Shown here: positions 1 to 64,000 of the stretch, in pieces
Layout of the letters: each line of letters begins with the position of its first letter
Position numbering within the stretch: position 1 is the first letter of the stretch
Assembly (NCBI GenBank): GCA_008632985.1
Contig: QPGO01000010.1
Span: 496,001 to 560,000, forward strand
Direction of reading: 5' to 3'
DNA length: 64,000 bases
Origin: Psammoneis japonica
Taxonomy: Eukaryota
The notes under the pieces: model-generated
Databases searched by the model: none
Seen by the model: only the letters and a program-made list of their open reading frames with translations
Told to the model about the DNA's origin: nothing
Program-made: the position numbers and the translations under genes

Positions 1-269
1 TTCTTTCGGGGGCTACTGATCGTGTCCTGCTGTGAGTTCTCTATTGACATTGCTTCTCTCGCCCTAGCTGTCGATAGAACTTGATCTAAATACCGCTGCC
101 ATTCGTTGAAGAAGAGTGACAATTGCGCTGGTTTCGTCACCTCCTTGTGCGCACGAAACTCGCTCTTGACATAGGCGTCGCCGAGTTGTCGCATTTCTGG
201 AGGCAAATGCTTGGCATGAGCTCGTAGCAACGATCGATACAGTGATAACACTTCTGTGCGTCCCTTCAT
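1..269 (-). CDS. SDHAF3: Succinate dehydrogenase assembly factor 3 (ACN9/LYR-motif protein), 3' end runs off the window
   Basis: Manual translation from ATG at 269: MKGRTEVLSLYRSLLRAHAKHLPPEMRQLGDAYVKSEFRAHK...; LYR..LRAH..LP..MR.LGD.YVK.EFR.HK is the ACN9/SDHAF3 signature. No stop before position 1, which explains its absence from the ORF track. Confidence 0.88.
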   Translation of the reverse strand, partial: MKGRTEVLSLYRSLLRAHAKHLPPEMRQLGDAYVKSEFRAHKEVTKPAQLSLFFNEWQRYLDQVLSTARAREAMSIENSQQDTISSPRK

Positions 270-470
270 TTCCGCCTGTTGCGTCGGTGTCGGGCGCCTG
301 ACTCAATGCTTAGAGAGAACGCCGCCATTGGCCATTTGGCGGAAAGCTAAAAGCTAATTACAAAGGATGTTTGTTTGTCTGAAGAATTGGCGTCTGCAGT
401 GTGGCCAGCTTCCTTGGCCGGTGGGAATAGAGCAGAGGGCACCACTGGATAGAGTGAAGCTCTTTGGACT

Positions 471-790
471 GTTGTTTCAACACCTGCCTGTTGAGTGTTT
501 TGTTGCATCCGGGAGATGGACGCCGGCTCTCTCAATGCCCACCAATGTGGGTGACCGATGGCTTCAACACTCTGTTTTTGAGTGTGTGCACAGGGAGACA
601 GACCATTTCAATGTCTCTCAAACATGCACCCCGGTGGGTGGATGGTTTCAACACCCATCCCCCCCCCCCCTCCCCCAGGAGGACGTGGGGATGGCTTCAA
701 ACCCTGTTGCGTGCACATGCCAGGGGATCAGTGGTTTTTCAACACATGTGTCAAACATGTGCCCCAGGGGACAGACAGCTTCAGCACCTG
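471..790 (+). repeat. Degenerate ~40-45 bp minisatellite, core GGAYRGYTTCAACACC (cluster 1)
   Basis: Core copies near 471, 558, 640, 690, 731, 775. Confidence 0.7.
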
Positions 791-949
791 CACTGAGTGT
801 GTGTGTTGAACCAACAAGACAATGTTGCCAAAAGGGAACCCTTTGAGGTTTCCTGTGCCACTCGTCACACTTGTCCTGGTTGCTCCTGTGGTCTGCGGCA
901 GCCATGGTTTGCCTGGAAGTCCTTGACAAACTTCAATCTTGCAGTGCAA

Positions 950-2430
950 AAGCTGCCTGCTGACACCACAGTGCAATTTGTGCAAACCAGATGATTCACT
1001 CCAAAGAGTGAGAAAAAAAAGGTTGGTGAGATTGGCGATGAATGCACACTCGCTGGTCCGGTGTTGCCAAATCCACCATGTCAGGATCCAAAGCATCTTC
1101 TCTTCAACATTTCCACTTCTGGGTTTTTTGCATTTCCTGCTCATTCTAGATGCTCCAACAACACACTCCTTCCACTTGGGTCAATGTTCAGAACACTTGT
1201 TCATGACACACAGGGGAAGGCCCCTCAGGCATCCACACACAGTGGGTCTGCTGGCCCAATCTTCTTGAAAGTTGCTGTTGCGATTCACATTGGAACATTG
1301 CCAGTTGGCATGTCACTCTTCATTGGCAAAATCCAACATCTCATTGAGTGCATCCATTGTGCCTTGTGTGCACTCCATGAACTTGCCAATGCAGGCACAG
1401 CAATTCTGCTCCACCAAGTTCATCATGTGAGGACCAACCAACCACCAGCTCATGATCTCCAACCATTGACCACTTCAGGATCTGACACAAAGAACCCCAT
1501 GCTGTGACAAGCCCACTTGTCCGGGGTCTTGCCTTGTTGATGTTGCAATCAACAACAGTGCTGGCTTCAGCATGCAGAAGTCAAGTCCATTCTTGTCTCA
1601 CACCTTTCGCAATGGACCTTGCCACACTCATCATCTCTCAGACTGTGCATCATGAGCGGGCCACAAACCCCCTCATCATCCATGCCATGTGCAGGACAGC
1701 TGATCATTGGCATGTCCGTCAGTGCTGCAAGAACATCTTGTCTGTCCAGTGTGAGTTGAAGATTCCCATTCCTGGATCTGGCAATTTGTTGGTCCTTCAA
1801 ATTTCTCTCGGGCCTCCCATGTGCCATTGTCAATTTCAGCAACATGTCTTGCCCTGCAACTCAGCATCAAAGCCAATCATTTGCCAGTGCTCGCTGTTCT
1901 TGTGCACATTCATTCTGTGCAGCTCAGCATCTTCTGTCACCATGCTCCCATCAGCATGTGTGGAGAACATCAGTGCTGTGGCAGTGGACACACACTTTGG
2001 CTGACTCAGTGTCCAATTTTTCACAGTGTCATCATGCAACTTTTTCATGGTGCTTTGTCCTGGCTTCTGCAATTCTGTCCATGTTGGTTCAAGTGTCTCA
2101 ATCTCCACATGTTCCACATTGGGGCCAATCATGTCATTCCTTTCATCTGAGTTGATCATCAATTGGCGCAAATTCACAGTGTCCTGTTGCAAGTGTGTGT
2201 CGACAGTCAGCAATGTCCTGTTGCTCATGAGCCATTGCATGAGTTCTTCTCTTGCATGTGGAAACTGCACTCCTGTCATCACCTTCCTGCTCTGTTGTGG
2301 GATGATGTCCAGCCCACTCATCACCTCGGTCACATGTTGTTCCAGCATGGAATGGTCCAAACTGTTGAACCATGTCTCACAATCACTTGGCCATTTCAAT
2401 GTGATCAGCTCAAATGTTGCCCATTTGCAA
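950..2430 (-). pseudogene. Decayed protein-coding sequence of unknown family
   Basis: Chained minus-strand frames (ORFs 1836-2399 and 1567-1845, plus a frame through ~1500-1000) read as natural protein if C/H are reverted to Y and TGA to CGA, e.g. LVEQNCCACIGKFMECTQG, RPTVCGCLRGLPLCVMNKCSEH. Confidence 0.45.
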
Positions 2431-2562
2431 TGACAATGTTCTCATCTACATTCATTGCTTGTTGACACAACCAACATGATGTGCACTGCTCTCAAGGCTC
2501 CTGTCCTTGCATCACATTCACACTGAGCATTGAAACTTTCATGGATCTTTCACCCACATGCA

Positions 2563-5500
2563 TCAGAACTCTCGTGCTTTTGTTTGACAGCCCACAGTGG
2601 CATGTTTAAACTTTTGGAACTTCTTGCCCTGTGATGGCTTTGTCATGAAGTCTCCCAGCATGTTGTTGATGGGACAATGCTGTGCTTGTAAGTTGCTCTT
2701 CTTGATCTGATTGTCAACAAGAAGTGTCAAACATTGAGTGCTCGTGACTGCTTGCCAGCACTCTTGTGTGCCCATCAGTTTCCAGCATGATGGCACTCTT
2801 GCTGTCCTGGTGCAAGACATTGTTGTCAATTGGATGCCCTTGGTGCTCCATGAACAGCTTCATCCACAGTGTCATGGTCATGGCATCATTGACTCCAACA
2901 AGCTCAGCTTCTGTGCTGCTGCGGGTGTTGAGCTTCCTGGTGCTTTGAGATGGCCTTCACTGCTCCTTTGCCAGCTGTCACAACTCCTCCTGTGTGGCTC
3001 TTGAAATCTGGATGTGCTGCAAAAAACAATGCACCCACATGCCACTTGATGACTTGGAGGTCCATCACACCTCACACTTGATGCAGCAGCAGTGACTTTG
3101 TTTCTTGTCTGGTGGCTCACATGCTTGAGACAATGGACCAGCTTCTCCCAATCCTTGTTGGTGGGAGCTCTGGCTTGCATGCATGATGTGGCAGATGTGT
3201 GTCCATTTGGCCTCTCTTGGACAGGAGCAGTCCCTTGGCCACCCATGTGCGGAAGGTCTGAGCCTTCATGTCTGACAATCTTGTGCTGTCGGAGTCAGAT
3301 GTCTGCTCTCTGTCTGCTGGTGTCACAGCAAAATCCACACTCGTCAACTTTTCCAGAATTTTGATTGATCATCTTGCAAGCACAGTCTGCCATGTTGACT
3401 TTCACTTTGCCCTTCTGGCTGAAGTCCTGGGTCACACCAAGACAGTCATGTCTCTTCCCCTGCACAGCAATGACTTCACCATGGCTGCCATGCTGCATCT
3501 TGTTTAGCCAGCTCAGGAACTTGTCATTTGCTTTTAGGTCATTGTGGCTCAACAACCAGTCATCCACATGGAACCAAATCATGCGCTGCTTGCGGTTGAC
3601 TGTTTGACTGGCATTGCATGGATTGCATGGGTTGAACTTAAAGCCTGTCTTTTTCAAGTCTTTCCAAATTGATTGTGCTGCAGCAGAGCAGCGGTCAGCA
3701 TGCCGGAGATGGCTCTGATGAGTCAGATGCAGAGGACTCTCTTGCCTTTCTCTGGGACCACACCATGAGGTCCGCATGGGGTTGGATTGATGCTCACTGG
3801 CATGTCCACCAGCACTCCTGCAATCTTCATCACAATCCTGTCTTTGCCTTCTCCAGGCTCTGGCATCATTGTCTGCACAAATGCACACGGAACATCGGTG
3901 CTCATTTCATTGCAGCTTTCATGGGCATCAACAATCACCATCATCAATGTCCCCTCAAGGGATGAAGTGGGGCTGGCTGACTCATCTTTGTCTGGTCATT
4001 TTTGGGTTGGGTTGTCATTGCAGACCATTCACCCTTTTGTGCAGCCATCTCATTTTTTGGTGAGGAACATCAAGGCTGCCATGGGCTTGGTCCTTTCAGC
4101 CAGAGTCATGTTCTTGGCTGATGCTGGTGCAAAGCACACTTGGTCATGCAACTTCTGCTTGATTTCTTTCTCTGAGGCATTGCGCCCCTTCTGGCCAAAT
4201 GCTTTGAGGCCTTTGTGGAGCAAATGTTGTTGGGCAAAACATGCACCCTCTCCACTTTGGAGTCGGTCATCAATCTCACATGAAGTGTGCAAGCAACATT
4301 GCTGTCTCCACTTTGTGCACAATGTTGCCCTTTGGTGCTTGAGCTTGTGTTGCTCCCTTGCCACTTTTCTGGCTTCTGCCACTCCTGCAAATCAAACTTT
4401 GTTCTTGTCTTTGTGTCCATGTGACTTCACCTTGAATGGTGCTTCACTTCTTGTGACTCTGCTTGGCGCAGCTCTTGTTTCTTCCTCCAATCATTTGCAA
4501 CCCCCATCTTGTGTCTTCCTGGGGTTCTTCATCTTGTTTGGACTCTTCACTCTCACAGTGTTCATCATCATCTGGGTCTTCTTCTACCTTGTGCTCTTCT
4601 TGAGCTTTGTGCTGTTGATTGGGGCTGGACCTTTCATTGGCTGACACATCATCAGCTTCTTCATGTTCATCATCTGAGTCAGGTGTGTGTCTTTGCAGTC
4701 TTCAACTTCTGACTTGGTTGGTGGTGCAGTTTTATCATCATTTTTGCTTCCTTTGCTTTCATCATCCCTGTTGCTGTCGCTTTTATTTTTGTCATTGTTT
4801 GCTCCTGCAGTCCAATCAGCATCACGCAAATTGTCTCTGTGCTTTCCTGTGAACTTGAATTCCTTGATGCCTTGTTGGATGGCCACATCCCTGACAGCTG
4901 TGACATGTGTGTTGGTCAAGGATGTGGAGGTGCACACTTGCAGGGATTCAACAGCTTGCCCATGTGCAGGTTCATGGCACAGTGTCCACCCCTGGGCAAA
5001 TTAAAATGTGGTCACAGGCAAATGCTGTCAATGCTGCACACTTCCATGGGGTTTGTCTTGTTGTTTGTGATGTGGGAAATGACAAGTTTCCCAAACTTGA
5101 GCTGGACATGTTTGTTGCAGCCAAGGTTTCTTTGTTGCACAGCAGTGTGCTGTGGACTGCAAGTGTCAGAGTGAAATCCTTTCTTTTTGCAGGTGCACAT
5201 TCAACATGACAGGAGTGTTCTTGATCATGGCTTGCTTGCACATCAACTCAGGTGTCATCTTGTGTGGCATGTGATGTGCAGTGGCTCTGGTTTGCTCCTT
5301 GATGGTCTGAGTGCTTTGCTCATTTTTGGGAAGATGGTCCTTGGCATTCGTGGATGCAAGTTCTAGATTCATGCCATCAGCAACTTCTGCCAGCATGTCT
5401 TTGAACTCAGGATCACACCCAATGAAGTCAATCTTAAATGAGGCCATGTTGCGCTGTCAGAGAATCATGTCCAAGGCTTTGCAAATGTGTTTGTGCTTCT

Positions 5501-7350
5501 TGGACTTTCACCTCACACTTGATTGATGCTTGATTCTTGTCTTGTCAACTGCACGGGCATCTTGACACTGCATGCTTCCACAATGTCAATGCAGAGGGCA
5601 GAGGGCTGCACCTTCTTTCTGCTTGTTGTAGATTTCAGGTGGAGCTGCAACAGTGATGTTCCTCTTGCAGGAATGGTGTGCATGCTTGGTCTTGTCTTTC
5701 AGTGTGTTCATGTCACCACATCCTGGCACAGTGCAGTCTCCATCCAAAGTGTCCACTCCTGCATTGGTGGACAGAGATCAATCTTGTTCCTTGCCAGTTC
5801 TTGCACTTTGTGCACCAGTTTCTGGCTTGCTGTCATGATGCTGAGGGCAGAACCATCATCAAGGATGATCTCATCTGACTTGATGCCAACATTGGCTGGG
5901 ATCAACCTCATCTCTGGCCTGTCTTTGGCCTGTTCAACTGCTTGGAACCCATGCCACAAAATGTTTCTCTTGCTCTTGCTGGAGTGTGATGACTGACTTG
6001 ACCTGTGGGTGTCTGTGCCAGCATTGATGCTGCTCACTGACAAAGTCTGACAGTCTTCTTTTCTCATCTGTGCATGACTCTGTCCCCTGGTGTCAAGTTT
6101 CCTCCCTGCTGGTGTTCTTGCACCAGTCTTTCTGTGGGATCTCATCCTCACATTTGCAGTGTGAGGACTTGTGGTTTGCTCACCACAGCAATGGCACACC
6201 ACAGCACCATGTTTGCCACTCTGGGCATGCTGACTTTGGTCTTGCAGGTTCTTGGACTTGTCATTGGTCTCATCTCCATTCTTGTCTCTGGGACAACCAT
6301 CATGCTTCTTGCTGCATTGCTTGCATGGATTGATGTCTCCCTTGGGTGGTTCAGCAACACATCCAGCATTGCCTTCTTGAGAGTCTTTGGGTGTGAGTCA
6401 CTTCCTGGGTTGCAATCTCTCATGAGGCTCCTCTCTTGAGGTTCTTGTGGAAATGGTCATCACTGTTTTCCACTGACATGCATGCAGTCCATGTCTTGCA
6501 TGCAGCATCTTTCAGCGCCTGCTGCACTGCTTTTGTTTCTGCCACTGTGCCAGTGCAGTCCTTGCACTCCTTGGCATTCTTGACAAAACCATCCAGCATC
6601 CCACTGTGGAGAACATTGCTTGCAGCATCTCATTGATTCTTAAATCTTGACAGGCAGTCATTCAGAGTGACTGGTTCTTTGTTGTTGCACATCCAGCACA
6701 TGCTTCAGAGACTTGGCAAGTGCACGGAATGGGTGTCAACCTCTCATGGAGTCAAATGTCAGTGACTGGATCAGCTTCAACAGCTCAATCAGGTCATCTC
6801 TGATTTTCTCACAACTGGGTTCAGCTGGCACTCTCTGATTCACAAGCTTGGCAAAGCAATCATCCAGGATCACTGAAAATGCAGCAGTCTTGTTTTCCTC
6901 AAGCTTCCTCACTTTCTCATTGCAGCAGTGAAATGCAGCCTTGTGCTGATGTTCCAGCTCTTTTTCTTCTTGTGATCTTTTGTCTGCCATCTCCTGGTGG
7001 TCTGAGGCATCTGCCTTTGGCATTGCCATCTTTGGTGAGCCCAGAGTGAGTTTCACATCATCAGATCTCTTGTGCTTCATGATGTCCGTTGACCTTGCCT
7101 CAGGTGAACACCCTGCTTGACCACATTTCTTTTGCACGTGGTTGATGACATTCATCTTGACATCCTTGCATGTTGCATTCCATGAGTCAATGTTCATCAA
7201 TGATGGACAAAACTTCATCTCTGGCTTCTTAAACCTCTTCTTTGGGCCAGTCTTCTTGTTCTTGTTGTAGGAAAACTTTTGGCCTCTGCCACCTCTGCCT
7301 TGGTCATGTCCTCAGCCTTCACCACTCATCCCACCTCCTCCTCTGCCACT
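2563..7350 (-). mobile_element. Ty1/Copia LTR retrotransposon internal region (gag-PR-IN-RT-RNaseH), degenerate; no LTR pair recognised
   Basis: Minus-strand order: gag (ORF 6736-7218), zinc knuckle CHCCG (~6190), protease IILDDGS (~5860), integrase CDPEF...PKNEQSTQTIKE (~5300-5420), RT STDVPCAFVQT, FNPCNPC, WFHVDD, KRHDCLG, RNase H end HCPINNMLGDFMTKPSQGKKF. Integrase upstream of RT is the Copia order. Many stops and frameshifts. Confidence 0.9.
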
Positions 7351-7439
7351 CACAATGCAGCTTTCCTGTGTCAGATGATCAAATGGAGGTTGGCACCACA
7401 TGCACCAAACACAGTGCTTCTGACTCATTTATGCACTCT

Positions 7440-7520
7440 GGGAGAAGGGCAGCTTCAACACCTGTTCAATGCACACCCCATGGGACAGATGGTTTCAAAC
7501 TCATCAAATGCACACCCCAG
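7440..7520 (+). repeat. Minisatellite cluster 2 (same TTCAACACC core)
   Basis: ggcagcttcaacacct (~7449) and gatggtttcaaactc (~7488), each followed by a TGCACACCCC-like tail. Confidence 0.55.
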
Positions 7521-9100
7521 CATCTGCAGCATGTTTTGCTCTTGATGAGAAGATCAGTTGACAAGAAAAAAATTTGCACCTGTGGCTGCATTCTCCACAC
7601 AAGCATTGCAATTTTTCAAGAATTGACCAACAAGGTGGTCATGGCAACTGCAACTCTGAACAATGTTTTGATGCTGCTTCATTTTGAGTCACAAATCTGG
7701 AGTTGCCAAAGCCATCATTTAGGCTGACACAGTCAATTTTTCCAACAACAGTGGTCACAGGTTTGCAGTGTTTTTGTCATTTGTGGTGCAGTGATGCCTC
7801 ATTCAGAGCTGACCCATTTGTTTGGGAGAGCTTCAATTTGATTGCCCACTGCATGTTGCATGTTTTTCAGTGCTCCTGCCATGTTTGTCTCTTTGTTGCA
7901 TCCTGCACTGCACAACTCAGCCACCAATCTGGTGTTGTTTGCATGACACCAATGGCACACCCCTTTTGCGACCCAATGTGTCCCCTCATCACATGTTTGA
8001 CAACAATGAGAAAAGGCTCTCCTTTCAATGTGAATGTCTCATTGAACCAACCCCCTGTTCACAGACAATGCCATTACAAGCTTGAGTCCTTTCCTTCTGC
8101 CCAATGTCAATTTGCACTCCAGAGCCCAACTCACAATGTCAACCAATCACTGCAATGTTTGTGCCATCATTTGATCCTGGTCATCATGCTCATGCTTCCT
8201 GTTGCCACAATGCTCATCAACCAGAATTTGACTTTGTTTCACACCATCACAATTTGACAAATTCCAACATCAACCCAGATTGCAGTGTGGATCAATCTGC
8301 ACTTCATTCAGCACCACTTTGTGAAGCTGTTGACAGACAACAAACAATGCTGCAAAACCTTTTTGGGGTGCCAAGTCATCAGGGCCAACATGGCTGCAAT
8401 TTGATTTTGTGGATTGTTGTGGTCTGTGTTTTGCACACTGTTTTAGCTGCTGTGGCAGTTCATTTCTGCTGGCCAGCACCAAATCATGTTCTCTGTCTGT
8501 GCATGTCTTCCTTCTTTCTCTGTGAATGCAGCAGTTCTCATCTCTTGAAGAAGATTGCACAGGGTCATTTGGATGCCTTGTTGGAGAGAAAGATGAGCAT
8601 TCTCCGTGCACCCAACTCCAGGACCCAGACTGCATGGGTGGCAGTTGCAAGCACCAAGGCTTTGGTGACAGAAAACTCATTTGACATGTTGAGACTTTGT
8701 GCATGGGTCTTCATCATCAACCAGATTGGCCACAAAGACTTCTCACTTGCTGACTCCTCACAGCAGGAAAGCTTGACAAGGCTGCAAGCCTCCACAAAAT
8801 GTGCATGGCATGCAACCAATGAAGCTCAGGGCCAACCCCACATTTCTGACTCACATCCCAACCAATCCTCTTGCTAGATCCATTCTTGCTTGAACTTGAG
8901 ATCAGGATGAAATGGCTTGCCCATGCATCACAGTTCTTCATCACTTCCAACAAAGAGAAACATGTTTAAAAAATGCTGCCACAAACTTCTCCATTCTCCT
9001 CAAGATGTTTTGCAGTCTCTGGCATTCCCCATGCATTTCTTTTGGAAGTTTTGTGCACCTGCTGCCACTCAGCAATCAAACCTTTGAACTGGTCACTCTG
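7500..9100 (-). pseudogene. Decayed protein-coding sequence of unknown family
   Basis: One minus-strand frame over 8280-7500 (IWVDVGICQIVMV*NKVKFWLMS...TGGWFNETFTLKGEPFLIVVKHVMRG...) is interrupted almost only by TGA, as expected from CGA->TGA decay. Confidence 0.4.
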
Positions 9101-9119
9101 GCGGAGTTTAGAAATTCGA

Positions 9120-10460
9120 GTCTGGCTTGCTGCTGTTGTTGGGGACAAGGCAAGATGGGGCCACAGTGCCACAAGATCAACCTTGCAATGCTCAACCACA
9201 GTTCTTAAAGTCTCTCTCCTGGGGCCCACCAGATGCTGCCAGCACCCTCATCCTGCAGTTGTCAGGTTTGGTGGCACTGTCATGGTGGGGTCCTTTCACT
9301 CCAGAGTTCTCAGGAAAGTCAAGTCTCTGTTGCTGCAGGGAGAAAGGTCACATGGGGCCACAACACCACAAGATCAACCTTGCAATGCTCAACCACACTT
9401 CTTGGAGTCTCACCCAGGGCCCACCAGACACCACCAGTGTCCTCAACTTGCTGTTGTCAGGTTTGTCAGCACTCCCCCTGCCATGGGGTCTTTTCACTCT
9501 GGAGCTGTGAAAGTGTCACATCTGCTGCTGTGGGGGAAATGTGACATGTGGCCACAAAACCACAAGATGATCAACCTTTCAATGCCCAACCCAACTTCAG
9601 CTTGCTGTTTTCAGGTTTGTTGGTGCCATCATGGGGTCCTTTCACTCTAGAGTTTGAAAACTCAAGTCTGCTGCTGTTGGGAACAAGGTGACATGGGGCC
9701 ACAATGCCACCAGATCAAACCCCAGCAATGCTCAGCCACAGTTCTTGGTCACATCTTGGGTCTGCCAGACACCACCAATGCCCTCAGCTTGCTGTTGAAA
9801 TTGGGTCACAACTCCACAAGATCAACCTTGCAATGCTCAACCACAGCTCTCAAAGTGTCACCTGGGGTCTGCCAGAGACCACAAACACTCTCAGCTTGCA
9901 GTTGTCAGGTTGGTTTGCACCATCATGGATCCTTTCACTCTGGAGTTGGGAAGTTCAAGTTTGCTTCTGTTGCAAACAAGTTGACATGGGGCCACAAGAA
10001 CGCCACAAGATCAACCCTGTCAACAACCAACAAGAGTTCTCAAAATGTCACCTGGGGGGTCTGCCAGATGCTGCCATTGTCCTCAACTTGCAACTGTTGG
10101 GTTGGTTGGTGCCACCATGTGACCCTTTCACTGTAGAGTTGGGAAGTTCAAGCACACAAAACAGGCCTTGCACTGCTCAACCATGGTTGCTGCAGAGTCA
10201 CCTGGGGTTCACAAGAGACCAGAAGTTTGATGTGTGCTTCTGGCAGATGGGACACAACAGGGTGCCACAAATGCTCAACACTGGTCTCACACACTTGCTC
10301 AGTTCAAACCACTGTTCTCAAAGTGTTGCCTGGGGTCTGCCAGAGACCACACCAGTGCCCTCAGCCTGCTGTTGCTTGTTGGGTTGGTTGGTGCCATTGT
10401 GGGGCCTCTTCACTCTGAAGTTGGTGGGAAGCTCAAGCCAGCACCAACTTGCTGGAGACA
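9120..10460 (+). repeat. Degenerate tandem repeat, ~8 units of 100-195 bp
   Basis: Anchor CACAAGATCAACCTTGCAATGCTCAACCAC-like at ~9171, 9368, 9562, 9711, 9816, 10005, 10155 (weaker ~10300), usually followed by CCTGGGG...CCAGA and CCTTTCACTC. Confidence 0.85.
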
Positions 10461-12199
10461 AGGTGACACAAGGGAGTCACACAACAGCCATGACCACATT
10501 GGCACACAGGCAACTGCTTGTTGAGCAGGAGAAGCATTGGCAGGAATTGACACAGCTGCAGTGCTCCATGTCTGTGGGGGCTGCTGCTCTGGCCCTTTGC
10601 TGGCTGGTGCACATTTGGCATGGTGGTGGCTGTGCTGACCCAGTCAAACTCTTGCTTGACCAGCTCCCTGTCTGTGACCACCTGCATGACCAACTCCACA
10701 AACCTTGTCTTGACCCAATGCCTGCAAGGGACAAAAGTTGTTGTGCATGTGCAGATCAGCAGCAAAGATCAGCTGTGCAGCAGCAAACTGCATGGTCTGA
10801 CACAAATGTGTGAAAATTTCATTCTTGACAAGGGCTGATTGAGGTTACAAAAATTGAGACATCAATCTTCTTTGAAAACAAATGTGCAGCGCATCTGGTT
10901 GAAACAATGTCTCAACATCTGACTGCCAAACAAATGAGAGCTCACAAGCAAAACACATCAGCAATGAAGACCAATGTAAAATGACTCATGCAAAAGTTGA
11001 TTCAACCAATTTAAAACTTCAAAAACAAGTGCAACAAAAGGATTTCTAAAAAAATGAGACTGCATGCAAAATGATGCAGGCAATGAGATTGCCAGGCACC
11101 AGCTGGCTTGGCTTGTGGCAAAAAGAGGCGCATCGCTGCCACACAAAACAACAAAAAAAGCACAGGATGCACCCAAGCATCCCACAAACAATGACAACAT
11201 TGCAAGAGGGCACCAACAAAGCCCATGACTCTGGACACACCAACACAAAGAAAGGCCATGGGGAAGGCAAGAGATTGGAAGTGCAGCACGGGAGCAGGCA
11301 GCTTGCAGCAAACAAAACAAACTGATGCTTCCCCTTGCACTTTTTTTGTTTCTTGAAACTCAGACAAGTTGACAAAAATGGCCAAGGACAAGAAGCAAAG
11401 TGCTGCAATGTCACACACAGGTGGGCAGAAACAACAGCATTGTGCCATGCTTGACAAAGAAAATGCACCAAACTGACAACTTCTTTGCTGTCTTCTGCCA
11501 GGGATTGCTCCAATGTGTCTCACAATGAAAAGCCGTCACAAAAACTGACTCTCTTTGAAGCACCGACAAATGAAACATGATGTGTTGCCAGTGCAGCCAA
11601 GAACACCAACAAGATGTGAGACAGACTGTTGTGAGAGGAGACAGTGGGGGAGACAGACAATGGGGCGGCAGCTTGAAGCACAAAAGGAGCAAAGGCAGCA
11701 GAATGAAGGGTGGAACAAGAGCATGCACCAAACATCAATCATTGCCAGGGTGGAAAGAAAATGATGTCATGGTTTGCTGGAAACCAAAACTGCAAAGTGC
11801 GCAGCACCAATTGACAAATGAATGAATCAAATTGTTGGTGTGTTCCAGCCGTCAATGAACAACAACACAATTGATGAGATTGACTTGGGTGCATGTGCAC
11901 AGAAATGAACCATGCATGTTTCATTCATTGTCATTTTCCACTCCACTGGCTTGGCCAACAATCAACACTCCAACACCCACAGTCGTTGCACTGTGGTTGA
12001 CTTTAAAATGAATCTTGTCAAAAGCCCAGCATGCACTGTTTGGAGACCACCAAATTTCCTTTAGCCTGGTTTCCCACTTTGCTGATTTGGTCAATTGTCA
12101 AATCAATTTGTTTGTGATCAGCTTGGTCAGAACACAGGCTTCTTGTCAAGCAAGCTTTAACCGCAAACAAGAGCAATCACATTTTCCAGATGAGGGGAT

Positions 12200-13090
12200 G
12201 GTGACAAGCCTGGCAGTGCCACTGAGTTGCTGCCCATCCTTTTTCCACTGGAGCATCTCCAAAGTGAGGAGCTTGAGTCTCCAATGACAGCAAATGAATT
12301 GGAGGTCATTTGCCAAGGGGGAATGAGCACAGAACAGTCAGTCATTTGAGGAGTTGCACATGTTTGGCAATGCTTGGGTGACTCCAGCCACACCAAGATC
12401 ACTGAGGCCAGAAGAGAGCACCCCTGAAAGGGTCTTTAAACCCTGAACAACATGCACAGAACAAACATCAGAGGAGCAGCAATCTTGAGGGTGCTCAGGC
12501 AGCTGTGCCAAGACTGAGGCCAAACAGAAAGCACTGAGCTGGTCGGATGGTTGTAACACCCATTGAACCTGCATCCCGGGGGGAGGGGGTTGGACAGTTT
12601 CAACACCTGCCAAACATTCATCCCAGGGGTTGGATGGTTTCAACACCTCCTGTCAAACGTGCACACGGTTTCAACACCTGTGAAACTTGCATCCTGGGGG
12701 ATGGACATTTTTACACCTGTTAAACTTGCATCCCAGGGGAGGGTGACAAGCCTGACAGTGCCATTGAACTGTCCATGCTTCTTCTGCCAGAGTGTCTCCA
12801 ACAAGGAGCTGGAGACTCCAATGGCAGTGAATGGGTTGGAAGCTGTTCGCCGAGGGCAATGGGCACAAACCAATCATCTGAGGAGCCGCATGTGCTTGAA
12901 AATGCTTGAGCACTTCTTGCAATGCCAAGACTGAGGCCAAACAGAGAACAACTTTAAATCCCGAACAATGAGCACAGAACAATCAGTGCTGTAGAGGAGT
13001 CGCATGCTTGAAAATGCTTGAGTGGCAATGCCAAGACTGAGGTCAAACAGAGAGCACCAAAATCGGACTATAAATCCCGAGCAATAGACT
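12200..13090 (+). repeat. Local duplication plus ~110 bp repeats
   Basis: GTGACAAGCCTG... block at ~12201 and ~12743; CCAAGA...CTGAGG-type units at ~12393, 12507, 12924, 13030. Confidence 0.75.
12541..12745 (+). repeat. Minisatellite cluster 3 (GGATGGTTTCAACACC core)
   Basis: Five core copies near 12545, 12592, 12632, 12664, 12703; same orientation as cluster 1. Confidence 0.75.
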
Positions 13091-13301
13091 AGACCAGATC
13101 AGATTTAAGAAATAACGTTGTAGCATGACAGATGAAACACCAACAAATGCATTCCACCTGCATCGTCGCATGAAACTGCCCGGCATACTTCATTGCTAGA
13201 GCCAGGATCGCAGACAATGGCTATCATTCCTTCCAAATCTTCTCCATCACATAAATCTCTAACCACAGTCTTCTTTATACTCAATCAATGGAATATGGTA
13301 C

Positions 13302-13988
13302 TCAGGAGGAAAATACCGACATGTCGTTGTCTCGAAGCATACAGACTGATGCGTAAATGCCAACGATGGGAAAGAAGAACCACAACGAGTTGGCGAATCC
13401 TACAAAGCCCCAGGTTTCAATAGGCTTCCTTCCTTGATATCTTCGATTAAACACAAACGACAGAATGTATATGATTGTTCCGTACATGACTTGCCAAAAG
13501 TAACAAAGACCAACGCATCCAACCAAAAGTGGAGAAGCTGAGAAAATAATCGCATAGTTCCACAAGATCCCCGGCGGAATTGTGGACCAACCATTGCCGA
13601 CATCGATAAAGAACCCAAAAGATTCATGGTTCTGGTAAGAAGGATCGTATAGGGCATAAGTCGACCACATTTTACCCCAAGTTCTACCGTCAAACAGCGT
13701 AGAAAGTGAGAGCGGAAGGGTCAAGTAACTCAAACATGCTTCCCATTCACGACCCTTGTATTCTTCTTTCAGTTTCTTGTAGTCGTCCTTGATGAACATT
13801 ATGTGGTTTCCAAGCGCAATTTCACACAATGCAATGAGGATGTTGAGATTGTTGAAGAACAACAGCGAAGCACCGACTGCGTTAGGTCTCGTGGCACAGA
13901 GACTTAAACAACCACCGGTGGTGCCGACGAGCCAGAAAATTATGGCTGTCATAACGTTCAGCCCAGGCAGTCCCTCTTCCTTTCTCAT
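13302..13988 (-). CDS. Multi-pass membrane protein, EXPERA/EBP-like
   Basis: Intronless ORF from MRKEEGLPG; several TM helices; W..YALYDPSY and N.LW..FP motifs resemble EXPERA (sterol isomerase-like) proteins. Confidence 0.6.
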   Translation of the reverse strand: MRKEEGLPGLNVMTAIIFWLVGTTGGCLSLCATRPNAVGASLLFFNNLNILIALCEIALGNHIMFIKDDYKKLKEEYKGREWEACLSYLTLPLSLSTLFDGRTWGKMWSTYALYDPSYQNHESFGFFIDVGNGWSTIPPGILWNYAIIFSASPLLVGCVGLCYFWQVMYGTIIYILSFVFNRRYQGRKPIETWGFVGFANSLWFFFPIVGIYASVCMLRDNDMSVFSS

Positions 13989-14494
13989 CGTCGAGACAAG
14001 AAGTTTGATTGCCACCAATGCTTATCGGCAACGTAGTTTCAAGTTGACTTGTCAGTGGGAAGTAGCAAATGCCGAAGAAGTGAGAAAGTGGAAAGAGACA
14101 ATCGCATCGCATGTCGCATGCGTCGGCATTGGTCGTTGTGTTCTTGTGTCTGTCTCCTGTGTGTGCTTGCAACCGAACCGAAGAGCCGCGACAGCTACAA
14201 ACTCCATGCGACGGAACAGACAGTCCATGCCTTTAGCTGGATGGACCAAACTGGAAACCTTTGAATGACGAGAGAGTAGGAGGAGGTGTCTGATGTACTA
14301 CGCGTTGAGGGATGCTTCATGGCGAACGCGGGGCTCGTCTAATAGTTTATTCTAATATAGTAAGCAGTTAGTACCGCATTCAAATTATGGTAACTAATAG
14401 ACTTTTATAAGAGGCAAGAGTGGAAGATGAGATAATGTGCGACAGATATCGTCGTCACTGGAATGAATTATTTGTCTTTCTAGCTTTTGAAAGC

Positions 14495-15752
14495 TTAGAG
14501 AGATGACATGCCCATAAGTACACGAAGCTGCTCGAAGATAACGAGCTGCACAGTCGTGGTTGGTGCGAATCGTGACCAAATAGGCATGAAACCACGCCAC
14601 AATGTGGTTGGTCCCTCATTCTTGACAATCTTCATAAAGCAGTCAAGAGCATTGTTGTAAATCTTTGCGTCCGCAGGTTGGTTCATGAGACGCGTCCTGA
14701 TCATGTCAAACGGTGCCACTGTGCACGTCATGAAGAAACCGGCTGTCACAGCCGACAGGAACTGAGTACCGAGGTGGTTCTTGGGCAATCCAGTAGCAGT
14801 CACAACGTAACCCTTGGCTTGATCGTACACTGCCATCTTTGTTCCGTTAAGAACCATTGCGCGAGCAATGTTAGAGTCGATACCACGGTAGAAACCACCA
14901 ATACCCTGGTTGGCAAGAAGTTCCTTGGCAGTGCCGGTGATTGATGGCACACCCTTCCCTTCGCTTGTCATCATCTTGGTCTTGAGCACATCGAAGGGGT
15001 TACCAGCCAGAGAACCAAGAGCACCAGCGGCACTACCGGCAGCAAACTTCTTAAGAAAGGTAGTCGATGCCGGGTCTGTGCACCCAAAGGCAACCTTGCA
15101 TGGCTCGTACAAACCGAGACGAAGCGATGTGTACGATGCTTCGCGAAGCCAGGCGGCATTTACACCCTTCCACAGAGCGAAAACACCCTCACCACTCACA
15201 ACCTTCTTCACTGTACCGCCCATTCCAAGCTTGCCGTATTCTGTAGAAATCTGGATACGAGTCTGTCGGAGAAAAAGAGAGAAGGACGAACAAAATAATC
15301 TTAGCAATTCAGCAAACGGGAAACCCAATTTCAGTTGTCGCTTTGAACAGTTTGTAATGATTTCGCCTTGGCATTCCTCTCAATGGCATAATTGTTCGTC
15401 GTCGCCTCGTGTGTTGGAGACATAGGCAATGACTGTCGCTCCTTTTTTGAATGTAAAAAGTCAACCTCAATTTCTCTGTGATATGTGGTAGCTCAGTCTG
15501 ACCAATGTAAACCTGCCTTTCATTTTTACTTGCAATCACTCCCACGACTCCTCCAACTAGAAATCGTCTTCAAAATTCCAAAAGCGGTAAAACACGATGG
15601 GTGATACATACCTTGACGACATCGATGGGATGGATAAAAGTGACGGTGATAACAGCAGCAGTTCCGGCCATACCGACTTGTTGAAGCAAGCTGGGACCGG
15701 CATCCGAAGTGGCCAAGAGCGGACTCTGTTTTGCAGGCGAAGAGAGACTCAT
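14495..15752 (-). CDS. Mitochondrial carrier (SLC25; UCP/dicarboxylate-oxoglutarate type), 2 exons: 15752-15612, 15262-14495 (~302 aa)
   Basis: Three PxDxxK/R motifs (PIDVVKTR across the intron, PFDVLKTK, PFDMIRTR); GT-AG intron 15611-15263 preserves frame. Confidence 0.93.
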
Positions 15753-16262
15753 GGTGTTGGTAACGTAGTCGGTATTTTGTGGGTGGCCTGTGGTTTGATG
15801 GCAATAACTGGCGAAGACGACAACACGTACTTCGCCGCGTTCGATCGCAACGTCGCACAACCAAAATGTGAAGGTGCGGATGTGGAACGCTTTATTCCTG
15901 ACGTCATAGCAACCCACGTGTGCCTGACGTCATATATCTAAATTAAATGTCTGTTTATAAGTATGCACGTGTTGTGTGATTGTGCCCGTTTGGCGTCGTT
16001 CCCGCTCTTGGGAGCATCCTGTCCTTGCGTCGACATGAAACTGAAAACGCGTCTGTGCTTGGAGATGAGATCAGATATCAGATAAATAGAACCCAAGCAG
16101 CGAGAGAAGCAGAAGCAAGAAAGAGGAAAGAGGAAAGTGGGAGGGTCATGATTCATGAAATGACAGCATGACAGGGGTGAAAGACGCCGCGCCGCTGCTG
16201 TAAACTCTATAAGGCTCAACAACGCCCACTCATACATAGAAGGCCCACTGGACAGAGTATCC

Positions 16263-18121
16263 ATGATGACGCCCCACACTCCCACTTCCATACCTTCCAA
16301 AAGATCTGCTTCCGAAGAAGACGAAGTGTCAAAACCACTGTTCATTCGCAATCCGAATACGAACGATGTGCTCTTCGGGCGTGGCATACCGTGTCGAGAG
16401 CACAGTGGTTCTAAACAGTACCATGAAATATGCAAGCTATTCAGAGAAGAGTACAGATCAACGTCCAGTCGAGAGGCGAAGAACATCATTTCATACAAAA
16501 TTATTAACGCAATTGGTTCACTAGTTCCACCGGGAAGGTTTCTGCAGTTGATACCGAGGGAAGAAGCGAAGACGAAGGGAATATTCAAAAGCTGTCACGG
16601 CCATTTCAGTATCTGGGAGGAAATGGACAGTATCAGTGCTCTCACCAAAGTGAAGCAATCGCTTCGTGATATCTCTCGACAACGTGACCACTCGAGTTTC
16701 GCAACGCGTCCTATGACTATCACGTCTGTCGTCTCTAGTGCTGGTCATATTGGAAATCTTAACAGGCCCGTGCCAGTTACCTCCAATGTATCCATCCGCT
16801 CTTCACAAACTAACGAATGTAACAGCGATCAACTGGGTCAAACTGGAGAACGCGCTAACTCCCTGCAAGTGCAAACACGCATATCAAATTCTGAGAATGA
16901 GACATCGAACGCCTCTGGTACTGTAGATCGTTCGTCGATGGAAATCGAGAGACAGGATGATGAAGATGAAACAGCGGAAGATATATGGAAGGCAATGGCT
17001 ATGGATGATGCACCGAAAATTACGGAAGAAGAAATCAAGAGCGAGAAGGAATCACTAACGGAGGTAGAACGAATGTCAGTACTTCAAGATTTGTTTGGCA
17101 AATCCCTGAACATCAGTGCTCCTGCGAAGAAACGATTGAAACGATCTGACCCGGGCTCCATCACTAGTCTTTTGCTAGAAATGAGAGAGGCAATCGATCT
17201 GTTTCCTAAAGACGAGAAGTCAGCCGTTTTGGACGCCAGAACAAAGGCCGACGCGAGCGAGTTCAGCGACGATCGGCTAAAACAATTTCTTCTTCGAGAG
17301 GACATGGATCCTCAGGTACATCATTGTTATTTCTGTCGTCCTACTGCTTTGCTGCAATCCCATCTCACGGCCTTTCCTATCATTCCGCAGAAAGCTGCGC
17401 AGCGTTTTGTGACTTATTGGTCGGAGCGACGCCAGTTGTTTGGTCCAGAAAAATATTTAATGAACATGACGTTAGATGGAGCATTACGAGATGATTTGCC
17501 TACCCTCAAGGCTTGCATATTTTGTTATCTCCCTCGTCGTGATTCTTCGGGAAGGAGTTTGATCTTTATGGAGCAGTCTCGTCGGAACCCTGGTAAGCAC
17601 ACGCTGGATAGCATGGTGAGTATATCTGTACCTGCCGAGTTCTTGCGCTTAAGAACTTGGTTCAAAACTTACCTTCATTCCTTTTTTGTAAGCTACGAGC
17701 GTATTGGTATGTTCTTGAGACAGTTGTTAGGGTGAACACTGGAAAGGAAGCTGATTTCGTTGTCTTGACCAATGAGAAGAACTTGACAATCTGGGATTAT
17801 GATCAAAGGTTGCAGAAGCGTATATTAGAAATGGAGAACAGCATTTTTCCTGTTCGTCTGAAAGCCGTTCATGCATGCTTCATACCGAGGATTACACAGC
17901 TGCTGCTTAAGCCTATCTTATTTGCCGCCCTGAGCAAGAGAGAACGGCAGCGAATTGTCCTTCACGATGCAACAGAGAGCGAACTTCCGGAGGTGCTGGC
18001 AAGAGATTTTGGACTTCTCAGAGACATGCTGCCAACGGAAATGGGCGGAACAGTCAAGCTATGTGAGTGGATTGTAAGACAAGAAGCACTCGAATCAGAA
18101 GGCTCTGAGGAATGGCTTTAG
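16263..18121 (+). CDS. DUF6824-like N-terminal domain + CRAL-TRIO-like C-terminal domain protein, copy 1 (exons 16263-17315, 17391-17615, 17693-18121)
   Basis: NDVLFGRG...GRFL...KVKQSLRD is the diatom-expanded DUF6824 pattern; AA.RFV.YW..R..LFG, RD..GR, PVRLKAVH and LPTEMGG are CRAL-TRIO/Sec14-like. GT-AG introns are at the same positions in all three copies. Confidence 0.8.
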
Positions 18122-18204
18122 GCATCGAGGGCTTGGTCATGCGTCACGCCCCATCGAAAGAAAGGTTGCATCTTCTTTCGTTCTCCCAGCACCTGGTATA
18201 TTCG

Positions 18205-18385
18205 GATGACTTACCCAAGTTTCACAGAAGAAGAAATCAAGAGCGAGAAGGAATCACTGACAGAGGTAGGGCAAATGTCAACACTTCAGGATTTGTTAGG
18301 ATAATCCCTGGATCTCAGTGCTCCTCCGAAGAAACGCTAAAACGACCTGCCCCGAGTTCCATCGCCAGTTGTTTGCAAGAAATGA
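18205..18385 (+). pseudogene. Short degenerate fragment of the tandem gene family
   Basis: Aligns by eye to ~17005-17185 (gaagaagaaatcaagagcgagaaggaatcact...), with stops and indels. Confidence 0.75.
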
Positions 18386-18527
18386 ACGATGGAATTGGCA
18401 TGCTCTAGAAAAGCCTTTACTCTGCCGTTCAGTGGACTGGTAGTCCACTGGCACACTGATGATGCTCCTACCACCTCTTCCTATCTTTTGATGTCACTCG
18501 CGCATCTGCTTTAAGTGCTCGAGCTCA

Positions 18528-18823
18528 TCTCTCTCTCTCTCTCTCTCTCTCTCGCTGGAGGGAGTACAGCCAGTTAGTAGCTACGTACTGTATTAGAGAC
18601 TACCGTAGAGAGAGAGAGAGAAACTGGCCAGAGTAGAGGTGGCGGGTGTACGACTAGCTCTCTACTAATAGTATGTACTACAGTAGAGTGTAGAAGGCCC
18701 ACTTCATTCGTAAACTAGCAGCCCGCCCTTTGCTTGGTAGCCTACCTTTTTTAATTTCTTTTCACCCCTCGTGGCCGGCTCTAAGCTACCGGTAGAGCTA
18801 GAGAGAGCTACGGTATGGATAGC

Positions 18824-18855
<32 letters not shown>

Positions 18856-18990
18856 ATCTAGTAGTAGATATCTACTCTCTACTCTCTAATAGAGAGCTAG
18901 CTAGAGTACATAGTACTGTAGTAGCTACCGGTAGAGAGCTCTTAGCGTATGGATAGCGTTATTAGGAGTAGGGCCTAGTTAGTTGCCCGT
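18528..18990. repeat. TA-saturated low-complexity island with (CT)n, (AG)n and (CTAT)n
   Basis: (CT)~13 at 18528-18553, (AG)~7 at 18607-18621, (CTAT)~7 at 18825-18855, two copies of AGCTACCGGTAGAG (~18784, ~18923). Confidence 0.8.
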
Positions 18991-19280
18991 ACGGCCTACA
19001 AGTATGTCCGTTTGTCCTTTATTTCCTCGCATCACGCACGCATTCTGAATTCATCCAATGACGACGACTCATCACAACGACGCACTTTTCATTTCTTGCG
19101 CGCGTGTCTGACAATCGATCAACAGTCATCATCAGCCTCCGGTTTTCTGTGAGAAGTGAGAACAACCAAGAAGAGGGAAAGTGCAAAAGACGCACCTTGT
19201 GCTGACTACCGTAACGCGACGACAGGCGAACAATAAAGACGACAGCAGGCAGCAGGCACAATAAGCGGCATCGATACAAC

Positions 19281-21173
19281 ATGACAATGATACAACACAC
19301 TCCGACCAAACGAGTCGCAAGAGTGGTATCTGAAGATGACGAAGGAGGGGTGAAACTCCAGGTCATTCGAAAGCTGAATAAGAACGATGTGCTCTTTGGG
19401 CGTGGCACCCGTTTTCGAGAGCACAGTGGTTCGAAGCAGTTTCGTGAAATTTGCCAGTTATTCATAGAAGAGTATTCCTCAACTACCAATCGAGAGACCA
19501 AGAATATTGTCTCATACAAAATCATTAATGCAATTGGTGCTCTAGATCCTCCGGGAAGGTTTCTGCAAATTGTCTCGGAGAAAGAGGCGAAGAAGAAAGG
19601 GCTTGTTCATAGCAACGGCGATTGCGACAACATCTGGCAGGAAATGAGCAGCAGCAGTGCTCTGAGAAAAGTGAAGCAATCGCTTCGTGATATCACTCGA
19701 CCTACGCATGCCAATGAACGAACAGATCTACAAACGACCTCCTCTGAGAACACCGTCGGTGTTGACCGCGAACGAAAGCCCGCTGAGTTGGAAAACTTGA
19801 GCTTGCCACAGTCAGTACATTTGATCAGCGCTGGTAGCTCTTCGGATACACAGTCTGATGCTGAAACGACGATAATTGCGGAGCTTGACCACGTTGGTCA
19901 CAAAAAAGAGGATCACAGTATTACGATGCCTCTGCAGACGCCTCTCAACTGTACAGGAGACGAGACATTGGGTCCTAGAGCTGCTGATCAATTGCTGGTG
20001 AAAAATGAAACCTCAAACGAATCTGATACAGCCGAAGACTTTTGGGAGGTAGCAGCGATGGAACACGTACCTAAATTTACGGAGGAGCAAGCTAAGAACG
20101 AAAGGGAATCTCTAACAGACGTCGAACGGGTTTCCATTCTCAGGGACTTGTTTGGGAAATTGGATGTCGGCTCCCCTGCTAAAAAGCGCGTGAAACGACC
20201 TGCACCGTGCTCAATAGACTCTCTTTTGAAAGAAATGCGAAATGAAATAGATCGTTTCCCTGCAGAAGAGAAGTCATCGGTTTTAGAAGCCGAATCAAAG
20301 GCAGACTCGAGTGAGTTCAGCGACGATCGCCTTAAACAGTTTCTCTTTCGAGAGGATATGGATCCTCAGGTATGTGCGGTTCCGCTGATGTCCTTCCACG
20401 CTTTTTTCAATGATCTCACGGCCTTCATCTTGCAATCCATATCCAAAAGCGAGCTGCGCAACGCTATGTGACTTACTGGTCGGAACGACGACGGTTGTTC
20501 GGTCCGGAGAAATATCTAATGAACATGACATTAGATGGAGCATTGCGCGATGATATTGTCACCCTCAAGGCTTGTATATTCACTTTCATCCCTCGTCGAG
20601 ATGCTTCAGGAAGGAGCCTTATCTACATGGAACAGTCTCGTCGAAATCCGGATGAACACACGCTAGATAGCGTGGTGAGTTTGCTTTTTGTCATCCCTTG
20701 CTTAGGAGTAATGATGAAATATTGCTCACCTGCTTGTCTCTCTTCCCTAGATGAGAGGTTATTGGTATGTGCTTGAAACAGTTACAAGAGAAAATTGGGG
20801 TAAAGAAGCTGTCTTTGTTGTGTTGAACTACGACAAGAACTTAACAATCTGGGACTATGATCAAAGAATGCAGCAGCGTGTACTAGAATTTGAACACAGC
20901 ATTTTTCCGGTCCGTCTCAAAGCGGTTCATACTTGCTATCTTCCGAGGATCGCATTGTTCATACTGAAGCCTGTTGTATATGCCGTCTTAGACAAGAGGG
21001 AACGGCAACGTTCCATCATTCACGATGCAACAGGCGACGAGCTCTGTGAGCTGTTGGCAAGAGACTATGGACTCTTCAAAGATATGTTGCCAACTGAAAT
21101 GGGTGGAACAGTCAAACTTCGCGAGTGGATTGCAAGACAGGAAGGAGTTGGATCAGAAGGATGCGAAAGCTGA
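19281..21173 (+). CDS. DUF6824-like + CRAL-TRIO-like protein, copy 2 (exons 19281-20369, 20450-20674, 20751-21173)
   Basis: Paralogous motifs and intron positions match copy 1. Confidence 0.8.
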
Positions 21174-21826
21174 GAATGCCCTGAGGTGTAGTGGATAGAT
21201 CCGACGACATTTAGGGTTTGCTATTTTGGACGTAAGGGTGATTCTGCTCCGCAATGACGGTGTCTCAATTAGTCTCGCTGTGTTGAAATGATGCGGTTCT
21301 TCTGCTCATCGCGCAAGTCTTCATCGACTTATTAAATACTTAATCGAGTTGTTGCATTACCTTTTATCATTATAGCTTTCGGGATTGCAGAGGCTATCGC
21401 TGTTCTTCTTCGCAAAGGTGTGCTGTCAATGGATCATGACCCTGGGGCCTGGGGTGCATGTGTGTCGGTTGATGCTGAGATGATCTCCGTTGGCAAGCGG
21501 CAACCCAATCTCTGAGGATCCACAGCAGCGTGGCCATCAATTCTCTTGACTGATTCGGCACCATCCTTCTCTCGGTAGGTCATGGTCTGCCTTTACTTGT
21601 GGTGGATATGCAACATTAAAAATGAAAAAGGCGCGTTCTGCATCGGCCTGGCCTTCACTCGCTCCGACCACTGACACGATCGCGCGAGGAGCAACGAAGA
21701 ACGAAGAACACGGCGCTTCAACCCGAAATGTTCGTGCGGGCGCATTCGTTTTTTGTTTGAGGTGAAGGCAGCAAGTATTTTGGGCCTAAACACCGCATAG
21801 CGGCTTGCAGCAATCAGCAAATCACC

Positions 21827-23775
21827 ATGACACCCCACACTCCCTTTCCACCACCATCTAAAGGGTCGGTGTCCGAAGATGACGAAGGGATGACACCCCA
21901 GATAATTCGAAATCCAAATAAGAACGATGTGCTCTTCGGTCGCGGCATCCCGTGCAGAGAACACAGTGGCTCAAAGCAGTTTCGTGAAATTTGCCAGTTG
22001 TTCATAGATGAGTATTGCTCAACGAGCAGTCGAGAGACCAAGAATATTGTGACATACAAAATTATGAACGCTGTCGGTGATCTTGATCCACCGGGAAGGT
22101 TTCTGCAGATGATACCGGCGAAAGAAGCGAAGAAGAAAGGGTTTGTTAAGAATGGAGAAGCTTGTGGCAGTGTCTGGCAGGAAATGGACAGCAGCAGTGC
22201 TCTGAAGAAAGTGAAGCAATCTCTTCGTGACATATCTAGACCTACACAGGACAGTGAACGGCCAAGTCTTCAAGCGATTCCTCCACAACATCCCTCCTAA
22301 GGGCACCAAAGCCGACCCTGAAGAAACAAGATTCGCAATGGGAAAAAATACGGGATTGTCGCAGCTGTACATTCCATCAGTGCTAGCAGCTCTTCAGAGA
22401 CCTCGTCTGAAACTGAAATGCCGAAGAACGAGGAATATCACCAAGTTACTATCACCGAAGGTGCACAAATCATGGTGCCTCTGCAGACGCCACCCAACTG
22501 TACGAGTGCAGAAGACGAGACTTCGGGTCTTGGAGCTGTCGATCAATCGTTGATGAAAAATGAAACCTAAACGAATCTGATACAGCCGTCGATTTTTGGA
22601 AGGTGGTGGCAATGGAACACGAACCTAAATTCACGAGAAGAAGCTAAGAACGAAAAGGAATCTCTAACAGAAGTCGAGCGAGTTTCTGTTCTCCGAGACT
22701 TGTTCGGAAAGTTCATGGACCTCAGCTCTCCCGCTAGAAAACGCGTGAAGCGACCTAGTCCCGCCTCTACAGAATCTCTTTGCGAGAAATGCGACTTGAG
22801 ATCGATCGCTTCCCTGCAGAAGAGAAGGTATCGGTCTCAGAAGCCGAATCAAAGGCAGACCCGAGTGAGTTCAGCGACGATCGCCTTAAGCAGTTTCTCC
22901 TTAGAGAGGACATGGACCCTCAGGTATGTAATGTTATTCGTGACAATTTTCTACGTTTTGGGCCATAATATCTCACTGACGTTTGCTTTTCATAACGCAG
23001 AGAGCTGCAAAACGCTTTGTAACTTACTGGTCAGAGCGACGACAGTTGTTTGGTCCGGAAAAGTATCTAATGAGTATGACTTTGGATGGAGCGTTACGAG
23101 ATGATTTACCTACTATGAAGGCCTGTATGTTTTGTTATCTCCCTCGTCGAGATGCGTCAGGAAGAAGTTTGGTGTTATTTGATCATTCTCGTCGTAATCC
23201 CGATGAACACCAGTTTGATAGCGCGGTGAGTTTTGGACTCTGTTGGCTGATTCTCGATGAAGAAGTCTGAGCATCGTACTTACTCTCTTGTGTTCTTCCT
23301 TCTAGCTGAGATGTTATTGGTATATTCTGAGACAGTTGCAAGGGAAAATTGGGGCAAGGAAGCAAACTTTGTCGTGTTGGATTATGAAAAGAACGTGACA
23401 ATCTGGGATTATGATAGGAAATTGCAAGAGAGAGTCGTTGAATTTGAAAACAGCATTATGCCTGTTCGTCTTAAGGCGGTTCATGTGTGCTTCATCCCTT
23501 GGATTGCGCAGTTGCTACTCAAGCCTATCATATTTGCGGTCTTGGACAAGAGGGAACGGCAGCGAATCGTCATTCATGATGCAACCGAGAGCCAGCTTCC
23601 AGACGTTTTGGCGAGAGACTATGGAATTCTCCGAGACATGTTACCAACGGAAATGGGTGGAACATTTCACCTATTTGAATGGGTCTCCGCTCGAGAAGCA
23701 GCTGAAGCAAAGGTTTTCGACTGCGGGAGAAACGGTCTCTCGCCATTAGCGAATGGGCTCACCTTGAGAAAATGA
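21827..23775 (+). pseudogene. DUF6824-like + CRAL-TRIO-like protein, copy 3; frameshifted (pseudogene or assembly indels)
   Basis: Clear paralogue, but with a stop at 22300 and several small deletions relative to copy 2 (e.g. gaaacctaaacg vs gaaacctcaaacg). Confidence 0.65.
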
Positions 23776-24942
23776 TGCGGGAAAGTTTGTTCTTACCGTA
23801 TATGCGCCTGCTCCCCTCCCTCAATCTAGAGTCGAGTCGTCGCCCACAACATACAGATGTACAGTATAGTTTAAAGAGTAATAAAAAATATCGTTCTATT
23901 TGTGCGAGCAAGCCGCGTTTGTGTGTCCACTTAGAGTGGGTGCTATGAGACATCATTGCAAGCCCCTTACATCAAGTGTATTATGGCCAAGTCCAATGTC
24001 ACGTCCAATGGAATCTTTAACGCTGGAGCAAAATGAGATGGTTCAGGTAGTACTTTCTCCATTTGCTCTCCCAACTCGAGTGCATGATCAACTAGATCAC
24101 TGATCTCATTGTCGTCCATATGAACATGTTTTCCGAACGGATTCCGTATTATCTTTCGGTTTTGTAATTGTGCCATTTCTGAAGCAGCATCAACTGGAAT
24201 TCTTTGCATTGTTTCAGGACTGGTCTCAAGCATTGTCGACATATCAAAAGATTGTGTTATCGGAGGAGACGGATGAAATGTTCGTGTAGAAACGGAGAAA
24301 ATGCGGCGGAAAGGGACTGGTGCCAAGGTCCCACCGCTGTTACTATCAGGAGGCGCTTTCGCTGGAACTTGACCATTGTGTAGTTGTTGATAATGTATAA
24401 CTGATCAAAAGTGTTTTCGGAATGATTTTTGTGGGATATTTCGTGAACATTTAGATTGATTATAGTGCATGCAACATGCAATTGCACGGCACCTTGGTCA
24501 AAATGTGGCGAGAAATGATCAAGGAACAGAAGGCGGGGTTTGAAATGTCGGAGCGGTGGTAAATACGTCATCATTGACATGTGCCAGATTTCGAAGACTG
24601 TCTATGTTACGAAGCACTCTAGTAGTAGATGGCATAGTACAATGCAGCACCAGTTGAACAAAACCGAAGGGCAATTTTACATTTAACGAGATGAGGCCCA
24701 ATCGTACAATTTCAACGCAAGTTTCAACGATGATCTTCCGGAGGGACGGACCAAACGACAAACAGTCTTGTCACGACGTGAAGCGCACGCACCACGTCAG
24801 ATTGGATAAAAGGATCTTCTGCTTCCGCCATTCCTCGTCCTTCCTTGAGGCTCTTCTTCGTTCCTTCCGCTTTGCCACCCATGGAGTCGAGTCCAGCCTC
24901 CATCCGGCAACTCCATCACTCCCCCCCCCCCCCCCCCCCCCC

Positions 24943-25217
24943 NNNNNNNNNNNNNNNNNNNNNNNNNNNNNNNNNNNNNNNNNNNNNNNNNNNNNNNNNN
25001 NNNNNNNNNNNNNNNNNNNNNNNNNNNNNNNNNNNNNNNNNNNNNNNNNNNNNNNNNNNNNNNNNNNNNNNNNNNNNNNNNNNNNNNNNNNNNNNNNNNN
25101 NNNNNNNNNNNNNNNNNNNNNNNNNNNNNNNNNNNNNNNNNNNNNNNNNNNNNNNNNNNNNNNNNNNNNNNNNNNNNNNNNNNNNNNNNNNNNNNNNNNN
25201 NNNNNNNNNNNNNNNNN
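24943..25217. other. Assembly gap preceded by poly-C
   Basis: Run of N. Confidence 1.
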
Positions 25218-26690
25218 CCCTTTGTGACATTTAAAGGCTGCAACACGTCGCCGTGATGCATCAACTCTCATTGGCAACTGTGTGTTGCACTCCTCCCCAT
25301 GTGTCGCGCGTCCATGCGGCTCTTTGCTGACGTGCGCTGACACTGCACGGTTTTGGCGGAACAGTGTGGGTGCACACGAAGGAACATGCAGAACTGCACA
25401 GAGTTTTTTCCGCATTCGACAGTGATCAACGTTGCTGCAGACAACTCCCACTCAGGGTTTCGAACCCCTGGCCTCCTGCCTGATGGTTGCGATGAACCAC
25501 TCCGCTGTGAATTCACAACGCAGCATGCATGCAGACAAAAGGTCATTTTTGTCACACCCTTTGTGACATTTAAAGGCTGCAACACGTTGCCGTGATGCAC
25601 TGGCTCTTGTCAGCAACTGCACATTGCACCAGCCCTCCTCTCTCTGCCCATCTCTTGCTGCTTCTCCAGCACCCAGCTTGCCTCTGCTTGTGCCATTGCC
25701 GCTCAGCACAAGCTCTGCCTTCCGCCCTGCCGCTTTCCTTTCTTGCCTTGTTGGCGCGCCCCTTGCTCCTGTGGCCACGCCTCCCTTGAAGCCTGCAACA
25801 ACAACACCTTTCCTTGCCAGCATGGCCGCAGATCAAAGCTGTCCAGCAGCTTTTCTTGTGGTGCCATCTTGATCTAATCTCTCAGATCCTGTGCTCTCTT
25901 GCCAAACTTTGTCGCTTGCCCAAGACAATGCTCACCTCAAGCATGTGAGCCTCGCCCCTTTCTGCTCACTCTTTCATTCCACCAAAGCTGGCATGATCTC
26001 CTCGCCCCTTTCAGCACCCCTTTCCACCCCCTTCATCATTGCTGCACCGCTGCTGATGTCGCTGTTCTCAAAGCTCCCTTGCTCTCCTCCCAGTCTTCCT
26101 CTCCTGTTTCAAGTGAGGTGTGCCACTCGAGCGCGAGGCCGAAGTTCCTTGGACCTTCCAACCCTTTGACAGACGGCTCCCTTGCTGTTGAGTCTCTCAA
26201 CAGTGATGGGATCTTTGTTCTCTCCTTTGCAGTTGATCACCTCAGAGGTCTTGGACTCTTCTGTTGTCAGCTCCTTTTCAGCTCTTTGCTCTCATCTGCT
26301 CCTTGTTCCCACCCCAAGACCCCTTGGACATTTCCTTCTTCTCGTCACAACTCCAATGCTTCCTGCTCAGCTTTTCTCCATGCCCCCTTGCTTTCCCTTT
26401 GGCTCCTGTCCTTCTTTCTGCTGACTTTGTTTGGAGTCGCCTCTCCAATGAGTGCTGTGGTCATGTGCACCCCTCTTCTTCCCTGCCCCAGTGGGCCATC
26501 CAAACCCTTGGCAGCAACGTCACCCATCGTTTTTCTTCCCATGCTCTGTGATGTTTCTCTTCCCTCCACACTGAATCCTCTCTGCCCCATTCCCTCACCA
26601 AGCACCCTGCACGCTTCGTCATGCATGTCCCTTCCACTCCTCTGCCTCAACAACAACTGCACATCAAAAGTTGTTGGTTCATGAGGCGCA
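25218..26690. mobile_element. TpA-depleted repeat domain 2 (unclassified element; 43 bp direct repeat with 339 bp period; strong pyrimidine skew on + strand)
   Basis: 25218-25260 matches 25557-25599 except one CG->TG change; TpA nearly absent while CpG is common. Confidence 0.55.
25446..25512 (-). pseudogene. tRNA-derived sequence (SINE head or tRNA pseudogene)
   Basis: Minus strand TTCACAGCGGAGTGGTTCATCGC...CAGGGGTTCGAAACCCTGAGTGGGA: A-box-like CAGCGGAGTGG (25507-25497) and B-box GGTTCGAAACC (25466-25456) within a T-arm-like hairpin; anticodon arm not intact. Confidence 0.5.
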
Positions 26691-27122
26691 TGCATTGTAA
26701 ATTGGACAATAAACTAGTTTGACCTTTCTAAACTCAGAGTGCAGAGAAAGGAATGGCGCAACAATCTCACCACAGCAGTGAAGGTATGAGCTACGAGTTC
26801 AAAATAATGTTGCCTTTTCAACGTATTGTCTCAGGCTACTAAAGCCTAAGATAGACCTCTCTCTAGAGCATTGCTTCTCAACACACAAGACATAACCCTT
26901 TCCACCATGCATGCATCATAGGAACGTATAAACTAATGTTACGATAAGACCTATGAAACCCACACTCTAGCGTCAACGCTACCTCGCCGTAGAGGTGTTA
27001 CCCTGTGTCCGCCTCTGTTGTGTTTTCAATCGATGCCCAAAGTCAATGCATGCAGCACAAGTAAGTGTCTCGGTTCGTAAGAAGCTCTTTTGCCTGAGAC
27101 ACACACGCATACCTATCTTTCT

Positions 27123-28346
27123 CTAGCGAGTGATCAAATCAGGATTCCACTTCATGACGGGTTCATCGTCCCGAGCCGTCAGAATCTCATAGCCCGTCTC
27201 GGTGACCAAGAATGTGTGTTCAAATTGGGCACTCCGCTTTCCGTCCGTGGTGACAGACGTCCAATTGTCTCCCCAGGTGACATCGGCGTGAACGCCCAAA
27301 TTAATCATGGGCTCCACGGTAAAGACGTGTCCGGGCCTCATGGTTCCCTTGGCCTTGTTCTTGTGATAGTGAGGGACATTGGGAGCGGTATGGAACAAAC
27401 TGCCAATGCCGTGTCCACAATAAGTCCGCACCACGCTGCACTTGTTCTTGGAGGCCACCTTGGAAATGCTGGTTCCCAAATCGCGGTAGAGCGTACCGGG
27501 ACGAATCATGTTGGCCGCGGTCGACAAGCAATCGAATGCTGTATTAACAAGCTTCTTGCCATCTTCGTCCACATTGCCGACACAAAAGGTCTCGTTCAAA
27601 TCACCATGATAGCCCCCCTTGTTGTAAGTTGTGACATCGATATTGACGATATCTCCGTCTTGCACTTCCCTGTAATCCGGAATGCCGTGACAAATAACTT
27701 CATTGACAGACGTGCATACACTTTTGGGAAAGTTATAATAGTTGAGAGGCGACGGATAGCAATCTCGTTCCATACAAGCTTCATGTACCACACGATCAAT
27801 CTCGTCCGTCGTGACACCTACGCGGAGTGCCTTGCCGGCAATATCCAACACTTCACGTCCCATACGACACGCATGCCTCAATCCCACTTCTCCATCCAGC
27901 TCTTCCTTCGTATAGACACGAATGGCATTGTTGGTGGTGCGGTCTCGTTGTTCGGAATCCGACACTCCCGACGGGTGGTTGGCATAATCGGGTTTGCGAA
28001 TGCGAGACGGGACCGTCCGACGAGGACTGTACAGCGTGGGACGGAGCGAACCCGTGAAACGAAAGTCCTTGGCCCAGCGGGGTTGACTGAGTTTTAGAGA
28101 GTCAGGCGCGGTCGTTTCACACGAGACTCCCGATTTAGGAGGAGTCTTGGAGTGTTGCTGATTTCCGAGAATCTGTTTCGCAAGACTGTGAATCGATTTA
28201 TGAGACGCATAATTGCTTTTGAAACAGGCCTGACTGCAAAAGTATGTTGGAGCAAGACCAAGCTGCATGCATTTGGGACACGCCAAACGCTGCTCGACGA
28301 CCTTATCGCATCCCGGTGAAGCACAAGCGCCGGCGTCCGGTGTCAT
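27123..28346 (-). CDS. MAP1: Methionine aminopeptidase 1 (cytosolic, N-terminal zinc finger)
   Basis: From MTPDAGACAS: CPKC...FCSQACFK zinc finger; CTSVNEVICHGIPD, DIVNIDVT, HGDLNET, GHGIG..FH, FTVEPMIN, SAQFEHT. Confidence 0.96.
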   Translation of the reverse strand: MTPDAGACASPGCDKVVEQRLACPKCMQLGLAPTYFCSQACFKSNYASHKSIHSLAKQILGNQQHSKTPPKSGVSCETTAPDSLKLSQPRWAKDFRFTGSLRPTLYSPRRTVPSRIRKPDYANHPSGVSDSEQRDRTTNNAIRVYTKEELDGEVGLRHACRMGREVLDIAGKALRVGVTTDEIDRVVHEACMERDCYPSPLNYYNFPKSVCTSVNEVICHGIPDYREVQDGDIVNIDVTTYNKGGYHGDLNETFCVGNVDEDGKKLVNTAFDCLSTAANMIRPGTLYRDLGTSISKVASKNKCSVVRTYCGHGIGSLFHTAPNVPHYHKNKAKGTMRPGHVFTVEPMINLGVHADVTWGDNWTSVTTDGKRSAQFEHTFLVTETGYEILTARDDEPVMKWNPDLITR

Positions 28347-29036
28347 GGTTGTTGCTTTCAGCTTGCTGTTTTTGCTGTGGTGTGTGGGGAGAGGAGACTG
28401 GAGAAAAAGGAGGGGGCGGCGCAGACAAAAAGGAGTTGAAAGCTTTTTGCGCGAGCAATTCACACACACACGAACACCCAAACAAAGAACCAGAGCAAAG
28501 AGGGGCCTTGCGATTGCTGCATGCCGCATGTAACATGCTCAAGAACCAAAAACTTGAGTGCATGTTATCAGAAATGTTGTTAGCAGGCTACTGTAGTCGA
28601 ACCTCTGTACAGTCGTTGTTGTTGCTTCGCATGAAATCATGCTGTTAAGCAATCACACGGCAGCCTCGCGAAATCACCGGAATCACACGAAATCACGCAC
28701 TCGCGCTGACACTCGCCTCGAAATCAAACTCCCCTCGGTTCGTGTACGAGTGTGGGAGAGACGATTCCGTTGAGCGGCGAGTGCAGATTACGCGAGGAAT
28801 CAAACAGCAACAGTGCAGGAGTTGTTTTTGTCAAGGGAATTCGTTGAGCACAAGTGTTGTTGCTGTTGTTGATTGTTGATTGTGGGCGTTTTTTTTGCAT
28901 GCCAATGACTGGCGCTCGCAACGGTCTGACATTTGTTTTTGAAGAATCGGTTCTTCACACATTTGTTGCTCTCACACTGAACATTGTGATTGTTGATTTT
29001 GCTCCACAACAGATTTGACAGTGCTGTTTGTGAAAG

Positions 29037-31466
29037 ATGAATTTTGAAGAAGAAAGTGGCTTTCATCTGCCTGATCATTCTTCAAGCAGCTCGTCTGAAG
29101 AAGAAGAAGAAGACAAACAAGATGCCCCGCCACTGATGCAAAACACGGAAATGGCAGTCAAATCTCTTGTGGGCTTGCACAACACATCAACATCCAATTC
29201 TGTTGCTCCACCTCAAGCTGGCTGCTTTGGCTGCAACGACAATGCTGATGGATGCCACGAATGTCAGGGGAGCAACGGGTCGTTTTCATGTGCCAATGCC
29301 AATGCACCAGCGGCACATGCAGCGGCACCAACAACAGCTGTGGCACCCACTGCTGCACCTGCTTTGGAGTGCAATGATGAGCAAATGTCGAGAGAACTTG
29401 CTGAAAGCCTTCACTGCGGGACGTGTTCTGGCTCAGATCTCACTGCGCAAGAAATGCCAAACATCAAGAAGGCTTCCAGTGTTTCAGCTTGGCATTTGAA
29501 TGCAAGAGATGAGTTGGAGGTGCACTTTTTTGCAACAATGGAAGAGTCAGGCAGTGAGAGGCTGCAGCATCTTCTTGAGGAAATTGAGTCGGAAGAGTCC
29601 GTTGAGACTGTGCGGGTTTTCTACAAGACACTTGCGGGAGAGAAGATGCAACACAAGCATGAGATTTTGAATTTCTGTCTTGTTCTCATTGTCCATTGCT
29701 GGCACAATGTAAAGACTGGTGAAATGCATGAGCCATCCATGTTCACCCAGTGCGCGAAGCAACTTTTTCAAACCTTTGCGAGACACGGCATTCAGCACAA
29801 GTGTGATGACAAGGAATTCAAACAGAACGGCGGCTGGTGCTCCATTTTGGAAGATGAATGGAAGAAGCAGCAAGAGGAGGACAGGTCTTTTGGCATTGGC
29901 AAGAACAAGTCACACGTCGACATCAGGGCAGATCAGAAGACAGCGGCAAAAATCTGTGAAGGCAAGTTTCGACCCATGGAAGACTGCGAAGACATGACAC
30001 CTGCTTTGATTTTTGTGCTGGGGCGCCATTTTGGGTTGCGTGGCAATGAGGAGATTGCCCATCTCACATGGGACAATGTGACAATGGGCAAGTGTGAATC
30101 TGGACCGGATGTCAGGAAGTTGCAAGTCAGGGTGCAACTTGATGAGGACAAAGTCAACAAACTGAGGATCAAGAGTCCCATGCTCCAAAAGCAGCTCCTC
30201 GATGGAATGCATGTTCGTGAAATGCCCATGAATCCCGTGTGTCTGCTCAAGCTCATTGCTGTGTGTCAGACTTGGTGTCCTCCGGATCAAGAGAGATTTT
30301 TGCACCAAGAGGTGATGAACAAGCAAAAGCAGCAGCACAAGCTGGATGGTCTGGCCTGTCTTGCAAGGCCTGGAAAGACTGCGGGTGTCATTGGCGTCAA
30401 TGTTGTTTTGGACAAAATGAAGTGCATTGCTCAGCTGCATGGTTTTGACAACTGGGAGCAAGCGACAAGCCACAGCAACCGTGCATTGATGACCACTTTG
30501 TTGGCATCTGCTGACTTGCACCCAAAAGAGATGCAAACTCGTGTGAGGCACAACTGGTCAGAGAGCCAGTTGCTGCATGTTCGTCAAAGTGATCTGCTTG
30601 ACCATCAAGTGCAGAACGCGCTGGCTGGGAATCAGGGCGCGTCGGTTCAGAGCTTGTTGGTTCAGGACGCATCGGTTCAGAATGCATCTGTTCAGAATGT
30701 GTCCGCTCAGAATGTGTCGGTTCAGGATGTGTCAGCTGCAGCCACCTTTGCGGGTGGAGCTTCTGTTCCAGCATCATCTGTGGCAACCTCAGAGTCCAAC
30801 AAGACTGCATCATTGAGCGATCATTCCGCGCCATCCTCGGAATTGGGGAGTTTGCACACAGAGAAAATGGAGCCAGAGTCTGCTGTTCAGATGCTGGAAT
30901 CTCAAGTTGCTGATCTAGAATCTGCCAATGCTGTGCTGAAGTTGAAAAACAATGACCTTTCTGAATCAACATCTTTGGTGGAAAAGGAAAATGCTGAGCT
31001 CCGGGAACTGGTCAACAAAATGAACATGAAAGATTCGATCATTTCTTTGGAGGATCGCGTTGGTCACTGCAATGACTCCATTGAGAAAATGAAGAGCTCT
31101 GTTGAGACAATGGACCAGAAGTGTTGTGACACCCAGAAAGAGACAGTGCAGCTGCAGTCGAATCATGCAACTTTGGAGTTGAAGCTTGAGACTGTGCAAG
31201 GAACAATTCAAAACCCATGTCTGACCATCAGCAACCAAGATCATCAAGAGATCCGCCATCTCAAGGACACCATGGCACAAGCAGATGTGAAATGTCAAAC
31301 CCTCAAAGACAAGGTTGCTCAATCTAAGCTCCAAGAAAAACAACTCTTGGGTGAGTTCATTTTTTGGAGGAGCGAATTCAAGACTTCAGGGGCGAGAAGA
31401 GGAGAGCCGCGGCGGGTGTGGGATGATGTGGGACAATGTTCTTTTGGACAAAATGGGGAAGGATGA
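29037..31466 (+). pseudogene. Tyrosine recombinase (Crypton/DUF3504-like) with C-terminal coiled coil; open frame but predicted catalytic Tyr reads His
   Basis: GEMHEPS (cf. Crypton G..YEP), FGLRG.EE (R at 30039), HSNR (30471-30482), RH.....SQLLH (CAT at 30576-30578 where Tyr is expected). Only one Tyr in 809 aa. Confidence 0.75.
30639..30728 (+). repeat. 15 bp coding tandem repeat x6 (ASVQN-like)
   Basis: gcgtcggttcagagc / ttgttggttcaggac / gcatcggttcagaat / gcatctgttcagaat / gtgtccgctcagaat / gtgtcggttcaggat. Confidence 0.9.
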
Positions 31467-32842
31467 TGTGACAGTGTCACCAGTGTGTTGGCATTGCCAG
31501 CATTTTAGTGTTGCCAGTGTTTTAACTTGCTGGACGGCAAACAATGCCACGATCCAAAAAGTGAGCTGTGGTGTGTTTCGAACATTGTCTTCCACACTGT
31601 TTGATGTTTGAATTTTGTCATTCACAGGTGTGTCTCGCATGTGTGATGCAATTCACCCTTTTGTGTAATTCTGAAAATGCCAGGCAATGACAATGTCGTT
31701 TGCAATCTTCAGGACCTCATGAATCTGAACACATGATGTGCTGACCAAGCATCTGGCCGTGGGGAGTTTGGGGTGGGGAGGAGGGGTCGGGAAAATTCGA
31801 GAACCTGATGGATTGCCCGACGTAAGTCCTGCGTGTTTTTCACATTGGCGAACTTCAACCGTGGTGATTTCTGGAATCACCGCGCTTGCCGTGTTGTGAT
31901 TCTGGAGTCGGTCACGGCTCCGGTCACCGCGCCAATTGCTCGCTGATTCTCACGACACGGCAAGTGTGTCATGGCCAAGACTCCAAGCCCAGCAAGGAGA
32001 GAACCCTCATCCTTGGCTGGACCGAGAGTCACCACGCAAAAGCAGGAGTGAACGGGTGAAGGAAGGATGACGGATGAATGACAGACAGATGATGGACAAG
32101 ACGAGCGAGCAAAACTGGCCCTGACCCTCATTGTCTGGCAGGTTGGGAGACACCACGGAACTGTCGGGGCGTCTCCAAGGAGATGCCAACGATGAAAATT
32201 GAAAACCCTCCACTCCCAATCCCGTCAGCACACAGCGAAAAGGGAGCCAATTGCTTGGCACCAGCGATTCCAAGCCTGGCCCCACATCCCAATTGCTTCA
32301 CCTGCTGGCGACCATTTTCATCGTGCCAACATCATGAGTCTACATCCGGCTGTGAACATTGCGGATGTGCTGGACCATCTCCACGAGTTGCATCGATGGA
32401 CTGGAGTCGCTTGCACTGTGCCATGTCATCGGAGTGCTGACAGCCGAGGCGGCGGCAGGGAATCCGTGGGATTCTCGCGTGACTGGTTTTTCGGTCATTG
32501 TTCGTGCACCAGTGAAATAATGTACTGTGATTTCACGTGGCTTCTACGTAACGAAAAGTCATAATGACCCTTTTGATCGTACATTCTACATGATTCCCGT
32601 ACAAAACCAATGACTGCACAGTTGCTGTTTGATTCCTTAACAAAATGACTTTGCAGTGAGACGGACAGACGACTATTCGTTACTGTAGGGCGGGCAGGCG
32701 GGGGCGCGCGCCAGCGAGGCGAAAAGCGAGCGTGCTCCAGTGCGCGCCAGCGGTCATACGTAGGATTAATACTGCATTCTACGTGGAAGGCACAACATAC
32801 CGTTTTCCAGTTTTTCTGCACATCAGGCATCAGGAGGCGACC

Positions 32843-35800
32843 ATGGCGTTGGATGAGTTTGATTTTGACGGTGATGCCAGTCTGATTGGATCGGCCACAT
32901 CCCTGTCCTCACCTTCCAAAAGTAGTGTGTCTTCGTCGTCATGTCGAAACTTCGGTAGAACTCGTACCAAACGTCAACGACAAAAAGCAAAGAATGCGGC
33001 ATTATCACAGAGTCAACAGAGCAGCAAAAGCGGAATTTATCAAGAAGAACAAGACGAATCGTTCTTGAGTCAAGAGAGCCGCGATAGCAGTATTATTAGT
33101 CGACAGAACGCTCTCATGGCGGTTCAGGAAAACATACAAGAAGATCAGTCGACTGCTAGTACATCGAACAGTCCAGAAAAGTCGGTACGGTTCTCGCTCT
33201 CACCCGAGAGGTCCGTGGGAGCGTCCACCGTTTCGTCTCTAACCACAACGCAGCAACCAAGACGAACAAAGAAAAGGAAAATAAGTCAAGACGAATCTAG
33301 CGTTGTCTCGTCGTTGCCCTCTTGTTCTCAGGACTCGTATGCGAGTGCTAGTTTTGATGCGGAAGATGACGTACAATGCGTTCAACAACAACAACAACAA
33401 GAAGATGCAGACTCTTGCTTAACTCAGAGCCCCAGAAGCAGCAGTAGTCGATCATCAAGTCGCACCGGATCTTATCGGTCATCTACTTCGTCTCTCCGTC
33501 GTCAACGTCGTCGTATTGGAAATTCAGCCTCTACATCGTGGATGAAATTTCATAGTCAACAACTACAAGAGCAACACTCGACGAAACCGATTCGCGGTGC
33601 GGGTATTGACGCCTTTGCGGTGCAGGATGCGGGATCCTTTCGAGAATTATTTGACGACTTGTCCTACAAAACGTCTGCCATTTCATCATTGAATAGCAGG
33701 GCAGCAGCGGGGGCCGCGGGGGAATTGGCTCTCGTAATGAGTAGCAAAAAGAACCGATCCATATTGTTTGCCAAGGGCAACACGGCGCTTTCGGCAGTGT
33801 TGGATGCAGTTGCTTGTGCATCTACTAGAGATACTGTGGAACAGACAAGCGACAAATCTGGAGAGAATCGAGCCAAGACGAGAACAGCTCGCAAAAACAC
33901 AAGCAGGGGCGCTTCAAGAAGCAAAAAGGGAAAGGCAGAGTTGGATTCGGCACTCGCTTCTACCGTACACTTTCTATCGTGGGATTGCACCACGAATCAA
34001 CAGAACTCTTCATCCTTTCCGTCTGCGGCGATGGCTCGGAATATTCGTACACAGCTTTTGCAGCACAAGGGTGCCATGAAGGGTATTTCAAACATGATTA
34101 TGGCTGATCCTATCGTTGCTAGCATTCTGCCTTCACGTGCTTCCGCAACAGAAGGAAACGAATCTTGTGAACTGAAACCAAAAGGCACCACTGATCCTTC
34201 GAAGGGAGATGAAGAACCACCATTATCGACCGAGAGAAAGAACGAAAATGCTGCTTCCACTTTTGGTAAATCAGAAACCCCTTCGCCCGCAAGACGCGAT
34301 CCAACTTCGGCTGGTCGAAGGCGCAAGAAACGGAGACGTTTGTTGTTCAACCAGGAAAGCTCGCTCGAACCCATCCCGGAACAAAACGAGGAGACTTGCA
34401 TTGATGCGTTCCAAGGTGGATGTTCCCAAATGAGCTTTACATCCCGGGACGATGACGACGAAAGCAGCAGCATGGGGTATTCGCCTCGAAAGCGATCCGC
34501 CCGTCGTGGCGACGGCGACGACGACTCTTCAGCTGCATCTGTCAACAGTTTGTCTGACCGTATCCAAAACAACTTGCGTACTCTGAGGGCCAAGGTTGTC
34601 TTTCCAGAAGAAACTGCAGACGAGACTGATTCGATACTGAAATCTGATTGCGCCCGTTGCAGTGAAGATTTGCAACTGTCAACGGATATCAGATTCCCTG
34701 GATTGGTTTCGTTGGATGCCATGAGCCGAATCATTGCCGGAAAAGAAGGAGACGAGGTTTCGTGCATGGATGAAGAGGAAGAGAACAATGGACGAAGCAG
34801 TCAAGATGAGCAACACATGAGTGAAGAGGAGGAGCATGCGAGGAATCCACTCTTGGTTACCAACCGATTCTTGCTGGAGAGTGGCTGCCTGCCACTCCTC
34901 GCTCGTGCCATGGCGGAGACGCTTGAAGCTGTCCTTATTGTCATTAGAGAAATACCACCTTGCGAGACGTGCCTGGGTCACCTGCAAAGCCGGGTCTCGA
35001 GGTTAGCGTCCGTGATTGACGGTGCGTGCTGCTTGTCGCCCGAGAACCGACGAGAGTTGTGCAAAGGTCCCGATGCGGGCTTGATCCCCAAGCTCTTGCT
35101 TGTGCTGAAAGCTTCAGCCTCCGATCGTTCTACACTACTTGACAGTAACGACGCTGCAGCGCTTTCGCCCGTGTTGGATGACATCGCACTGTCATCGATT
35201 CGGACACTCACGAGTCTTACTCATGAAAACCATGTGGCAGGTGATCAACTTATGCATTCGTACAATATCGACGCTGCTGATTCAGCCGGTGAACGACAAT
35301 GTGGTCTGTCTATGTTAGCGCAGATCTTGTACACGGCTGTAAATCATCGTCAAGATTTGGTTGGAAGCGGTGACCCGCAGTGCTGGAAAAAGTCGTCCGC
35401 ACAACAACACTGGTACGACCTTGTCATTTTCTGTCTCAATACCTTGACCAACGCTGTGGAAACCAAGGGCGTCAAAGGGTTTCTTGCTAGTCTAGAAATC
35501 TCTAGCATCAGCGGCGAACATGTCGCGGCGAGGATGGCTCTTTCTTGACGTGGTTGTCAAGGTGGCTTGTGGCGCAGACAACGACCTTTCGGGACGCCGT
35601 CATGGAAGGGAGCTTTGGGCAAAATACCAACTCGACTGATCGAGATTTAGAAAGACATGAGCAAGAGCACCTTGTCACAGCAGGAAATGGGTTTATTCTC
35701 CTAGCTTGCCTCATGACAGAGTCGCCATCAAGCCTTGGAAGCGACGCTACAGATCAGCAGGATTTGATGGCCCGGATTCGAAGTATTATTCTTTCGGAAA

Positions 35801-35973
35801 TGCAGGTTGGCGAGAACGAAAGACAAGACGGGGTGCCAGGCTCTTCGACAGTGCTGATTCGAAACACCCTAAAGGCATTTTGCAACTTTTATCATTATTC
35901 GGTGGGGGATTTGAGTGTGGCGGTTGTGGCTCCTGTTCGAAAGCTCATCGAACAGCTAGAAGCCATCATGTAG
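32843..35973 (+). CDS. WAPL: Wings apart-like (WAPL) cohesin release factor, probable frameshift near 35525
   Basis: Long Ser-rich disordered N-terminus, then GSFRELFDDLSY, IRTLTSLTHEN, IFCLNTLTNAVE and LVTAGNGFILLACL, resembling WAPL helical-domain motifs in the expected order. Confidence 0.65.
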
Positions 35974-36774
35974 GTGGTCAAACGCAAAACCATAGTTTTT
36001 TTTCAGAGGAGAGCAGCTAACGACCAGTAGTAACCTAATGGTACTTCCTACGACAAAGTGTTCAACGACTGTCCTGTAGTCGTTTCTACTCTGTCGTGTC
36101 CAAGCTTTCCCGTTTATTTCTCTAAACTTTTCTGGGAAAAATCATAGCAACCAAATGCAGGTAGAGGTCGTCAGTTCCGGTCGTCATTTCGAAGGCCGAC
36201 CCGGAGCAACGCCACAGCGTCAGTAATAGCCGCACCACTACCAGATTAATCGGAAGACTCCTGCAGCGAGATTGTGTCAGCTCTCTTGTTCCCGACAAAT
36301 CTCCAAGTGCTTCATTCATCATTTCGTGATAACGTGGACCTGCAATGTCAAAGCTTCAAGTCTCTAGAGATTCAGCTTCCCATTATTGGATTGCTATAAC
36401 GACGACGACCAGGAATTGGTTGCATTTGACAGCCTGAAGTTAAGAGTGATCTGTAATAGTGTTTGCTGGATAAGACCCATCAACAATAAAGAAAACATCG
36501 TGCAGCGTCGTCCCAGACGTCACTCTTTCAGTCCACAAATGAGCCGGCTGAGTCAATAATGCCTTGCGTTCTTGTGTTTCTTCATCTATTAGCCAGGAGA
36601 ATGAATGATCTGGGTTTAGATTACAATTTAAAAGAAACGCCATGTACTTGAGAAATTTGAAGACAACATAGTTTCGTTTTCTCAAGCTCCAAAGCGGGCA
36701 AACCGCACTGAGCATACGATGCCTGCTGCGCAATAGAAGTGTAAATAGCAAGTGTGACTTCTTCTAGTGACAAA

Positions 36775-38370
36775 TCAACCCCACGCTTCCGACGCTTCCT
36801 CGTTGCCGCTTGCAGACGAGTCAAACACAGACGCCGTACTCTCGGCGGACTCTTTGCTTTGTTACTATAGTCGCACAGCATTGCCACAACGGTAGTGAAA
36901 CCATGAACATGAGTACTTCCTCCACCCAAGCCGGTGCCAAACCCTGCCAACCCACAGGACCAATCTCGCCGTTGGCGAAAAAGCCGGTAACTGGAGGTTG
37001 TGAAAAGGTGGCAGAGGTTCCTTCTTCACTACTGGTAGAATTCACGCCCGAAAACAATTTCTGAGACTGTTCCAAGTCAACGTTGGGGCGTCCAAAGAGT
37101 GACTGGCCACGTGCGACGCAAGAGATCTGTAGTGCAGCGAGCGGTAATCCGGCCTTGTTATCATGTCCTTCCAGCGAAAACAAGCGTTCTGTCTTGTACC
37201 GCTGCACCATGATTTCAAAATCTTGCTGTGCCGCGCTCGTATCGCGTACTTGGAATCGAAACAAATCCCCTACACTGACGGGCGTTGCAATCACAATGGC
37301 ACCCTTGTTCCCACCGTCACCCCCACTACCTTCGTTCATGCGAGGCTGAAATCCAATAATTTGTCTAGCGAGAAAATCTTGGTTCTTGTCACCTTTGTTG
37401 TTTGAAGATGGATCTGCAATGACACCGCCCAACAGCCCACCTTTTTGGATTATCGCCTTTTCTTGCTCTGAAGCTTCTTGAGCCACTACCTGCTCCAGTT
37501 GTTCCAGGGCAGACAAACCACTGAGTTCCAAAACCACATTGTTGGCAGCAGCAGTCACCACAAATGTTGGTCCGACGGGACGGCATCCTTGTGCAACAAG
37601 CGTTTGAATGCCCACATTACCCTCCAGTTTGACACCCACAATAGAACCAAGGGGTAGGCATTTGTTGTTGTATGCCACGGAAGGATCCGTGGCGCCCGTT
37701 GGACACGATATTCCGCCGACAACGACAACCGAGTCGTCTCCGTCTTTGTTTGCCGCATCGATTTCCTCCAACGCTTCACTGGTTGACGCCCACGGATCGA
37801 CAAAAAGTATATAGGACGGAGAGCGGCTATTGTCGTCATGACTTAGTGAACTCCAGGGCATTTTCTTGTTGTCCTTGGCTTCGGATTCAACGCCAAACGT
37901 TGTCGCTGTGGATCCGGCTGGAAGATCCCATACAGTATGGACACGGAAGGTTTACTCTCCATTGCATCCACTTCTATTCCGCCTCCAATTACGCCGCCAC
38001 CAACAAGCGCTAGTAGCTGATACTTTTCTTTCGAGAGAACTTCATTTGCGGCTTGGACCATGCTACCAAAGCTCTTTGAGTGAGCACGATTGGCAAACAT
38101 AAACACAAGTCCGTCCCCGTCGGATTCTGCATTCTTCTCGAGAGGCTTCAACAATTCTTTCACAGCTTTGATCCCATCGGCTTCATGCGATATTCCAGAT
38201 GTCCAACCAGTAATCATGCTTAGTTTACTTTCACTCCTGCGACGAGCTGGAGCATTGCAATCAGTTGTTTTCGGTGCCATGACAAAAGAACGTGCTGTGT
38301 GTAAAACGAGAAACACCAATAGAAACATAACGCTCGTAGCTCTAGCGTTGCCACGTCTCCATGGTAGCAT
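36775..38370 (-). CDS. FIST (N and C) domain protein with predicted plastid-targeting presequence; frameshifts near 37900, 36950, 36850
   Basis: Signal peptide ending ARS-F; GGGVIGG, VAQGCRPVGP, FQVRD, SCVARG..LF, GFFANGEIGP, HGFT. Confidence 0.8.
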
Positions 38371-38823
38371 TATTGGTTTGTAACTATGGTTGATGATCCA
38401 ACAGAGTGCGAGGCGAGCTTACAAGGCATGTGGGGTTCCCCTGCTTTAGCTCATCGTGTGAGGTGCAACAACGCAACGAAGAATTTGGAATTTTTTGAAA
38501 GATTTTGCCATGTCATCACTTTCTGAAGAGACCCGGAAATCAAAGTTGCGCTCCGAGGTCCATAAAAGTTTGGGTATCTTTGCCAAATGCCGATGACGCC
38601 GCAATGACCGACAACAAGAACAGACCTGCCGTAACTCTGTTTGTATGCGTGCAAGAGCTGTCGTCTCTTTGTCTCGACACCTTTATTACAACAGGTCATT
38701 CATAGCTTATATATCAGTCTCTTGGGCACAGAAATACATCAACGAAACTCACAAACAGAGTTGATACCCGAACGCTTACACCCTACCCGTAGTTTTTCTC
38801 AGAAAAAAAGATTTGTTTTCAAC

Positions 38824-39991
38824 ATGACGCAAGGCATCTCGTTTGAATTGCTGCAAAAGCAAAACGCTGAAACCTCCAATGCAATTATGGAATTTCTTAA
38901 AGACTCGCCAAAGTTTCAGTCCTTATCGGCTCATGAAGGCAAGTTGACGGTGGATCGCGATGCCGAGGACGATGCGAAATTGGACGTTGGTATTCAGCAC
39001 GCCAAAGACAAGGGGTCTTGGATAAGGACTTTAAACCACAACCCTATCATGTCATTGATGTTCTTGGAAAGACACCAGCTGATGTAGCGAATGAAATTAT
39101 TACTCAATCGAAATTGGGAGAAGAACATGACGGTGGATCTGTGATTGTCTTGTGTGGCTTGTCTGGTACGGGAAAGGTTAGTTGTTGAGGTTACTTCACC
39201 CGTTTGTTGTGGTAGAGTTTGAGAAAAAAGTGCATATCTGACGAGTACACATGGATTCTCTTTCTTCATAGGGTACCACAACTGAAACGTTGCGTAAGAT
39301 GCTGCAAGAGCAAGGCAAAGAAATCGTGACGTGGTCCAACGGTAATGTCTTTCGAAGTGTCACGTTGCTTGCCGTGACATGGTGTGAACAAGAGCAGGGC
39401 GACAATATAGATATCCAAGCGGCTCTTACCAAGGAAAATCTGGCTTCTTTCATGTCGATGCTGAAGTTTGATGAGGTAAGACATTGTGCGTCGTGCTGCA
39501 TGTTGTGTTGTGCGCAACGAAGATGAAGTTCTGTGTTCCAATTCTAACCGTTGGCGTGAATTCAACATAGTTTGATGGCAAGTACGATATTCGTATCAAC
39601 GGGCTGGGCTTTGACAATGTCTTGGTATCCAAAATTCAGAATACGCAGTTAAAGTCTCCCAAGGTGTCAAAGAACATCCCACTGTGGCGCAGGCTACTCA
39701 GGGTGAAGTCATCTTGTTTGCCGCCGCGGCCATTGAGATCATGTGCAGCTCATCCAACAATATGGTTGTGTTGTTGGAGGGTCGCGAACAAACCGTCAAC
39801 TACGTAAGGACACCTCATCGCTTTACTCTCATCTTGTCGGATGAAACTCTGATTGGTAAACGACGCGCTGCGCAACGACTCATGGCTGCGGCACTCCACG
39901 ACGTGAAGGAATCAAAGGAACAGGACAGCGATGCCGTTGCAAAGGCTTTGCAGGCAAACCTTGACAAATGGCTACCGAAGTTCAACATTAA
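38824..39991 (+). CDS. Cytidylate kinase-like P-loop protein (introns ~39177-39270 and ~39476-39570; frameshifts)
   Basis: VIVLCGLSGTGK|GTT P-loop split by an intron; WSNGNVFRSVTL; VVLLEGRE (cf. CMK V.EGRD). Confidence 0.65.
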
Positions 39992-40071
39992 TTGCTCTAA
40001 ACTGTAGAGGAATAACTAGAAAAGGTTTTCTTGAAATAGCATTATTTCTGAGTAGCTATTGCTATTCTCTA

Positions 40072-41937
40072 TTATCCATGCTTGATCAGACCAAAGATAG
40101 CTTTGATCTTTCCCCACCAACTTTCATTGTAAAAGAGATGAAGCAACGCCGACCCGAAAGGTAAGCTTTGCTCCTTGGCAATTGGATAATCAATTGGCGA
40201 CGGGATGGTTGTACGGACACCAGGGATTCGATCCACGACAACGGCCCGTTCCAAACAGCAGGCACGCAATCCTTCGGGGCCCGCAAACCGATCAAAGCCG
40301 CTTTCACCTACGCCACCAAAAGGAAGTGACTGGATCAAGTAATTCACACCAAAGTCGTTCACGTTACACATACCGCTACGGATCTGGCGAGCCAGTGCCA
40401 AACCGCGAGCCTTGTCGTTGCAATACACGCTAGCTCCCAATCCAAAGCTGCAATTGTTGATGAGGCGGATGCATTCATCATCGCTATCATTGGGAACCTT
40501 GGTTACGCTCATGACAGGACCGAACACTTCTTCCTGGCTAATTCGCATATCACCAGTGATGCCGGACAAGAGTGTCGGCTCGTAAAAGTTACCGTGTAGC
40601 ATTGATGAATTGCGCTTGCCACCACAGTGTAGCGTGGCGCCCTTGGCTACAGCGTCATCTACCAAGGCCTGGATAATGTCAATTTGACCCGCCATCACCA
40701 TGGAAGCGCAATCGACGTCACCCGTACCACCGCAGGTTTCCAACGGAATTCCCTGTCGCAAGGATTTGATCTTTGTTGAAATGGTATCAATGAATTCATC
40801 GTGCATAGATTCATAGCAAAAGATACGCTCGACTCCACAGCAGTTCTGTCCGCAATTTTGAAAGCAGCCACGCATCGCCCAAGGAACAATATCCTTGATT
40901 TTCACATCATCACAAAACACCATTGGATCCTTGCCGCCCAATTCCAGAATAACCGGCTTGACGAATTTGGCCGCACTCGCCATGACGTGACGACCAACTC
41001 CAGGAGAACCCGTAAAAATAATCTTGTCGACATTCGGATTTGCCACGAGAGCCTGACCGGCATTGGCAAAGCCAGTCACAGTTTGTACGAGATTCACGTC
41101 GTGTCCGTGAATTTCAAGAGCGGCAGAAACAATGGATCCAAAGTACTGTGCACTCCACGATGTGTGCTCCGACACCTTGGAGACAATGGCATTACCCGAA
41201 AAGAGCCCCGAAATGACGTGATTGAGGAAATTATGAAAGGGATAATTCCATGGCGCAATAATTCCAAGCACACCAAAGGGAACGTATTCGACAGAGGCAG
41301 TCTTGTGAATCATCATGGGTCCAGTAGGACGGTACGACGGTTTTAGCCACAGCTCACCGTTTGCATTGATGGTCCGTATCTTTTCACATGTAGTCATGAC
41401 TTCTCCCAACAAGGCGTCGAGTTTTGGTTTTCCCGAATCGCGCGTAGAGACACGGCAAATCTCATCAATATGAGTCACAATGTACTTTTGAATGGTTCTC
41501 AACACGAGACGTCGTTGCGCAAAGGTAGTTTGCGCCCATTTCTCTTGCGCCGCTTTTGCTTTTTCACACAAGGCATTGACATCCTTCTCCGTCATGGCAA
41601 CGACTTGACCTAAATGCTGTGCCGTGGACGGGTCGTAACATTGAATGAAACCGTCGCGTTTTGGATCCTTGAGTGCGGTGCTCTTGCTCGGTTCAGACGA
41701 AATACCATTGTCCTCTTCTTCGGCAGCCGTCAAGGGAATATCAAGTGTTGGAACACGAACAAACGAGAATTCCCATAGAAGCTTGAGGTTGTAGAGAATC
41801 ATTGGAATCTCAGAAACTACTTTGACGACAATCCATAGCAAGACTGCAGCTACAATCATCACAACTCCAATGCTGAAATCATTCGAGGAACGATCCAGCA
41901 AGGACATGAAACTGGTCAATTGACATTGCTCTCCCAT
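40072..41937 (-). CDS. Aldehyde dehydrogenase, ALDH22/Msc7-like with N-terminal TM segment
   Basis: PWNYPFHN, FTGSP, LELGGKDP, GQNCCG, EEVFGP, LPFGGV..SG. Confidence 0.93.
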   Translation of the reverse strand: MGEQCQLTSFMSLLDRSSNDFSIGVVMIVAAVLLWIVVKVVSEIPMILYNLKLLWEFSFVRVPTLDIPLTAAEEEDNGISSEPSKSTALKDPKRDGFIQCYDPSTAQHLGQVVAMTEKDVNALCEKAKAAQEKWAQTTFAQRRLVLRTIQKYIVTHIDEICRVSTRDSGKPKLDALLGEVMTTCEKIRTINANGELWLKPSYRPTGPMMIHKTASVEYVPFGVLGIIAPWNYPFHNFLNHVISGLFSGNAIVSKVSEHTSWSAQYFGSIVSAALEIHGHDVNLVQTVTGFANAGQALVANPNVDKIIFTGSPGVGRHVMASAAKFVKPVILELGGKDPMVFCDDVKIKDIVPWAMRGCFQNCGQNCCGVERIFCYESMHDEFIDTISTKIKSLRQGIPLETCGGTGDVDCASMVMAGQIDIIQALVDDAVAKGATLHCGGKRNSSMLHGNFYEPTLLSGITGDMRISQEEVFGPVMSVTKVPNDSDDECIRLINNCSFGLGASVYCNDKARGLALARQIRSGMCNVNDFGVNYLIQSLPFGGVGESGFDRFAGPEGLRACCLERAVVVDRIPGVRTTIPSPIDYPIAKEQSLPFGSALLHLFYNESWWGKIKAIFGLIKHG

Positions 41938-42432
41938 GATTGTATTCCAACAGAAACCGCAAAATATTTATGTAATTCTTACGGGTCGTAGCGTAGCTCT
42001 TGTTGAAACAAAGGCTACGCTGATCTGTCTCGGCTTTGGCTTGTCGGCCTTTGTTTTGGGTTTGCCATTGCTGGTCGGCAAAATTGCTTGGGTGCGTGCG
42101 CCACGTCAATGGCAAATGTATATAAACTTCATTCATGAAGAAAATGGTATGAAATTTTGGCGGGAAAAATAAAGATCTGTACGTGTGGCGTCCGTTTGGA
42201 TACGACGACGTACTGGCACCGCGTGCGACGTGCGAGAGCAGGAAGGCAAAGCTCAAAGCTATGATAAGCAGGGAAGAAATTTACATGTGATTTTTATGCT
42301 ATTTCTTAGAAACAGTCCGCAGCCTATTGTTTTCGGGGTTATCAGAGAAGATAGGTCCATCTGATTCTGTTCGATTGCTCGTCTTCGCTGAAACACAGGA
42401 CACTTTCCATCGCACTTCACACTACTGAAAAA

Positions 42433-43552
42433 CTACATCATAAACTTTGTTTTCATATCCATACGATGGCCTGTCGACATCTGAGGAACCTGAGTGTATT
42501 TCCCATGCAATAGCTTGCGAATGTTACCAAGTAATTCGACGTAAGTCTGATTGAATCCATGTTGACTGAAGGCTTCTCGAAAACTCCAAGACATGGCACC
42601 CGTGGCCTCTCCCTCAATGTGTGCATCAGCCGACGTTTGCTCGTCACGGCATCCCGAAAACTGAATGACATCGGCAACGGCGGAGCGAATCTTGATTTGG
42701 CGCTGACGAGCCTCTTCGTTGGGAGCAGAGCTTGGGGCATAGTACAGCGACACTGCTCGGATACCAGACGTGAGTGCACCCATCTTGTCCCCCTTCATAA
42801 GAGACATGCCAGCCGCCAAAGCAGCGTTCATTGCCTCTTTTCGATTATCAACCTCTTGAATTTCCAAATTACCATCAATGTTGTAGGTGTAGGGAAGGTC
42901 AAAGACGGAACCGCTGTGGCAGCAGTCCATGATTGCCGTAAGTCTTACGCCTTCGGGCAAGCCAGCCACTAAAATAGCGTGAATATCATCGTCGACTATT
43001 TGGCCATTCTTCTCATAGTCCACAGGAACGAGAGTTTCGTCGTTTCCATCAACTTCATCTCCACTCGTATCTTTCTGGTTTGCTCCGTGTCCGCTGTAAT
43101 GGAAAAACAACGAGTCACCGCTCTTTGCGTCTTGGACAAGCCACTTCATGGCATTGATCATATTGTCTCTGGTCGGCATATTGTTTGGATCCTTGTCGGT
43201 AAGTGTTTTCATGTGCGCCTCATCGGTGGGGAAGTGAAATTGTCAACAAGGAACTTCTTCATATTCACAACATCGTTGAGGCAACCGCGTAGCTCGGCTC
43301 GGCTTCCAAAGTAGTTGATCCCAACAAAGAGAGACTTCTTGTTACCGTCACACGTAGAAGAGGAATGTTTGAGCCATCGTCGAGATTTTCATCGTCATTT
43401 GCTCGTGCTGAAGATTCGGGGCGGCTTGATGCGGTGTTACTTTGTTCGTTTTCCTGACCTTGTTGGCTTTGCTGCTGTTGTTGGTTCTGTTGCTCCGCCA
43501 TCACATCGACCGCCACTGCAGCCGCTTGTTTCAAGAAATCTCCAAACGTCAT
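42433..43552 (-). CDS. Type I metacaspase (Gln-rich prodomain; apparent frameshifts near 43360 and 43225)
   Basis: [18 protein letters not shown], catalytic HYSGHG and [23 protein letters not shown]. Confidence 0.92.
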
Positions 43553-43759
43553 GTTCCAAGTGGCTTTAGTTTAGACGACGAAACGACAAGTTCAAGCTGG
43601 GAAGTAACAAAAACGCTGCCAAAAGCAACTCTTGTTACTATGATACGTAAGGCCTCGCTCTCTGTTCGCGACCTTCGGGTCGTCAACGCAAGGCAACAAC
43701 CAAAACCGGAGGGAGCGTGTTCGGGGTCCGTGCTTCGCTCTTTCTCGTCCTGGTGTTGC

Positions 43760-44358
43760 NNNNNNNNNNNNNNNNNNNNNNNNNNNNNNNNNNNNNNNNN
43801 NNNNNNNNNNNNNNNNNNNNNNNNNNNNNNNNNNNNNNNNNNNNNNNNNNNNNNNNNNNNNNNNNNNNNNNNNNNNNNNNNNNNNNNNNNNNNNNNNNNN
43901 NNNNNNNNNNNNNNNNNNNNNNNNNNNNNNNNNNNNNNNNNNNNNNNNNNNNNNNNNNNNNNNNNNNNNNNNNNNNNNNNNNNNNNNNNNNNNNNNNNNN
44001 NNNNNNNNNNNNNNNNNNNNNNNNNNNNNNNNNNNNNNNNNNNNNNNNNNNNNNNNNNNNNNNNNNNNNNNNNNNNNNNNNNNNNNNNNNNNNNNNNNNN
44101 NNNNNNNNNNNNNNNNNNNNNNNNNNNNNNNNNNNNNNNNNNNNNNNNNNNNNNNNNNNNNNNNNNNNNNNNNNNNNNNNNNNNNNNNNNNNNNNNNNNN
44201 NNNNNNNNNNNNNNNNNNNNNNNNNNNNNNNNNNNNNNNNNNNNNNNNNNNNNNNNNNNNNNNNNNNNNNNNNNNNNNNNNNNNNNNNNNNNNNNNNNNN
44301 NNNNNNNNNNNNNNNNNNNNNNNNNNNNNNNNNNNNNNNNNNNNNNNNNNNNNNNNNN
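43760..44358. other. Assembly gap
   Basis: Run of N. Confidence 1.
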
Positions 44359-44376
44359 CGATGAGACTTAAAAGTG

Positions 44377-46203
44377 ATGGGTACGGCATCTCCGTCGCTT
44401 ATAAGTAAGACAGAGGATACTCTTGACCAGTTAGAGACATTTGTAAAAGGAAGTGACGTCTCTCTCGATGAAGACTTAAAAGGACGAATACACATCTGTC
44501 ACAGTTGCGGAGGCCAACACCGTGACGCCAGAAACGAAGCAGGAGAATCAGCCTCGTCATCGCGTTCAAAGTACGAGGAAATTATTGATGCAATGCCACT
44601 CAGTGAAACGGATGCCAAAATTGTCTTGGCAGGAGGACAGCTAGGATTGATTCACGAAGTGTTGGCACTTTGTGCAATTCAGGCAAATGATTCTACGCCT
44701 CTCATGATTTACAAGTCCGAAAAGAAGACTCTCGAATGTCAGAGAAAGTTTTACCCGGACGCTGAAATCGATGACACCAAATCGGTTGTTATGGCAAACT
44801 TGTCTGCATACTTGTATTGGGATTATGCATGGAACTACCACAGAAGACATGTAACGCGAAGAAGATTCGAAAACCTATCGTTGCGCAGTATGGATTACGG
44901 TCAGGACTGTCGCATTTGGAAATGGTCGAATGATGTGGTCAAGAGTCACTATGAATGGTGCCTTAAGCGCGATATCAATGCTGCTGCCGTTCGAAAAATT
45001 TCCGAGAAGATTGACAAGGCCATGGCGGTGTTATTTGAAACGCGTTTTGAACCAGAGTGGCTGAAATGCGCGGACCCTACACCGGTCTGGAGGAGGTTTA
45101 GTGCATGGAAAGGAGACTGGGAAAGAGATGATCATTTCATGCTGGGGCGCGTCTATGGGAACTACAACGTTCCGATTTTGTCAAACATTCTTGACAAGCT
45201 TTGTGAGACTGGTGGAGATATCAAGACAGTGTACATGTCTGCGCTCGAACTTGTTGCTACCAACGGAGACTGGCAGGATTGTCAAGTTGGAGTCAGGACG
45301 AACGTTGTTGGCGAAAGGATACAAGAGTTCATTTCAAACAACTCTCGCCTTGCGAAATTCAAGGAATGGAACTCCATCCGAAACAAGCGTCCTTCCTCGA
45401 AAGACTTTCTTCAGGGGACTCGCGCCAAAGGTGGAAACTACGTGTTTATGCATGACACGGATACCATTGGCTTGCCCTTGGGAGACGATTCCGACGCGCA
45501 CAACCGTAAAGGATTCAGCGCGGTCGCTCCCTTACTTCCTGGACCTGTATTGAACGGAGGAGCCTACTCTTGGTTTTTGCGTAAAGCGGAGCATCTGGTT
45601 CTAATTGGCGAGGGTAACTTTACGTTCAGTGAGTCTCTCTTTACGCTTGGTCATCCTGCGTTCATATCATCGACCAAGGCAAAAACTGCACCCCCAAGAA
45701 AGAATCGAAAAGGTATCTTCTCTCAGTCTGGCTTTCTAAAGAAAGCATTTACCGAGCCCCGCCGCATGACATCTTTGGATGCCACTCGCGTTCATAGATA
45801 CAGCAAAATTCTGACAAGGGTAGAAAACGGGCACGCCCGAAGCTTTGCATGGAATTTTCCATTCAACAACGCCAACCCCAAGGATTCGGCTCAAGAAGAC
45901 ATGATCCAGAGCACGTTTTCCAGTCTTGCGACTCTTTACGATAGATCTATGGAGTACGAGCCTGACATTCCTCATGTTGCTAAGCACCCTTTCCTGTTCG
46001 CTCTGACGCTTCACGACGATCAGTTTTCGCGCTGGTTCGTTCTCAGGGCAGGACTCCGTACAGGGTGGCGACTTCGATCTTGGTGTCCTTTTGACTACAG
46101 CCAGTTCCCGGGGTATACGCCATGTGGTGAAGACGGGCAGCCCCTCCAAGTGAAAGAGGCGAGATTTTATGTGTTTCAATACATGTACTGCAACGTTCTC
46201 TAG
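44377..46203 (+). CDS. Protein with HA2-like (helicase-associated) N-terminal segment and BMT5/DUF2431-like methyltransferase C-terminal domain; 5' end may lie in the gap
   Basis: MPLSETDAKIVLAG...EVLALCAI resembles HA2; LIGEGNFTFS, LDAT, WNFP and FPGY match DUF2431. Confidence 0.6.
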   Translation: MGTASPSLISKTEDTLDQLETFVKGSDVSLDEDLKGRIHICHSCGGQHRDARNEAGESASSSRSKYEEIIDAMPLSETDAKIVLAGGQLGLIHEVLALCAIQANDSTPLMIYKSEKKTLECQRKFYPDAEIDDTKSVVMANLSAYLYWDYAWNYHRRHVTRRRFENLSLRSMDYGQDCRIWKWSNDVVKSHYEWCLKRDINAAAVRKISEKIDKAMAVLFETRFEPEWLKCADPTPVWRRFSAWKGDWERDDHFMLGRVYGNYNVPILSNILDKLCETGGDIKTVYMSALELVATNGDWQDCQVGVRTNVVGERIQEFISNNSRLAKFKEWNSIRNKRPSSKDFLQGTRAKGGNYVFMHDTDTIGLPLGDDSDAHNRKGFSAVAPLLPGPVLNGGAYSWFLRKAEHLVLIGEGNFTFSESLFTLGHPAFISSTKAKTAPPRKNRKGIFSQSGFLKKAFTEPRRMTSLDATRVHRYSKILTRVENGHARSFAWNFPFNNANPKDSAQEDMIQSTFSSLATLYDRSMEYEPDIPHVAKHPFLFALTLHDDQFSRWFVLRAGLRTGWRLRSWCPFDYSQFPGYTPCGEDGQPLQVKEARFYVFQYMYCNVL

Positions 46204-46391
46204 AAATTGAGATGAGTAGATAGTACACGGCTTTAAGCTCTTTAGATAGTTAACCATTAAGATTCGGCATGATACAGATCAAAAACAAATTTTGGTCGAA
46301 CCATGAACTGAAAGTCTACTCTAGATGGCATTTTTGCTTCTCGTTCATTCTTCGCAGTCCAAATTGAGGTTGTTCCGAAAACATAATAGCG

Positions 46392-47300
46392 TCATGCCTT
46401 GGGTGGGAAAATTGGTACGCCCGCTGCGGTCGACGCCACAAAAATACCAAACGACATGGCTGCTAAAGTACCGCAGAAGTTTGCGAGAAACACCAAAAGA
46501 AACACAGCAACTCGCCTTGAGACTTTTGCTTTGCGTTCAATGTACTTGACAGCATTGTCAAAGTAGCGAGAGACACCCGCCGACAAGGCGAAGCGAACTG
46601 GCCGAATAAAGTTGTTGAACACATAGAAACCAGCGTAGATTGCCAGAAAGTTCTTCCATTGACCCGGAGCCAACGGACTCAACCCCGTCTACAGGGGAAA
46701 AAAGGCGTTATTTTGAATAAGAAGCCCTACCCGCGCAAAACAAGGTGATACACCGCAGCTACATCAAAGAACTACAAGGACGTACCTGCTTTGAGAAAAT
46801 ATACCAAGCCAGGGAAACAGTCACCGAGTAACTCATATTAGACACCCATCCGTACGACAAGGCAACGGATAGACCCGCCTTGGCGAGTTTTTGTTTAAAC
46901 GTGAGGCCGTCATCCTCCTTTTTCGTTTTGAATGAATTTTTTATCTTGAACCACAGAGAAGTTTTTCCTTCCTCATCTTCGACCACTTCCTTTGATTCAG
47001 ATTCTTCGTTTCTTCAGTAGTTTCTTCTTCTCCACTTTCCTCAGTCTCATTGTCGGATTCTTCTGATGATACAGCCTTCAACAAATAAGAAGGGCAGCGC
47101 TGCGGCTTATGCGGCCCACACAGTGATGATGTTTGTGGAATGACGAGTGATGGCAAACGACGACTCCTTTCGTTATCTCTTCTCAAGCAATGAGTCTTTC
47201 CACCATAAAGTGGTGTAAAGGCATAGCATGGACTGCAAAGAAGCAGCCAGAGTATCGCTATTGCCTGGTTTGATGCTGACAACATGGCTGCGTTTCTCAT
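46392..47300 (-). CDS. Conserved membrane protein (DUF1279-like), predicted plastid presequence; intron 46785-46689, frameshift near 46990
   Basis: Signal peptide CYA-F; GLSVALSYGWVSN and FLAIYAGFYVFNNFIRPVRFALS. Confidence 0.65.
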
Positions 47301-47641
47301 GGTCGGTTTTTGTGTGTTGCTTTTAGCGGCGATTGTCCTGGTTGAAGTCGGGTTGTCGGACGGACTGCGTATCTTGTTCACGAGCCTGCGAGCTCAAATT
47401 TTTTCCGTTGCGCGCACGTTCAATACTGACTTCTACAAACTCGTAGATAATCCATGTTTACTACAGTATTTACTTTTTTGAAAGGATTTGAATTCTGACA
47501 CGCGCCAAAAAGCCAACCGACAAACTGCCGAAAAAACGGCAAACAACGAAAAATCGCGAATGCGAATGGTCAGTCATCGGTCACACACATCACAGGGGAC
47601 AGGGGATACGGTACTGTAGGTTGTACAAGCAGCGAAACGGC

Positions 47642-48552
47642 ATGTTTGTCAACAAGTTGACTTACATTCAAGCGATTGCGCTGCTCTGCAGTTTGACTAG
47701 TGTGTATGGAGAAGCGCATCTCCGTCGTTTAAGGATCAAAGAAGAATCGGCGTTTGGTGATGAGGCGATATTTGCTTCTTCTGAAAACAACGAATTGCTT
47801 GTTGATGATCGAGCCTTGTGGGAAAGGCTTCTCCAAGCGTCATCCATGAGTATGAGCATGAGTGTGTCTATTTCCTCTTGCGTCCCTGACGACGTTCCTG
47901 AGTTCCAGATTGACGACAACGTCAACATTGGAGACGTGCTTTCTACGCCGGGACCTGGATTTGCAGAGAGTTGTGGTAAAGACTGCATCACGGTCAAGGA
48001 CAGCGGTACGAACGCTGACTTCGACCCAGAAGCTGGGGACACGCTGCGCTTTGCTTACAAGAGGTTTCTAGTAACAACTTCGTGATTCGCTCCCGCGTTT
48101 GTGGGGTGGACTGCGATGGAAGCGACGGTTTTGATGGCCAGTTTGGGCGCACTGGTCTTATGGTGCGGGAAAGCTTGAATGCATTTTCCAAGAATATTTA
48201 TGCTTCTCATTCTCCCTTTGGTCAGGCTGACTGGTCCTGGAGGCTCGAGACGGACGGAGAAACGATTGATGGTTTTGATGGAAGTCCGGATGTGGAGTGT
48301 CTTTGGATTACCTTGGAACGAAATGGCAACGATTTCACATACTCGTACGCCTACGAATCAGATGATGAAACATGTGAGCTTGACGATGAGCTGCTGGTAG
48401 ATTTGACTCGTACCGTTACAATTGACATGCCTACGACAGTCTTGGTTGGACTCGGGGTGTCCACTGCCTTATCCCGCCCTTCTGCCAATTCACGGAAGCA
48501 GATTTTAGAGACATTGAATGCCGTGGTTGTTAGGCCCGGATATTTACAGTAG
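47642..48552 (+). CDS. Secreted protein with DUF1349/ConA-like beta-sandwich; frameshifted
   Basis: Signal peptide; GLMVRESL, WITLERNGNDFT, IDMP..VLVGLGVS. Confidence 0.55.
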
Positions 48553-48642
48553 TAGAGACACAGATAGAGACGTGGGGTGTAGGTAGTTATTTTAACCATA
48601 ATTCAGACTCCCCTATGGTAACAATATGGCAAGAGGGACAAA

Positions 48643-49000
48643 TTATTCGCTCCCGCGTTTGTTTGCGGACTGCGATGGAAGCGACGGCTTTGACGGTACC
48701 GGTACTGTAGTTTGGGCGCACTTGTCTCTTGGATGAAAAATCCAAGAATATTATGCTTCTCATTCTTTCGCTTTGGTCAGATTGACGGGTCCTGGTATCA
48801 TCTATCTGATGATGGCGAAAGTGAGCTCTACGGCGAACTGCTGGAGGAGTTGACTCGTACAGTGACAATTAATATTGAATATGCCTACATACATCAGTCT
48901 TGTTGGACTCGGTGTGTAAACTGAAGTATCTCCCCCCTTATGCCATTACACAGAAGCGGAATTCAGAGACATCGAATGTCGTGGCTATTAGGCCGGGGAA
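48643..49000 (+). pseudogene. Degenerate partial duplication of the preceding gene
   Basis: attcgctcccgcgtttg...gactgcgatggaagcgacgg, tccaagaatatt and ttgactcgtac repeat the 48085-48540 segment with internal deletions. Confidence 0.8.
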
Positions 49001-49170
49001 TTCGAGTAGAGACTTGGTTGTGCAAATTGCCAAAGTTTTTTTTTACTTTACGACTGCCACCCTTTCTGTAGGTAAGGTATCTAGCCTACGGTAAGAATAT
49101 GACAAGATGGAACGAGGACTCGAGCGAGAATGCAGTATCAAAATGTGAGGTGGTGATATGGGCTACAATC

Positions 49171-49908
49171 TTATCCACAAATCCTCTCCCACTCTTCACG
49201 TCCAATTCCAGGCCGGTAGGCTTCTCGAAAGTCCTGCCAGTCAATGCCATCAACACACCAAGCATTTCTAACCTTGATAAAAGACCAACCAATCGCTACA
49301 AGCAATTCATCTTTTTCTAGTGAACGAAGTCGGCACTCAATCCACGCTGTGCCATCCTCGTAGTCGATCGCCTCGGTAGGAAATACAATTTCATACGGAT
49401 TGTCTTCGAGGCCGACAAGAATCCGGAACTGATTGCTGGGTCGACTCATGGCTAGTTCCAAGGAGGAAGCTACTTTTGAAACTGGCGAATCCAGAGGAGC
49501 TCCCACAGATCGAAACAGAAACTCTCGCCATGGCGGGGTGGATGCGAGCAACAAGGTCGTAAAGCCAAAATCCTTACAGGGCGAGTGTGGCTGCTGAAGT
49601 CCATTCAAAAGTTCTGTCACCACTTCTTCTGGAGACAGGGCTATATTAGGAGGTCTCCGCTGTTGTTCTTCTGATATGATTGTCTCCACCGCTGACTTTC
49701 TCCGCCGAAAACGTTCGAGGTAAAAAGCATCCGGGTTGTCAAAAAGTACAGTGTGCTTTTGTCTCGTTCGCTTAGCGACCTTTGGTCTTTTTGACTCGAT
49801 ACAAAATGCATTTACTTTTCCTTTTGACTGTTTTTGATACAGTGCGCTGTACAAGGACAAGCAAAGAAACGTGAACACACGGTTACGGCTGTGACGACTC
49901 CTCCTCAT
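49171..49908 (-). CDS. Conserved hypothetical protein (~245 aa), possible signal/plastid presequence
   Basis: Likely start MRRSRHS at 49908; globular C-terminal half (W..DGIDWQDFRE.YRPGIGREEW). The longer upstream extension lies in mutated repeat DNA. Confidence 0.65.
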   Translation of the reverse strand: MRRSRHSRNRVFTFLCLSLYSALYQKQSKGKVNAFCIESKRPKVAKRTRQKHTVLFDNPDAFYLERFRRRKSAVETIISEEQQRRPPNIALSPEEVVTELLNGLQQPHSPCKDFGFTTLLLASTPPWREFLFRSVGAPLDSPVSKVASSLELAMSRPSNQFRILVGLEDNPYEIVFPTEAIDYEDGTAWIECRLRSLEKDELLVAIGWSFIKVRNAWCVDGIDWQDFREAYRPGIGREEWERICG

Positions 49909-50029
49909 CGTCGTGGGCCCAACCGTCTGTCGCATTCTGAGTTCGCAGGCTCGCAGGTCGCAGGCTCGCTGTCGCACAGAGCTGCTCACATTTTCGAGTG
50001 GAGAACGCCGCGCACCTCCTGGTTGATCG

Positions 50030-53000
50030 CTCTCCAGCAGGGCCAGGAGAGGTGGGAGTGACTGAGCTGTGTTGCAACCGGCAGCTTCCACATCTTGTTC
50101 TTGCTTGTTGGTCAATCTCTCCCTTGAGCAAGAGATCTGACTTCTTGATGAAGCCCTCAACTGAGGTGGAATGATCCCACCGCACACAATGTGCTCAACA
50201 TGTGTGGGCAGCTCTGCCTGCCTCTGAGTGGGCAATCATGGGGGTCTCCTTGATGCTGGCACTCAGTGACGGCAGCGCACATGAGCTTTGCACATCTGAC
50301 CAAAGCAAGCCCATGCCACTGGTGGCTGCATTTCAATTTGTCCAGCTTGGAAATTGTTGCCACGTGCATCTGAGAGCTGGGGGGTCAGAGATTGGCCACA
50401 TTTCCAGGATGTTGGTGGCAGAGGTCAGAGCAGCAACTTCAATGCTTTGCATTTGAGTGTGCAATGATGAGTTGCAATGACATGCTGAGCATTGAGCCTT
50501 GGCTGTGGTGATGACTCTTGAAGCTCCCACTTCTGTTGTTGTTGGAGAGCTTGGCATGTTGTGCTCTTGCCTCTTTTTGCTTTGTGCACCTGCAGCTGGT
50601 GCTGTGTTGCACTCTGCACCTTGGTTTCTGCTCCTTGACTCTGTCTCTTGCTTGCCAAACATCATGTCATTGAAAAGCATGAGCAGCCATGTGCAGATCC
50701 TCCTGTCCTTGTTGGATGTGCTCCATGTGGCTGTTGGAGCATCATCCAGCAGAGTGAGTGGGCAATGCAAGAAACCTGGAAGTGGGTCCATTGAGAAGAT
50801 GCTTCACATCCTGACCTGTTAAATCTGGTGAAACCTGACAAGTGAGTGTGCAATCATCACTGATCTTGCCAACCTTTTTTGTTTTGGTCATTTTGGAGCA
50901 AATCATCTGGTTCATGCAAACTGCATTGTGGCGTCAGCAGGCACCTTCGCACACAATGAGATCAAAGTTTGTTGTGAGAGCTTCCAGGCAAACCACAGCT
51001 GCCATGGCAACCAGGACAAGTGCAACAAGCAGCACAGGAAACCTTGGACAAGGACTCCTTTTTGGTGACATTGGCTTGTTGGCTCAACAGCAGCTGCGCA
51101 TGAGAAGGGCCAAGCACGTTGCAAACCAACAATCTGGGACACCAACAAGGTGCAATGACAAAAGGAGGTGTGCAACTTGGCTTGTGCTGCTGCAAATGTT
51201 TGTGAAGAGAGTTTTCTGTGCCTGCAGCATGCACTTGCACAAAAGCTGTGTGTTTCAGTGCCTGTGCTTCTTGCAAGAAATGTGGGAGTGACAAAGGAGG
51301 GAAAAAGAAGAAGAAGAAGACTGCTTTGGACCAGTCAATCCAGAAGATCTTGCTGCTGCAAATGACAACGAGAGCAACACTGATGTTGCAAAACAAAACC
51401 CTCCAACACAAACTGTGGAGCTGCAAAATCACAAGAACACAGCAACAAAAACTGAAAAGGAAATGTGGCAGGCTGTGGAAGAAGAGTGGGGCAAGAAGGA
51501 CACATTGCTGCAGAGCCCAAGTCCAAGGCAAAAAGAGAAGGTTGGCTCCTCAATCTTGCACATCTCATCCTCTCACTCCCCCCTGGAGCTTGGGCACAAT
51601 TGTTTTGTTCTGGTGCCAAAAATGTTGCTGAGTCATGTGTCTGTGGAATTTTCCCAGCATGTCAAAAAAACAGATGACAAATCACAGGGACATCAAGCAC
51701 AAAAGAAGGCTCCTGCATCACAGTGTGTTGCAGTGAGCTGCACCTGCTGGTGCAGCAGCACTGTCCTTTTTGGAAAGCTGCCGCCCCTGCAACAGCAAGA
51801 CATGCAGAGTTTGAGCCCTGCATGGCACAGCCTCTTCATGCATGAAATGTCAACCTCAGTGACTCTTGGTTGCTTGCAGCAAGAGGAGTTGTGCTGCAGA
51901 GTGCCAAGTTTGACTGTCCTTGTGCGCTGCTGCTGGGACTCAAACTCTGCATGTCCAGACCCATCTGTCATTGGAGCAGCAGTTTTTTTTTTCACAAAAG
52001 ACTGTCACAATTTCCAATCAATCAGATTTGTCACATCACAAGTGTGCCACTCTTTTGCTGCTTTGCTGTGTGGGGCAGTGCAAGGTGTGGCAGGCAGCAT
52101 GAGATGATTGTGCTTGCACCACACAGTGTTTTCAGTGCACACTCTCCTCTCCACCAAAACTGCACTGGATCACAAGCTGCAAAGGCCACCGCCAAGCTTG
52201 TCAAAGATTTGATGATGCCGAATGTGGACAAAAATGAGAATTGAGCAGAGAGCTCTTGCGGTGTCTGCTTCAGTCTGTGTGTTTTGGTTTTTTGTGCTTG
52301 TGTTGGCACGATCTCATGTGGGTGCCCAAAGGAAGTGCCAGATGACTGTAGACATCTGTCTTCTGTCTTTTGAGAGCTGTTTCTTTGAGACCACACAAGA
52401 CAGTTTTGTCAAATGACAAGAATCACATTGTTCTCATGTCATGTTCACCAAGACAACAAGACACAGCTGTTCAGCAAAGCACCCAATTTGGTGGTGAGTT
52501 TTTGAGTCAGTTGATCTGACCACATTTCAATGAAGCCAACGGCCAGACTGAAACCCTTCAAAAGCCACATTGTGTGTGTTGGGGCACACATGCGTTGGTC
52601 AATTTTTGAGAACATTCCCAGAAAGTTGGTTTGCCAAACATCAGTGCTTTGCATTTGAGTGTGCACCATGGTGAGCTGCAATGACATGCTGGTTTTTCTT
52701 GGACCTCAGCTGTTGTTGTTTAAGTTGGGTGGCAAACACCCCCCATTTGCTTTGGCTGTTTCTGCCGCACCACTCTGTCTTGATTTTTCTGCACTTTGAC
52801 TCTGCATCTTGCTTGCCAAACACCACATTGTTGAAAAGCAGCATGAGTGACAACAACACGCACAAGTTCTGTCATTGTTGAATGCTCCTGACATTTCTTG
52901 GGTTGTGGCTGGTGCATGCAAGGATCAACATCTGTGCGAATGTGCTTGCTGGTGGATGTCATGGCCAATGGCCAGCACTCAGATGATTGTCAGGCTTGCC

Positions 53001-56000
53001 TTTGCTTGGGCAATGGCGCCACATCCACGGGGTGCAAAGCCTCCATCTGGCATGCTGCTGCAGCTCCTCCCATGTTGGACTGCATTTGCCAATGCAACAA
53101 TTGGATGGAGTCCATTGCTGACATGACAGATTGGCAAGTGCACTGTTCTTTCTATGGCACAACTTGTTCATGAGCTCCTTCTTCCAAAAAAGAATGAGGC
53201 TGCTCATCAGTGCAACCCTGTCTGCCCTCACTCTTGCCTTTCTTGTGGGCATCCAATGGAAGACAGAGGGACTCTTCTCTGAGGATTGTGCAGGTGCTTC
53301 AACACAATGGACACTGTGCCTCCCTTGCATGATTTTCTTGTTTCACCTCTGGAATCATCATGGCTTGAGGGGCGGATCTCAGCCACCTGTGAGTCGGATG
53401 TTGATCCCATGCTGTGCTCACTTTGGCATGAACAGAGTGACATGTCAGATGGCGACAATTGTTCAATGATGTCTTTTGACACTGCAGAGCACTTTCCAGG
53501 AGATTCTCATGTGTGGGAGTCAGGCCTGCTTGTTTTTCAACATCAGGAAGACAATGCAGTGCAAATCAGCTCACATGTGTGGAGCTCATGGCAAGAATTG
53601 TGGGATGCTCACAACAAGAACATTCATGGTCACAATGCATCAAGACTCCCAAGTCTTCACAGTGTTGGTTGGAAGGAGGCTGAACCAACTGCTGCTGCAC
53701 ACAACAGATGCCAAGAATGCCTGGCTGAGAATCATGGTTGCTCTGGTGAAGGGTGTCAATGAGCACCTTGCTCACTCAACAACAAAAATGCAAAACTGGG
53801 CCTTTATGGTTGAACTGCACCTTGAGGAGAGTCTCAAAGAGGTGAGGCATTTCACCCTTTGTGGCACCACTTGAACCATTGTCACCTGTTTCAGTGGGGT
53901 GTCACCCTCTGACCCCTTGGGCTGGGTGGTTTTGCTCATTTGGGGATTCCCCAAAATGGCCAGGGTGAGAGGGGGTTGCCTCACCCTTTTGGGGAGTGGG
54001 GACAACCCAAATGAGGGCAATTTGGTGGGAACAAATGCCTGAAAAGGCTCGTGGGGAGGGGAACAAAAAACAAGTGGATCGCGGCAATTTCGAATTGATT
54101 TGGTTTGGGCGGGTGTGCTTCTCAATGCAACAGAGTCAAGCGAAGCTGAGCAAGCAATGCATCCACCAGCAGAGAACATCAATCACGCAACACTCTGCAT
54201 TTGGAGCTTGCCACCATTGCTGTTGCACTGTTGCACCACAGATCATTCTTCTTCACTGCTGCTGATGATGATGCCACTGCTGCTGCAGCCCATGAGAGTG
54301 ACAAAGGTCAGCGATCACCCCAGCAAGCATGGCTTTTGCACGTTGCACAGCTGGCTGATGGTTGGCCAGAAGTGGCTCCTCCTCCACCAGAGCTGGCCGA
54401 GCATGCCATCATAGATGTTTTTTGGATCTGCAGATGCACAGATCCAACAGCGCTGCTGCAACAGTGAACGGCGCTGCTGCTGTGCTGCCGCTTGGTCAAC
54501 AAAGCAGCCGCTGACGACTTGCTGATGGCCTTGGCAAAACAGCAACTTCTGTGGCAGCTAACGCTCATCTCTTGGCTGCCACTTGTTCTTGCAAGGAATT
54601 GTGCAGTCCACCATGACACCACTTGGCACAGCTCTGGGAGATCTTGGCATTGCAGGTCTTGACGTGCATCTTCTTGATCTTGCAGAGATGGGGGTGACTG
54701 CTTTCATTGCATTGGGCCCTTTGTGCGACTGCTTGCGCCAGCCACACATCCAACCAGCTGCATCTTTAGACACACATTTGTCATCTCAGATGCTTTTGGA
54801 TTGCTGCTGGGAGCTCTTCGTCATCCTTGGTGACAGCAGCAACACTGCAGTTGACACTCTCATGTGAGCATTGCCCTGCTGCTCTTTGTCACTCATGTGC
54901 CAACAAGCATTTTGTGAGGAAAAGTCAGCCCTGAAATGTGAGCAACAAAGATGAGGGTGCATGAAACTGAATGAAGAGGATGTGGGTGAGCACACAAATG
55001 ACAAGATGCAGCAGCAGATCTCAATGAAAAAAACATGCCGGATGCGCGGCATGAAAAACAAAGAAAGATGCAGCACCAATGTGGCAAGAACGAAAAGATG
55101 CTGCATCAAGGTGGCAATGAATGGAGCAACTGTTGAAGAGACAGCTGATGCAAGGGTTCATTGACTTGTTGGGTGTCATCTGAATGAAAAGATGTGGCTG
55201 CCACACACGTCACAATGAGAAACATGCAGCAGCACCAGCTGTGTGGCATCAGAAAAAAATCAGGTGGCATGAACATGGCAGCAATGAAAATCTGTTGCAG
55301 CTGTGGAGAAGCTGCAGCAGCTGCCATTGTCAAAGATTGGTGCTCCAAAGAACCATTGAAGCAGCAGCATGTGGAGGGTGATGTGTGATGTCTGAATGGA
55401 GCTGACAGCCGCAACATGCATCTGTGGTGCAAGTGTCAAATCGCACAGGGGAAGCACAGGGAATTTCCAGTGCACAAATTTTCATTCATGCATTTGGCAC
55501 CACGTGTGTGACAGAGCATCATTCATCACAATTTCCCAGGAATTGACACTTCCTGTGGAAATTTGTGGTGAAAGGTGGCAATCCTGGGGAACTTTGGGGA
55601 ATCCTGCAGCAAAAGGAACCAAACTGAGCTTCTGGCAATGCCCACACCGCCGGCTGGTCCATGTCAGCTCCCACCACATTGTTGGGTGTGCTGGGAGTGT
55701 GGGTCAACTGCCACCAACCTGGCTGGCAATGGAGAGGCAGCAGCACCAACAAAATTGGATCTGTCATTTTTGTCATTGTTGAATGCTCAAATGGCTGCAC
55801 ACAAACAAAAGGGCCAAGCAAGCAAGCTGCGATCAATGGTGTGGGGCACAGATGTGAGGCACAATGACAAAATGAGGCATCATGGCTTGGTTTGTGCTGC
55901 AGATGTTTGTGACAAGAGCTTCCCACAACTGGAGCATGTTTTTTGGCACTTGTGCTTGCAAAAATGGGGCTGAGGTAAAAAAAGAACAAGCCTGTTTTGA

Positions 56001-59000
56001 ACACTTGTCAAACCAAAAGATCTTGTTGCAAATGAGAAAGAGAATGATGCCACCAACACCATGAGACAAAACCCTCTGCACAGACTGCAGGGCTGCAAAA
56101 TCACAAAAGTGTTGCAACAAAAACTGAAAAGGAGGTGTGGACTGTGGAAAAGAAGAGTGGGGCAAGGGGAGGACAAAACAATGTTGCAGAGCCCAAATCC
56201 AGATTTGTTTTAGAAAACCTGCACCCCATCTTCTCCCCCCCCTTTTCCTCTCCTGGAGGAGCCAGCATGCACTTGCTGCTCTGCTCTTGCCAAAAATGCA
56301 GCTGAGCAATCAACTCTTTTGACATGAGCAAAAACCATTTTGCCAAAGAAGACTTTGCTGCTGTTGCTCATTCACAAGCATGGGGTGGAGCAGCCACTGG
56401 CCAGAAGAGTTGTCCATTGTTGTTCTTGATCTGCAGCTGCTGGACAAATCAGAGATTGAAGCCTGCTTGTGGCACTTTCCTGCTTTGACTGGCAACTTGA
56501 GAACTGGGTGTCATTGTTGGCAAGAGCTGGCCCATTGGTGGTGGTGGGCATGTGGGCAAATGAGAGCAAAATTCATGGACCACATTTGCCCACTTTGACC
56601 AGCCATTGAGACCAAAAACATTTCATCACACTTCATTTCACAGAGGACAATTGCTGGCTGTAACCACAGCACAGCAAACATTCATTGTTGAGCAAACACA
56701 GATCCTGGTGGTTGTTGCCTGGAACCAGTTTGCAGCACTGTTTGCTCTGCCACTGTTGTTGTTGTTGTTGTTGTTGTTTGGACCATCACTCTGCAATGAC
56801 CTTTGCAGGTGTGCAACACAGGGACTCTGACTTTCCTTGAATCTCTCAGCCTGTCACTTTCTCAAAAATTCTTTCCAGAAATCGTGCACACTGGGGAGGG
56901 TTGTCAGTGCTGCGTCTTGCCCTGCCATGCACTTGCAAGTTGTTGCCAAACATTGCCATGGGGGGTGAGCACTTTTTTCTTTTTTTGCTTTTTTTGTGTG
57001 CAGCTGGTGCTTTGCTCTTTTTTCAAATGGTGCCAGTGCCCACATTGACAGAGCTCCTGCTGTGTTGCACACTTGTCCATGTTGTTGGATGGCAGCTGTT
57101 GATCACATGCAGCAACCCTCTTGTTTTGATTTTGTCAACATCTGCAAGAGTGACACACCACTGTCTCACAAAAATTCAGCAGTCTCTCTGCCACCACCCT
57201 CTGGATCTCTTTCCTCTTTGAGTTTCTGTGCATTGTGCCTCCTCTCTCAAAGCTCTGCACAGTGGCTGGTCATGCACCCCCAAAACTCAATGCACCCATG
57301 TCTTTTTGAACAATTGATGAACTCCTTTTCCCACAGCAGGCTCCAATTTTCTCTCTAAAGTCACTGGTGAAAACATGTTTTTTGGCTCCCACCACCACAC
57401 TGGGCTTGTCCAGCCAGCAAATTGCACTTCAATGCAGCAACATTCTTTTGAAGCTTTTCTAAGTCCTTTTTGCACACAATCATGGCAGAGAGGAACTGGT
57501 GGACAGCACACACATTGGTGTCACAATGTCCTCAAGTCATGTTCATGGAAACAACAAGAGAGCTGTTCAGCAAAGCCGAGTGCAATCTGTGCACTGCCTG
57601 GCAGCCAGCATGCATTTGAGGCAGTTAATCTGATCAAATTCTCGTTGTGTGGCAACAGCCAGATTTGTTCAATGCTCTGTGGTGCATGCAATGATTTGCA
57701 GGAGAGGTGGTGGGAGTGACTGAGCCATGTTGTTGCAACCAAAAAGACTTCTTGATGAACAAGACCTCAGCTGAGCATGGATGATCGCGCAACATTGTGT
57801 GCTCACAGAGTGCACACCACAGCTCCTCTCAATGGTGGGTGACAATGCCTCCCCTCAATGCCAGCACTGGGTGATGACAGTGGTGTGGTGTGGTGGGTCA
57901 CTCACCACTCTTTGCTGTGTGTGTGCACACAACACAAGAGCTTCATGGGAGCCTGCCAAAGCAGACTGATGCTGCTGGCCACATGTTTTTTTTCTCAGGT
58001 TGGTGTGAGAGCTCAGGTCAATCATGCCATTTGCCTGAAAAGCCAGCAGCCATGATTCGATGCTCTGCATTGTTCATGCATGTGTGGCAAGTTGTGGCAA
58101 TGTGCCAAACACATCAAACCTTGGCTGTGGCAATGACTCTTGGAGCATTGTTGCCTTTTTGCTTTGGCTCTTGTTGCTGTTTCACTTTGTGTTGGTTTCT
58201 GCTCATTGTCTCAGTTTCTTTCTTGCCACACATCCGTGTTCTTGTTAAAAGCACACACAAGCAGCCACATGCAAATCCTGCCTCCTTTTTGGATGCTTTT
58301 GTTGCCAAAATGCAAAGCACTTCTTTGCAAATCAACATTGTGGGGCATGTTGCAGCAAGGCACAATGTGGCAAATGTGGCAAAAAGAGGCAGAAGACTTG
58401 GTTTGTGCTGCAACAGATGTTTGTGAAGAGAGCTTCTCTCTCCACACTGCACGTGCCTGCACAAAAAATCAAGTTCCTTTTAGCCACTGTGCTTGCCCAC
58501 AAAATGGGGCCAAGGAAAAAAAAAAGATTGCTCTGGGCTGCTGGTCAAAACAAAATGCTCTCCAGTGCAGCTGTGAAAAGGAAGTGTGTGCTGCACAAAG
58601 AACAGTGGGACAAGGAGGGCACACTGCTGCAGTGCTCAACAAATCCAAGAGCAAGAAAAGAAGGTTGGCTCTTGAATGTTGCATCTCACCCCCTTGCTCC
58701 CACCTGGAGCTTGTGTCCAAAATGCAAAATTGTTGCTCTGGTGGCCAAAAATGATGCTGAGTTGCTCATGTCTGAAAACCTTCACACTTGCATCATGTAA
58801 AAAAAAAACAGATGACAAATCACAACACCTGGTGCAGAATGACATGGTCTTTTTTGAAAAACTGCTGTTCCCACCACAGCTGATGGATGTGCAGACATCC
58901 TTTCAGCACCTGTGCTGGCTCACAAAATGGGGCCAAGGCAAGAAAAGAAGAACAAGACTGCTCTGGTCTTGTTGATCCAGATGATCTTGTTGCAAATGAC

Positions 59001-62000
59001 AAAGAGAGGCAATTGTGGCTGTGAGACAAAATCCTCTCCAGTGCAGACTGGCTGTGGGAGGCTGAACAGTCACAAGAGCAATGCAATGAAGATTGAAATG
59101 GAAGTGTGTGCTGTGGAAAAGGAGTGAGACAAGAGTGGGAGAGCACATTGCTGCAGAGCCCAAATCCAAGAGCAAGAAAAGAAGGTTGGCTCTTCAACAT
59201 TGCATCTCACCCTTGTTCGCACATGGAGATTGTGAGCAAAATTGTTGCTCTGGCCAAAAATGCAGCTGAGTCACTCATGTCTGAAACTCTGCCTTCATCA
59301 TGTCAAGAAACAGATGACAAATCACAGAAACAACAAGTGTTCAAGAGAAGGTTCTTGCATTGCAGTGTGTCACAGAGGGCTGCACACTTGCTGGCAAAGC
59401 AGCACTGTCTTTTGTAGAAAGCTGCTGTCTTGACAACAGAAAGACACACAGAGTTTGAGTCCTGGCACAAAGGCAGTGCTTTGAGTGCAGCTCCTGCACA
59501 GCCTCTTCATGCATGAAGTGTCAATCTCAGTGACTCTCACTTGCTTGCAGCAGGAGGAGTTGCACCGCAGACTGCCAAGTTTGACTGCCCCCTTCTTGCG
59601 GTGGCTGCTTCTGGGGCTCTCAAGCTCCACATGTCCAGCTGTCATTGGAGTGGCAGTTTTCCAAAAAAGACTGTCATGATTTCCAATCAATTGAACTTGT
59701 TGCATCACAAGTGTGCTGCTGTCCCTTTGCTGTGTGGGGCACCAGGGAGGTGTTGCATCATGAGATTGTTCTCAGCATTTTGTGCACACCTTGCCACCAA
59801 AACTGTGCCGGATCACATTTGCAAGCTGCCAAGGCCACCACCAAGCTTGTCAAAGAGGCCTGCAATGAAGCAAGATGATGCGAAATGTGGACAAAAACAA
59901 GAATTGTTCAGAGCTCTTGCATGGTGCCGTCTGCCTCAGGCTCTGTGTGTTTTGTTTTTTTTGTGCTTCTTGGTGGCCTTGTGTTGGCATGAGGATCCAT
60001 TTCATGTGAGTGTGTGCAAAGGAAGTGCAAGACAGCTGCAGATGTCCGTCTTCTTCAGAGCACTTCCTTTGAGACCACAAGACATTTTTGTCAAACAAGA
60101 AGAACCACAATGTTTTCTCATGTCATGTTCATGAAGGCAACAAGACACAGCAGTCAAGTGAAGCATGCAGCAATTTAGCAGCGTGCGTTTAAGTCAGTTG
60201 ATCTGAGCACATTCATGCAAAGTTGATTGCCAGACTTCAACCCTTTGATTGACTGCCTGACCACCTGCACTGACAACATTGGTGGTGTTGCTGTGGGTGT
60301 GTTTGTGAAGAGAGTTTTCCATGCCTGCTGCAGTGTGCTTGCACAAAAGCAGTGTGTTTCAGCACTTGGTGTGCTTGCAAGGAATGTGGGAGCACAAGGA
60401 GGCAAAAAAAGAAGAAGAAGACTGTTTTGGACTTGTCAATCCAAAAGATCTTGCTGCTGTAAATGACAAGGAGAATGCACTGATGTTGTGAAACAAGAAA
60501 ACCCTCTGGTGCAAACTGTGGAGCTGCCAAATCACAAGAACCCAGCAACAAAAACTGAAAAGAAAGTGTGGGCTGTGGGAAAGAAGAGTGGGACAAGAAA
60601 GGCACATTGCTGCAGAGCCCAAATCCAAAGCAAAAAGAGAAGGTTGGCTCTTCAATCTTGTGCATCTCATCCTCTCACTCCCTGCTTGCTGGAGCTTGTG
60701 CACAATTGTTGTGTGACAGTGCCAATGATGTTGTTGAGTCATGTCTAAAACTTTGCCAGCATGTCAAATGAAAATGGATGACAGGAAATTCTTTGAACAA
60801 CAAAAACAAAAGAAGGCTCCTGCATCACAGTGCACTGCAGTGAGCTGCACCTGCTGTGAGTTGAAGCAGCGCTGTCTTTTTTGGAAAGCCACTGCCCCTG
60901 CAACAGCAAGACATGCAGAGTTTGAGCCCTGGCACAATGACACTGCTGTGAGTGTGGCTCATGCACAGCCTCTTCATGCATGAAATGTCAATCTCAGGAA
61001 CTCTTGGTTGCTTGCAGCAGGAGAAGCTGTGCCACAGATTGCCAAGTTTGACTGTCCTTGTGCTGCTGGGGCTGCCTCAAGCTTTGCATGTCCAGCTGCT
61101 GTCATTGTTGGAGCAACAGTTTTCCACAAAAGACTGTCATGATTTCCAATCAATCTGAGTTGTCACATCACAAGTGTGCTGTTCCTTTGCTGTGTGGGGC
61201 AGTGTGAGGTGCAGCAGCACAAGATTGTGCTTGCACACAGTGTTTTTGCGCACTCTTTTCTCCACCACCAAAACTGTGCTGGGTCACATTTGTGAACTGC
61301 CAAGGCCATCACCAAGCTTGCAAAAGATTTGATGATTTTGAATGTGAAAAAAATGAGAATTGTGCAGCTGGCTCTTCCCCACTGTCTGCTTCAGTTTGTG
61401 GTGTTTTGGTTTTTTGAGCTTGTGCAGGCATGATCTCATGTTGGTGCCCAAAGGAAGTGCCAGACAGCTGCAGATGTTCATCCTCTTGAGAGCAGCTCCT
61501 TTGAGACCACAAGATCATGTTCTTGTCAAATGACAAGGATCACAATGTTCTCATGCCATGTTCATGAAGATAATGAAACACAGCCATTCAGCAAAGCACA
61601 CAATTTGGCAGTGTGCATTTGAGTCATTTGATCCAACCACATTCCAAGAACATGTTCCAAGGATGTGAGGCCAATGGCCAGACTGAAACCCTTTAAGAGT
61701 CACGCTGTGTGCATTGAGGTGCAAATGAGTTTTGGTCAATTTTTGAGCACATTTCCAGAAAGTTGGTTTGCCAGACATCAATGCTTTGCATGTTTGAGTG
61801 TGCACAATGGTGAGAGTTGCAAGGATGCACTGGTTGTTGGACCTTGGCTGTTGTTGTTGGAGTTGGGCAGCAAACACCGCCCCTTTGCTTTGGCTGTTTC
61901 TGCTGCACTCTGTCTTGATTTTTCTCCTCTTGCATCAGATCTGCTGTGTTCTTGCTTGCCAAACACCACGTCATTGAAAAGTGGCACAAGTGCCACATGT

Positions 62001-63850
62001 GTGCAAGTTCTGTCATTGTCACATGCTCACATTGCTGCCTGCAAACAAAAGGACCCAGCCAGTGAGCAAACTGCAGTCAATGATGGTGTGGGGGCACAGA
62101 CAAGGCACAGCAACAAAATGAGGCATCATGACTTGGTTTGTGCTGCAGATGTTTGCAACAAGAGCTTCCCATGCCCACAGCGTGTTTCAGCACATTTTGT
62201 CCTCTCACCCCCTTCTGGAGGAGCCAGCACACACTTGCTGCTCTCTTGCCAAAAATGCAGCTCAGCAAGTCAACTCTGCTCACATGTGCAAACAACTTTT
62301 TTCCAAAGATGGCTTTGCTGCAGTTGCTCATTTGCAAGCATGGGGTGGAGCACCAGTTGGGAGAGTTGTCCATTGTTGTTGATCTGCAAGCCTGTTCCAG
62401 CTCCAGGTGATCCACGATCCATCATGTGAGGTGCCAGCCAAAAAGTGCATTCAGCACAACAAACTTTTTTAATTTTGATTGTTTCAAAAATGGAAAGGTG
62501 AGTGCACATTAAAAAAATTGTGCACGCTCACCCTTCTGAAGTTGGAGTTTGTTGTGCCAAATGCAAAAATGGGACAGCGATGCATCGTGCCCCTTTTTTG
62601 GGCACCCCCTGGAGCTAGAGCAGGCCTGCAGCTGCACAAATCCAAAGATTGAAGCCCACTGCCAGCTGCAGATCCCTGCTTTAACTGGCAATTTTTAAGA
62701 GCTGGATGTTGTCACTGACAAGAGCCAATCCATTGTTGCTGGTGGCGGTCATTTGGGAAAAAAGAGAACAAAATTTATGGACCACATTTGCCCACTTCAA
62801 CCAGCCATTGAGACCAAAAGTGTTTCATTTGATGGAAGACAATTGCTGGTTGTGGCCACAGCACAAACACTCATTGTTGAGCAAATGCAGAACCTTGCCA
62901 TTGCCTGGATGTTGATTGCAGCACCACACACTGTGTTGTTGTTGTTGTTGTTGCGAGGGACCATCGCTCTGCAACAAGAACCTTTGCAGGTGAGCAACAC
63001 AGCCTCCCCTCCCCACTGCCACCTCTGCCCTCCCTTGAATCTCTCTGCCCGTCACTTTCTTAAATTTTTTCTGGACATCTTACCCACCTGGGAGGGTTGT
63101 CAGTGCTGTCTTGAACTGCCACATGCTTGCAAGTTGTTGCCAAACATTGCCACGGGGAGGTGAGCACTGGTTTTGCCATCTTTTTTGTGCAGCTCTGGCA
63201 CTTTTCTCTTTCTTCAAACATCGCCACATTGACGACAGAGGAGCTCCTCTCTCCTTCTTTTTTCCATGTGTTGTGCACTTGTCAATGTTGTCAGGTGACA
63301 GCTGTTGACCACACACAACAACTCTCTTGTTTTGATGTTGTCAATGTCTGCAAAATTCAGCAGCAGTCTCTCCACACCATGCCATGGGATCTCTTTTCTC
63401 TCTTTGAGCATGTGCATCATGCCTCTCAAAGCTCTGCACAGCTGCTGGTCATCTGCCCCTTGAAACTCAACACACCCATGTGTTTTTGGACAGCAGATGC
63501 ATTCCTTTGCCCACACAGGCTCAAATTGTCTCTCTAAAATCACTGGTGAAAACGTGTTTGTTCTTGGTCCCCACACCAGCACACACTGGGCTTGTCCAGC
63601 TATCAAATTGCATTTCAATGCAGCATGATTCTCTCGAAGCTTTTCCGAGTCCTTTTTGCACACAATCATGGCAGAGAGGAACTGGTGGACAGCACATGCA
63701 TCATTCATGGTGTCACAATGTCCTCAAGTCGAGAGTGCCGTTCACTTGGCCGAGAGGAAGCCGCGTGTGCAATCCATCCACTGCAATCAGCGTGCGTTTG
63801 AGGCAGTCGATCTAATCAAATCCAAATCACGATGGCACGCTAATGGCACG
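50030..63850. repeat. TpA/CpG-depleted domain 4: two diverged head-to-tail macro-units (~50030-57690 and ~57690-63850) with internal duplications
   Basis: 50045-50200 matches 57698-57810; 56220-57640 matches 62200-63825; a 1.2 kb block at ~51190-52450 recurs at ~58900-60140 and ~60300-61570. Confidence 0.8.
52888..55770 (+). mobile_element. 5'-truncated non-LTR retrotransposon insertion with 18 bp target-site duplication
   Basis: Identical TGTCATTGTTGAATGCTC at 52870-52887 and 55771-55788; single empty site at 62011-62028 in the second unit. Decayed C-terminal ORF motifs: LDCICQCNNW...TDWQVH, LVHELL..HQCNPVCPHSCLSCGHPMEDR, RWRQLFN, WQELWDAHNKNIHG. Confidence 0.75.
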
Positions 63851-64000
63851 ACATTGAACATGGGCACGCATCCAGCACAAAGCACAATCTACACTGAACA
63901 TTGTTGAACGTTGAACATTGAACCTTCACTGCGGCGGTTGTGGAGTCAGGGGGTCACATTGCCTCTCCTTTGGTTGTTACCGTTGTATTCTGCCTTGATT

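Follow-up and report, generated by a model that had tools for sequence, protein, structure and literature searches.

RIP, the RID/DIM-2 dependent, premeiotic process of ascomycete fungi, introduces dinucleotide-specific transitions into repeated and mobile DNA, has sharp limits and leaves transposon genes inactivated. Its changes are C to T, mainly at CpA, and they create TpA, lower GC and make stop codons. Methylated transposons also undergo CpG decay through deamination of 5-methylcytosine, in which the C:G pairs of a self-complementary YpR step give way to CA or TG on either strand. A further process is known from mutation-accumulation lines of Bigelowiella natans, where A to G or T to C made up 230 of the 231 mutations found in two viral insertions, all of those changes being on TpA according to the text (Mettrop et al., bioRxiv 10.64898/2026.01.13.699255). 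The preprint describes this process as episodic between lines, reports 124 TpA-poor, CpA+TpG-rich clusters in the B. natans genome, whose TpA-poor CDS are enriched in reverse-transcriptase and DDE domains, and proposes an ADAT2-like deaminase.

Within the window analysed here, the whole stretch of 64,000 nucleotides, TpA counts per kilobase are 0-9 across approximately 1-13, 29-32 and 50-64 kb and 27-83 in most genic kilobases. Segmentation at no more than 2 TA per 300 bases gives four domains, and outer edges drawn at the last or first dense TA lie wider than the segmentation limits:

Domain 1, 451..13068 by dense-TA edges (TA 40, o/e 0.048; CG o/e 0.10; CA 1.95; TG 1.83) and 510-12562 by segmentation (TA 36 vs 806 expected from base composition, o/e 0.04; CG o/e 0.09): unclassified interspersed repeats and a degenerate tandem array.
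Domain 2, 25218..26697 by dense-TA edges (TA 3, o/e 0.04; CG o/e 0.46) and 25218-26565 by segmentation (TA 3 vs 65 expected, o/e 0.05; CG 0.46).
Domain 3, 28790..32517 by dense-TA edges (TA 9, o/e 0.038; CG o/e 0.57) and 28797-32373 by segmentation (TA 9 vs 232 expected, o/e 0.04; CG 0.53): Crypton-like DNA transposon.
Domain 4, 49885..63812 by dense-TA edges (TA 34, o/e 0.036; CG o/e 0.15; CA 1.86; TG 1.89) and 49989-63663 by segmentation (TA 34 vs 924 expected, o/e 0.04; CG 0.13): nested and tandem copies of unclassified repeats.

The four domains pooled (30,653 bases) contain 82 TA (o/e 0.04), 320 CG (0.18), 3407 CA (1.85) and 3631 TG (1.83), whereas the remaining 32,473 bases, which are genic, contain 1245 TA (o/e 0.56), with CG at 0.98 and CA/TG at 1.16-1.18. 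Genic dinucleotide frequency predicts 1175 TA for the pooled domains, and the Poisson probability of the observed number underflows to 0. All four blocks have sharp edges, the left edge of domain 2 being masked by an N gap at 24943-25217. The near-absence of TpA from four separate domains, as claimed in an earlier note on this DNA, is thus borne out; the limits given there fall within about 100-200 bases of those measured, and its estimate by eye for the first 12 kb, about 40 TA, agrees with the counts for domain 1. The outcome differs from that of RIP: TpA is here destroyed, the blocks keep a GC of 0.48, and neither TAA nor TAG can newly form. In the blocks there are 47 TAA and 24 TAG vs 737 TGA triplets.

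Relative to the genic baseline, the deficits of TA and CG balance the excess of CA+TG block by block: 426 TA and 608 CG against 1081 in domain 1, 49 and 33 against 56 in domain 2, 128 and 86 against 212 in domain 3, and 490 and 662 against 1214 in domain 4. The lost TA therefore became CA or TG and did not go elsewhere. AA and TT are not depleted in the blocks (2275+2592 observed vs 2491+2284 expected from genic frequency). Ordinary decay of CpG to TpG/CpA is also present in the same blocks, and TpA loss, per site, outpaces it several-fold there. In domains 2 and 3 TA is nearly gone while about half of CpG is still present, and in domain 3 the loss is approximately 93% complete for TA and approximately 43% for CG.

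RTAY sites (ATAT, ATAC/GTAT, GTAC) lose TpA fastest, whereas YTAR sites, TTAA above all, lose it most slowly. Measured against genic DNA, a baseline that may differ from the ancestral repeats, survival is 0.60 for TTAA, 0.18 for CTAA, 0.10 for CTAG and 0.085 for GTAA at the upper end, and 0.054 for CTAC, 0.037 for ATAA, 0.021 for ATAG, 0/168 for ATAC, 0/88 for ATAT and 0/94 for GTAC at the lower end. CG, by contrast, survives best in GCGC (0.42), down to 0.095 in ACGA, with TCGA also among the worst. Survival of CG and of TA thus obeys different context rules, and the processes are therefore two, one on C:G and one on A:T pairs, both ending in CA/TG.

Copies of repeats within the blocks provide a second view of the changes. 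The repeats include:

9093..10438, domain 1: degenerate tandem array with a period of about 197 bases, alignment blocks spanning the whole array; equally TA-free.
51197..52887, plus strand, domain 4: repeat unit copy A, with partners at 58936-60245 and 60300-62028 at 71-79% identity, used for the CA/TG comparison.
56431..57538, plus strand, domain 4: second repeat family, with a partner at 62626-63730 at 73% identity.

A tandem repeat call at 9155-9598 gives a period of 197, 2.3 copies and 76% matches. Positions 804-1160 of domain 1 are 72% identical to 50732-51089 of domain 4, and parts of domain 4 are multi-copy, with summed contig depth peaking at 270, 660 and 482 vs about 60 in the flank. 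Between repeat copies, CA in one and TG in the other accounts for 171 of 434 two-base differences (39%; 16 alignments, which overlap, so that the counts are not independent), vs 20 of 289 (7%; 5 alignments) between genic paralogues. Where one copy retains TA, its partner reads CA or TG in 28 of 36 cases. The comparison of copies shows that TpA mutation took place after the repeats were duplicated. Neighbouring discordant sites have a common orientation in 79 of 166 cases, the fraction expected with no coordination being 0.504, and the pooled CA and TG counts are near strand-balanced. TpA loss is strand-symmetric, each site being struck independently on either strand.

The search for Pfam domains gave no real match among 232 ORFs of at least 70 aa, and ORFs of domain 1 yielded no Pfam domain; a tRNA search found 0 tRNAs and an Rfam search 0 matches. 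Three of the four blocks are without a recognisable coding domain, and the term mobile element is therefore established for domain 3 only. Among the element classes named in the earlier note, the Crypton-like element (domain 3) and the tandem repeats (9.1-10.4 kb) hold up, whereas Copia, non-LTR and tRNA-derived elements find no counterpart in these searches. Domain 3 carries:

29037..31466, plus strand: open frame from ATG to TGA for a Crypton-like tyrosine recombinase, P0001 (spanning 29034-31463, 810 codons).
30576..30578, plus strand: codon CAT for His515 of P0001, at a column with Tyr in 94% of relatives.

DUF3504 derives from the Crypton tyrosine recombinase, and CryptonS comprises Crypton DNA transposons of oomycetes and a diatom, as stated by Kojima and Jurka (2011, PMC3212892). 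Like these transposons, domain 3 codes for a single long protein. A search found 202 relatives of P0001 at E<=1e-3 (best E 4.5e-51), and DUF3504 is present in 5 of 14 relatives; P0001 shows the R..HxxR..(R)H..Y pattern, in line with PDB tyrosine recombinases, and retains R336, H480, R483 and R505. The difference lies in the terminal Tyr, now His, and in a single tyrosine left among 810 residues (0.1% vs a mean of 3.4% across 29 relatives). When P0001 was aligned with 46 of the 202 relatives, at about 21-28% identity, only 9 columns had at least 50% Tyr, and at these P0001 has His 4 times, Cys 3 times, Tyr once and Phe once, vs His or Cys at 9 of 158 other conserved columns (Fisher p 5.9e-7). 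The replaced codons read CAT/CAC (His) and TGT/TGC (Cys), a ratio of 4:3. The His515 column is probably that of the catalytic tyrosine, lost through TA to CA. His and Cys at conserved Tyr columns in an otherwise open transposase frame show that TA was ancestral in this element. The possibility that a family consensus was itself TA-free is thus at odds with the element's ancestry, and the earlier proposal stands on this point.

Separately built contigs from run X1, whose single sample could be the one that the assembly itself came from and whose independence is not proven, reproduce the TA-free sequence rather than showing TA at these sites, and on this point too the proposal is left standing. 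The exact-word contigs reach 315 kb, with a word depth of about 60-70 that equals the genic flank; they match domain 4 with 0-4 differences per piece of 0.8-2.2 kb, and across 6.4 kb of genic DNA they show 13 letter differences and 20 gaps. Domain 4 has 26 listed differences, and in four of them the window reads TA and X1 reads CA or TG:

53805..53806: residual TA, TG in X1.
56661, 60460 and 63061: residual TA, CA in X1.

These affect 4 of 34 residual TA, vs 0 of 230 in the adjacent 5.6 kb of genic DNA (p 2.3e-4) and, again among listed differences, 3 of 101 CG; within domain 4 the odds ratio for TA bases vs all other bases is 39 (p 7.7e-6). When the window is compared with the X1 contigs, residual TA vary more than any other sites, the direction of change being unpolarised, and three more listed differences run from TG/CA in the window to TA in X1. 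Two of these three belong to double changes at neighbouring positions close to the edge of the domain (63380/63381 and 63409/63410), where a paralogous contig could be the source.

Overall, it is likely that a region-confined process acting on DNA turned nearly all TpA of four mobile or repeated blocks into CpA/TpG. It would make A:T to G:C transitions at TpA, hitting either strand independently site by site, and would cease no more than tens of bases from the edge of a block. Transposon genes would be inactivated without new stop codons, by removal of Tyr, including the probable catalytic Tyr of the tyrosine recombinase. Strand-symmetric T to C and A to G change at TpA in repeat and mobile blocks, with TA and CG both converging on CA/TG, had been proposed earlier and is supported by five independent tests, since the mass balance, Tyr to His/Cys replacement, CA/TG discordance between copies, variation at residual TA and the B. 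natans spectrum agree. The process is probably still active.

As for the chemistry, an enzyme may convert adenine into a G-like base, or alternatively act to the same effect on the thymine opposite. Three routes would leave identical sequence, namely deamination of adenine, modification of thymine and the decay of a symmetric mark at TpA, so the sequence does not identify the chemistry. TadA/ADAT2-3, ADAR and engineered adenine base editors convert A to I, read as G, and favour U/T 5' of the target adenine. The natural enzymes among them act on tRNA or dsRNA, unlike the DNA changes here, and no natural enzyme is known to us that has been characterised as editing TpA in chromosomal duplex DNA for genome defence. 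A polynucleotide adenosine deaminase of TadA/ADAT type would be the first-choice enzyme, as a possible but tentative assignment; the 5' preference of adenosine deaminases is cited in the B. natans preprint (10.64898/2026.01.13.699255).

The blocks could instead record the decay of a heritable symmetric TpA modification in heterochromatin (N6-methyladenine, or 5-hydroxymethyl-/5-formyl-uracil at RTAY), with mispairing or mis-repair giving A:T to G:C, which would be an A:T counterpart of 5mCpG decay and not a dedicated mutator. This is unlikely, even though both eroded dinucleotides, TA and CG, are self-complementary YpR steps, at which a mark can be symmetric and be maintained, and their erosion shares its blocks and its sharp limits. 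The absence of strand coordination would suit slow site-by-site decay. The preference for RTAY also fits, a palindromic four-base preference being typical of DNA-modifying enzymes reading duplex DNA. However, we know of no such TpA mark in diatoms, and the implied rate is high, given the lead of TA loss over CG loss in domain 3 and the greater share of TA than CG differing among the listed X1 differences. Episodic activity between B. natans lines, as the preprint presents it, suggests regulation. Loss of TA coincides in position with loss of CpG, as would be expected of a by-product of T:G mismatch repair after 5mC deamination, with Pol-eta-like error-prone patches mutating nearby A:T in methylated repeats. 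Pol eta prefers WA and makes A to G errors; yet AA/TT is not depleted, the CA+TG gain covers the whole TA+CG deficit and leaves little room for its transversions, and in domains 2 and 3 the by-product would have outrun its trigger. The Pol eta mechanism suggested in the earlier note fits poorly on these grounds, and this source of the blocks is improbable.

Another source might be RNA-level A-to-I editing of transposon transcripts by an ADAR- or ADAT-like enzyme with 5'-U preference, the edited copies then being reverse-transcribed and reinserted. The 5'-T preference resembles that of RNA-editing enzymes, a point discussed in the preprint (10.64898/2026.01.13.699255). Such editing is very improbable here: the only element that could be classified is a Crypton-like DNA transposon, which does not pass through reverse transcription, the tandem array and the non-coding flanks are affected to the same degree, changes fall on both strands alike and at individual sites, and allelic differences at a fixed locus affect TA. 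Just as little probability attaches to a sequencing or assembly artefact, in which a modified base is misread as G or C, or to elements natively TA-free by selection or foreign origin. In favour are the extreme degree of the depletion, its restriction to heterochromatin that is probably modified, and the chance that X1 and the assembly share a sample; but X1 contigs at flank-like depth give the same sequence, and a mixed or strand-dependent miscall would not yield clean CA or TG calls of a single allele. Tyr to His/Cys at conserved columns, the probable catalytic Tyr included, and CA/TG disagreement between copies contradict native TA-freeness.

The DUF6824 genes of the window have nearest Atlas clusters that are mostly Bacillariophyta, and Aldedh, MetAP and Mito_carr are uninterrupted ORFs, unlike the intron-rich genes of B. 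natans. By these genes the host is most likely a diatom. A literature search for TpA to CpA/TpG hypermutation in diatoms found no description, in line with the earlier note, although the phenomenon itself has been described in the 2026 B. natans preprint. Going by that preprint's text, the two systems share the TpA to CpA/TpG signature on both strands in discrete blocks of foreign or mobile DNA, and the TpA-poor, CpA+TpG-rich clusters left behind. They differ in host (chlorarachniophyte, rhizarian, there; diatom-like, stramenopile, here), in targets (NCLDV/virophage insertions vs unclassified repeats, both interspersed and tandem, together with a Crypton-like transposon), and in extent (rho 0.45 for the NCLDV block vs saturation at o/e 0.04). 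CpG erosion coincides with TpA loss here and is never mentioned in the preprint text, the main text of which gives no flanking context to set beside the strong RTAY over YTAR rule; mutations were observed de novo there and are deduced from sequence here. The window would thus represent a second, seemingly diatom-like lineage with the TpA-erasing signature, at saturation, on transposons and repeats. By analogy, this may be a host activity akin to genome defence, of the same kind as the de novo TpA hypermutation of B. natans. Erasure of TpA, a kind of targeted mutation described only once before, in an unrelated alga known here from the preprint, looks like genome defence.

The density of TpA falls to 0-9 per kb at about 1-13, 25-26.7, 29-32.5 and 50-63.8 kb, against 27-83 per kb in most genic kilobases. 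Segmentation at no more than two TA per 300 bases returns four domains, whose edges are placed by the first and last dense TA; the domain coordinates and TA counts of the earlier note agree with both.

TpA-depleted domains of the window: edges, segmented interval, TA observed and expected, observed/expected ratios (o/e), and dinucleotide deficits and excesses relative to dinucleotide frequencies in the window outside the four domains (the genic remainder)
Domain 1: 451-13068; segmented 510-12562; TA 36 against 806 expected, o/e 0.04; CG o/e 0.09; deficit TA 426 + CG 608 = 1034; CA+TG excess 1081
Domain 2: 25218-26697; segmented 25218-26565; TA 3 against 65 expected, o/e 0.05; CG o/e 0.46; deficit TA 49 + CG 33 = 82; CA+TG excess 56
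Domain 3: 28790-32517; segmented 28797-32373; TA 9 against 232 expected, o/e 0.04; CG o/e 0.53; deficit TA 128 + CG 86 = 214; CA+TG excess 212
Domain 4: 49885-63812; segmented 49989-63663; TA 34 against 924 expected, o/e 0.04; CG o/e 0.13; deficit TA 490 + CG 662 = 1152; CA+TG excess 1214

Pooled, the four domains (30,653 bases) hold 82 TA (o/e 0.04), 320 CG (0.18), 3407 CA (1.85) and 3631 TG (1.83), while in the other 32,473 bases of the window o/e is 0.56 for TA, 0.98 for CG and 1.16-1.18 for CA/TG. The depletion is confined to discrete blocks of mobile or foreign character, with domain 3 Crypton-like and domains 1 and 4 holding multi-copy repeats, and neighbouring genes are spared; no viral origin was seen for any of the four. 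Edges are sharp, TA density shifting over tens of bases. On the left side of domain 3, nine TA lie in the 260 bases of non-coding flank at 28531-28789 and none in the following 830 bases; the left edge of domain 2 (25218) adjoins an N gap. On the left of domain 4 (49885-50030) the last TA is at 49884 and CG stays dense until about 50028, placing the TA boundary some 100-150 bases outside the drop in CpG density, so that the edges of TA and CpG erosion are not exactly shared.

Summed over all domains, deficits of 1093 TA and 1390 CG are set against gains of 1173 CA and 1391 TG. The CA/TG excess covers the lost TA, which points to transitions at T or A and leaves little room for transversions. 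AA+TT is undepleted (4867 observed, 4775 expected). GC is 0.48 both within and outside the domains, as expected if TA to CA/TG, which raises GC, and CG to CA/TG, which lowers it, roughly cancel.

Domain 3 allows the ancestral state to be read from protein. It carries P0001, an 810-codon frame with a single Tyr codon at 29034-31463 (ATG-to-TGA frame 29037-31466). No match to P0001 was obtained by word-indexed protein search, and P0001 itself has no Pfam match. Exhaustive HMMER search with it returned 202 relatives at E<=1e-3 (best 4.5e-51, 28% identity), so that blanks of the word-indexed search, for P0001 and likewise for the repeat ORF at 51292-52104, reflect the sensitivity of the method. 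DUF3504 (PF12012) is matched by 5 of 14 relatives at E<=0.001, two of them above the Pfam curated cut-off, and Phage_integrase is weakly matched by one of the 14. An alignment of 28 sequences displays the pattern GRYxGLRG ... TGHxxR ... ARHxSxNSQxxY, in which R336, H480, R483 and R505, all retained in P0001, are nearly invariant. Against PDB, seven of the eight matches of the alignment profile are tyrosine recombinases, the best weak (E 0.0072), with HxxR and the terminal Tyr aligned. In its available text, Kojima and Jurka (2011) derive DUF3504 from a Crypton tyrosine recombinase and report CryptonS in oomycetes and a diatom (PMC3212892). Together these lines identify the element as Crypton-like, the label that the earlier note had given it. 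The R-H-R-Y tetrad is complete in the inferred ancestor and has His515 for Tyr in the present copy. By tblastn, 150 relatives of P0001 match the window in domain 3 alone.

When P0001 is aligned with 46 relatives, nine columns are at least 50% Tyr; in these P0001 has His at four, Cys at three, Tyr at one and Phe at one, whereas His or Cys stands at 9 of the 158 further columns that are conserved (Fisher p 5.9e-7). The position of the probable catalytic tyrosine, a column 94% Tyr among relatives, is taken by His515 (codon CAT, 30576-30578). TAY to CAY and TAY to TGY are the exact single-step products of TA to CA and TA to TG. Other conserved residues are mostly kept (Leu 20/24, Phe 10/12, Trp 3/4, Arg 4/6), and in place of the two Arg that are lost P0001 has His and Gln, both CpG products. 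P0001 is 0.1% Tyr, where 29 relatives average 3.4%, and its His and Cys are raised. The ancestor of P0001 thus had normal TA, and a family natively free of TA, the outcome on which the earlier note would have yielded, is ruled out by the Tyr to His/Cys changes at conserved columns. The frame has stayed open though its enzyme would be dead, because TA to CA/TG is unable to make stop codons. Stop triplets in the four domains number 737 TGA, 47 TAA and 24 TAG, and this scarcity of TAA and TAG accounts for the abundance of long ORFs in each of the six frames. Among the 150 relatives in the public library, six have below 1% Tyr, a hint that more eroded copies are present in public data. Three of these, P0063, P0102 and P0108, lack Tyr altogether and are raised in His and Cys (P0063: 334 aa, His 4.2%, Cys 3.6%) and, judged by composition, look like further TpA-eroded Crypton-like copies. 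A search of metagenome contigs with P0001 yielded 457 pattern matches, none of them a relative.

A TA o/e of 0.04, mass balance in all four domains and Tyr to His/Cys at seven of nine columns describe a process in which TpA yields CpA and TpG only. Both strands are affected, as seen in the near parity of CA (3407) and TG (3631) and in Tyr to His against Tyr to Cys at 4:3; convergence of TA and CG on CA/TG in a strand-symmetric manner, as the earlier note proposed, is borne out. Strand-coordinated, processive mutation is rejected: adjacent sites differing as CA in one repeat copy and TG in the other agree in orientation 79 times in 166 (expected 0.504), and CA/TG run statistics equal those of controls. 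Every site is struck independently, on either strand, and no processive single-strand clusters occur.

Domains 1 and 4 contain diverged repeats.

Repeats of domains 1 and 4 found by self-comparison of the window
51197-52887 and 60300-62028: repeat pair, 79%
51300-52558 and 58937-60245: repeat pair, 71%
58936-60214 and 60400-61644: repeat pair, 73%
56431-57538 and 62626-63730: repeat pair, 73%
804-1160 and 50732-51089: repeat pair, domain 1 against domain 4, 72%
9.1-10.4 kb: tandem array

Sixteen within-domain alignments of at least 200 columns were compared with five alignments of genic DUF6824 paralogues at similar divergence. CA in one copy opposite TG in the other makes up 171 of 434 two-base differences (39%) in the domain repeats and 20 of 289 (7%) in the DUF6824 paralogues; the repeat alignments overlap and their counts are non-independent, the contrast being large nonetheless. 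In the 16 alignments, TA in one copy is opposite CA or TG in the other in 28 of 36 cases. Discordant CA/TG sites occupy about 2.3% of dinucleotide columns, roughly half of the value for fully independent copies, which indicates that some erosion is older than the duplications. The labels Copia, non-LTR and tRNA-derived in the earlier note found no backing: at E<=0.01 the 232 ORFs of at least 70 aa in the four domains gave no real Pfam match (one sub-threshold DUF630) and no reverse transcriptase, integrase or protease domain, and the tRNA and Rfam scans each returned 0. Word-indexed search with the repeat ORF at 51292-52104 likewise gave no match. The minus-strand peptide ...WFHVDDWLL... at 3559-3570 could be an eroded reverse transcriptase YxDD box with Tyr to His, a lead for which ten minus-strand ORFs around the HVDD string, rescanned against Pfam at E<=5, gave nothing relevant.

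TA survival depends strongly on flanking bases.

TA survival in the domains by sequence context, relative to genic DNA
TTAA: 0.60
CTAA/TTAG: 0.18
CTAG: 0.10
GTAA/TTAC: 0.085
CTAC/GTAG: 0.054
ATAA/TTAT: 0.037
ATAG/CTAT: 0.021
ATAC/GTAT: 0/168
ATAT: 0/88
GTAC: 0/94

On one strand the order of preference is T-A-[T>C>G>A]; in duplex terms, RTAY sites have vanished and YTAR sites are spared. For CG the order of survival is different, running from GCGC (0.42) and CCGC (0.33) down to TCGA (0.12) and ACGA (0.095), and in domain 3 the loss relative to the genic baseline is about 93% for TA and about 43% for CG. The differing context rules and the differing degree of loss separate TA loss and CG loss into two processes acting on the same blocks, and per site the loss of TA is several-fold faster than that of CG.

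Three public sequencing runs of one sample, coded X1, X2 and X3, were compared with window positions 44400-64000; X3 gave no match. Contigs of X1, built separately from the window, reach 315 kb, have a word depth of about 60-70, the same as in the genic flank, and span domain 4 as pieces of 0.8-2.2 kb, each with 0-4 differences. Over 6.4 kb of genic and intergenic DNA 13 letters and 20 gaps separate X1 from the window, so X1 cannot simply be the window's own build, though the sample is possibly shared with the assembly. These exact-word contigs repeat the TA-free sequence, which argues against the base-calling artefact that the earlier note had named as its undoing, the possibly shared sample applying here also. 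Among the 26 listed differences in domain 4, four convert a window TA to CA/TG (53806, 56661, 60460, 63061), out of 34 residual TA; three convert a window TG/CA to TA (60477, 63381, 63409), two of these being adjacent double changes near the domain edge; and six are exchanges of CG with TG/CA. In the adjoining 5.6 kb of genic DNA 0 of 230 TA became CA/TG, against 4 of 34 in domain 4 (Fisher p 2.3e-4), and within domain 4 the odds ratio of TA bases against all other bases is 39 (p 7.7e-6); all of these differences are without polarity, come from two builds that possibly share one sample, and are not pedigree mutations. Listed differing sites in domain 4 amount to 4 of 34 for TA and 3 of 101 for CpG. 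These values fit a TpA process that is still running, at a per-site rate about four times that of CpG change.

Elsewhere in the comparison, intergenic 48085-48997 contains direct repeats (48085-48240/48645-48795 and 48357-48539/48804-48997) and, between window and X1, 11 clustered listed substitutions and several indels, including one 11-base deletion; locally this spacer is hypervariable, and its TA is normal. An X2 contig skips 97 bases at 46688-46786 with CT..AC ends, GT..AG on the minus strand, a hint that an intron of a minus-strand gene has been spliced out and that X2, for which no RNA is on record, may be transcript-derived. X2 covers genic bins and has depth in domain 4 in just two bins, both reached by a single mismatched 62-base piece, a lack of cover that is no evidence of silence.

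Outside the domains, the genes for aldehyde dehydrogenase, methionine aminopeptidase, a mitochondrial carrier and FIST each form one unbroken ORF. The genome of the chlorarachniophyte Bigelowiella natans is intron-rich, and in this the window is unlike it. DUF6824 lies above the Pfam cut-off in two ORFs, with a third related copy in the tandem array at 16-24 kb; for one of these ORFs the nearest Atlas clusters are DUF6824 with known members mostly from Bacillariophyta (scores 0.84-0.86, a lead), which makes a diatom the most likely source of the window. An Atlas search with the aldehyde dehydrogenase gave no taxonomic information, and a literature search for DUF6824 found no paper. The three tandem paralogues (16164-23700) are spaced by about 3.0 and 2.5 kb, share 72-79% identity and have normal TA and CG, so gene tandem duplication alone does not attract the TpA process. 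Between them, a TA-rich kilobase (TA o/e 1.19) includes (TC)13 and (TCTA)9 microsatellites at 18528-18860. Immediately after the Crypton-like block, a 962-codon open frame at 32660-35548 on the plus strand has normal TA and CG and matches no Pfam family.

Fungal RIP acts on duplicated sequence, changes C to T at CpA, enriches TpA and lowers GC. Repeats are present in domains 1 and 4. The TpA process and RIP are alike in purpose and logic; the chemistry is reversed, and with TpA o/e at 0.04, CpA at 1.85 and GC at 0.48 within and outside the domains RIP is rejected. TpA-directed A:T to G:C hypermutation has been reported once previously, in a 2026 preprint on B. natans by Mettrop et al., and a literature search found no further description. 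According to its available text, 231 of 302 nuclear mutations in mutation-accumulation lines fell in integrated NCLDV (186 kb) and virophage (25 kb) DNA, 230 of the 231 being A to G or T to C and all at TpA, on either strand (10.64898/2026.01.13.699255). Rates near 6e-7 per site per generation, around 1000 times background, occurred in some lines only; 324 TpA-poor CDS with an excess of RT and DDE domains were found, as were 124 TpA-poor, CpA+TpG-rich clusters, and an ADAT2-like adenosine deaminase was proposed (10.64898/2026.01.13.699255). The same available text does not mention CpG, diatoms or flanking context (10.64898/2026.01.13.699255), and that of a P. tricornutum mutation-accumulation paper reports no TpA effect (PMC6604790). 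We infer that the window holds the long-term, saturated footprint of the process caught in action in B. natans. It differs in belonging to another eukaryotic supergroup lineage, in having a DNA transposon and repeats as targets, in the co-occurrence of CpG erosion and in the RTAY preference defined here.

As to mechanism, sequence alone does not separate deamination of adenine from enzymatic modification of thymine or from the decay of a symmetric TpA mark. An enzymatic adenine-to-inosine step at TpA would be favoured by the 5'-T rule common to TadA, ADAT and ADAR and by the episodic behaviour in B. natans. Repair synthesis of the Pol-eta type, put forward in the earlier note, fits poorly, since AA is untouched, transversions lack room in the mass balance, and TA loss runs ahead of CG loss. 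For domain 3 and the tandem array, editing of RNA with later retrotransposition is excluded; Pfam search of the domain ORFs found no reverse transcriptase domain in the Crypton-like element.

With the balance somewhat against it, stramenopiles and rhizarians may possess a shared or twice-evolved RTAY-specific enzyme that edits A:T pairs in chromosomal DNA. Such an enzyme, a duplex-DNA adenine deaminase or the writer of a symmetric TpA mark resolving to G:C, would act on mobile and foreign DNA that is silenced, would give defence a second and faster arm beside CpG methylation and would disarm transposases without stop codons. If true, a natural adenine editor of chromosomal DNA would be of interest to base editing. 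RTAY with TTAA spared is a sharper motif, to be reproduced by any candidate enzyme, and diatoms include transformable model species in which knockouts of deaminases, TET/JBP-like enzymes and adenine methyltransferases are feasible. TpA-eroded blocks defeat homology-based transposon annotation (0 Pfam matches in 232 ORFs) and carry long spurious ORFs because TGA is nearly the sole remaining stop. The TpA process stands alongside CpG erosion and is yet separable from it, and its signature, at saturation in a diatom-like genome, is not peculiar to one alga or to viral insertions.

Follow-up and report, generated by a model that had tools for sequence, protein, structure and literature searches.

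Repeat-induced point mutation (RIP) of ascomycete fungi converts CpA to TpA, and so makes TA. The natural tRNA target of ADAT2/TadA, A34, always follows U33, which amounts to a built-in 5'-U/T rule. To our knowledge the single description so far of TpA-erasing hypermutation is a preprint from 2026 (Mettrop et al., bioRxiv 10.64898/2026.01.13.699255). It concerns a different alga, Bigelowiella natans, in which TpA-restricted hypermutation affects integrated DNA of giant viruses and virophages; the literature matches listed gave no description of a TpA-erasing process in diatoms. The main text of the preprint contains nothing on flanking bases, and its supplementary tables (Table S2, mutated sites) may hold such data. 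Other candidates have base contexts that, in the sections of the reports dealing with them, are given as follows: ADARs work best with U as the 5' neighbor, accept A and C there, prefer G on the 3' side and have U as the worst or near-worst 3' base (Bass 2024, PMC11019741); amphioxus BjADAT2 acting on DNA prefers adenine in a GAA context and deaminates C best in TCG (PMC10354150); and Pol eta mutates A:T at WA, with TA as a hotspot on both strands (PMC7884765).

We analyzed a 64-kb window, the whole stretch of DNA under study, which contains four domains that we interpret as repeats or transposon remains with TA rewritten to CA or TG, together with unmutated DNA:

460..12950, no strand: D1, a repeat domain in which TA and CG are erased, with 38 residual TA, none of them RTAY
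13000..24700, no strand: gene-bearing control DNA, unmutated, with observed/expected ~0.6 for TA and ~1 for CG
25218..26700, no strand: D2, a short TA-erased domain adjoining an N gap, CG partly lost, 4 TA (TTAA twice, CTAA, GTAA)
28750..32450, no strand: D3, a young domain with TA erased, observed/expected 0.02-0.07 for TA and ~0.5 for CG, 10 TA, none of them RTAY
50000..63750, no strand: D4, a TA- and CG-erased domain with 34 residual TA (11 of them TTAA), none of them RTAY

Measured per kb, D1 has TA at an observed/expected ratio of 0.02-0.06, CG at 0.02-0.17 and CA and TG at ~2, and its borders at ~460 and ~12950 are sharp. The edges of all four domains were resolved at 250 bases, and the genes in between keep TA at an observed/expected of ~0.5-0.6. 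Overall, hypermutation is confined to repeat or foreign-type DNA with sharp edges, and neighboring genes are spared. D4 consists of repeat families in two to three copies in which the same sites are CA in one copy and TG in another; repeat copies in D1 and D4 are 70-78% identical. Copies of D3 found elsewhere in the sequencing runs also differ by TG/CA swaps, which indicates independent events; the 40 variant rows listed, of 342, are too few for counting contexts. Three tandem paralogous genes within 13000..24700 are 73-76% identical and have kept their TA, indicating that duplication at that identity is not the trigger.

These features are like those described for B. natans in that A:T-to-G:C transitions occur only at TpA, giving TpG or CpA according to strand, and in that only foreign or repeat DNA is affected, as long tracts poor in TpA and rich in CpA plus TpG. 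In contrast to the case set out in the main text of that preprint, the host is a diatom-like organism, the process hits transposon-like repeats, and erasure is nearly complete, with TA observed/expected at ~0.03 versus 0.45 in the B. natans virus region. There is also a likeness to RIP in the dense, sharply bounded transitions in repeated or mobile DNA and in the dinucleotide preference. However, the chemistry is the opposite of RIP, with TA destroyed (0.02-0.06 of expectation) and CA doubled, and the three tandem paralogues, in a further difference from RIP, are untouched.

We next consider the neighbors of the TA that remain. The sequence-only reading had counted by eye 37 TA in 460..12750, divided among YTAR, YTAY, RTAR and RTAY as about 24, about 8, about 5 and 0. 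The computed count is 38, with a single extra GTAR, and divides as follows:

460..12750, YTAR, 24 sites: TTAA 13, TTAG 6, CTAG 4, CTAA 1
460..12750, YTAY, 8 sites: TTAT 3, TTAC 3, CTAC 2
460..12750, RTAR, 6 sites: GTAA 3, GTAG 3
460..12750, RTAY, 0 sites

The four TA-erased domains pooled (31,426 bases) hold 86 TA, scattered at 0-4 per 250 bases, of which 52 are YTAR, 16 YTAY, 18 RTAR and none RTAY. When 30,553 bases of unmutated control DNA from the same window (1212 TA, 28% of them RTAY) are scaled to 86 TA, the expected numbers are 14.6, 23.3, 23.6 and 24.5, respectively (chi-square p 1.2e-26), and the chance of seeing no RTAY is 3e-13. The comparison with a Markov background that the sequence-only reading had proposed for the NTAN tetramers, here built from the dinucleotides of the TA-erased domains themselves, likewise exhibits a strong flank dependence, with 27.2, 22.8, 19.6 and 16.4 expected (p 5.8e-9) and a chance of 1.2e-8 for zero RTAY. 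The absence of RTAY is also seen separately in D1 (0/38) and D4 (0/34), with chances of ~3e-4 and ~7e-4 when worked out by hand from the Markov fraction. Depletion is not uniform across flanking bases, as a uniform-rate model is rejected against a purine/pyrimidine (R/Y) model at p 2e-24. These results confirm that residual TA has a non-random flank spectrum from which RTAY is extinct, as had been noticed by eye in D1. The accompanying proposal that YTAR is hit from neither strand did not hold up, given that just 52 YTAR are left of the ~206 expected from an equal-length control. Specifically, CTAG has 6 left of ~57 (~90% lost) and only TTAA, at 27 versus 48, is close to spared; half-sites, which have one fast flank, are ~95% lost.

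An additive half-site survival model accounts for the ten symmetric classes (deviance 6.8, 6 df, p 0.34), and a model that distinguishes only R from Y is rejected against a four-base model at p 3e-7. Loss is greatest where A precedes the T, followed by G, C and T (fitted exponents 3.1, 2.1, 1.2 and 0.3). The fit uses control or Markov stand-ins for the D1 and D4 ancestors; with Markov-shaped ancestors the T-flank exponent is 0.75 rather than 0.32, and so less extreme. T at two bases upstream occupies 64% of survivor flanks versus 25-29% in three backgrounds, a weight about equal to that of the adjacent base. Among flank pairs, TT is seen 60 times versus 11-17 expected and TC 30 times versus 9-13, whereas AA, AC and AG together are seen twice versus ~28-36. 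The spectrum of survivors by class is repeated in D1, D3 and D4 taken separately. The R/Y preference proposed earlier therefore captures the ranking of YTAR over half-sites over RTAY, which fits two independent strand-wise contributions, but is too coarse for the four-base order and the effect of T at -2. Note that, relative to control, the product excess is 20 for TTCA versus 210 for TTTG, and this deficit of TTCA exceeds what TA loss explains, so control-based ancestors are unreliable at -2 resolution.

A coding frame within D3 allows the same pattern to be followed in codons:

29037..31463, plus strand: P0001, an open Crypton-like element frame of 809 codons with a weak DUF3504 match
29622..29623, plus strand: TA of the Tyr196 codon TAC, the single surviving conserved Tyr, which is Tyr in 81% of relatives

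Crypton elements are DNA transposons. Tyr accounts for 1 of the 809 residues of P0001 versus ~3.5% in its relatives (202 at E<=0.001), and in the Tyr-rich columns P0001 retains one Tyr and otherwise shows five His and five Cys. Of the 10 conserved Tyr codons that were lost, 8 were RTAY, and every conserved Tyr codon in an RTAY context has been lost. The context of Tyr196, tcTAca, has a T at -2 on either strand, and this TA is a true, ancestral survivor in a protective context. As a test of strand direction the Tyr codons, at 5 His and 5 Cys, are uninformative because for the 8/10 that are RTAY both models of the changed base predict 50:50.

Polarised events are supplied by a metagenome pair, which also indicates that the process exists outside the organism of the window. 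It was found by a search with the Tyr-free relative P0063; the metagenome search with P0001 itself as the query returned no relative. The pair comprises copies of one Crypton-like element, unmutated in L003/L004 and mutated in L001/L002, that are 84% identical over 2230 columns (L005 and L011, with TA observed/expected of 0.12-0.14 and normal CG, were left out as possibly ordinary genes). Of the 95 TA in the unmutated copy, 74 are CA or TG in the mutated one and 4 are still TA, and AA changed to AG at 2 of 230 sites. The kept TA are 2/16 YTAR, 2/30 RTAR, 0/19 YTAY and 0/30 RTAY. As RTAY makes up 30 of these 95 TA (32%) and 28% of control TA, it was not rare originally. In L002 the TA-erased tract stops at the end of the element. 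In both the metagenome pair and the window TA goes to TG or CA and to almost nothing else, and in the window the loss of TA plus CG (2500) and the gain of CA/TG (2794), summed by hand, agree within ~12%. The metagenome element has 8 survivors, and in these the effect of T at -2 is absent (3/16 flanks, counted by hand); the most protective flank there is C and not T. Reversion of TCA to TTA was considered as a cause of TTA persistence and is ruled out in this pair, where CA to TA is seen at 1/169.

The sequence-only reading took the target to be RTA changing to RCA on either strand, equivalent to TAY changing to TGY. The survivor pattern alone cannot separate this from RTA changing to RTG, but the product data lean toward it by ~2:1, which gives modest support to a change at the T beside the fast purine or, seen on the other strand, at the A that a pyrimidine follows. 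In the window mass balance the excess of YTGY plus RCAR is 985 versus 444 for YCAY plus RTGR, and strict paralogue pairs show RTAR to RCAR 5 times and YTAY to YCAY once; by our reading the directions are about even when flanks of the window pairs are matched more loosely. Metagenome half-sites favor RTA to RCA by 28 versus 15 (p 0.066; p 0.046 in a further test). Contests in the metagenome pair between a purine and a C flank go 17 versus 3, those between a purine and a T flank 11 versus 12, and those between A and G 4 versus 10, which is opposite to the window order; as predictors of the metagenome outcomes, the window-fitted rates do less well than a coin flip (log-likelihood -67.1 or -59.4 vs -57.5). 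The three-copy family of D4 has TG 20 and CA 19 at YxxY sites, and its 58 discordant sites are mostly of possible TA or CG descent with copies c1 and c2 sharing ancestry, so this family has low power on direction.

CpG decay (CG to TG or CA) runs beside the loss of TA and is separable from it. CG observed/expected is 0.02-0.17 in D1 and D4 and ~0.5 in D3, where the segment 31750-32500 has normal CG counts with TA nearly gone, and CG half-site outcomes in paralogue pairs are even (10 vs 8). In the metagenome pair C-to-T change at CpG is concentrated at TCG (26/70 T-flanked half-sites vs 14/122 others), whereas in the window CpG loss follows A/T versus G/C flanks and not T alone, with ACG lost about as much as TCG. 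One site had led to the suggestion that some TTAA are newly made by double CpG decay:

57625..57628, plus strand: TTAA in D4; the sister copy has TCGA (63807) at the aligned place

We reproduced this alignment, but double decay is no general explanation for TTAA because CpG decay alone cannot make TA. Both TG and CA occur in the sister repeat units of the TTAA at 9206, suggesting an old TA (or CG) that survived; both also occur in those of TCTAGA at 9648.

We consider it probable that the domains record a TpA-specific A:T-to-G:C hypermutation whose rate depends on the flanks strand by strand, and that residual TA are mostly its slowest substrates. The observations behind this reading are the survivor spectrum, the additive fit, the direction of change (TA to CA/TG) and its restriction to TA, with AA untouched. 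Such a process would rewrite the TA of repeats and transposons to CA or TG, with ordinary CpG decay acting alongside. The speed of erasure would be set by the neighbors of the TA, read separately on each strand with the two contributions adding: an A before the T would make erasure fastest, followed by G, C and T, and a T at -2 would slow it further. A TA between a 5' purine and a 3' pyrimidine would then be fast on both strands and thus go extinct, and TTAA, and TYTARA-like sites generally, would be the last to disappear.

The rival reading with the most weight, although we think it unlikely, is that erasure was context-blind and complete and that the present TA are new, made by later C-to-T change of YCA to YTA through a dipyrimidine or UV-like bias or TC-directed deamination, in which case the flank pattern would report TA creation and not destruction. 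A creation-only model (weights T 1, C 0.44, A and G ~0) yields no RTAY and reproduces most classes; with copies at 70-78% identity, D1 and D4 have the age needed for new TA to arise; and TTCA is under-represented among products. However, this model fits worse than survival (deviance 16.0, p 0.014, vs 6.8), with misfits at TTAT/ATAA (6 seen vs 17.4 predicted) and TTAA (27 vs 18.4), and it predicts RTAR paired with RTGR in sister copies where the strict pairs show RCAR in 5/5. Further evidence against newly made TA is that D3, young enough for its 809-codon frame to be still open, has the same flank pattern and an ancestral TA at Tyr196, that TTAA 9206 and TCTAGA 9648 have both TG and CA in sister units, and that CA/TG changed to TA at only 3/345 sites of the metagenome pair.

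That the spectrum reflects the composition of the transposon ancestors, or selection keeping TA words such as TTTAAA-like signals, we regard as very improbable. TTAA and TTTAAA-like words do dominate the survivors (27/86) and the D1 and D4 ancestors cannot be seen, but the same bias occurs in four unrelated domains with its survivors scattered, and D1 and D4 are decayed and lack a recognisable domain. The RTAY shares of the unmutated relative and the control, and the loss of all the conserved RTAY Tyr codons of P0001, also speak against this reading. An assembly or base-calling artefact, in which the sequencing chemistry misreads modified bases in repeats, has in our estimate a next to negligible chance. 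A modified T or A that is misread according to strand would produce just such a random CA or TG at one site, and the three runs listed are one sample, two of them containing the stretch; against this, word-based contigs of run X1 at a depth of 34-60 have zero differences to the TA-erased 25573-26561 and 30178-30649, the same TA to CA/TG pattern with an unmutated sister occurs in separate metagenome assemblies, and 231 de novo TpA mutations are reported from mutation-accumulation lines of another alga, B. natans (bioRxiv 10.64898/2026.01.13.699255).

Regarding the agent of the TpA-specific hypermutation, the flank dependence may be an enzymatic signature, as proposed in the sequence-only reading, but none of the signatures suggested with it (Pol eta, TadA/ADAT and others) matches. 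We infer an enzyme that would recognise ~6 bp around TA; the simplest candidate would be a DNA adenine deaminase that strictly needs a 5' T. Compared with the contexts given in the report sections cited at the outset, a TA hotspot on both strands is shared with Pol eta; however, W includes A, so AA should also be hit, and in the domains AA is not depleted (observed/expected ~0.94-1.74, mostly >1) and AA to AG is rare in the metagenome pair, which is not a WA pattern. The likeness to ADARs lies in A changing to a base read as G, in U/T as the best 5' neighbor and in clustered hyper-editing of both duplex strands. In contrast to ADARs, the 5' T is near absolute here (AA to AG 2/230), the slow class is TA followed by A or G, the 3' order, if the 3' side counts, is T>C>G>A and thus roughly opposite, and non-retro elements such as the Crypton-like D3 (weak DUF3504 match) are also hit. 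An ADAR-like signature (5' U>A>C>G with 3' G favored) was accordingly not found. TadA/ADAT2 is an adenine deaminase family able to act on DNA, and the TCG context of BjADAT2 is shared with the metagenome pair, but BjADAT2 prefers GAA where TA is the target here, and CpG loss in the window does not clearly follow a T flank.

A rather doubtful extension is that a single DNA deaminase, directed at repeats and strict in its need for a 5' T, converts both the A in T-A and the C in T-C-G. If so, TA erasure and part of CpG erasure would be two faces of one enzyme, the hierarchy ATA>GTA>CTA>TTA with its protective -2 T would be its substrate footprint, and this footprint could flag the same defence in distant algae and help to pick among TadA/ADAT2-like candidates.

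The underlying TpA hypermutation has already been described in another alga, in a preprint whose main text gives no flank rule. The neighborhoods of residual TA provide a first sequence footprint of the agent behind a little-known mutation type, and it was through quantitative flank rules of this type that the footprints of AID/APOBEC and ADAR were identified. Uses for the present rule are a test on the de novo mutations of the preprint, a comparison with in-vitro deaminase preferences and the recognition of the process in other genomes.

Finally, the ORFs of such domains exchange Tyr for His or Cys and gain no stop codons, so annotation can be misled. The ORFs of D1 and D4 match no Pfam family at the cut-off (sets of 12 and 42 ORFs) or at a relaxed threshold (4 ORFs, 3 of them shared with the set of 12). 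An ORF at 3298-3906 in D1 contains an 'HVDD' word that may be reverse-transcriptase-like. The motif GGYTTCAACAC lies near both ends of D1, at 560, 644, 12636 and 12667.

Ordinary gene DNA, with observed/expected ratios of ~0.5-0.6 for TA and ~1 for CG, is interleaved along the 64-kb window with four sharply bounded domains in which TA falls to 0.02-0.07 and CA and TG rise to ~2:

D1, 460-12950: TA-erased domain; CG nearly lost too
D2, 25218-26700: TA-erased domain adjoining an N gap
D3, 28750-32450: TA-erased domain; CG about half lost
D4, 50000-63750: TA-erased domain; CG nearly lost too

At 31750-32500 TA is nearly nil (2 per 750 bases) with normal CG counts, while CG is half lost in D3 as a whole, indicating that TA loss is separable from CG loss. 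Erasure seems to reach beyond P0001, a Crypton-like 809-codon frame in D3 (29037-31463, + strand), into DNA without CpG decay, both here and at 28250-28500 (1 TA in 250 bases, CG counts normal).

Counts of the residual TA agree with the sequence-only reading, which had tallied by eye 24 YTAR, 8 YTAY, 5 RTAR and no RTAY among 37 sites at 460-12750. Specifically, the counted values are 24, 8, 6 and 0 of 38, with YTAR comprising 13 TTAA, 6 TTAG, 4 CTAG and 1 CTAA, and with all six RTAR sites being GTAR. The pooled domains (31,426 bases) retain 86 TA, namely 52 YTAR, 16 YTAY, 18 RTAR and 0 RTAY, and the control (30,553 unmutated bases of the same window) has 1212 TA with an RTAY share of 28%. Expected values for these four classes are 14.6, 23.3, 23.6 and 24.5 from the control (p 1.2e-26), and 27.2, 22.8, 19.6 and 16.4 from a Markov background of the domains' own dinucleotides (p 5.8e-9); zero RTAY would arise with a probability of 3e-13 and 1.2e-8, respectively. 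Given both backgrounds, and the absence of RTAY from D1 alone and likewise from D4 alone, the non-random spectrum is confirmed as real and far beyond chance.

TA remaining in the pooled domains / TA in the control scaled to equal length
TTAA: 27 / 48
CTAA+TTAG: 19 / 101
CTAG: 6 / 57
GTAA+TTAC: 16 / 165
CTAC+GTAG: 9 / 188
ATAA+TTAT: 6 / 165
ATAG+CTAT: 3 / 143
all four RTAY: 0 / 345

The proposal that YTAR escapes is not borne out, as TTAA, CTAA+TTAG and CTAG all fall short of the control. Depletion is also not uniform across flanks (uniform model rejected, p 2e-24). An additive model, in which each strand's loss rate is set by the base 5' of that strand's T and the two strands are summed, described the ten symmetric classes with a deviance of 6.8 (6 df, p 0.34). 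With control-like ancestors the fitted loss rates run from A (3.08) through G (2.14) and C (1.19) to T (0.32); Markov-shaped ancestors keep this order in a flatter form (A 2.74, G 1.77, C 1.36, T 0.75). The mechanism proposed earlier is thus right in outline, in that a strand-wise flank preference has driven RTAY extinct, but its purine/pyrimidine rule is too coarse (R/Y-only model rejected, p 3e-7).

The base at -2 has an effect about as large as that of the base beside TA. T accounts for 64% of the survivors' half-flanks at this position versus 25-29% in three backgrounds (control TA sites, domain CA/TG sites and any domain T), and this is seen separately in D1, D2, D3 and D4. Flank pair TT was seen 60 times versus 11-17 expected, TC 30 versus 9-13, and AA, AC and AG together 2 versus ~28-36; at -3 and farther out the survivor flanks of the pooled domains show no signal. 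The -1 and -2 preferences therefore give a protected word of roughly TYTARA, and TTTAAA-like sites are prominent among survivors. This flank rule adds new knowledge of a process described in one preprint, on B. natans (bioRxiv 10.64898/2026.01.13.699255), the main text of which gives the TpA restriction and no flanking information.

As far as can be seen, RTAY sites were originally present: their share of TA in the control is 28%. For P0001, 202 relatives reach E<=0.001, and 58 were aligned, of which four Tyr-poor rows were excluded and 54 used. Tyr reaches 25% or more at 22 columns, where P0001 carries five His, five Cys, one Tyr and 11 other residues; 8 of the 10 His/Cys codons are preceded by G, which indicates former RTAY. 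Its overall composition is 0.1% Tyr, 3.3% Cys and 4.2% His versus ~3.5%, 1.6% and 2.8% in most relatives (averages read from a table). Residue 514, at the column where the family conserves Tyr best (87%), is His (CAT); this column lies near an RH...S...Y consensus and is possibly that of the recombinase catalytic Tyr. The D3 element is probably dead although its frame is open. The four Tyr-poor relatives among the 58 (P0021, P0044, P0063 and P0065; 0-1.8% Tyr) are Cys- and His-rich, which suggests that this element family has been TA-erased in several sampled organisms.

Residual TA could instead be newly created by C-to-T change at C after a pyrimidine, which for the old domains we regard as unlikely but not negligible. 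Survival of control-like ancestors fits the ten classes with a deviance of 6.8, versus 16.0 (p 0.014) for creation only, which predicts 17.4 TTAT/ATAA where 6 are seen, and versus 15.7 (p 0.016) for an equilibrium of creation with flank-dependent destruction (relative destruction A 31, G 8.6, C 3.5, T 1). Creation alone also predicts RTAR opposite RTGR in sister copies, but strict paralogue pairs have RCAR in 5 of 5. The flank pattern is moreover the same in D3 as in the other domains, and D3 is young, judging by its 809-codon frame, which remains open. The one Tyr codon left in that frame has an ancestral TA (context tcTAca), given Tyr in 81% of relatives at that column. Finally, TG as well as CA is found among the sister units of the repeat at TTAA 9206 and at TCTAGA 9648, which marks an ancient TA or CG. 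Together, the model fits, paralogue pairs, D3 and sister units lead us to take most residual TA as slow substrates.

An independent before/after comparison comes from metagenomes. A search with P0063, which has zero Tyr and is present in metagenome collections, gave 12 loci, among them copies of one Crypton-like element that are unmutated in L003/L004, fully TA-erased in L001/L002 and partly erased in L008-L010, a third lineage. In L001 and L002 (positions 1-3200) TA is 0.03 of expectation and CG ~0.5; L003/L004 are the same element at ~80% DNA identity with normal TA. The erased tract of L002 stops at the element end and is followed by normal DNA. A second short stretch in L009 (4351-4900), with TA 0.06 and CG 0.09, is D1/D4-like. 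Over 2230 aligned columns at 84% identity, the unmutated copy has 95 TA; at these sites the erased copy shows CA (40), TG (34), TA (4) or something else (17). CA/TG-to-TA was seen at 3/345, AA-to-AG at 2/230 and TT-to-CT at 4/159. This shows directly, in a different organism and separate assemblies, the direction and strict TA requirement of the change. TA was kept at 2/16 YTAR, 2/30 RTAR, 0/19 YTAY and 0/30 RTAY in the erased copy, and at 1/4 YTAR, 2/8 YTAY, 1/7 RTAR and 0/6 RTAY in the partly erased lineage, the same ordering, in small numbers. Unlike in the window, the most protective neighbor is C rather than T, and T at -2 is not enriched among the metagenome survivors (3/16 half-flanks, hand count).

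The survivor pattern alone cannot separate the proposed RTA->RCA (equivalently TAY->TGY) from RTA->RTG. The loss of TA+CG matches the gain of CA/TG in each flank class, at 1394/1429 for half-sites (YxxY and RxxR), 478/514 for YxxR and 628/851 for RxxY. Assuming control-like ancestors and symmetric CpG decay, the half-site gain is 985 YTGY+RCAR versus 444 YCAY+RTGR, an asymmetry that all four domains show but that one part of D1, its first half, lacks (137 vs 129). Strict paralogue pairs in the window give RTAR->RCAR 5 and YTAY->YCAY 1 (CG half-sites 10 vs 8); with looser flank matching TA pairs are about even. In the metagenome, counting outcomes common to both erased lineages once, 28 half-site events favor the proposed direction and 15 oppose it (p 0.066). 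Purine versus C contests run 17:3 (p 0.003, in a subset picked after seeing the data), purine versus T 11:12 and A versus G 4:10. A paired-comparison fit gives flank strengths of A 1, G 1.27, T 0.85 and C 0.38 (p 0.07), or a pyrimidine strength of 0.54 relative to purine (p 0.046). Against this direction, the window's fitted rates predict metagenome outcomes less well than a coin flip, and YxxY sites of a three-copy D4 family give TG 20 versus CA 19, a low-power test. Overall these results weakly support RTA->RCA, and our reading is that flanks chiefly set the ease of attack, with a ~2:1 tendency toward changing the purine-adjacent T.

Word-based contigs from sequencing run X1 (depth 34-60), possibly the assembly's own data, reproduced TA-erased stretches without difference, and separate metagenome assemblies show the same TA-erasing process. 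D3 depth is three to four times that of flanking genes. Other D3 copies differ from the window copy by paired TG/CA swaps, and one keeps TAT where the window reads TGT (29802-29804).

The suggested comparison with known signatures gave no match for Pol eta and, for TadA/ADAT2, none in the adenine context; ADAR and RIP are also unmatched. Polymerase eta targets WA, with AA hits expected (PMC7884765), whereas AA is spared here. ADARs tolerate A or C as the 5' neighbor and favor G on the 3' side (PMC11019741), whereas in this process AA is left alone and TA followed by a purine is slow to be lost. Amphioxus ADAT2 acts on DNA with a preference for adenine in GAA, unlike TA here, and for cytosine in TCG (PMC10354150). 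No known signature fits, and the enzymatic agent is a putative one, suggested by how sharp the rule is and how short its range. CpG C-to-T in the erased metagenome copy is three to four times commoner after T (26/70 half-sites) than after other bases (A 5/47, C 4/43, G 5/32; 14/122 together), which recalls the ADAT2 TCG preference. CpG loss in the window instead tracks A/T versus G/C flanks (rates A 1.01, T 1.13, C 0.65, G 0.48).

The genes between domains are intron-poor and stramenopile-alga-like in appearance and, from their translations, presumably include mitochondrial carrier-like, methionine aminopeptidase-like, aldehyde dehydrogenase-like and metacaspase-like proteins. Three tandem paralogous genes (16164-23775; 73-76% DNA identity) have normal TA and CG, so duplication at this identity is no trigger of TA erasure, in contrast to fungal RIP, which is duplication-triggered and runs in the opposite direction. 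Two copies of GGYTTCAACAC lie in the same orientation near each D1 end (560-654 and 12636-12677; 4 matches vs 0.69 expected), suggesting for D1 a single long element with repeated termini. Within the control region, (TC)13 and (TCTA)9 microsatellites at 18528-18860 raise local TA to 1.19 of expectation. Two 95-base GT..AG stretches (39174-39270 and 39473-39569) missing from a run X2 contig look like spliced-out introns, and run X2 may thus hold RNA-derived sequence.

Follow-up and report, generated by a model that had tools for sequence, protein, structure and literature searches.

Strand-symmetric loss of TpA across blocks of repeat DNA, one holding a degenerate Ty1/Copia element, in a diatom genome

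Integrated repeat DNA in a 64,000-nucleotide stretch of a diatom genome (the whole stretch analyzed, hereafter the window) has probably had its TpA converted to TpG or CpA regionally and symmetrically on both strands, a change for which adenine deamination is the likely chemistry, together with CpG decay. TpA is almost absent from four blocks of the window, where the ratio of observed to expected TA (TA o/e) is 0.02 to 0.05, compared with 0.58 in the neighboring gene DNA (Table 1). The depleted DNA retains 83 TA in 31.2 kb and the gene DNA 1192 TA in 30.0 kb, a difference that excludes chance. The block borders are sharp (<50 bp).

Table 1 Coordinates of the features described in the window
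Feature	Position	Strand	Remarks
Block A, repeat DNA nearly without TA and CG, holding the Copia element	450..12955		TA absent from 450, back at 12955
Degenerate Ty1/Copia-type pol region	2584..5765	-	Upstream part, RT, RNase H-like end
In-frame RT segment (FNPCNPC ... HVDD ... HDCLG)	3298..3669	-	HMMER, and RVT_2 in relatives
Upstream remainder, presumed gag with CHCCG knuckle (6196-6182)	5766..7350	-	Without homology support
Tandem/dispersed repeats of ~100-200 nt within block A	9130..10450		Equally TA-free
Control: TA-rich noncoding spacer in gene DNA, unaffected	18480..19020		68 TA in 18501-19000
Block B, TA-free, CG half depleted, with a 275-N gap inside	24807..26698		TA o/e 0.04, CG o/e 0.47
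Block C, TA-free, CG partly lost	28789..32518		TA o/e 0.02-0.05, CG o/e 0.48-0.78
Open 810-codon ORF of block C	29034-31463	+	Without Pfam family
Block D, repeat DNA without TA and CG, containing copies paralogous to one another	49884..63813		TA o/e 0.03-0.06, CG o/e 0.14-0.28

Results

Depleted blocks and their borders

Relative to gene DNA, dinucleotide frequencies in the depleted DNA are shifted by −0.037 for TA and −0.045 for CG and by +0.039 for CA and +0.046 for TG; the loss of TA and CG thus balances the gain of TG and CA. Five sub-stretches of block A have TA o/e values of 0.00 to 0.09 and CG o/e values of 0.01 to 0.18, and over blocks A and D together the CG o/e is 0.01 to 0.28. The tandem and dispersed repeats inside block A carry TA only at 9206, 9648, and 10134. 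In block D, pairs of paralogous copies with 72 to 78% identity showed 40, 30, and 30 discordant TG/CA doublets, whereas gene repeats taken as controls had 7 and 4. Because tandem and unrelated repeats of the blocks are equally TA-free and paralogs differ by TG/CA doublets, the DNA appears to have been altered in place.

The footprint consists of local blocks with sharp borders, and the genes and the TA-rich spacer in between are normal. The process is not Copia-specific: mixed repeats surrounding the element are affected over 12.5 kb, as are three further blocks, and this regional effect points to action on integrated DNA. Pfam called no family in 76 ORFs of at least 110 amino acids from the other depleted DNA, and a PDB sequence search with the 810-residue ORF of block C returned coiled-coil matches only.

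A dead Ty1/Copia-type element in block A

The pol region of the element is read in the frame order −3/−2/−3/−1/−2. Alignment of 14 long relatives with normal tyrosine content by tblastn gave 44 segments, every one on the minus strand between 2575 and 5765, and nothing from these relatives matched the upstream remainder. In Copia elements, integrase precedes RT and RNase H comes last; residues N-terminal of RVT_2 in the relatives aligned at 5765 to 4700 and C-terminal residues at 3300 to 2584. Over 1029 codons, the in-frame pieces of pol retain a single Tyr and contain 15 stops; with these stops, at least four frame changes, and conserved tyrosines replaced, the copy is dead.

Homology through relatives identifies a Ty1/Copia element with an RVT_2-type reverse transcriptase (RT), whereas the direct Pfam scan fails: no retroelement family was found in 72 stop-free pieces of the Copia region at E ≤ 5 or in 10 ORFs. 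Word-indexed homologue searches with the RT ORF (3298–3906) gave no match, and a full HMMER search was required. This search matched 1025 proteins at E ≤ 1e-3 (top E 1.7e-29), every match being confined to residues ~80 to 190 of the ORF. RVT_2 was found in all 15 relatives scanned and exceeded the Pfam curated cutoff in 12 of them. The top named relative, a “Ty1/copia-type RT domain” protein from Cylindrotheca closterium (E 1.7e-29, 46% identity), is the point of likeness to the CoDi-type Ty1/Copia elements described from diatoms (Maumus et al. 2009, PMC2806351), from which the present copy differs in being invisible to Pfam and in having no detectable LTR pair. An Atlas look-up of the RT piece gave a weak lead (4 of 30 matches, in a set where 17% of the members carry RVT_2), with leading clusters from Bacillariophyta; the same look-up with the ALDH ORF gave bacterial clusters, uninformative as to taxon. 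Neither the window nor any of the 15 scanned relatives gave a call for rve or RNase H, and the sole related domain call was SH3_retrovirus in one of these relatives (P0118). Sensitive blastn, a repeat search, and transition-tolerant local alignment detected no LTR pair flanking the element, so the time since insertion is unreadable; even under transition-tolerant scoring, they yielded only a 76-nt similarity between 583–659 and 7430–7505, found again at 12585–12647.

Fates of conserved codons

A sequence-only reading of this DNA had claimed that conserved Tyr and Leu codons of the Copia element were altered by single TpA transitions, and alignment by tblastn to the 14 long relatives (337 conserved columns) confirmed this well beyond the sites then named. 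Five of its six examples are borne out by the majority residue in intact relatives: on the minus strand, HDYLG to HDCLG (TGT, 3444–3442; Y in 13 of 14 relatives), NPYDPC to NPCNPC (TGC, 3627–3625; Y in 14 of 14), YCP to HCP (CAT, 2679–2677; Y in 7 of 9), and TKPLQG to TKPSQG (TCA, 2634–2632; L in 8 of 9), and also QY to QH at 4226 (Y in 8 of 13). For the zinc knuckle CHCCG (6196–6182), the single relative with a comparable knuckle reads CFCCG.

None of the 14 conserved Tyr columns in the tabulation keeps Tyr in the window, where they now read 5 H, 5 C, 2 T, 1 S, and 1 F. In the RT segment, four columns hold Y in 62 to 92% of 108 normal relatives, and all four are C or H in the window. The intact relatives could have carried C, H, or S from the start, but at the sites tested their majority residue is Y or L. 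The exception is HVDD, rejected as a Y-to-H conversion: its H is native to the lineage (96% of normal relatives), and some H and C are therefore not converted Tyr.

Among the 155 changed conserved columns, 47 fit transitions in a TA or CG context, namely 10 TA>TG and 12 TA>CA on the coding strand, 17 CG>CA, and 8 CG>TG. The CG-context codon changes (n = 25) include R>Q/*/C/H, T>M, D>N, and E>K. In 87 of the 155, the change is not a single transition, which indicates much ordinary decay or alignment noise. The changes had also been described as polarized away from TA and strand-symmetric, and this description held: TG and CA outcomes were equally frequent at TA on the coding strand (binomial p = 0.83), their counts were similar in every block, and tracts confined to one strand were not found in a runs test (z values, −0.28 to 0.66). 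Such symmetric outcomes without tracts are hard to reconcile with one-strand editing of RNA or cDNA in the course of retrotransposition and support the argument already made against it.

Speed of TA loss, its relation to CG loss, and surviving TA

Block C has 4 TA in 2.7 kb, yet a frame of 810 codons remains open, for which we calculated a chance probability of ~1e-10 given 2.8% stops per codon in such DNA. TA loss is fast, as block C is TA-depleted while its frame is open and its CG is still only partly lost (Table 1). It is also separable from CG loss, because the footprints differ and some metagenome loci are depleted in only one of the two. The TA-free zones extend 150 to 850 bp past the CG-poor core, which suggests regional targeting apart from CpG decay. 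Metagenome locus L006 has TA of 0.01 and CG of 0.62, and loci L001 and L003 have CG of 0.29 to 0.36 and TA of 0.5 to 0.6.

TTAA accounts for 26 of the 83 surviving TA in depleted DNA, compared with 3.9% in gene DNA. With gene DNA taken as a proxy for ancestral composition, the survival estimated from these 83 sites is 0.58 for TTAA and 0 for ATAT, ATAC, GTAC, and GTAT. The products in asymmetric contexts lean the predicted way in five of six and tie in the sixth. That survival is mostly at TTAA suggests a neighbor preference. CG survival, unlike TA survival, is fairly even over contexts (0.04–0.31).

Sequencing reads and metagenomes

Contigs assembled by k-mers from run X1 (depth 61–72) match the window with 0 differences, and the pattern is not a mis-assembly. 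Only X1 covers the window (X2 and X3 contain next to nothing of it, and no RNA run is listed for it), and X1 is not independent because it is possibly the source sample of the assembly. At the 40 best-supported variant places in X1, the TG or CA state is common to the majority of the family's other copies, so either part of the conversion predates copy divergence or the outcomes are site-biased.

The metagenome scan used a six-sequence alignment, a 39-sequence alignment (A1) having been rejected as too diverse, and the eight loci it provided are a biased sample, chosen by a pattern that included a Y>C change. Contigs L005 and L006, from other projects, carry the same signature, and all seven surviving TA of L005 are in YTAR. 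Tyr-poor proteins from other assemblies number 28 among the 150 relatives listed. The 25 Tyr-poor relatives whose clusters were looked up all derive from ENA or Logan assemblies, and some of them may stem from the organism of the window itself.

Discussion

Proposed mechanism

We propose that A:T>G:C transitions limited to TpA arose in the integrated DNA of the four repeat blocks, most likely because adenine on either strand is deaminated to hypoxanthine in silenced chromatin. Judging from survivors and products, a T on the 5′ side would be necessary for the putative enzyme and a pyrimidine on the 3′ side preferred (TAT ~ TAC > TAG > TAA), and TTAA would be largely spared because of this preference. 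TadA and ADAT2-3 deaminate A34, which always lies 3′ of the near-universal U33, and a 5′-U/T requirement is thus native to the enzyme family. The conversion of CpG to TpG or CpA would proceed separately, more slowly and over less of the DNA, and is read most simply as decay of methylated CpG. As an outcome, Tyr codons would become Cys or His codons and TAA and TAG stops would be lost; because these stops vanish and the TA process makes none, frames would stay open while their proteins are scrambled. What the window displays is the end state, from which deamination is predicted.

Comparison with known systems

The closest precedent is Bigelowiella natans, and the saturated retrotransposon and repeat DNA of the diatom would represent a second algal lineage. 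A preprint (Mettrop et al., bioRxiv 10.64898/2026.01.13.699255) reports that integrated NCLDV and virophage DNA of B. natans acquires de novo A>G/T>C mutations confined to TpA, that their rate, in certain lines and not in others, is ~1000-fold above background, that a single-copy insert was hit, and that TpA-depleted coding sequences are enriched in RT and DDE domains. Both systems convert TpA to TpG and CpA on both strands and leave local blocks of foreign or mobile DNA that are TpA-poor and CpA+TpG-rich; in the end state of the window, the 22 TA-context codon changes deduced are TpA-confined A:T>G:C transitions on both strands (10 TG and 12 CA). However, the host here is a diatom-like stramenopile and B. 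natans a rhizarian, and the targets are an LTR retrotransposon family and mixed repeats rather than NCLDV and virophage DNA. Depletion is saturated in the window, whereas TA o/e is 0.45 in the NCLDV region of B. natans. CpG is co-depleted here, whereas the word “CpG” is absent from the main text of the preprint, which also contains no flank analysis to set beside the TTAA/3′-neighbor exception. De novo events were seen in B. natans, whereas the window is known from its end state alone. Literature searches yielded no report of TpA>TpG/CpA hypermutation in diatoms.

Fungal RIP resembles this pattern in that resident DNA is hypermutated and repeats are thereby inactivated, with a sharp regional footprint and dinucleotide specificity. 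RIP changes C to T at CpG and mainly at CpA, raising TpA and making stops, whereas TpA, TAA, and TAG are removed here, and we rejected it; B. natans differs from RIP in that a single-copy insert was hit. Decay of 5-methylcytosine at CpG in methylated transposons resembles the CG>TG/CA changes in the repeat-block cores but would account for the CG half only. ADARs prefer a 3′ G, which differs from the order Y > G > A deduced here. They also favor a 5′ U, as noted in the preprint (bioRxiv 10.64898/2026.01.13.699255), and ADAR (A-to-I) and APOBEC (C-to-U) editing both give deaminase-type transitions with neighbor preferences. Such editing affects one strand and ends at element ends, whereas here both strands are equal and the footprint is regional, far exceeding the element; it was rejected.

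Alternative explanations

The same regional process could start from thymine if the T of TpA were oxidized by TET/JBP-type enzymes to 5-hydroxymethyl- or 5-formyl-uracil, which mispairs with G and gives T>C. The data fit an attack on the T and on the A of the pair alike, and the neighbor rule reads equally well as RTA favored and TTA disfavored. 5-Formyluracil is mutagenic, and 5-hydroxymethyluracil of dinoflagellates prefers TpA. We nevertheless regard this route as unlikely, since there is no sign of such base modification in this organism and the sole study that saw the process arise favors adenine deamination, with an ADAT2-like candidate, in the preprint text.

A single deaminase of dual specificity, acting on TpA (A>I) and on CpG (C>U/T), would make the CG loss a product of one common system. 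The same blocks have indeed lost both of the palindromic YpR steps, in balance with the TG and CA gain, and the preprint cites reports of ADAT2 enzymes that deaminate A as well as C in DNA. This idea is improbable, because block C and L006 are TA-depleted with CG at 0.5 to 0.8 and L001 and L003 show the reverse, because the TA-free zones exceed the CG-poor cores, and because CG survival is even over contexts and TA survival is not.

Adenine deamination of resident DNA also has to be weighed against editing during retrotransposition, in which ADAR-like action on RNA or deamination of cDNA would produce copies inserted already mutated. TG and CA states common to many copies are what mutated templates would give, but outcomes on the coding strand are equal and without tracts, tandem and unrelated repeat DNA between elements is equally TA-free, borders lie at block edges rather than element ends, and the B. 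natans mutations are described as arising in integrated single-copy DNA; we consider such editing very improbable. A sequencing or assembly artifact, such as misread modified bases, is scarcely credible: although a single run covers the window, perhaps from the assembly's own sample, the X1 contigs agree with it, the signature recurs in L005, L006, and 28 of the 150 relatives listed, and the changes agree with protein alignments codon by codon. UpA avoidance is common in expressed RNA and gene DNA already has a TA o/e of 0.58, but selection on codons or RNA stability, or a natively TA-poor foreign lineage, in place of mutation of resident DNA is equally hard to credit, as the Copia copy is dead, noncoding repeats are affected equally, and a TA-rich spacer 6 kb away is unaffected.

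Implications

If regional TpA conversion is the correct reading, TpA-directed hypermutation, first reported in 2026 from one rhizarian alga, also works in diatoms, major and experimentally tractable phytoplankton in which blocks of retrotransposons would be saturated by it. A second lineage with transformable relatives would then be available for finding the enzyme, and the target motif would be sharper, with TA plus a pyrimidine hit and TTAA spared. Pfam-based annotation of transposons misses elements in such DNA (72 pieces of the Copia region gave 0 retroelement families, and 76 ORFs elsewhere in the blocks gave 0 families), dating by LTRs or divergence under a uniform clock would err, and Tyr-free pseudo-proteins reach the databases, as the 28 of 150 relatives listed indicate.

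More tentatively, these observations may reflect an active, chromatin-targeted DNA adenine-editing defense in diatoms, a “reverse RIP” that quickly erases transposon TpA, is homologous with the chlorarachniophyte process and old in SAR, and owes its T-A-pyrimidine preference and TTAA blind spot to descent from a tRNA A34 deaminase; we lean somewhat against this combined view. Were it true, dead elements would acquire long frames open in each of the six phases, since TAA and TAG are destroyed by the process and stops are never made by it, and would continually supply Tyr-free ORFs, already reported as proteins by gene finders.

The regional extent, the accompanying CG conversion, and the 2026 B. 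natans precedent had been overlooked in the sequence-only reading.

Results

TA depletion in this window is regional and not a property of the Copia element. Four repeat stretches (blocks A to D; see the table for all features) hold 83 TA in 31.2 kb of DNA, compared with 1192 in 30.0 kb of the gene DNA between them, where the observed/expected ratios (o/e) of TA and CG are 0.58 and 0.99, respectively. The block borders are abrupt: TA occurs each 10 to 90 bp as far as position 49884 and then not again until 50820. Dinucleotide frequencies in depleted DNA differ from those in gene DNA by −0.037 for TA, −0.045 for CG, +0.039 for CA, and +0.046 for TG; since these changes balance, the gain of TG and CA equals the loss of TA and CG. 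Unannotatable DNA in block A was equally TA-free, and no Pfam family was found in 76 ORFs of at least 110 amino acids in depleted DNA outside the Copia element. An effect of coding versus non-coding DNA is excluded because a TA-rich non-coding spacer in the gene DNA was untouched. This spacer contains runs of (CT)n, (GA)n, and (CTAT)n and lies between tandem genes, 6 kb from block A. The window's genes have long uninterrupted ORFs, and the host resembles a diatom; the best named relatives of the aldehyde dehydrogenase ORF are from Ditylum (74%), Odontella (71–72%), Triparma (70%), and Seminavis (68%).

Features of the window and related metagenome loci (L001–L008), with o/e of TA and CG
Feature	Position	Strand	TA o/e	CG o/e	Remark
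Block A	450–12955		0.00–0.09	0.01–0.18	
Ty1/Copia-type element	2563–7350	−			badly degraded; range from the sequence-only reading
Codon	2634 (top coordinate)	−			relatives' majority Leu, 8/9
Codon	2679 (top coordinate)	−			relatives' majority Tyr, 7/9
Codon	3444 (top coordinate)	−			relatives' majority Tyr, 13/14
Codon	3627 (top coordinate)	−			relatives' majority Tyr, 14/14
Codon	4226 (top coordinate)	−			relatives' majority Tyr, 8/13
Motif of ~60–76 nt ending in GGATGGTTTCAACACC	583–659, 7430–7505, 12585–12647 (also 12547–12744)				block A
Tandem repeats	9130–10450				block A; as TA-free as the rest
DUF6824-domain gene, three tandem paralogues	16164–23775	+			72–76% DNA identity; DNA with normal TA and CG
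TA-rich non-coding spacer	18480–19020				68 TA per 500 bp
Block B	24807–26698		0.04	0.47	
Block C	28789–32518		0.02–0.05	0.48–0.78	
810-codon open frame	29034–31463	+			block C; no Pfam family; PDB matches coiled-coil only
15-nt tandem repeat	30641–30733				6.2 copies in the 810-codon frame; encodes (S/A)VQN(A/V)-type pentapeptide repeat
Aldehyde dehydrogenase ORF	40072–41967				
Block D	49884–63813		0.03–0.06	0.14–0.28	
L001	metagenome		0.50	0.36	TA normal
L002	metagenome		0.55	0.94	no TA depletion
L003	metagenome		0.60	0.29	TA normal
L004	metagenome		0.37		TA intermediate
L005	metagenome		0.10	0.51	internal border
L006	metagenome		0.01	0.62	
L007	metagenome		0.24		TA intermediate
L008	metagenome		0.86	0.62	no TA depletion

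A Pfam scan detected no family at E ≤ 0.01 in 10 long ORFs and no retroelement family at E ≤ 5 in all 72 stop-free minus-strand pieces of at least 25 amino acids within the range of the element, and two word-indexed searches returned no homologues of its reverse transcriptase (RT) ORF (3298–3906). A full HMMER search of 1.84 billion representatives matched this ORF to 1025 proteins at E ≤ 1e-3, of which 168 reached E ≤ 1e-10 and the best 1.7e-29; every alignment was confined to ORF residues ~80–190. The best match is named a Ty1/copia-type RT domain protein and comes from the diatom Cylindrotheca closterium; RVT_2 was present in all 15 relatives scanned, above the curated cut-off in 12. Using tblastn with 14 long relatives of normal Tyr content, all 44 matching segments lay within 2575–5765 on the minus strand, with the frame sequence −3/−2/−3/−1/−2, and the in-frame pieces contain 1 Tyr and 15 stops in 1029 codons. 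No LTR pair was found around the element; the sole similarity was 76 nt shared by the first two copies of the GGATGGTTTCAACACC-ending motif and seen again in the third. These copies, spaced by 6.8 and 5.1 kb, could be a terminal-repeat remnant or a small dispersed repeat.

The sequence-only reading had proposed that conserved Tyr and Leu codons of the element were converted by single transitions at TpA. Its codon positions are correct when the minus strand is read, and five of its six examples were verified by the relatives' majority residue at the site; for the remaining one, the CHCCG knuckle, the single relative with a comparable knuckle reads CFCCG. We then tabulated codon fates, the check it had suggested, in 337 conserved columns (at least four relatives aligned, at least 60% agreement), of which 182 keep the consensus residue and 155 are changed. 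Tyr was retained in none of 14 Tyr columns (5 His, 5 Cys, 2 Thr, 1 Ser, and 1 Phe) and Arg in only 3 of 22 (8 Gln, 2 stop, 1 Cys, 1 His, and others); residues whose codons can hold no internal TA or CG were mostly retained (Gln 6/6, Trp 5/6, Cys 4/5, and His 8/10). TA- or CG-context transitions alone derive 47 of the 155 changed columns from a codon for the consensus residue (10 TA to TG, 12 TA to CA, 17 CG to CA, and 8 CG to TG). Another 21 are other single transitions, and the 87 that are not single transitions mean ordinary divergence, alignment noise (stretches of 23–30% identity), and frame slips. At four columns of the RT segment, Tyr occurs in 62–92% of 108 normal relatives, and the window has Cys or His at all four. 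The RT motif at 3567–3556 (−) reads HVDD, where many reverse transcriptases carry YxDD; we rejected its His as a Tyr conversion because His is native to this Copia lineage (96% of the 108 Tyr-normal relatives).

The change is polarized away from TA and strand-symmetric, as had been claimed, with TA to TG and TA to CA nearly even in the conserved Copia columns (10 versus 12). TG and CA counts were near equal in every block (e.g., 502/476, 508/475, and 1573/1394). Paralogous copies in block D showed 40, 30, and 30 TG-versus-CA adjacent double transitions, compared with 7 and 4 in duplicated genes of similar divergence. Long one-strand tracts are not indicated, because the order of outcomes was free of runs both along the Copia element (12 runs versus 11.9 expected) and at discordant sites of three paralog pairs (runs test, z = 0.66, −0.16, and −0.28). 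One-strand editing of the ADAR or APOBEC type fails both the symmetry and the footprint tests, and the earlier argument against editing of one strand is supported.

The 83 surviving TA are not random. TTAA accounts for 26 of them (31%; its share of TA in gene DNA is 3.9%) and YTAR contexts for 51, and there is no ATAT, ATAC, GTAC, or GTAT. Relative to gene DNA, survival in blocks A and D was 0.58 for TTAA, 0.21 for TTAG, 0.15 for CTAA, 0.10 for CTAG and GTAA, and at most 0.06 for all remaining contexts. Fresh TA arising from the abundant CA and TG was rejected as the source of this distribution (chi-square 123, p = 5e-19). With strands pooled, the frequency of the base immediately 3′ to the target A among survivors, relative to gene DNA, was 2.5-fold for A, 1.1-fold for G, 0.48-fold for C, and 0.2-fold for T. 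The excess of NTGN versus NCAN points to the strand on which the 3′ neighbor of A is the more favorable one in 5 of 6 asymmetric contexts, with 1 tie, a comparison confounded by CG-derived products. All seven surviving TA in L005 are YTAR.

Block C retains only 4 TA in 2.7 kb, and its 810-codon frame is still open; at the stop density of depleted DNA (2.8% per codon, six frames), the calculated probability of such a frame by chance is about 1e-10. Because this frame is open and CG remains, TA removal came earlier than indels and CGA to TGA changes and was faster than CG loss. The frame looks like a gene from a mobile or viral insert whose TA is gone but which has not yet gained stops or indels; its central part may resemble a tyrosine recombinase. 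TA-free zones also outrun CG-poor cores (TA 0.05 and CG 0.78 at 31666–32518), and at 49886–50030 CG is still dense where TA has already stopped. The two losses occur apart in the eight metagenome loci related to the window's RT as well, a biased sample chosen by a pattern containing a Tyr-to-Cys change. We therefore conclude that two processes, TA loss and CpG loss, are at work. The related Copia contigs L004 and L007 may be partly converted copies, which could then reveal the order in which contexts are converted.

X1, a public sequencing run matching the window, covered 86% of sampled words, and its contigs (depth 61–72) on 4612–5243, 5460–5872, 5868–6580, and 6886–7270 showed 0 differences; this run may derive from the same sample as the assembly. 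The Copia-region family is multi-copy, as 849 contigs match at 80% likeness. Transitions predominate among the differences between copies (764 versus 324 transversions). Like the window, the other copies are poor in TA at the 40 best-supported variant places and often have a common state; for example, at 5249/50, 6699/700, and 7188/89 the window has CA and most other copies TG. These shared states imply either that part of the conversion is older than the divergence of the copies or that TG and CA interconvert via short-lived TA or CG intermediates. Among the 150 HMMER relatives listed, 28 were Tyr-poor (P0004, P0008, P0024, P0044, and 24 others), with 0.12% Tyr versus 4.06% and 9.2% Cys plus His versus 4.9%, and they carry Cys or His at the same four RT columns. 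All 25 of those looked up came from ENA or Logan assemblies; the 28 are evidently hypermutated retroelement frames called as genes in public assemblies. The metagenome loci and the 28 proteins are independent support for the signature, and some of the 28 could come from the same organism as the window.

Discussion

The integrated DNA of the window has undergone a regional, strand-symmetric, TpA-specific conversion of A:T to G:C that outpaces CpG loss and largely spares TTAA. The sequence-only observation is confirmed, and its interpretation is supported, yet it was too narrow. Adenine would most likely be deaminated on either strand, with targeting perhaps via chromatin state or small RNAs. 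The tRNA A34 deaminases (TadA and ADAT2/3) always encounter U33-A34, so a 5′-T requirement would be natural for a DNA-acting derivative of them. Oxidation of thymine in place of adenine deamination would yield the identical pattern and seems to us quite improbable.

An identical TpA signature is described in the main text of a preprint on Bigelowiella natans (Mettrop et al., bioRxiv 10.64898/2026.01.13.699255). Of 302 nuclear single-nucleotide mutations in its mutation-accumulation lines, 231 lay in two regions of integrated viral DNA; with a single exception, these were A to G or T to C, all at TpA, at a rate about 1000-fold over background in some lines only. The same text reports 124 TpA-poor, CpA- and TpG-rich clusters in the genome and proposes an ADAT2-like deaminase. 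The window differs in host lineage, in its targets (a retrotransposon and repeat blocks, saturated), in the co-loss of CpG, and in the neighbor rule; the preprint's main text does not use the term CpG or treat flanking bases. Fungal RIP is opposite in direction (C to T) and creates TpA and stops. Our literature search, with thin coverage of subscription journals and hence not proof, found no published report of TpA hypermutation in diatoms, including in two papers on diatom transposable elements. The window is an instance of this recently described type of hypermutation, with added features.

It follows from the genetic code that conversion of TA to TG or CA creates no stop and removes TAA and TAG. 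Six-frame counts of TAA, TAG, and TGA were 88, 42, and 1532 in depleted DNA and 518, 539, and 1152 in gene DNA, and this property of the conversion accounts for the 66 ORFs of at least 60 amino acids found in 7 kb.

Follow-up and report, generated by a model that had tools for sequence, protein, structure and literature searches.

Introduction

Repeat-induced point mutation (RIP) of ascomycete fungi deaminates cytosines, mainly turning CpA into TpA, and thereby raises the TpA/ApT ratio and makes stop codons. Methylated transposons lose CpG by deamination of 5-methylcytosine (5mC), a process by which TpA cannot be removed; methylation of transposable elements (TEs) occurs in diatoms. In animals, ADAR and APOBEC edit nucleic acids of retroelements and viruses; their substrates are RNA or single-stranded replication intermediates, and the resulting signature is strand-asymmetric.

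The only report of hypermutation directed at TpA so far is a 2026 preprint on a chlorarachniophyte (Mettrop et al., bioRxiv 10.64898/2026.01.13.699255). There, of 231 new mutations that arose in two viral inserts during mutation accumulation in Bigelowiella natans, 230 were A to G or T to C changes, each of them at a TpA, and the viral region has a TpA observed/expected ratio (o/e) of 0.45. As the enzyme, the preprint proposes a polynucleotide adenosine deaminase of the ADAT/TadA type acting on DNA. Its text neither uses the term 'CpG' nor discusses flank context; the CpG comparison and the flank rule described below are new. Full-text literature searches found no report of TpA-directed hypermutation in diatoms. 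Here we describe TpA loss in a stretch of 64,000 nucleotides (the window) from the diatom Psammoneis japonica (contig QPGO01000010.1, positions 496,001 to 560,000).

Results

The region 25218-26690 contains 3 TpA where 72.4 are expected (o/e 0.04, 95% CI 0.01-0.12) and 45 CpG where 97.9 are expected (o/e 0.46, CI 0.34-0.61), with TpG and CpA raised to 1.74 and 1.60. If the ancestral levels are assumed to be those of the gene background of the window (30,151 bases; TpA 0.58, CpG 1.00, TpG 1.17, CpA 1.14), normalised survival is 0.07 for TpA and 0.46 for CpG (conditional binomial p=5.8e-5). Equal normalised depletion of the two dinucleotides is thus rejected, in agreement with a preliminary description that had seen TpA loss here without matching CpG loss. 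The CpG-rich strings on which it had relied are in place (gtcgcgcgtcc at 25303, acgtgcgc at 25330, ggcgcgcc at 25753). Within 25218-25800 (2 TpA for 28.0 expected; 27 CpG for 43.1 expected, o/e 0.63) the only TpA are indeed those at 25232 and 25571, each inside a TTTAAA.

Three other domains of the window are TpA-depleted. The Crypton-like domain had been said to behave in the same way, and it does (28751-32500, TpA o/e 0.04, CpG 0.57); the two domains said to have lost both dinucleotides are depleted in both (501-13000 and 50001-63750, Table 1). The TpA floor is common to all four domains (o/e 0.04-0.05) and CpG o/e spreads from 0.10 to 0.57, so that the two losses are unequally complete; no domain of the window is CpG-depleted yet TpA-retaining. 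All four have sharp edges and TpG and CpA o/e of 1.6-2.0. Missing TpA plus CpG is matched by surplus TpG plus CpA (ratios 0.94-1.04); for the satellite part described below the balance is poor (ratio 1.9). TpG and CpA are about equal in every depleted domain, i.e. both strands are hit. In 1-kb bins lying wholly within depleted domains the TpA/ApT ratio is 0.00-0.18; gene bins have 0.4-0.9.

Table 1. Positions of the features of the window discussed in the text.
Feature	Positions	Strand	Composition or basis
Putatively old repeat domain, both steps depleted	501..13000		TA o/e 0.05, CG o/e 0.10
Assembly gap, 275 N	24943..25217		preceded by C22 run 24921-24942
Satellite monomer, 339 bp, very high-copy tandem	25218..25556	+	read-word depth, back-joint
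Second satellite monomer, start, 73 bp	25557..25629	+	self-comparison; TpA in TTTAAA at 25571
TpA-free flank, single-copy depth, pyrimidine-rich on + strand	25630..26697		counts, read depth
TpA-free domain over multi-copy Crypton-like element	28790..32517	+	TA o/e 0.04, CG 0.57
Inverted repeat flanking the Crypton-like element, left arm, 46 bp, 85%	28795..28840	+	partner 32593-32637, TpA still present
Predicted tyrosine-recombinase ORF (DUF3504 / Crypton-type), 810 codons	29034..31463	+	shuffles, homologues
Putatively old repeat domain, both steps depleted	50001..63750		TA o/e 0.04, CG o/e 0.13

The region 25218-26690 consists of two parts. The assembly gap cuts the TpA-free domain on its left and hides its full leftward extent. 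Next to this gap, 25218-25629 was considered as a decaying TE copy, a reading that was rejected: it is made of 1.2 units of a 339-bp tandem satellite. Summed word depth reaches 79,166 over the first monomer, compared with about 57 in the flanks, a joint leading from 25570 to 25238 ('goes back 333') marks the tandem repeat, and the loose end at 25629 extends in the way the monomer does. Between the beginning of the second monomer and 25218-25290 there are 13 differences, every one a transition and several of them TpG/CpA swaps; in purine/pyrimidine coding the two segments are 100% identical. The first monomer has 1 TpA (o/e 0.05, at 25232) and 19 CpG (o/e 0.80); sibling satellite copies carry TpA or CpG at 25326, 25329 and 25374/5, where the window copy has TpG or CpA. 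The variant contigs suggest that monomers in the interior of the array may have lost less TpA than this one at its edge. Since 25218-25629 is a satellite, its CpG may have been kept by homogenisation of the array or because it is unmethylated, instead of by youth, and homogenisation could uncouple satellite CpG content from age. A tRNA-like look of 25440-25480 was dropped, as ARAGORN found no tRNA and Rfam gave no match in 24400-27000 (E up to 1).

The second part, 25630-26697, has 1 TpA for 48.8 expected (o/e 0.02) and 24 CpG for 68.4 expected (o/e 0.35). Its right edge is sharp, with no TpA in 25876-26697 and 29 within the next 425 bases. Read depth is 34-53, and a contig covers 25573-26561 with 0 differences; this single-copy status holds at a likeness of at least 90%, and more diverged copies would escape the count. 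Both sequencing runs (X1 and X2) were made from a single sample, which may be the assembly's own source, and the runs are therefore not independent. No relative of this flank was found in Pfam, in Rfam or in the window, including by a purine/pyrimidine-coded self-search. An apparent internal 90-nt repeat proved to be pyrimidine-rich low complexity, and the length of a 268-aa ORF (25878-26681) was equalled in 4 of 200 shuffles.

Foreign or mobile origin is recognisable for the Crypton-like element and for the repeat families of 501-13000 and 50001-63750. Internal paralogues of 50001-63750 are 72-83% identical and disagree at many positions by TpG versus CpA. In three TE alignments such discordances make up 46/231, 30/212 and 21/75 of the YpR columns; the RpY control, AC versus GT, gives 2/228, 4/213 and 1/70, and gene paralogues give 3/144. 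A Copia-like RNase H motif suspected in 1501-7000(-) is unsupported, the read-through frames having matched nothing. Pfam scans of 150 of the 151 ORFs of at least 90 aa in the depleted domains (all except ORF 500-793(+)) returned sub-threshold noise only, apart from a match to DUF3504 (E=0.016).

This match belongs to the 810-codon ORF of the Crypton-like element. The element has a read depth of 80-670, its variant contigs differ by paired TpG/CpA swaps, copies at least 90% alike exist, and sibling copies hold TpA or CpG where the reference has TpG or CpA. The 120 bases at its right end retain TpA, and the edges of domain and element do not quite coincide. The length of the ORF was reached in none of 200 shuffles (maximum 351), and its frame is free of TGA, a codon that the other frames contain 24 and 39 times. 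An exhaustive HMMER search yielded 202 relatives; a word-index protein search with the ORF found nothing and an Atlas search gave only leads below 0.9. Among 14 relatives scanned, 8 match DUF3504 (2 of these pass the Pfam cut-off), and another has a weak match to Phage_integrase.

The alignment of the relatives displays conserved H..R and R...Y motifs, putatively the R-H-R-Y catalytic set of tyrosine recombinases. The window ORF retains H480, R483 and R505 and has His (CAT) at Y515, the catalytic Tyr that is invariant in 21 of 21 relatives. Judged from this alignment, the ORF is a putative dead Crypton-like copy, inactivated by changes of Tyr to His or Cys. At the 13 columns with a Tyr majority among the 21 relatives, it has His (CAY) five times, Cys (TGY) four times and Tyr once; His and Cys are balanced, hence both strands were affected. 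At the 8 majority-Arg columns, 4 Arg are kept (3 as CGN), with one His (CAC) and one Gln (CAA), so that 3 of 5 presumably-CGN positions are intact. Taken alone this contrast is weak (Tyr lost at 9/10, Arg at 2/5, Fisher p=0.077). Tyr makes up 0.12% of the ORF and 2.0% of the window genes. Because changes from TpA to TpG or CpA are unable to create stop codons, frames stay open while Tyr turns into His or Cys.

Per-copy comparison of the two dinucleotides covered the in-window paralogues and 12 metagenome loci (L001-L012). The loci of the Crypton-like family fall into two classes, TpA-free (TpA o/e 0.03-0.09, CpG 0.41-0.67) and normal (TpA 0.47-0.51). Locus L003, of the normal class, and the TpA-free locus L001 are 84.6% identical in DNA. 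From L003 to L001, 0 of 34 TpA are kept (9 became TpG, 16 CpA), as against 15 of 36 CpG (6 became TpG, 9 CpA; Fisher p=1e-5), and reverse changes number 2 and 2 for the two dinucleotides. The direction of change is thus from TpA and CpG to TpG and CpA.

These comparisons bear on the suggestions of the preliminary description. Its view that TpA loss is not merely a by-product of completed 5mC deamination holds, the two processes being distinct by the fates of Tyr and Arg codons, by the L001/L003 pair and by the common TpA floor. Its proposal that some CpG could have been regenerated by repeated transitions is not supported: of the 10 CGN Arg codons in the ORF, 7 fall on columns where Arg is the plurality residue and none on columns of His, Gln, Cys or Trp, and in the L001/L003 pair TpG/CpA changed into CpG twice against 15 changes in the opposite direction. 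As to whether TpA conversion is faster than, or precedes, CpG decay, separability of the two is seen in 25218-26690 itself, and the tempo comes only from the neighbouring element and its relatives.

The surviving TpA obey a flank rule. In the window, none of the 87 survivors lies in RTAY, a context that holds 345 of 1205 background TpA (p=1e-12), and 53/87 lie in YTAR as against 204/1205. Among survivors in the metagenome loci RTAY is again rare (1/25 versus 217/742, p=0.003), whereas the YTAR enrichment is not replicated there (6/25 versus 133/742, p=0.43). That both satellite TpA lie in TTTAAA would follow from YTAR, above all TTAA, being refractory.

Discussion

The most probable reading of these data is that two processes are superimposed on repeat or foreign DNA, a fast, saturating TpA hypermutation and a slower CpG decay. 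The former would be a TpA-directed A:T to G:C hypermutation of both DNA strands, turning TpA into TpG or CpA, by which RTAY would be erased fully, YTAR and especially TTAA being refractory. The latter would convert CpG to TpG or CpA, most likely because 5-methylcytosine in silenced repeats deaminates spontaneously. In 25218-26690 and in the Crypton-like element the TpA process would be complete and CpG decay about half done; 501-13000 and 50001-63750 would be older, with both processes complete. By analogy with the proposal made for Bigelowiella, the enzyme could be an ADAT/TadA-kind adenosine deaminase acting on DNA; oxidation of thymine to a base mispairing with G would yield identical products. 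We infer both methylation as the driver of CpG loss and the manner in which targets are recognised.

The two losses might instead differ in their targets and not in their speeds, the TpA process hitting all repeat-like DNA and CpG methylation or decay only some of it; 25218-26690 and the Crypton-like element would then be un- or patchily methylated rather than young. Within this element the tail (31751-32500) has a CpG o/e of 0.80 and the core one of 0.45, with TpA equally absent from both (0.06 in the tail), and this CpG patchiness is explained by patchy methylation no less well than by a simple clock. The CpG content of the satellite monomer points in the same direction, as do the TpA-retaining right end of the element and the mismatch between its edges and those of the domain. 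Such a division of targets is nevertheless unlikely, for CpG loss is ongoing: two conserved CGN Arg codons of the ORF have become His and Gln, 15 of the 36 CpG of L003 are TpG or CpA in L001, and Crypton siblings have CpG where the reference has TpG. Moreover, the CpG-poor domains are those with the most diverged paralogues, whereas the Crypton-like element has close copies.

Much less likely still is a single dual adenine/cytosine deaminase acting on YpR with a preference for TpA over CpG, the two losses then differing only in their rate constants. Both losses do affect the same domains and give the same end products, no domain has lost CpG while keeping TpA, and the preprint refers to an amphioxus ADAT2 for which editing of A as well as C in DNA has been reported. 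In Bigelowiella, however, 230 of the 231 hypermutations are at A:T pairs, all at TpA, and the text of the preprint reports none at CpG. The edited base would moreover be the 3' one in TpA and the 5' one in CpG, an unlike geometry, and it is well established that CpG decay of methylated repeats requires no special enzyme. Elements natively poor in TpA, through selection or through donor codon or dinucleotide bias, or an artefact of assembly or base calling, would account for bare composition, and the reads may be the assembly's own data. We give hardly any credence to these explanations: nine conserved Tyr, the catalytic one among them, have given way to the exact codons that TpA to CpA or TpG changes produce, copies disagree by TpG versus CpA in the same columns, sibling copies retain TpA, and environmental contigs of other projects show the same split between TpA-free and normal loci.

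With two superimposed processes as the preferred reading, TpA erasure that is saturated while CpG is half present gives an internal order of repeat-silencing events. The both-strand action and the flank preference for RTAY over YTAR constrain the enzyme, and long open frames that lack Tyr and match no protein family can be flagged as TE remnants in annotation. That a far more complete form of TpA hypermutation occurs in a diatom, and likewise in unrelated environmental contigs, suggests that marine protists have a widespread but unrecognised genome defence. We tentatively raise the possibility, somewhat short of even odds, that diatoms, and perhaps the stramenopile-alveolate-rhizarian assemblage, possess a DNA adenine-editing defence ('A-type RIP') that would recognise repeat or foreign DNA, act rapidly on both strands at RTAY-type TpA, inactivate genes by turning Tyr into His or Cys, create no stops and operate before, and independently of, cytosine methylation. 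If so, hypermutated domains could serve as a record of the order in which silencing steps took place.

The window resembles known systems in part. Relatives of the ORF match DUF3504 and have H, R, R and Y conserved, as in Crypton tyrosine recombinases; in the window copy itself the catalytic Tyr is replaced by His and the DUF3504 match has E=0.016. As in decay by 5mC deamination, CpG is converted to TpG/CpA in all four domains, completely in the two putatively oldest, but here, unlike in plain 5mC decay, CpG decay lags TpA loss. The phenomenon is also like ADAR/APOBEC activity, a deamination against mobile or foreign sequence that leaves clustered transitions, with the difference that both strands are equally affected and that a DNA transposon and a satellite are among the targets. 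RNA hyper-editing followed by retro-copying was rejected on such grounds, TpG being about equal to CpA, Tyr having become His and Cys about equally often, and the targets including a tyrosine-recombinase element and a satellite.

Like RIP, the process is a transition hypermutation of DNA confined to domains, with inactivated repeats and a dinucleotide scar as its outcome. Unlike RIP, it affects A:T pairs, leaves a low TpA/ApT ratio and cannot create stop codons. RIP hits only duplicated sequence; the flank 25630-26697 is TpA-free at single-copy depth, counted at a likeness of at least 90%, and may have more diverged copies.

The closest parallel is with Bigelowiella. In both, TpA is changed to TpG or CpA on either strand, TpA depletion and CpA plus TpG enrichment are confined to discrete foreign or unannotatable domains, and single-copy DNA can be a target. 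The lineages differ, a diatom (stramenopile) here, where the best named ALDH hits all come from diatoms, and a chlorarachniophyte (rhizarian) there, as do the targets, which are transposon remnants and a satellite edge in the diatom and giant-virus and virophage inserts in Bigelowiella. So does the degree: TpA is almost totally erased in the diatom window (o/e 0.04) and reduced to 0.45 in the viral region of Bigelowiella.

Unequal loss of TpA and CpG

A 250-bp profile and 1-kb dinucleotide statistics across the window delimited four domains almost free of TpA (table below). In the second of these, at 25218-26690, TG and CA are both raised (observed/expected, o/e, 1.74 and 1.60). Normalised to the gene background of the window, from which the original composition of the stretch is assumed, TpA survives at 7% and CpG at 46%, and equal survival is rejected (p=5.8e-5). 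The preliminary description had proposed that TpA is lost here without a matching loss of CpG and that the two processes are separable, and the normalised counts agree with it. The CpG-rich strings that it named in 25218-25800 are present, and the only TpA of that segment, at 25232 and 25571, each lie within TTTAAA. Its contrast between domains also holds, the Crypton-like domain keeping much of its CpG whereas the two large domains, the first and the last, have lost both dinucleotides. In all four domains, the excess of TG and CA balances the deficit of TA and CG relative to background (ratios 0.94-1.04). A sub-block of the last, old domain (54001-54750) holds 20 CpG in 750 bases and only 2 TpA, with mostly 0-3 CpG in the neighbouring 250-bp bins; it may represent a nested insertion of younger age.

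Features of the window, with TpA and CpG as o/e or as observed vs expected counts
Feature	Position	Strand	TpA	CpG
Gene DNA around the domains			0.58	1.00
TpA-poor domain	501-13000		0.05	0.10
TpA-poor domain	25218-26690		3 vs 72.4 (0.04)	45 vs 97.9 (0.46)
Satellite part	25218-25629		2 vs 22.9	21 vs 28.3 (0.74)
Remainder	25630-26697		1 vs 48.8	24 vs 68.4 (0.35)
TpA-poor domain, Crypton-like	about 28790-32517		0.04	0.57
Open frame of 810 codons	29034-31463	+
TpA-poor domain	50001-63750		0.04	0.13
Aldehyde dehydrogenase, unbroken
Methionine aminopeptidase, unbroken
Mitochondrial carrier, unbroken
Two DUF6824 paralogues, unbroken

A satellite edge and a single-copy flank

The stretch at 25218-26690 is composite and is cut on its left side by an assembly gap (24943-25217), which lies at the satellite edge and is preceded by a C22 homopolymer (24921-24942). 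The window was compared with contigs from two public sequencing runs of one sample, possibly the assembly's own source and thus not independent of it. Summed word depth was 79,166 in bin 25204-25504 and 50,874 in bin 25505-25805 against about 57 in single-copy neighbours, a depth summed over contigs not being a copy number. A contig joint goes back 333 positions, from 25570 to 25238, a loose end at 25629 continues as the unit start does, and a 73-bp direct repeat is found at 25218-25290 and 25557-25629. Together with the depth, these features identify 25218-25629 as part of a high-copy tandem satellite with a 339-bp unit, about 1.2 units of which lie here. Over this part the summed contig depth is about 1000 times that of its neighbours.

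The two 73-bp copies show 13 differences, all of them transitions and several of them TG/CA swaps, and are 100% identical in purine/pyrimidine coding. TG or CA steps of the reference monomer correspond to TA (25326, 25329 and 25375) or CG (25373-4) in sibling contigs of the satellite; a CG of the reference at 25335 corresponds to TG in the siblings. The edge monomer of the window therefore appears more decayed than much of the array. Interior copies seem to keep TA at several positions lost in the edge copy. The satellite could have dynamics of its own.

The remainder is pyrimidine-rich and has single-copy depth, with a 989-nt contig over 25573-26561 matching it without any difference. No match to it was found in Pfam, Rfam or the rest of the window, and 4 of 200 dinucleotide shuffles gave an open frame as long as its 268-aa one. 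On the right the remainder ends abruptly, with no TA over 822 bases and then 29 in the following 425. At about 1% of sites in 24000-28500, the window and single-copy gene contigs of one run (X1) disagree, which suggests another haplotype or strain for these genes; the 989-nt contig shows no such differences.

Changes in place after copying

Three repeat alignments within the window show TG versus CA in 46/231, 30/212 and 21/75 of their YpR columns. The RpY analogue (AC versus GT) gave 2/228, 4/213 and 1/70 in the same alignments, and three DUF6824 gene paralogues of similar divergence, used as a control, gave 3/144 columns. For the Crypton-like element, 21 rows of variant contigs were checked out of 40 listed, with 238 further rows beyond these. 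At five places the variants and the window show paired TG/CA swaps, and TG or CA steps of the window stand against TA at 28784 and 29803 and against CG at 29697 and 30110 in the variants. Since copies differ as TG versus CA and variants retain TA or CG, the changes arose in place and later than the copying.

Direction of change in the Crypton-like open frame

The length of the 810-codon frame was reached by none of 200 shuffles (maximum 351), and it contains no in-frame TGA, of which the other two frames have 24 and 39. An exhaustive HMMER search returned 202 relatives. Among 14 of the best 150 that were scanned with Pfam, eight match DUF3504 (two above the curated cut-off) and one more weakly matches Phage_integrase; DUF3504 is presumably linked to Cryptons, and the label Crypton-like given earlier is thus reasonable.

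The frame was aligned with 21 of the longer relatives, chosen from the best 150 of the 202. At 13 majority-Tyr columns the window has His (CAT/CAC) five times, Cys (TGT/TGC) four times, Tyr once and another residue three times; the catalytic Tyr, present in 21/21 relatives, is CAT. Four of eight majority-Arg columns are kept (three CGN, one AGG), the others being His (CAC), Gln (CAA), Ala (GCG) and Val (GTG). Tyr amounts to 0.12% of the frame versus 2.0% in the window genes, His and Gln are up about 1.8-1.9-fold and Arg is halved. Changes of TA and of CG into CA/TG give exactly these products, in similar numbers on both strands. By the genetic code, a TA-directed A:T to G:C change cannot produce a stop codon, which would explain how the frame of an inactivated gene has stayed open; TpA hypermutation turns TAA or TAG into CAA, CAG, TGG or TGA, so that transposon genes remain open when dead. 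The frame has lost its catalytic Tyr and has no in-frame stops. ORFs of this kind, without Tyr and rich in His and Cys, are missed by word-based and Pfam searches.

The sharpest dissociation within one element is at 31751-32500 (CpG o/e 0.80, TpA 2 versus 36 expected). The last 120 bases of the Crypton-like repeat unit (32518-32637), including the right arm of a 46-bp inverted repeat, keep 8 TpA, so that the TpA-free domain ends before the repeat boundary (about 32637 by contigs).

Order of the two losses

Three of the best 150 relatives lack Tyr altogether (P0064, P0103 and P0109; median Tyr 3.4%), and P0064 led to 12 metagenome loci. L001 and L002 have TA o/e 0.03 and CG 0.41-0.43, and L008-L010 have 0.09 and 0.67; the normal relatives have 0.51 and 0.67 (L003 and L004) or 0.47 and 0.95 (L005-L007). 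In L002 the TpA-free state extends over about 3 kb and gives way to a normal flank. Such TpA-free domains with normal flanks come from microbial-mat assemblies, and the phenomenon therefore exists in other organisms.

L003 and L001 share 84.6% DNA identity. None of the 34 TA of L003 is kept in L001 (TG 9, CA 16, other 9), against 15 of its 36 CG (TG 6, CA 9, other 6; Fisher p=1e-5), with two reverse changes for each dinucleotide. In this per-copy comparison, which the preliminary description had called for and which is made here on an independent relative, TpA loss is complete and CpG loss about half. The same order, TpA before CpG, also appears within the window: the Crypton-like element, which has an intact frame and copies of at least 90% likeness, retains about half of its CpG, nearly all CpG is gone from the domains with paralogues of only 72-83% identity, and TpA is at the same floor in all domains. 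The proposal that TpA loss is the faster or earlier process is supported by the metagenome pair and by the order within the window. At 25218-26690 itself the two processes may instead differ in target, not in speed, a reading favoured by the patchy retention of CpG within the Crypton-like element. Under either reading, TpA and CpG loss are separable.

It had also been suggested that some CpG is produced by repeated transitions, and the data did not bear this out. Of the ten CGN Arg codons that the alignment covers, seven stand on columns where Arg is commonest among relatives and none on columns of His, Gln, Cys or Trp, and L001 has only two CG gains from TG or CA. Regeneration is therefore minor at most.

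Flanks of surviving TpA

Surviving TpA are a non-random sample. RTAY (ATAT, GTAC, ATAC/GTAT) accounts for 0/87 survivors of the four domains versus 345/1205 in the background (p=1e-12), YTAR for 53/87 versus 204/1205, and TTAA is 8-fold enriched. YTAR flanks at 22% of the TG and CA steps of these domains are insufficient to explain the bias. This flank rule explains why only TTTAAA-embedded TpA are left in 25218-25800. Survivors in the metagenome loci likewise are poor in RTAY (1/25 versus 217/742, p=0.003); the YTAR enrichment was not reproduced there (6/25 versus 133/742, p=0.43).

Genes of the window

The DNA of the window is eukaryotic, and its unbroken genes suggest a diatom. For the aldehyde dehydrogenase, the top-ranking named relatives all belong to diatoms (Ditylum, 72% identity, Odontella, Seminavis, Nitzschia, Thalassiosira and others); a relative from Triparma, a non-diatom sister lineage, is at 65%. 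Three tandem paralogues, about 73-75% identical, occupy 16164-23700, with DUF6824 in the first two, the ones scanned. Intergenic 18501-19000 is TpA-rich (68 in 500 bases), with (TC)13 and (TCTA)9 microsatellites.

Comparison with known systems

Fungal RIP targets C and raises TpA. The process in the window is a functional analogue of opposite direction, since it erases TpA. RID-related DNMT4 genes are widespread in diatoms, according to a study whose passages on RIP mention it solely as a fungal process (PMC9998398). Full-text literature searches returned one report only of such a TpA process, a 2026 preprint on Bigelowiella natans. As described in its main text, two integrated viral regions accumulated 231 mutations, of which 230 were A to G or T to C changes that all lay at TpA, the genome has 124 TpA-poor clusters rich in CpA and TpG, and an ADAT2-like deaminase is suggested as the enzyme (10.64898/2026.01.13.699255). 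The words 'CpG', 'diatom', 'flanking' and 'context' do not occur in that main text (10.64898/2026.01.13.699255). Unlike in Bigelowiella natans, the host here is a diatom, the targets are transposon remnants and a satellite edge, and erasure is far more complete. The present analysis thus adds to the preprint a diatom host, new targets, the relation to CpG decay and a flank rule.

Follow-up and report, generated by a model that had tools for sequence, protein, structure and literature searches.

Cryptons are small DNA elements whose sole gene encodes a tyrosine recombinase with the catalytic residues R-H-R-Y; in the same parts of the survey drawn on here, the Pfam family DUF3504 is derived from Crypton recombinases and CryptonS is recorded from the diatom Phaeodactylum tricornutum (Kojima and Jurka 2011, PMC3212892). 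In the sections consulted of that survey and of a second account, Cryptons are described as having no terminal inverted repeats and as carrying terminal direct repeats of 4–6 bp (PMC13465315, PMC3212892). The element described here resembles them in having a recombinase as its only long gene, in giving no reverse-transcriptase match and in that some of its relatives match DUF3504, but on that partial description it is set apart from them by its ends, since both this unit and its relatives terminate in inverted repeats (37 nt here). DIRS and Ngaro elements carry a reverse transcriptase beside the recombinase, whereas the present unit comprises 3.8 kb with one long ORF and no match to such an enzyme.

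In the literature searched, hypermutation at TpA was found only for Bigelowiella natans, in one 2026 preprint, and none was found that ties TpA loss to diatoms or stramenopiles. In B. natans, integrated viral DNA is hypermutated de novo from TpA to TpG or CpA; A/T to G/C changes at TpA made up 230 of the 231 hypermutations, and TA-poor coding sequences were enriched in transposon domains (bioRxiv 10.64898/2026.01.13.699255). The present locus shares with that system T/A to C/G changes solely at TpA and on both strands, sharp-edged foreign blocks, and TA-poor tracts rich in CA and TG. It differs in the host (a chlorarachniophyte there, probably a diatom here), in the target (a single-copy giant-virus insert there, a multi-copy recombinase transposon here), in the extent of the loss (TA observed/expected 0.45 in the viral region there, 0.03 here) and in how the changes were recognized, having been seen de novo there and by sequence comparison here. 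CpG decay also accompanies the TA loss here, and the process at work here may differ from that in B. natans. Repeat-induced point mutation (RIP) of fungi converts CpA to TpA, raises TA and AT content and creates stop codons. RIP and the present case have in common dense transitions that depend on dinucleotide context, occur solely in repeated or mobile sequences and wreck the genes carried there; the direction, however, is opposite here, with TA depleted 16-fold, CA and TG enriched and no stops possible.

The window, i.e. the whole stretch of 64,000 nt that was analysed, derives from a host that is probably a diatom; its genes have long uninterrupted ORFs, with DUF6824 neighbours, and these neighbours together with Atlas taxa serve as leads to that lineage. 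An ORF of 809 codons with a TGA stop (29037..31466, + strand) encodes a DUF3504/Crypton-type tyrosine recombinase that is predicted to be catalytically dead. The frame contains no internal stops, against 15 to 40 in each of the five other frames over the same span, nearly all of them TGA. A single tyrosine remains (aa196, codon TAC at 29622..29624, + strand, context TTCTACAA), in a column that is Tyr in 18/23 relatives; the intact 809-codon frame with one Tyr that had been noticed in a sequence-only reading of this DNA was borne out. Tyrosine accounts for 0.1% of the residues, compared with 3.9% in the aligned relatives and 1.1–3.6% in four neighbouring genes. The 2430 nt of the ORF hold 4 TA, compared with ∼97 calculated from the ordinary regions of the window (1117 TA in 28,004 nt); the observed/expected ratios are 0.03 for TA, 1.64 for CA and 1.68 for TG, and the GC content was kept at about 0.48–0.50. 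Over aa 7 to 532 the protein is colinear with the relative P0001 (28% identity, E 7e-58) with no frameshift. The absence of stops and frameshifts had been taken as a sign of a young copy; the frame is indeed open, but as no stop can arise from TA-to-CA/TG changes, this speaks only weakly for a young copy.

The AlphaFold model of the ORF protein (pLDDT 85.3, pTM 0.77) is that of a Cre-like tyrosine recombinase with a two-domain fold. When the model was searched with Foldseek, the best 11 matches were all Cre or its variant Tre (Cre E 1.2e-4, probability 1.00), followed by the DUF3504 protein QRICH1, XerA, Tn1549 Int, XerH and lambda Int. Alignment with VIA-align placed model residues 1–384 on Cre residues 38–341, a span that includes the core-binding and catalytic domains, with Z 18–19.4 and an r.m.s.d. 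of 3.7–4.2 over 284–294 residues against Cre and Tre; QRICH1 gave Z 12.9 over 164 residues. The tyrosine-recombinase fold that the sequence-only reading had presupposed is supported by these matches. Cre of phage P1 and the Tn1549 integrase are the best structural matches and match in both domains, at a sequence identity of 10–14%; they differ from the present protein in that the element is eukaryotic and the nucleophile of this copy is His.

A word-indexed protein search with the whole ORF returned nothing at E ≤ 1e-3, and the family emerged in an exhaustive protein search, which gave 213 relatives at E ≤ 1e-3, of which 76 reached E ≤ 1e-10, with no ortholog above ∼33% identity among 1.84 billion representatives. 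A single-sequence search of solved structures yielded portal proteins and adenain only, at chance level. In the aligned members, Pfam identified DUF3504 in 14/30 (best 2.8e-10) and Phage_integrase in 5/30. DUF3504 was the only Pfam match of the 809-residue ORF itself, at E 0.017 and 15.7 bits, which lies under the Pfam cut-off of 29.7; no reverse-transcriptase match was found in it with Pfam. The closest clusters in the Atlas belong to DUF3504/Phage_integrase and stem from molluscs and cnidarians.

All conserved catalytic positions that precede the nucleophile are kept, in the order R335, K372, H479-x-x-R482 and R504-H505 along the + strand. The first catalytic arginine, Arg335 in the GLRG motif (codon CGT, 30039..30041), is near-invariant (R in 114/124 relatives), the catalytic lysine, Lys372 (30150..30152), is K in 107/107, and the HxxR box formed by His479 and Arg482 (30471..30482; H in 60/63 and R in 58/62) aligns to HAMR of Tn1549 Int. 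The third conserved histidine, His505 (30549..30551; R504-H505 at 30546–51), is H in 48/55 relatives. The nucleophile Tyr column is occupied by His514, encoded by CAT at 30576..30578 (+ strand, context ...SESQLLHVRQSD); this column is Tyr in 29/29 sequences of alignment A1 and in 50/53 among the listed matches that cover it, and two of the three exceptions, P0061 (His) and P0101 (Cys), are Tyr-free, TA-stripped copies. The column aligns to the Tn1549 Int tyrosine that is Phe in the Y379F entry, and the profile alignment with Tn1549 Int matches both the HxxR and the ...H...Y motif of the family. The arginine of GLRG, HxxR and the histidine had previously been reported in this order with CAT at the nucleophile position, and this arrangement was confirmed; with Tyr in 50 of the 53 listed relatives, the His is not the usual residue of homologues. 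TAT becomes CAT by a T-to-C substitution at a TA step. Judged from its sequence, this copy would be a tyrosine recombinase by descent that is non-functional, having His as its nucleophile residue, and an ancestral TAT at codon 514 is suggested by relatives that are just 22–44% identical.

The ORF lies within a unit of 3843 bp (28795..32637, + strand) that consists of an inverted repeat, the single recombinase ORF, which is its one long ORF, and a second inverted repeat. The left arm (28795..28831, + strand, 37 nt) is 86% complementary to the right arm (32601..32637, − strand, 37 nt), at the end of which a contig break and loose ends fall at 32636/32637. A 24-nt core of the repeats is found nowhere else in the window, and 0/100 shuffles contained it. 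Contig and depth data were taken from one DNA run (X1), probably the source of the assembly, and all contigs of at least 85% likeness were summed. In this run one unique contig starts precisely at 32637, a second terminates at 28783, and four contigs match as far as 32636 and then diverge. Summed contig depth was ∼58–60 in the flanks, 150–260 over the ORF and 520–740 near the ends, the element thereby reaching 3–12 times the depth of its flanks. Neither an empty site nor a new insertion was observed, and no RNA run was listed for 28800–32300. Separately, one contig was observed that joins 28679 to 32635 on opposite strands, its shorter side comprising 32 letters only.

No second copy of the ORF block was found within the window by tblastn or blastn, the only other match being the inverted repeat. 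In the relatives, conserved inverted repeats lie about 3.4–3.5 kb apart and have the word TAGTACATT in common, which is in the expected orientation in 10/11 loci holding it; such repeats were detected in L014 and L021, and the conserved arms found in two relatives measure 19 and 51 nt. The data support a family of multi-copy, recombinase-only elements in this genome. A Crypton-type family in this lineage had been suggested previously: the multi-copy recombinase-only family stands and the term Crypton-like fits the protein, but not the element ends, which are 37-nt terminal inverted repeats.

The TA-stripped tract extends over 28790..32517 and retains 9 TA in 3728 nt, as against ∼149 calculated from the 4.0% density of ordinary DNA; its CpG is about half depleted. 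In a 1 kb profile of the tract the observed/expected ratios are 0.02–0.07 for TA, 1.6–1.7 for CA and TG and 0.44–0.61 for CG. The left edge is sharp (28789/28795), and the non-coding left end, including the left inverted repeat, is stripped as well; within roughly 120 nt of the right end 8 TA are kept (32518–32600), and here the stripped tract and the element differ. TA observed/expected is 0.00–0.14 in the three TA-poor blocks of the window (1150–12000, 28790–32517 and 49890–63900) and 0.4–0.7 in the genes between them; CG observed/expected across the blocks is 0.03–0.6. All of the TA-poor blocks resemble repeats or decayed DNA. For the two large blocks, no similarity to the ORF block was found, and 0/72 of their stop-to-stop ORFs (110 aa or longer) were matched by Pfam. 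The surviving context in the TA-poor blocks is TTAA (21 against 42 in ordinary DNA). A resistant-type CTAC context had been proposed for the surviving Tyr codon, but CTAC, with 4 residual occurrences in the three blocks against 88 in ordinary DNA, survives no better than the average of all TA (75 against 1117).

The effect on the protein is seen in the columns that are usually Tyr. Where at least 50% of relatives have Tyr (9 columns) the ORF has 4 His, 3 Cys, 1 Tyr and 1 Ser, and where at least 30% do (16 columns) it has 5 His, 4 Cys, 1 Tyr and 6 other residues; His corresponds to TAY to CAY and Cys to TAY to TGY at the Tyr positions of the relatives. Related loci were fetched using alignment A4 as query, and they represent a subfamily ∼25% identical to the ORF protein, not its closest kin. 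Comparison of L005 with L016, a pair of metagenome loci with 90%-identical DNA, gave 25 TA that correspond to 13 CA and 11 TG, with 1 kept, and 16 CpG transitions besides. Loci L016–L018 have TA observed/expected 0.01–0.03 and CG 0.42–0.65, and in L017 the stripped tract ends near 3250. Over 23 related loci, which are not independent, TA loss tracks CpG loss (Spearman 0.47, p 0.02).

Besides the ORF, three database relatives are entirely Tyr-free, and these are 53–63% identical to the intact P0081. Relative to P0081, 8/8 Tyr are His or Cys in P0101, including Cys at the nucleophile, and 7/8 are His or Cys in P0061, which has His at the nucleophile and Arg at the remaining position. P0184 is 99% identical to P0081, and its five differences at the protein level (Y>H, Y>H, V>A, K>E and I>M) can each be reached via one T>C or A>G change. 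Sister contigs have TG where the window has CA at 29796/7 (codon 254, TGC against CAC in the window), 30060/1 and 32262/3, and TAT where the window has TGT at 29803; because sister copies carry CA and TG at the same site, the hits postdate separation of the copies. The earlier proposal that the element was inactivated by TpA missense alone is supported by the Tyr columns (7/9 His or Cys) together with the DNA comparison of related copies.

We consider it likely, at a probability of about 0.8, that the locus is a dead copy of a ∼3.8 kb DNA transposon that was mutated from TA to CA or TG and in which 37-nt terminal inverted repeats enclose the gene for a Cre-like recombinase of the DUF3504/Crypton type. 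After insertion, a local process would have turned TpA into CpA or TpG on both strands, for which deamination of the A in TpA would be the simplest chemistry. Because every Tyr codon contains TA, the recombinase could lose its nucleophile by missense with the frame open: some 30 Tyr codons would have been lost, and as Tyr514 was among them the enzyme would be unable to form the 3′-phosphotyrosyl link and the copy would be immobile by itself. Such changes would destroy TAA and TAG and never create a stop, and the frame would therefore stay open though the protein was ruined. CpG decay would have proceeded in parallel, probably through cytosine methylation of the silenced copy. An intact relative would be expected to bind both inverted repeats, to excise the element as a circle, the joined ends of which would form a palindromic site, and to re-integrate this circle. 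It is plausible that the host aims the TpA process at mobile DNA as a defence.

Recombinase-derived proteins that lack the catalytic Tyr are known among host genes: in the parts of the Crypton survey drawn on here, KCTD1, ZMYM2-4 and QRICH1 are conserved single-copy DUF3504 genes in which the second Arg, and in most cases the His, has disappeared as well (PMC3212892). The ORF could likewise be a domesticated gene that lost its nucleophile and was kept under selection as a DNA- or protein-binding factor, and it shares with these proteins the recombinase fold and the absence of the nucleophile Tyr, QRICH1 being among its fold matches; the stop-free frame, set against the 15–40 stops of the other frames, and the colinearity with relatives over aa 7–532 would also agree. 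We nevertheless regard domestication as improbable. The ORF, in contrast to those genes, has retained R, K, H, R and H within a repeated, mutation-riddled unit bounded by inverted repeats; an open frame is expected in any case from TA-to-CA/TG changes, which create no stops; and no ortholog above ∼33% identity exists among the 1.84 billion representatives. Only 1/9 mostly-Tyr columns is still Tyr, a loss that purifying selection would not allow, and since the left inverted repeat and the non-coding flanks have been stripped as well, the TA loss is mutational and not adaptive. The chance is smaller still that the TA-poor composition is original, whether through descent from a TA-avoiding virus or genome or through selection, and that His514 is native to a non-catalytic subfamily. 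Three other Tyr-free relatives in the database could be taken to indicate such a subfamily, but they are 53–63% identical to P0081 and have His or Cys at 8/8 and 7/8 of its Tyr sites in the two cases compared, and one of them has a partner with 90%-identical DNA in which TA is still present. His or Cys at 7/9 of the mostly-Tyr columns of the ORF and the single-site differences between CA and TG among sister contigs point the same way.

That TA mutates passively, as a side effect of methylated, silent chromatin and in whatever sequence is packed there, for instance through error-prone repair or spontaneous damage at a modified base in TpA, deserves more weight, although we consider it unlikely. 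TA and CpG loss coincide in the window (CG observed/expected 0.03–0.6 in the TA-poor blocks), they are correlated over the 23 non-independent related loci, and every TA-poor block resembles repeats or decayed DNA. However, TA is nearly gone (observed/expected 0.01–0.07) and CpG is only half lost in the element, so that the TA process must outpace methyl-CpG decay by far, a difference that a passive mechanism would hardly produce; the boundaries are sharp both in the window and in L017; and the B. natans process was on in only 11/15 lines and was read as regulated (bioRxiv 10.64898/2026.01.13.699255). ADAR-like A-to-I editing of double-stranded transcripts that were then copied back into DNA would account for the TA context, since ADAR prefers U before the edited A (bioRxiv 10.64898/2026.01.13.699255). 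This route appears very improbable here: the unit has no reverse transcriptase, its one long ORF matching DUF3504 only in Pfam; the two strands are affected about equally (13 CA and 11 TG in L005/L016, 5 His and 4 Cys in the Tyr columns); the non-coding left end with its inverted repeat is stripped too; and sister copies differ by CA and TG at the same site.

Reading the locus as a transposon copy inactivated at TpA has consequences for annotation, as long intact ORFs in TA-free DNA are no evidence of function, and it adds to the architectures known for eukaryotic recombinase transposons the combination of a Crypton-type protein with terminal inverted repeats. The same signature, near complete, marks transposon blocks in this genome and related elements in metagenomes; the TpA process may therefore be widespread, and it may target transposons as well as viruses. 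A broader joint reading, which is tentative and to which we assign somewhat less than an even chance, is that diatoms possess a RIP-like defence of opposite direction. The agent would then be a nuclear activity, in the simplest case an adenine deaminase, that acts on repeated transposons at TpA on both DNA strands, most strongly at ATAT, GTAC and ATAC/GTAT and most weakly at TTAA, together with or downstream of cytosine methylation. It would erase Tyr codons and TAA/TAG, leaving stop-free ‘ghost’ ORFs, and its victims would include so far undescribed Crypton-related recombinase transposons with terminal inverted repeats. Were this the case then, together with Bigelowiella, TpA editing of invaders would be widespread in algae with secondary plastids. 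The context preferences and the link to CpG decay provide handles for finding the enzyme.

The C-terminal 270 residues of the ORF showed no similarity to the relatives, and for this reason an attempt to read a lost original stop from the C-terminus was dropped. Downstream of the catalytic domain but inside the ORF, six copies of a 15-nt tandem unit (30632..30736, + strand, repeat family D1) encode a repeated peptide of the S-V-Q type.

The open reading frame at 29037–31466 (+) comprises 809 codons, ends in TGA and encodes a single Tyr, residue 196 (TAC at 29622 on the same strand, in the context TTCTACAA), as the sequence-only reading had described. The frame contains no internal stop, compared with 15–40 in each of the five other frames of the same span, and is far from chance. 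Its amino-acid make-up is abnormal: Tyr amounts to 0.1% of residues, against 3.9% in aligned relatives and 1.1–3.6% in four neighbouring genes, with an excess of His (4.2%), Cys (3.3%) and Gln (7.0%). Pfam returned only a DUF3504 match below threshold (E = 0.017) and a word-indexed protein search with the ORF gave no match. Relatives were found by an exhaustive HMMER search with residues 150–545 (213 at E ≤ 1e-3, 76 at E ≤ 1e-10), the best of which (E = 3.8e-47) shared 32% identity. The full ORF is colinear with P0001, one of these relatives, over residues 7–532 with no frameshift, which makes the annotated start codon probably the true one.

The predicted tyrosine-recombinase fold was supported by structure modelling and by profile searches. 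An AlphaFold model built on the alignment of the HMMER relatives (pLDDT 85.3, pTM 0.77) gave Cre and its variant Tre as best structural matches (Foldseek E = 1.2e-4), on which the modelled fold superposes over both domains (VIA-align Z 18.1–19.4, r.m.s.d. 3.7–4.2, 284–294 residues), followed by XerA, XerH, an integron integrase, Tn1549 Int, the DUF3504 protein QRICH1 and lambda Int. DUF3504 was matched by 14 of 30 aligned relatives and Phage_integrase by five of the 30. By sequence the family profile found Tn1549 Int and XerD weakly (E = 0.045–0.5), and the profile alignment placed the T-x-H-x-x-R and R-H-…-Y motifs of the family over HxxR and H…Y of Tn1549 Int. A 22 nt direct repeat within the ORF (30398–30419 and 31434–31455, 1036 nt apart, 21/22 identical, copies in different reading frames) has no further copy in the window and did not arise in any of 100 shuffles. 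The full-length relatives P0001, P0008, P0010 and P0017 in the alignment extend into a long coiled-coil tail whose last residues are Cys-x-x-x (CCIM, CIIM, CNII or CNMM), which by sequence resembles a prenylation box and is unexpected in a recombinase; the tail of the window protein is coiled-coil-like with another ending.

Active-site columns were compared over those listed relatives that cover each of them. The residue of the window protein was shared by 114 of 124 relatives at R335, by all 107 at K372, by 60 of 63 at H479, by 58 of 62 at R482 and by 48 of 55 at H505. The codon in the nucleophile column (30576–30578, + strand) reads CAT, so that residue 514 is His as had been predicted, and the homologues do not share it: 50 of 53 have Tyr, the exceptions being P0061 (His), P0101 (Cys) and P0072 (Val). 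Enzymes of this class cannot cleave strands once the nucleophile is lost, as established for Cre, Flp and lambda Int. The first catalytic Arg is replaced by Cys, Gln, His or Trp in ten of 124 relatives. CGN codons yield exactly these residues when a CpG transition strikes them, which means that CpG decay also kills copies of this recombinase family.

Every Tyr codon contains TA, and a change of TA to CA or TG converts TAY to CAY or TGY and thus to exactly His and Cys. At the nine columns with Tyr in at least 50% of relatives the window protein has four His, three Cys, one Tyr and one Ser, and at the 16 columns with Tyr in at least 30% it has His in five and Cys in four. The database relatives are a natural control for this loss. 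Three are Tyr-free. Compared with the intact relative P0081, P0101 (63% identical) has His or Cys in place of all eight Tyr and P0061 (53% identical) in place of seven of the eight, the other being Arg; judged by this pattern, their nucleophile columns also fell victim to the same TA process. P0081 and P0184 (locus L001), which are 99% identical and come from different assemblies, differ at five residues (Y>H, Y>H, V>A, K>E and I>M), for each of which, at the protein level, one transition (T>C or A>G) suffices; the pair may show the process in progress.

DNA of this subfamily was available as 27 metagenome-contig loci, which are not independent since most share a record-name prefix. In L016–L018 the TA obs/exp ratio was 0.01–0.03 and that of CG 0.42–0.65; all eight Tyr columns were His or Cys in L016 and seven of eight in L017 and L018, the eighth being Arg. 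The nucleophile Tyr was kept in loci with TA of at least 0.3 and was His in L019 (TA 0.20). Between L005 and L016 (DNA 90% identical), 13 of the 25 TA of L005 had become CA, 11 had become TG and one was kept, and 16 further differences were CpG transitions. Tyr loss by TA missense change, the core of the sequence-only reading, is thus upheld by His or Cys at seven of nine mostly-Tyr columns and by 24 of 25 TA in this pair.

The window is a mosaic of ordinary and TA-poor DNA. Ordinary gene-bearing DNA has a TA obs/exp of about 0.4–0.7 and CG of about 1, whereas three blocks at about 1150–12000, 28790–32517 and 49890–63900 have TA of 0.00–0.14 and CA and TG of 1.6–2.3 (75 TA in 28.4 kb of blocks versus 1117 in 28.0 kb of ordinary DNA). 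The middle block of 3728 nt, which holds the ORF, contains nine TA versus about 149 expected. In the two large blocks CG is 0.02–0.4 with CA/TG about doubled, frames are no longer than about 370 codons, Pfam matched none of the 72 ORFs with at least 110 residues, and the block at 49890–63900 contains internal repeats (70–78% identical over 1.1–1.8 kb); both are probably older, more decayed mobile DNA that was subject to CpG decay as well as to the same process. At 25875–26698, next to an assembly gap and immediately downstream of the gene for methionine aminopeptidase, 823 nt contain no TA; this stretch encloses a 261-residue ORF without a Pfam match and may be a fourth stripped block.

The CTAC context of the remaining Tyr codon had been called resistant; assuming that the blocks once had ordinary context frequencies, TA retention (blocks/ordinary DNA) was 4/88 in CTAC, which indicates no protection, compared with 21/42 in TTAA, 10/49 in TTAG, 9/48 in CTAA and none in ATAT (0/81), GTAC (0/84), ATAC (0/72) and GTAT (0/81), together 0/318. 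Surviving block TA were mostly TTAA (21/75), TTAG/CTAA and GTAA. This context rule could help to identify the enzyme.

The open frame had been taken as a sign of youth. No stop codon contains C, so that a T-to-C change cannot yield a stop, and A-to-G after T gives TGA only from TAA, itself a stop codon; what TAA and TAG turn into is CAA, CAG, TGG or TGA. Stripping therefore never closes frames and tends to open them, and the five other frames hold 14–39 TGA versus at most two TAA or TAG each. Absence of stops does not make the copy young, although 'younger than its neighbours' is reasonable: the open frame indicates only few CGA-to-TGA changes, other substitutions and indels, consistent with half-lost CpG (obs/exp 0.44–0.61 in the block of the ORF).

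The ORF lies between inverted repeats of 37 nt (28795–28831 and 32601–32637, 86% complementary), the 24 nt core of which has no third site in the window and did not occur in 100 shuffles. The left arm starts 6 nt past the last ordinary TA (28789). In one DNA run, probably the source of the assembly, depth summed over all contigs at ≥85% likeness was about 58–60 in the flanks, 150–260 in the ORF and 520–740 near both ends. A unique 4.2 kb contig of this run begins exactly at 32637, another ends at 28783, four match as far as 32636 and then run into unrelated sequence, and several skip internal stretches of the 3′ part. Inverted repeats, depth and contig edges together identify 28795–32637 (3843 bp) as a repeat family; its end copies outnumber full-length copies, as in autonomous transposons with deletion derivatives. 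The element contains no reverse transcriptase and no second long ORF. In the distant metagenome subfamily, L021 has a perfect 19 nt inverted repeat (arms 3406 nt apart) and L014 one of 51 nt (arms 3395 nt apart), with the word TAGTACATT common to both; in ten of the 11 loci holding it, this word is found either upstream in + orientation or downstream in − orientation, and the subfamily is built on the same plan. By analogy with the use of inverted binding sites by Cre-type enzymes, the recombinase would bind both end repeats, excise a circle whose joined ends form a palindromic site, and then integrate the circle.

Over the last ∼120 nt inside the right end (32518–32600) eight TA are kept, and the left end is stripped to the first base. 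In the stripped copy L017, TA is back at its ordinary level from about 3250 on, some 100 nt short of the right arm (3351–3374) of a weak inverted repeat, which may mark the end of that copy; the TA process may spare one end of the element.

The recombinase belongs to the Crypton/DUF3504 type, and a diatom is among the hosts from which Cryptons have been described (PMC3212892). Both that paper and PMC13465315 describe Cryptons without terminal inverted repeats, a defining feature that the present element fails, having them at both ends. 'Crypton-type' therefore suits the protein and not the ends of the element; the most fitting name for the unit is a recombinase transposon related to Cryptons and bearing inverted repeats. 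One Atlas neighbour of the recombinase is from Bacillariophyta. The window genes are long uninterrupted ORFs; as a lead, and as the chief clue to the host lineage, Atlas clusters of DUF6824, matched by two paralogous neighbour genes (16263–17735, E = 2.7e-15, and 19281–20471, E = 7.3e-17), are mostly from Bacillariophyta. On these grounds an origin of the window in Bigelowiella natans, the host of the precedent discussed below, is unlikely.

Relative to the window, sister copies in contigs of the same run carry C>T and A>G changes side by side at 29796/7, 30060/1 and 32262/3 (window CA, sister TG). Codon 254 reads CAC (His) in the window and TGC (Cys) in the sister, in a column with Tyr in 16 of 24 relatives, and position 29803 falls in TGT in the window and TAT in the sister. 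Such CA/TG alternatives would be expected if one ancestral TA was hit independently in copies that were already separate. Both strands are hit about equally (13 CA versus 11 TG between L005 and L016; five His versus four Cys at Tyr columns), the non-coding left end is included and the changes post-date copy divergence, which together favour a process at the DNA level over RNA editing followed by reintegration. TA loss is accompanied by CpG loss in the window blocks and among 23 related loci (Spearman 0.47, p = 0.02, loci not independent), suggesting that stripped copies are also methylated. The DNA-level process may be an aimed defence or a by-product of silent chromatin.

In the literature searched, a single precedent was found for a TpA-to-CpA/TpG process, a 2026 preprint on Bigelowiella natans (bioRxiv 10.64898/2026.01.13.699255). 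It reports that 231 of 302 nuclear single-nucleotide mutations in mutation-accumulation lines fell in two integrated viral regions; 230 of the 231 changed A to G or T to C, always at TpA, only part of the lines showed such mutations, and the authors suggested that an ADAT2-like adenine deaminase was responsible. The process in the window is alike in chemistry and locality, whereas the host, the target, the degree of completeness and the association with CpG decay are different; fungal RIP runs in the opposite direction. The finding merits follow-up mainly because it carries a mutational process on which little has been published over to another major algal lineage and to transposons.

The element's neighbours are divergently oriented, 27123–28529 (−) encoding a methionine aminopeptidase with a MYND-like zinc finger and 32732–35548 (+) a 938-residue ORF without a Pfam match. 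The element lies in their shared upstream region, about 270 and 95 nt from the respective start codons.
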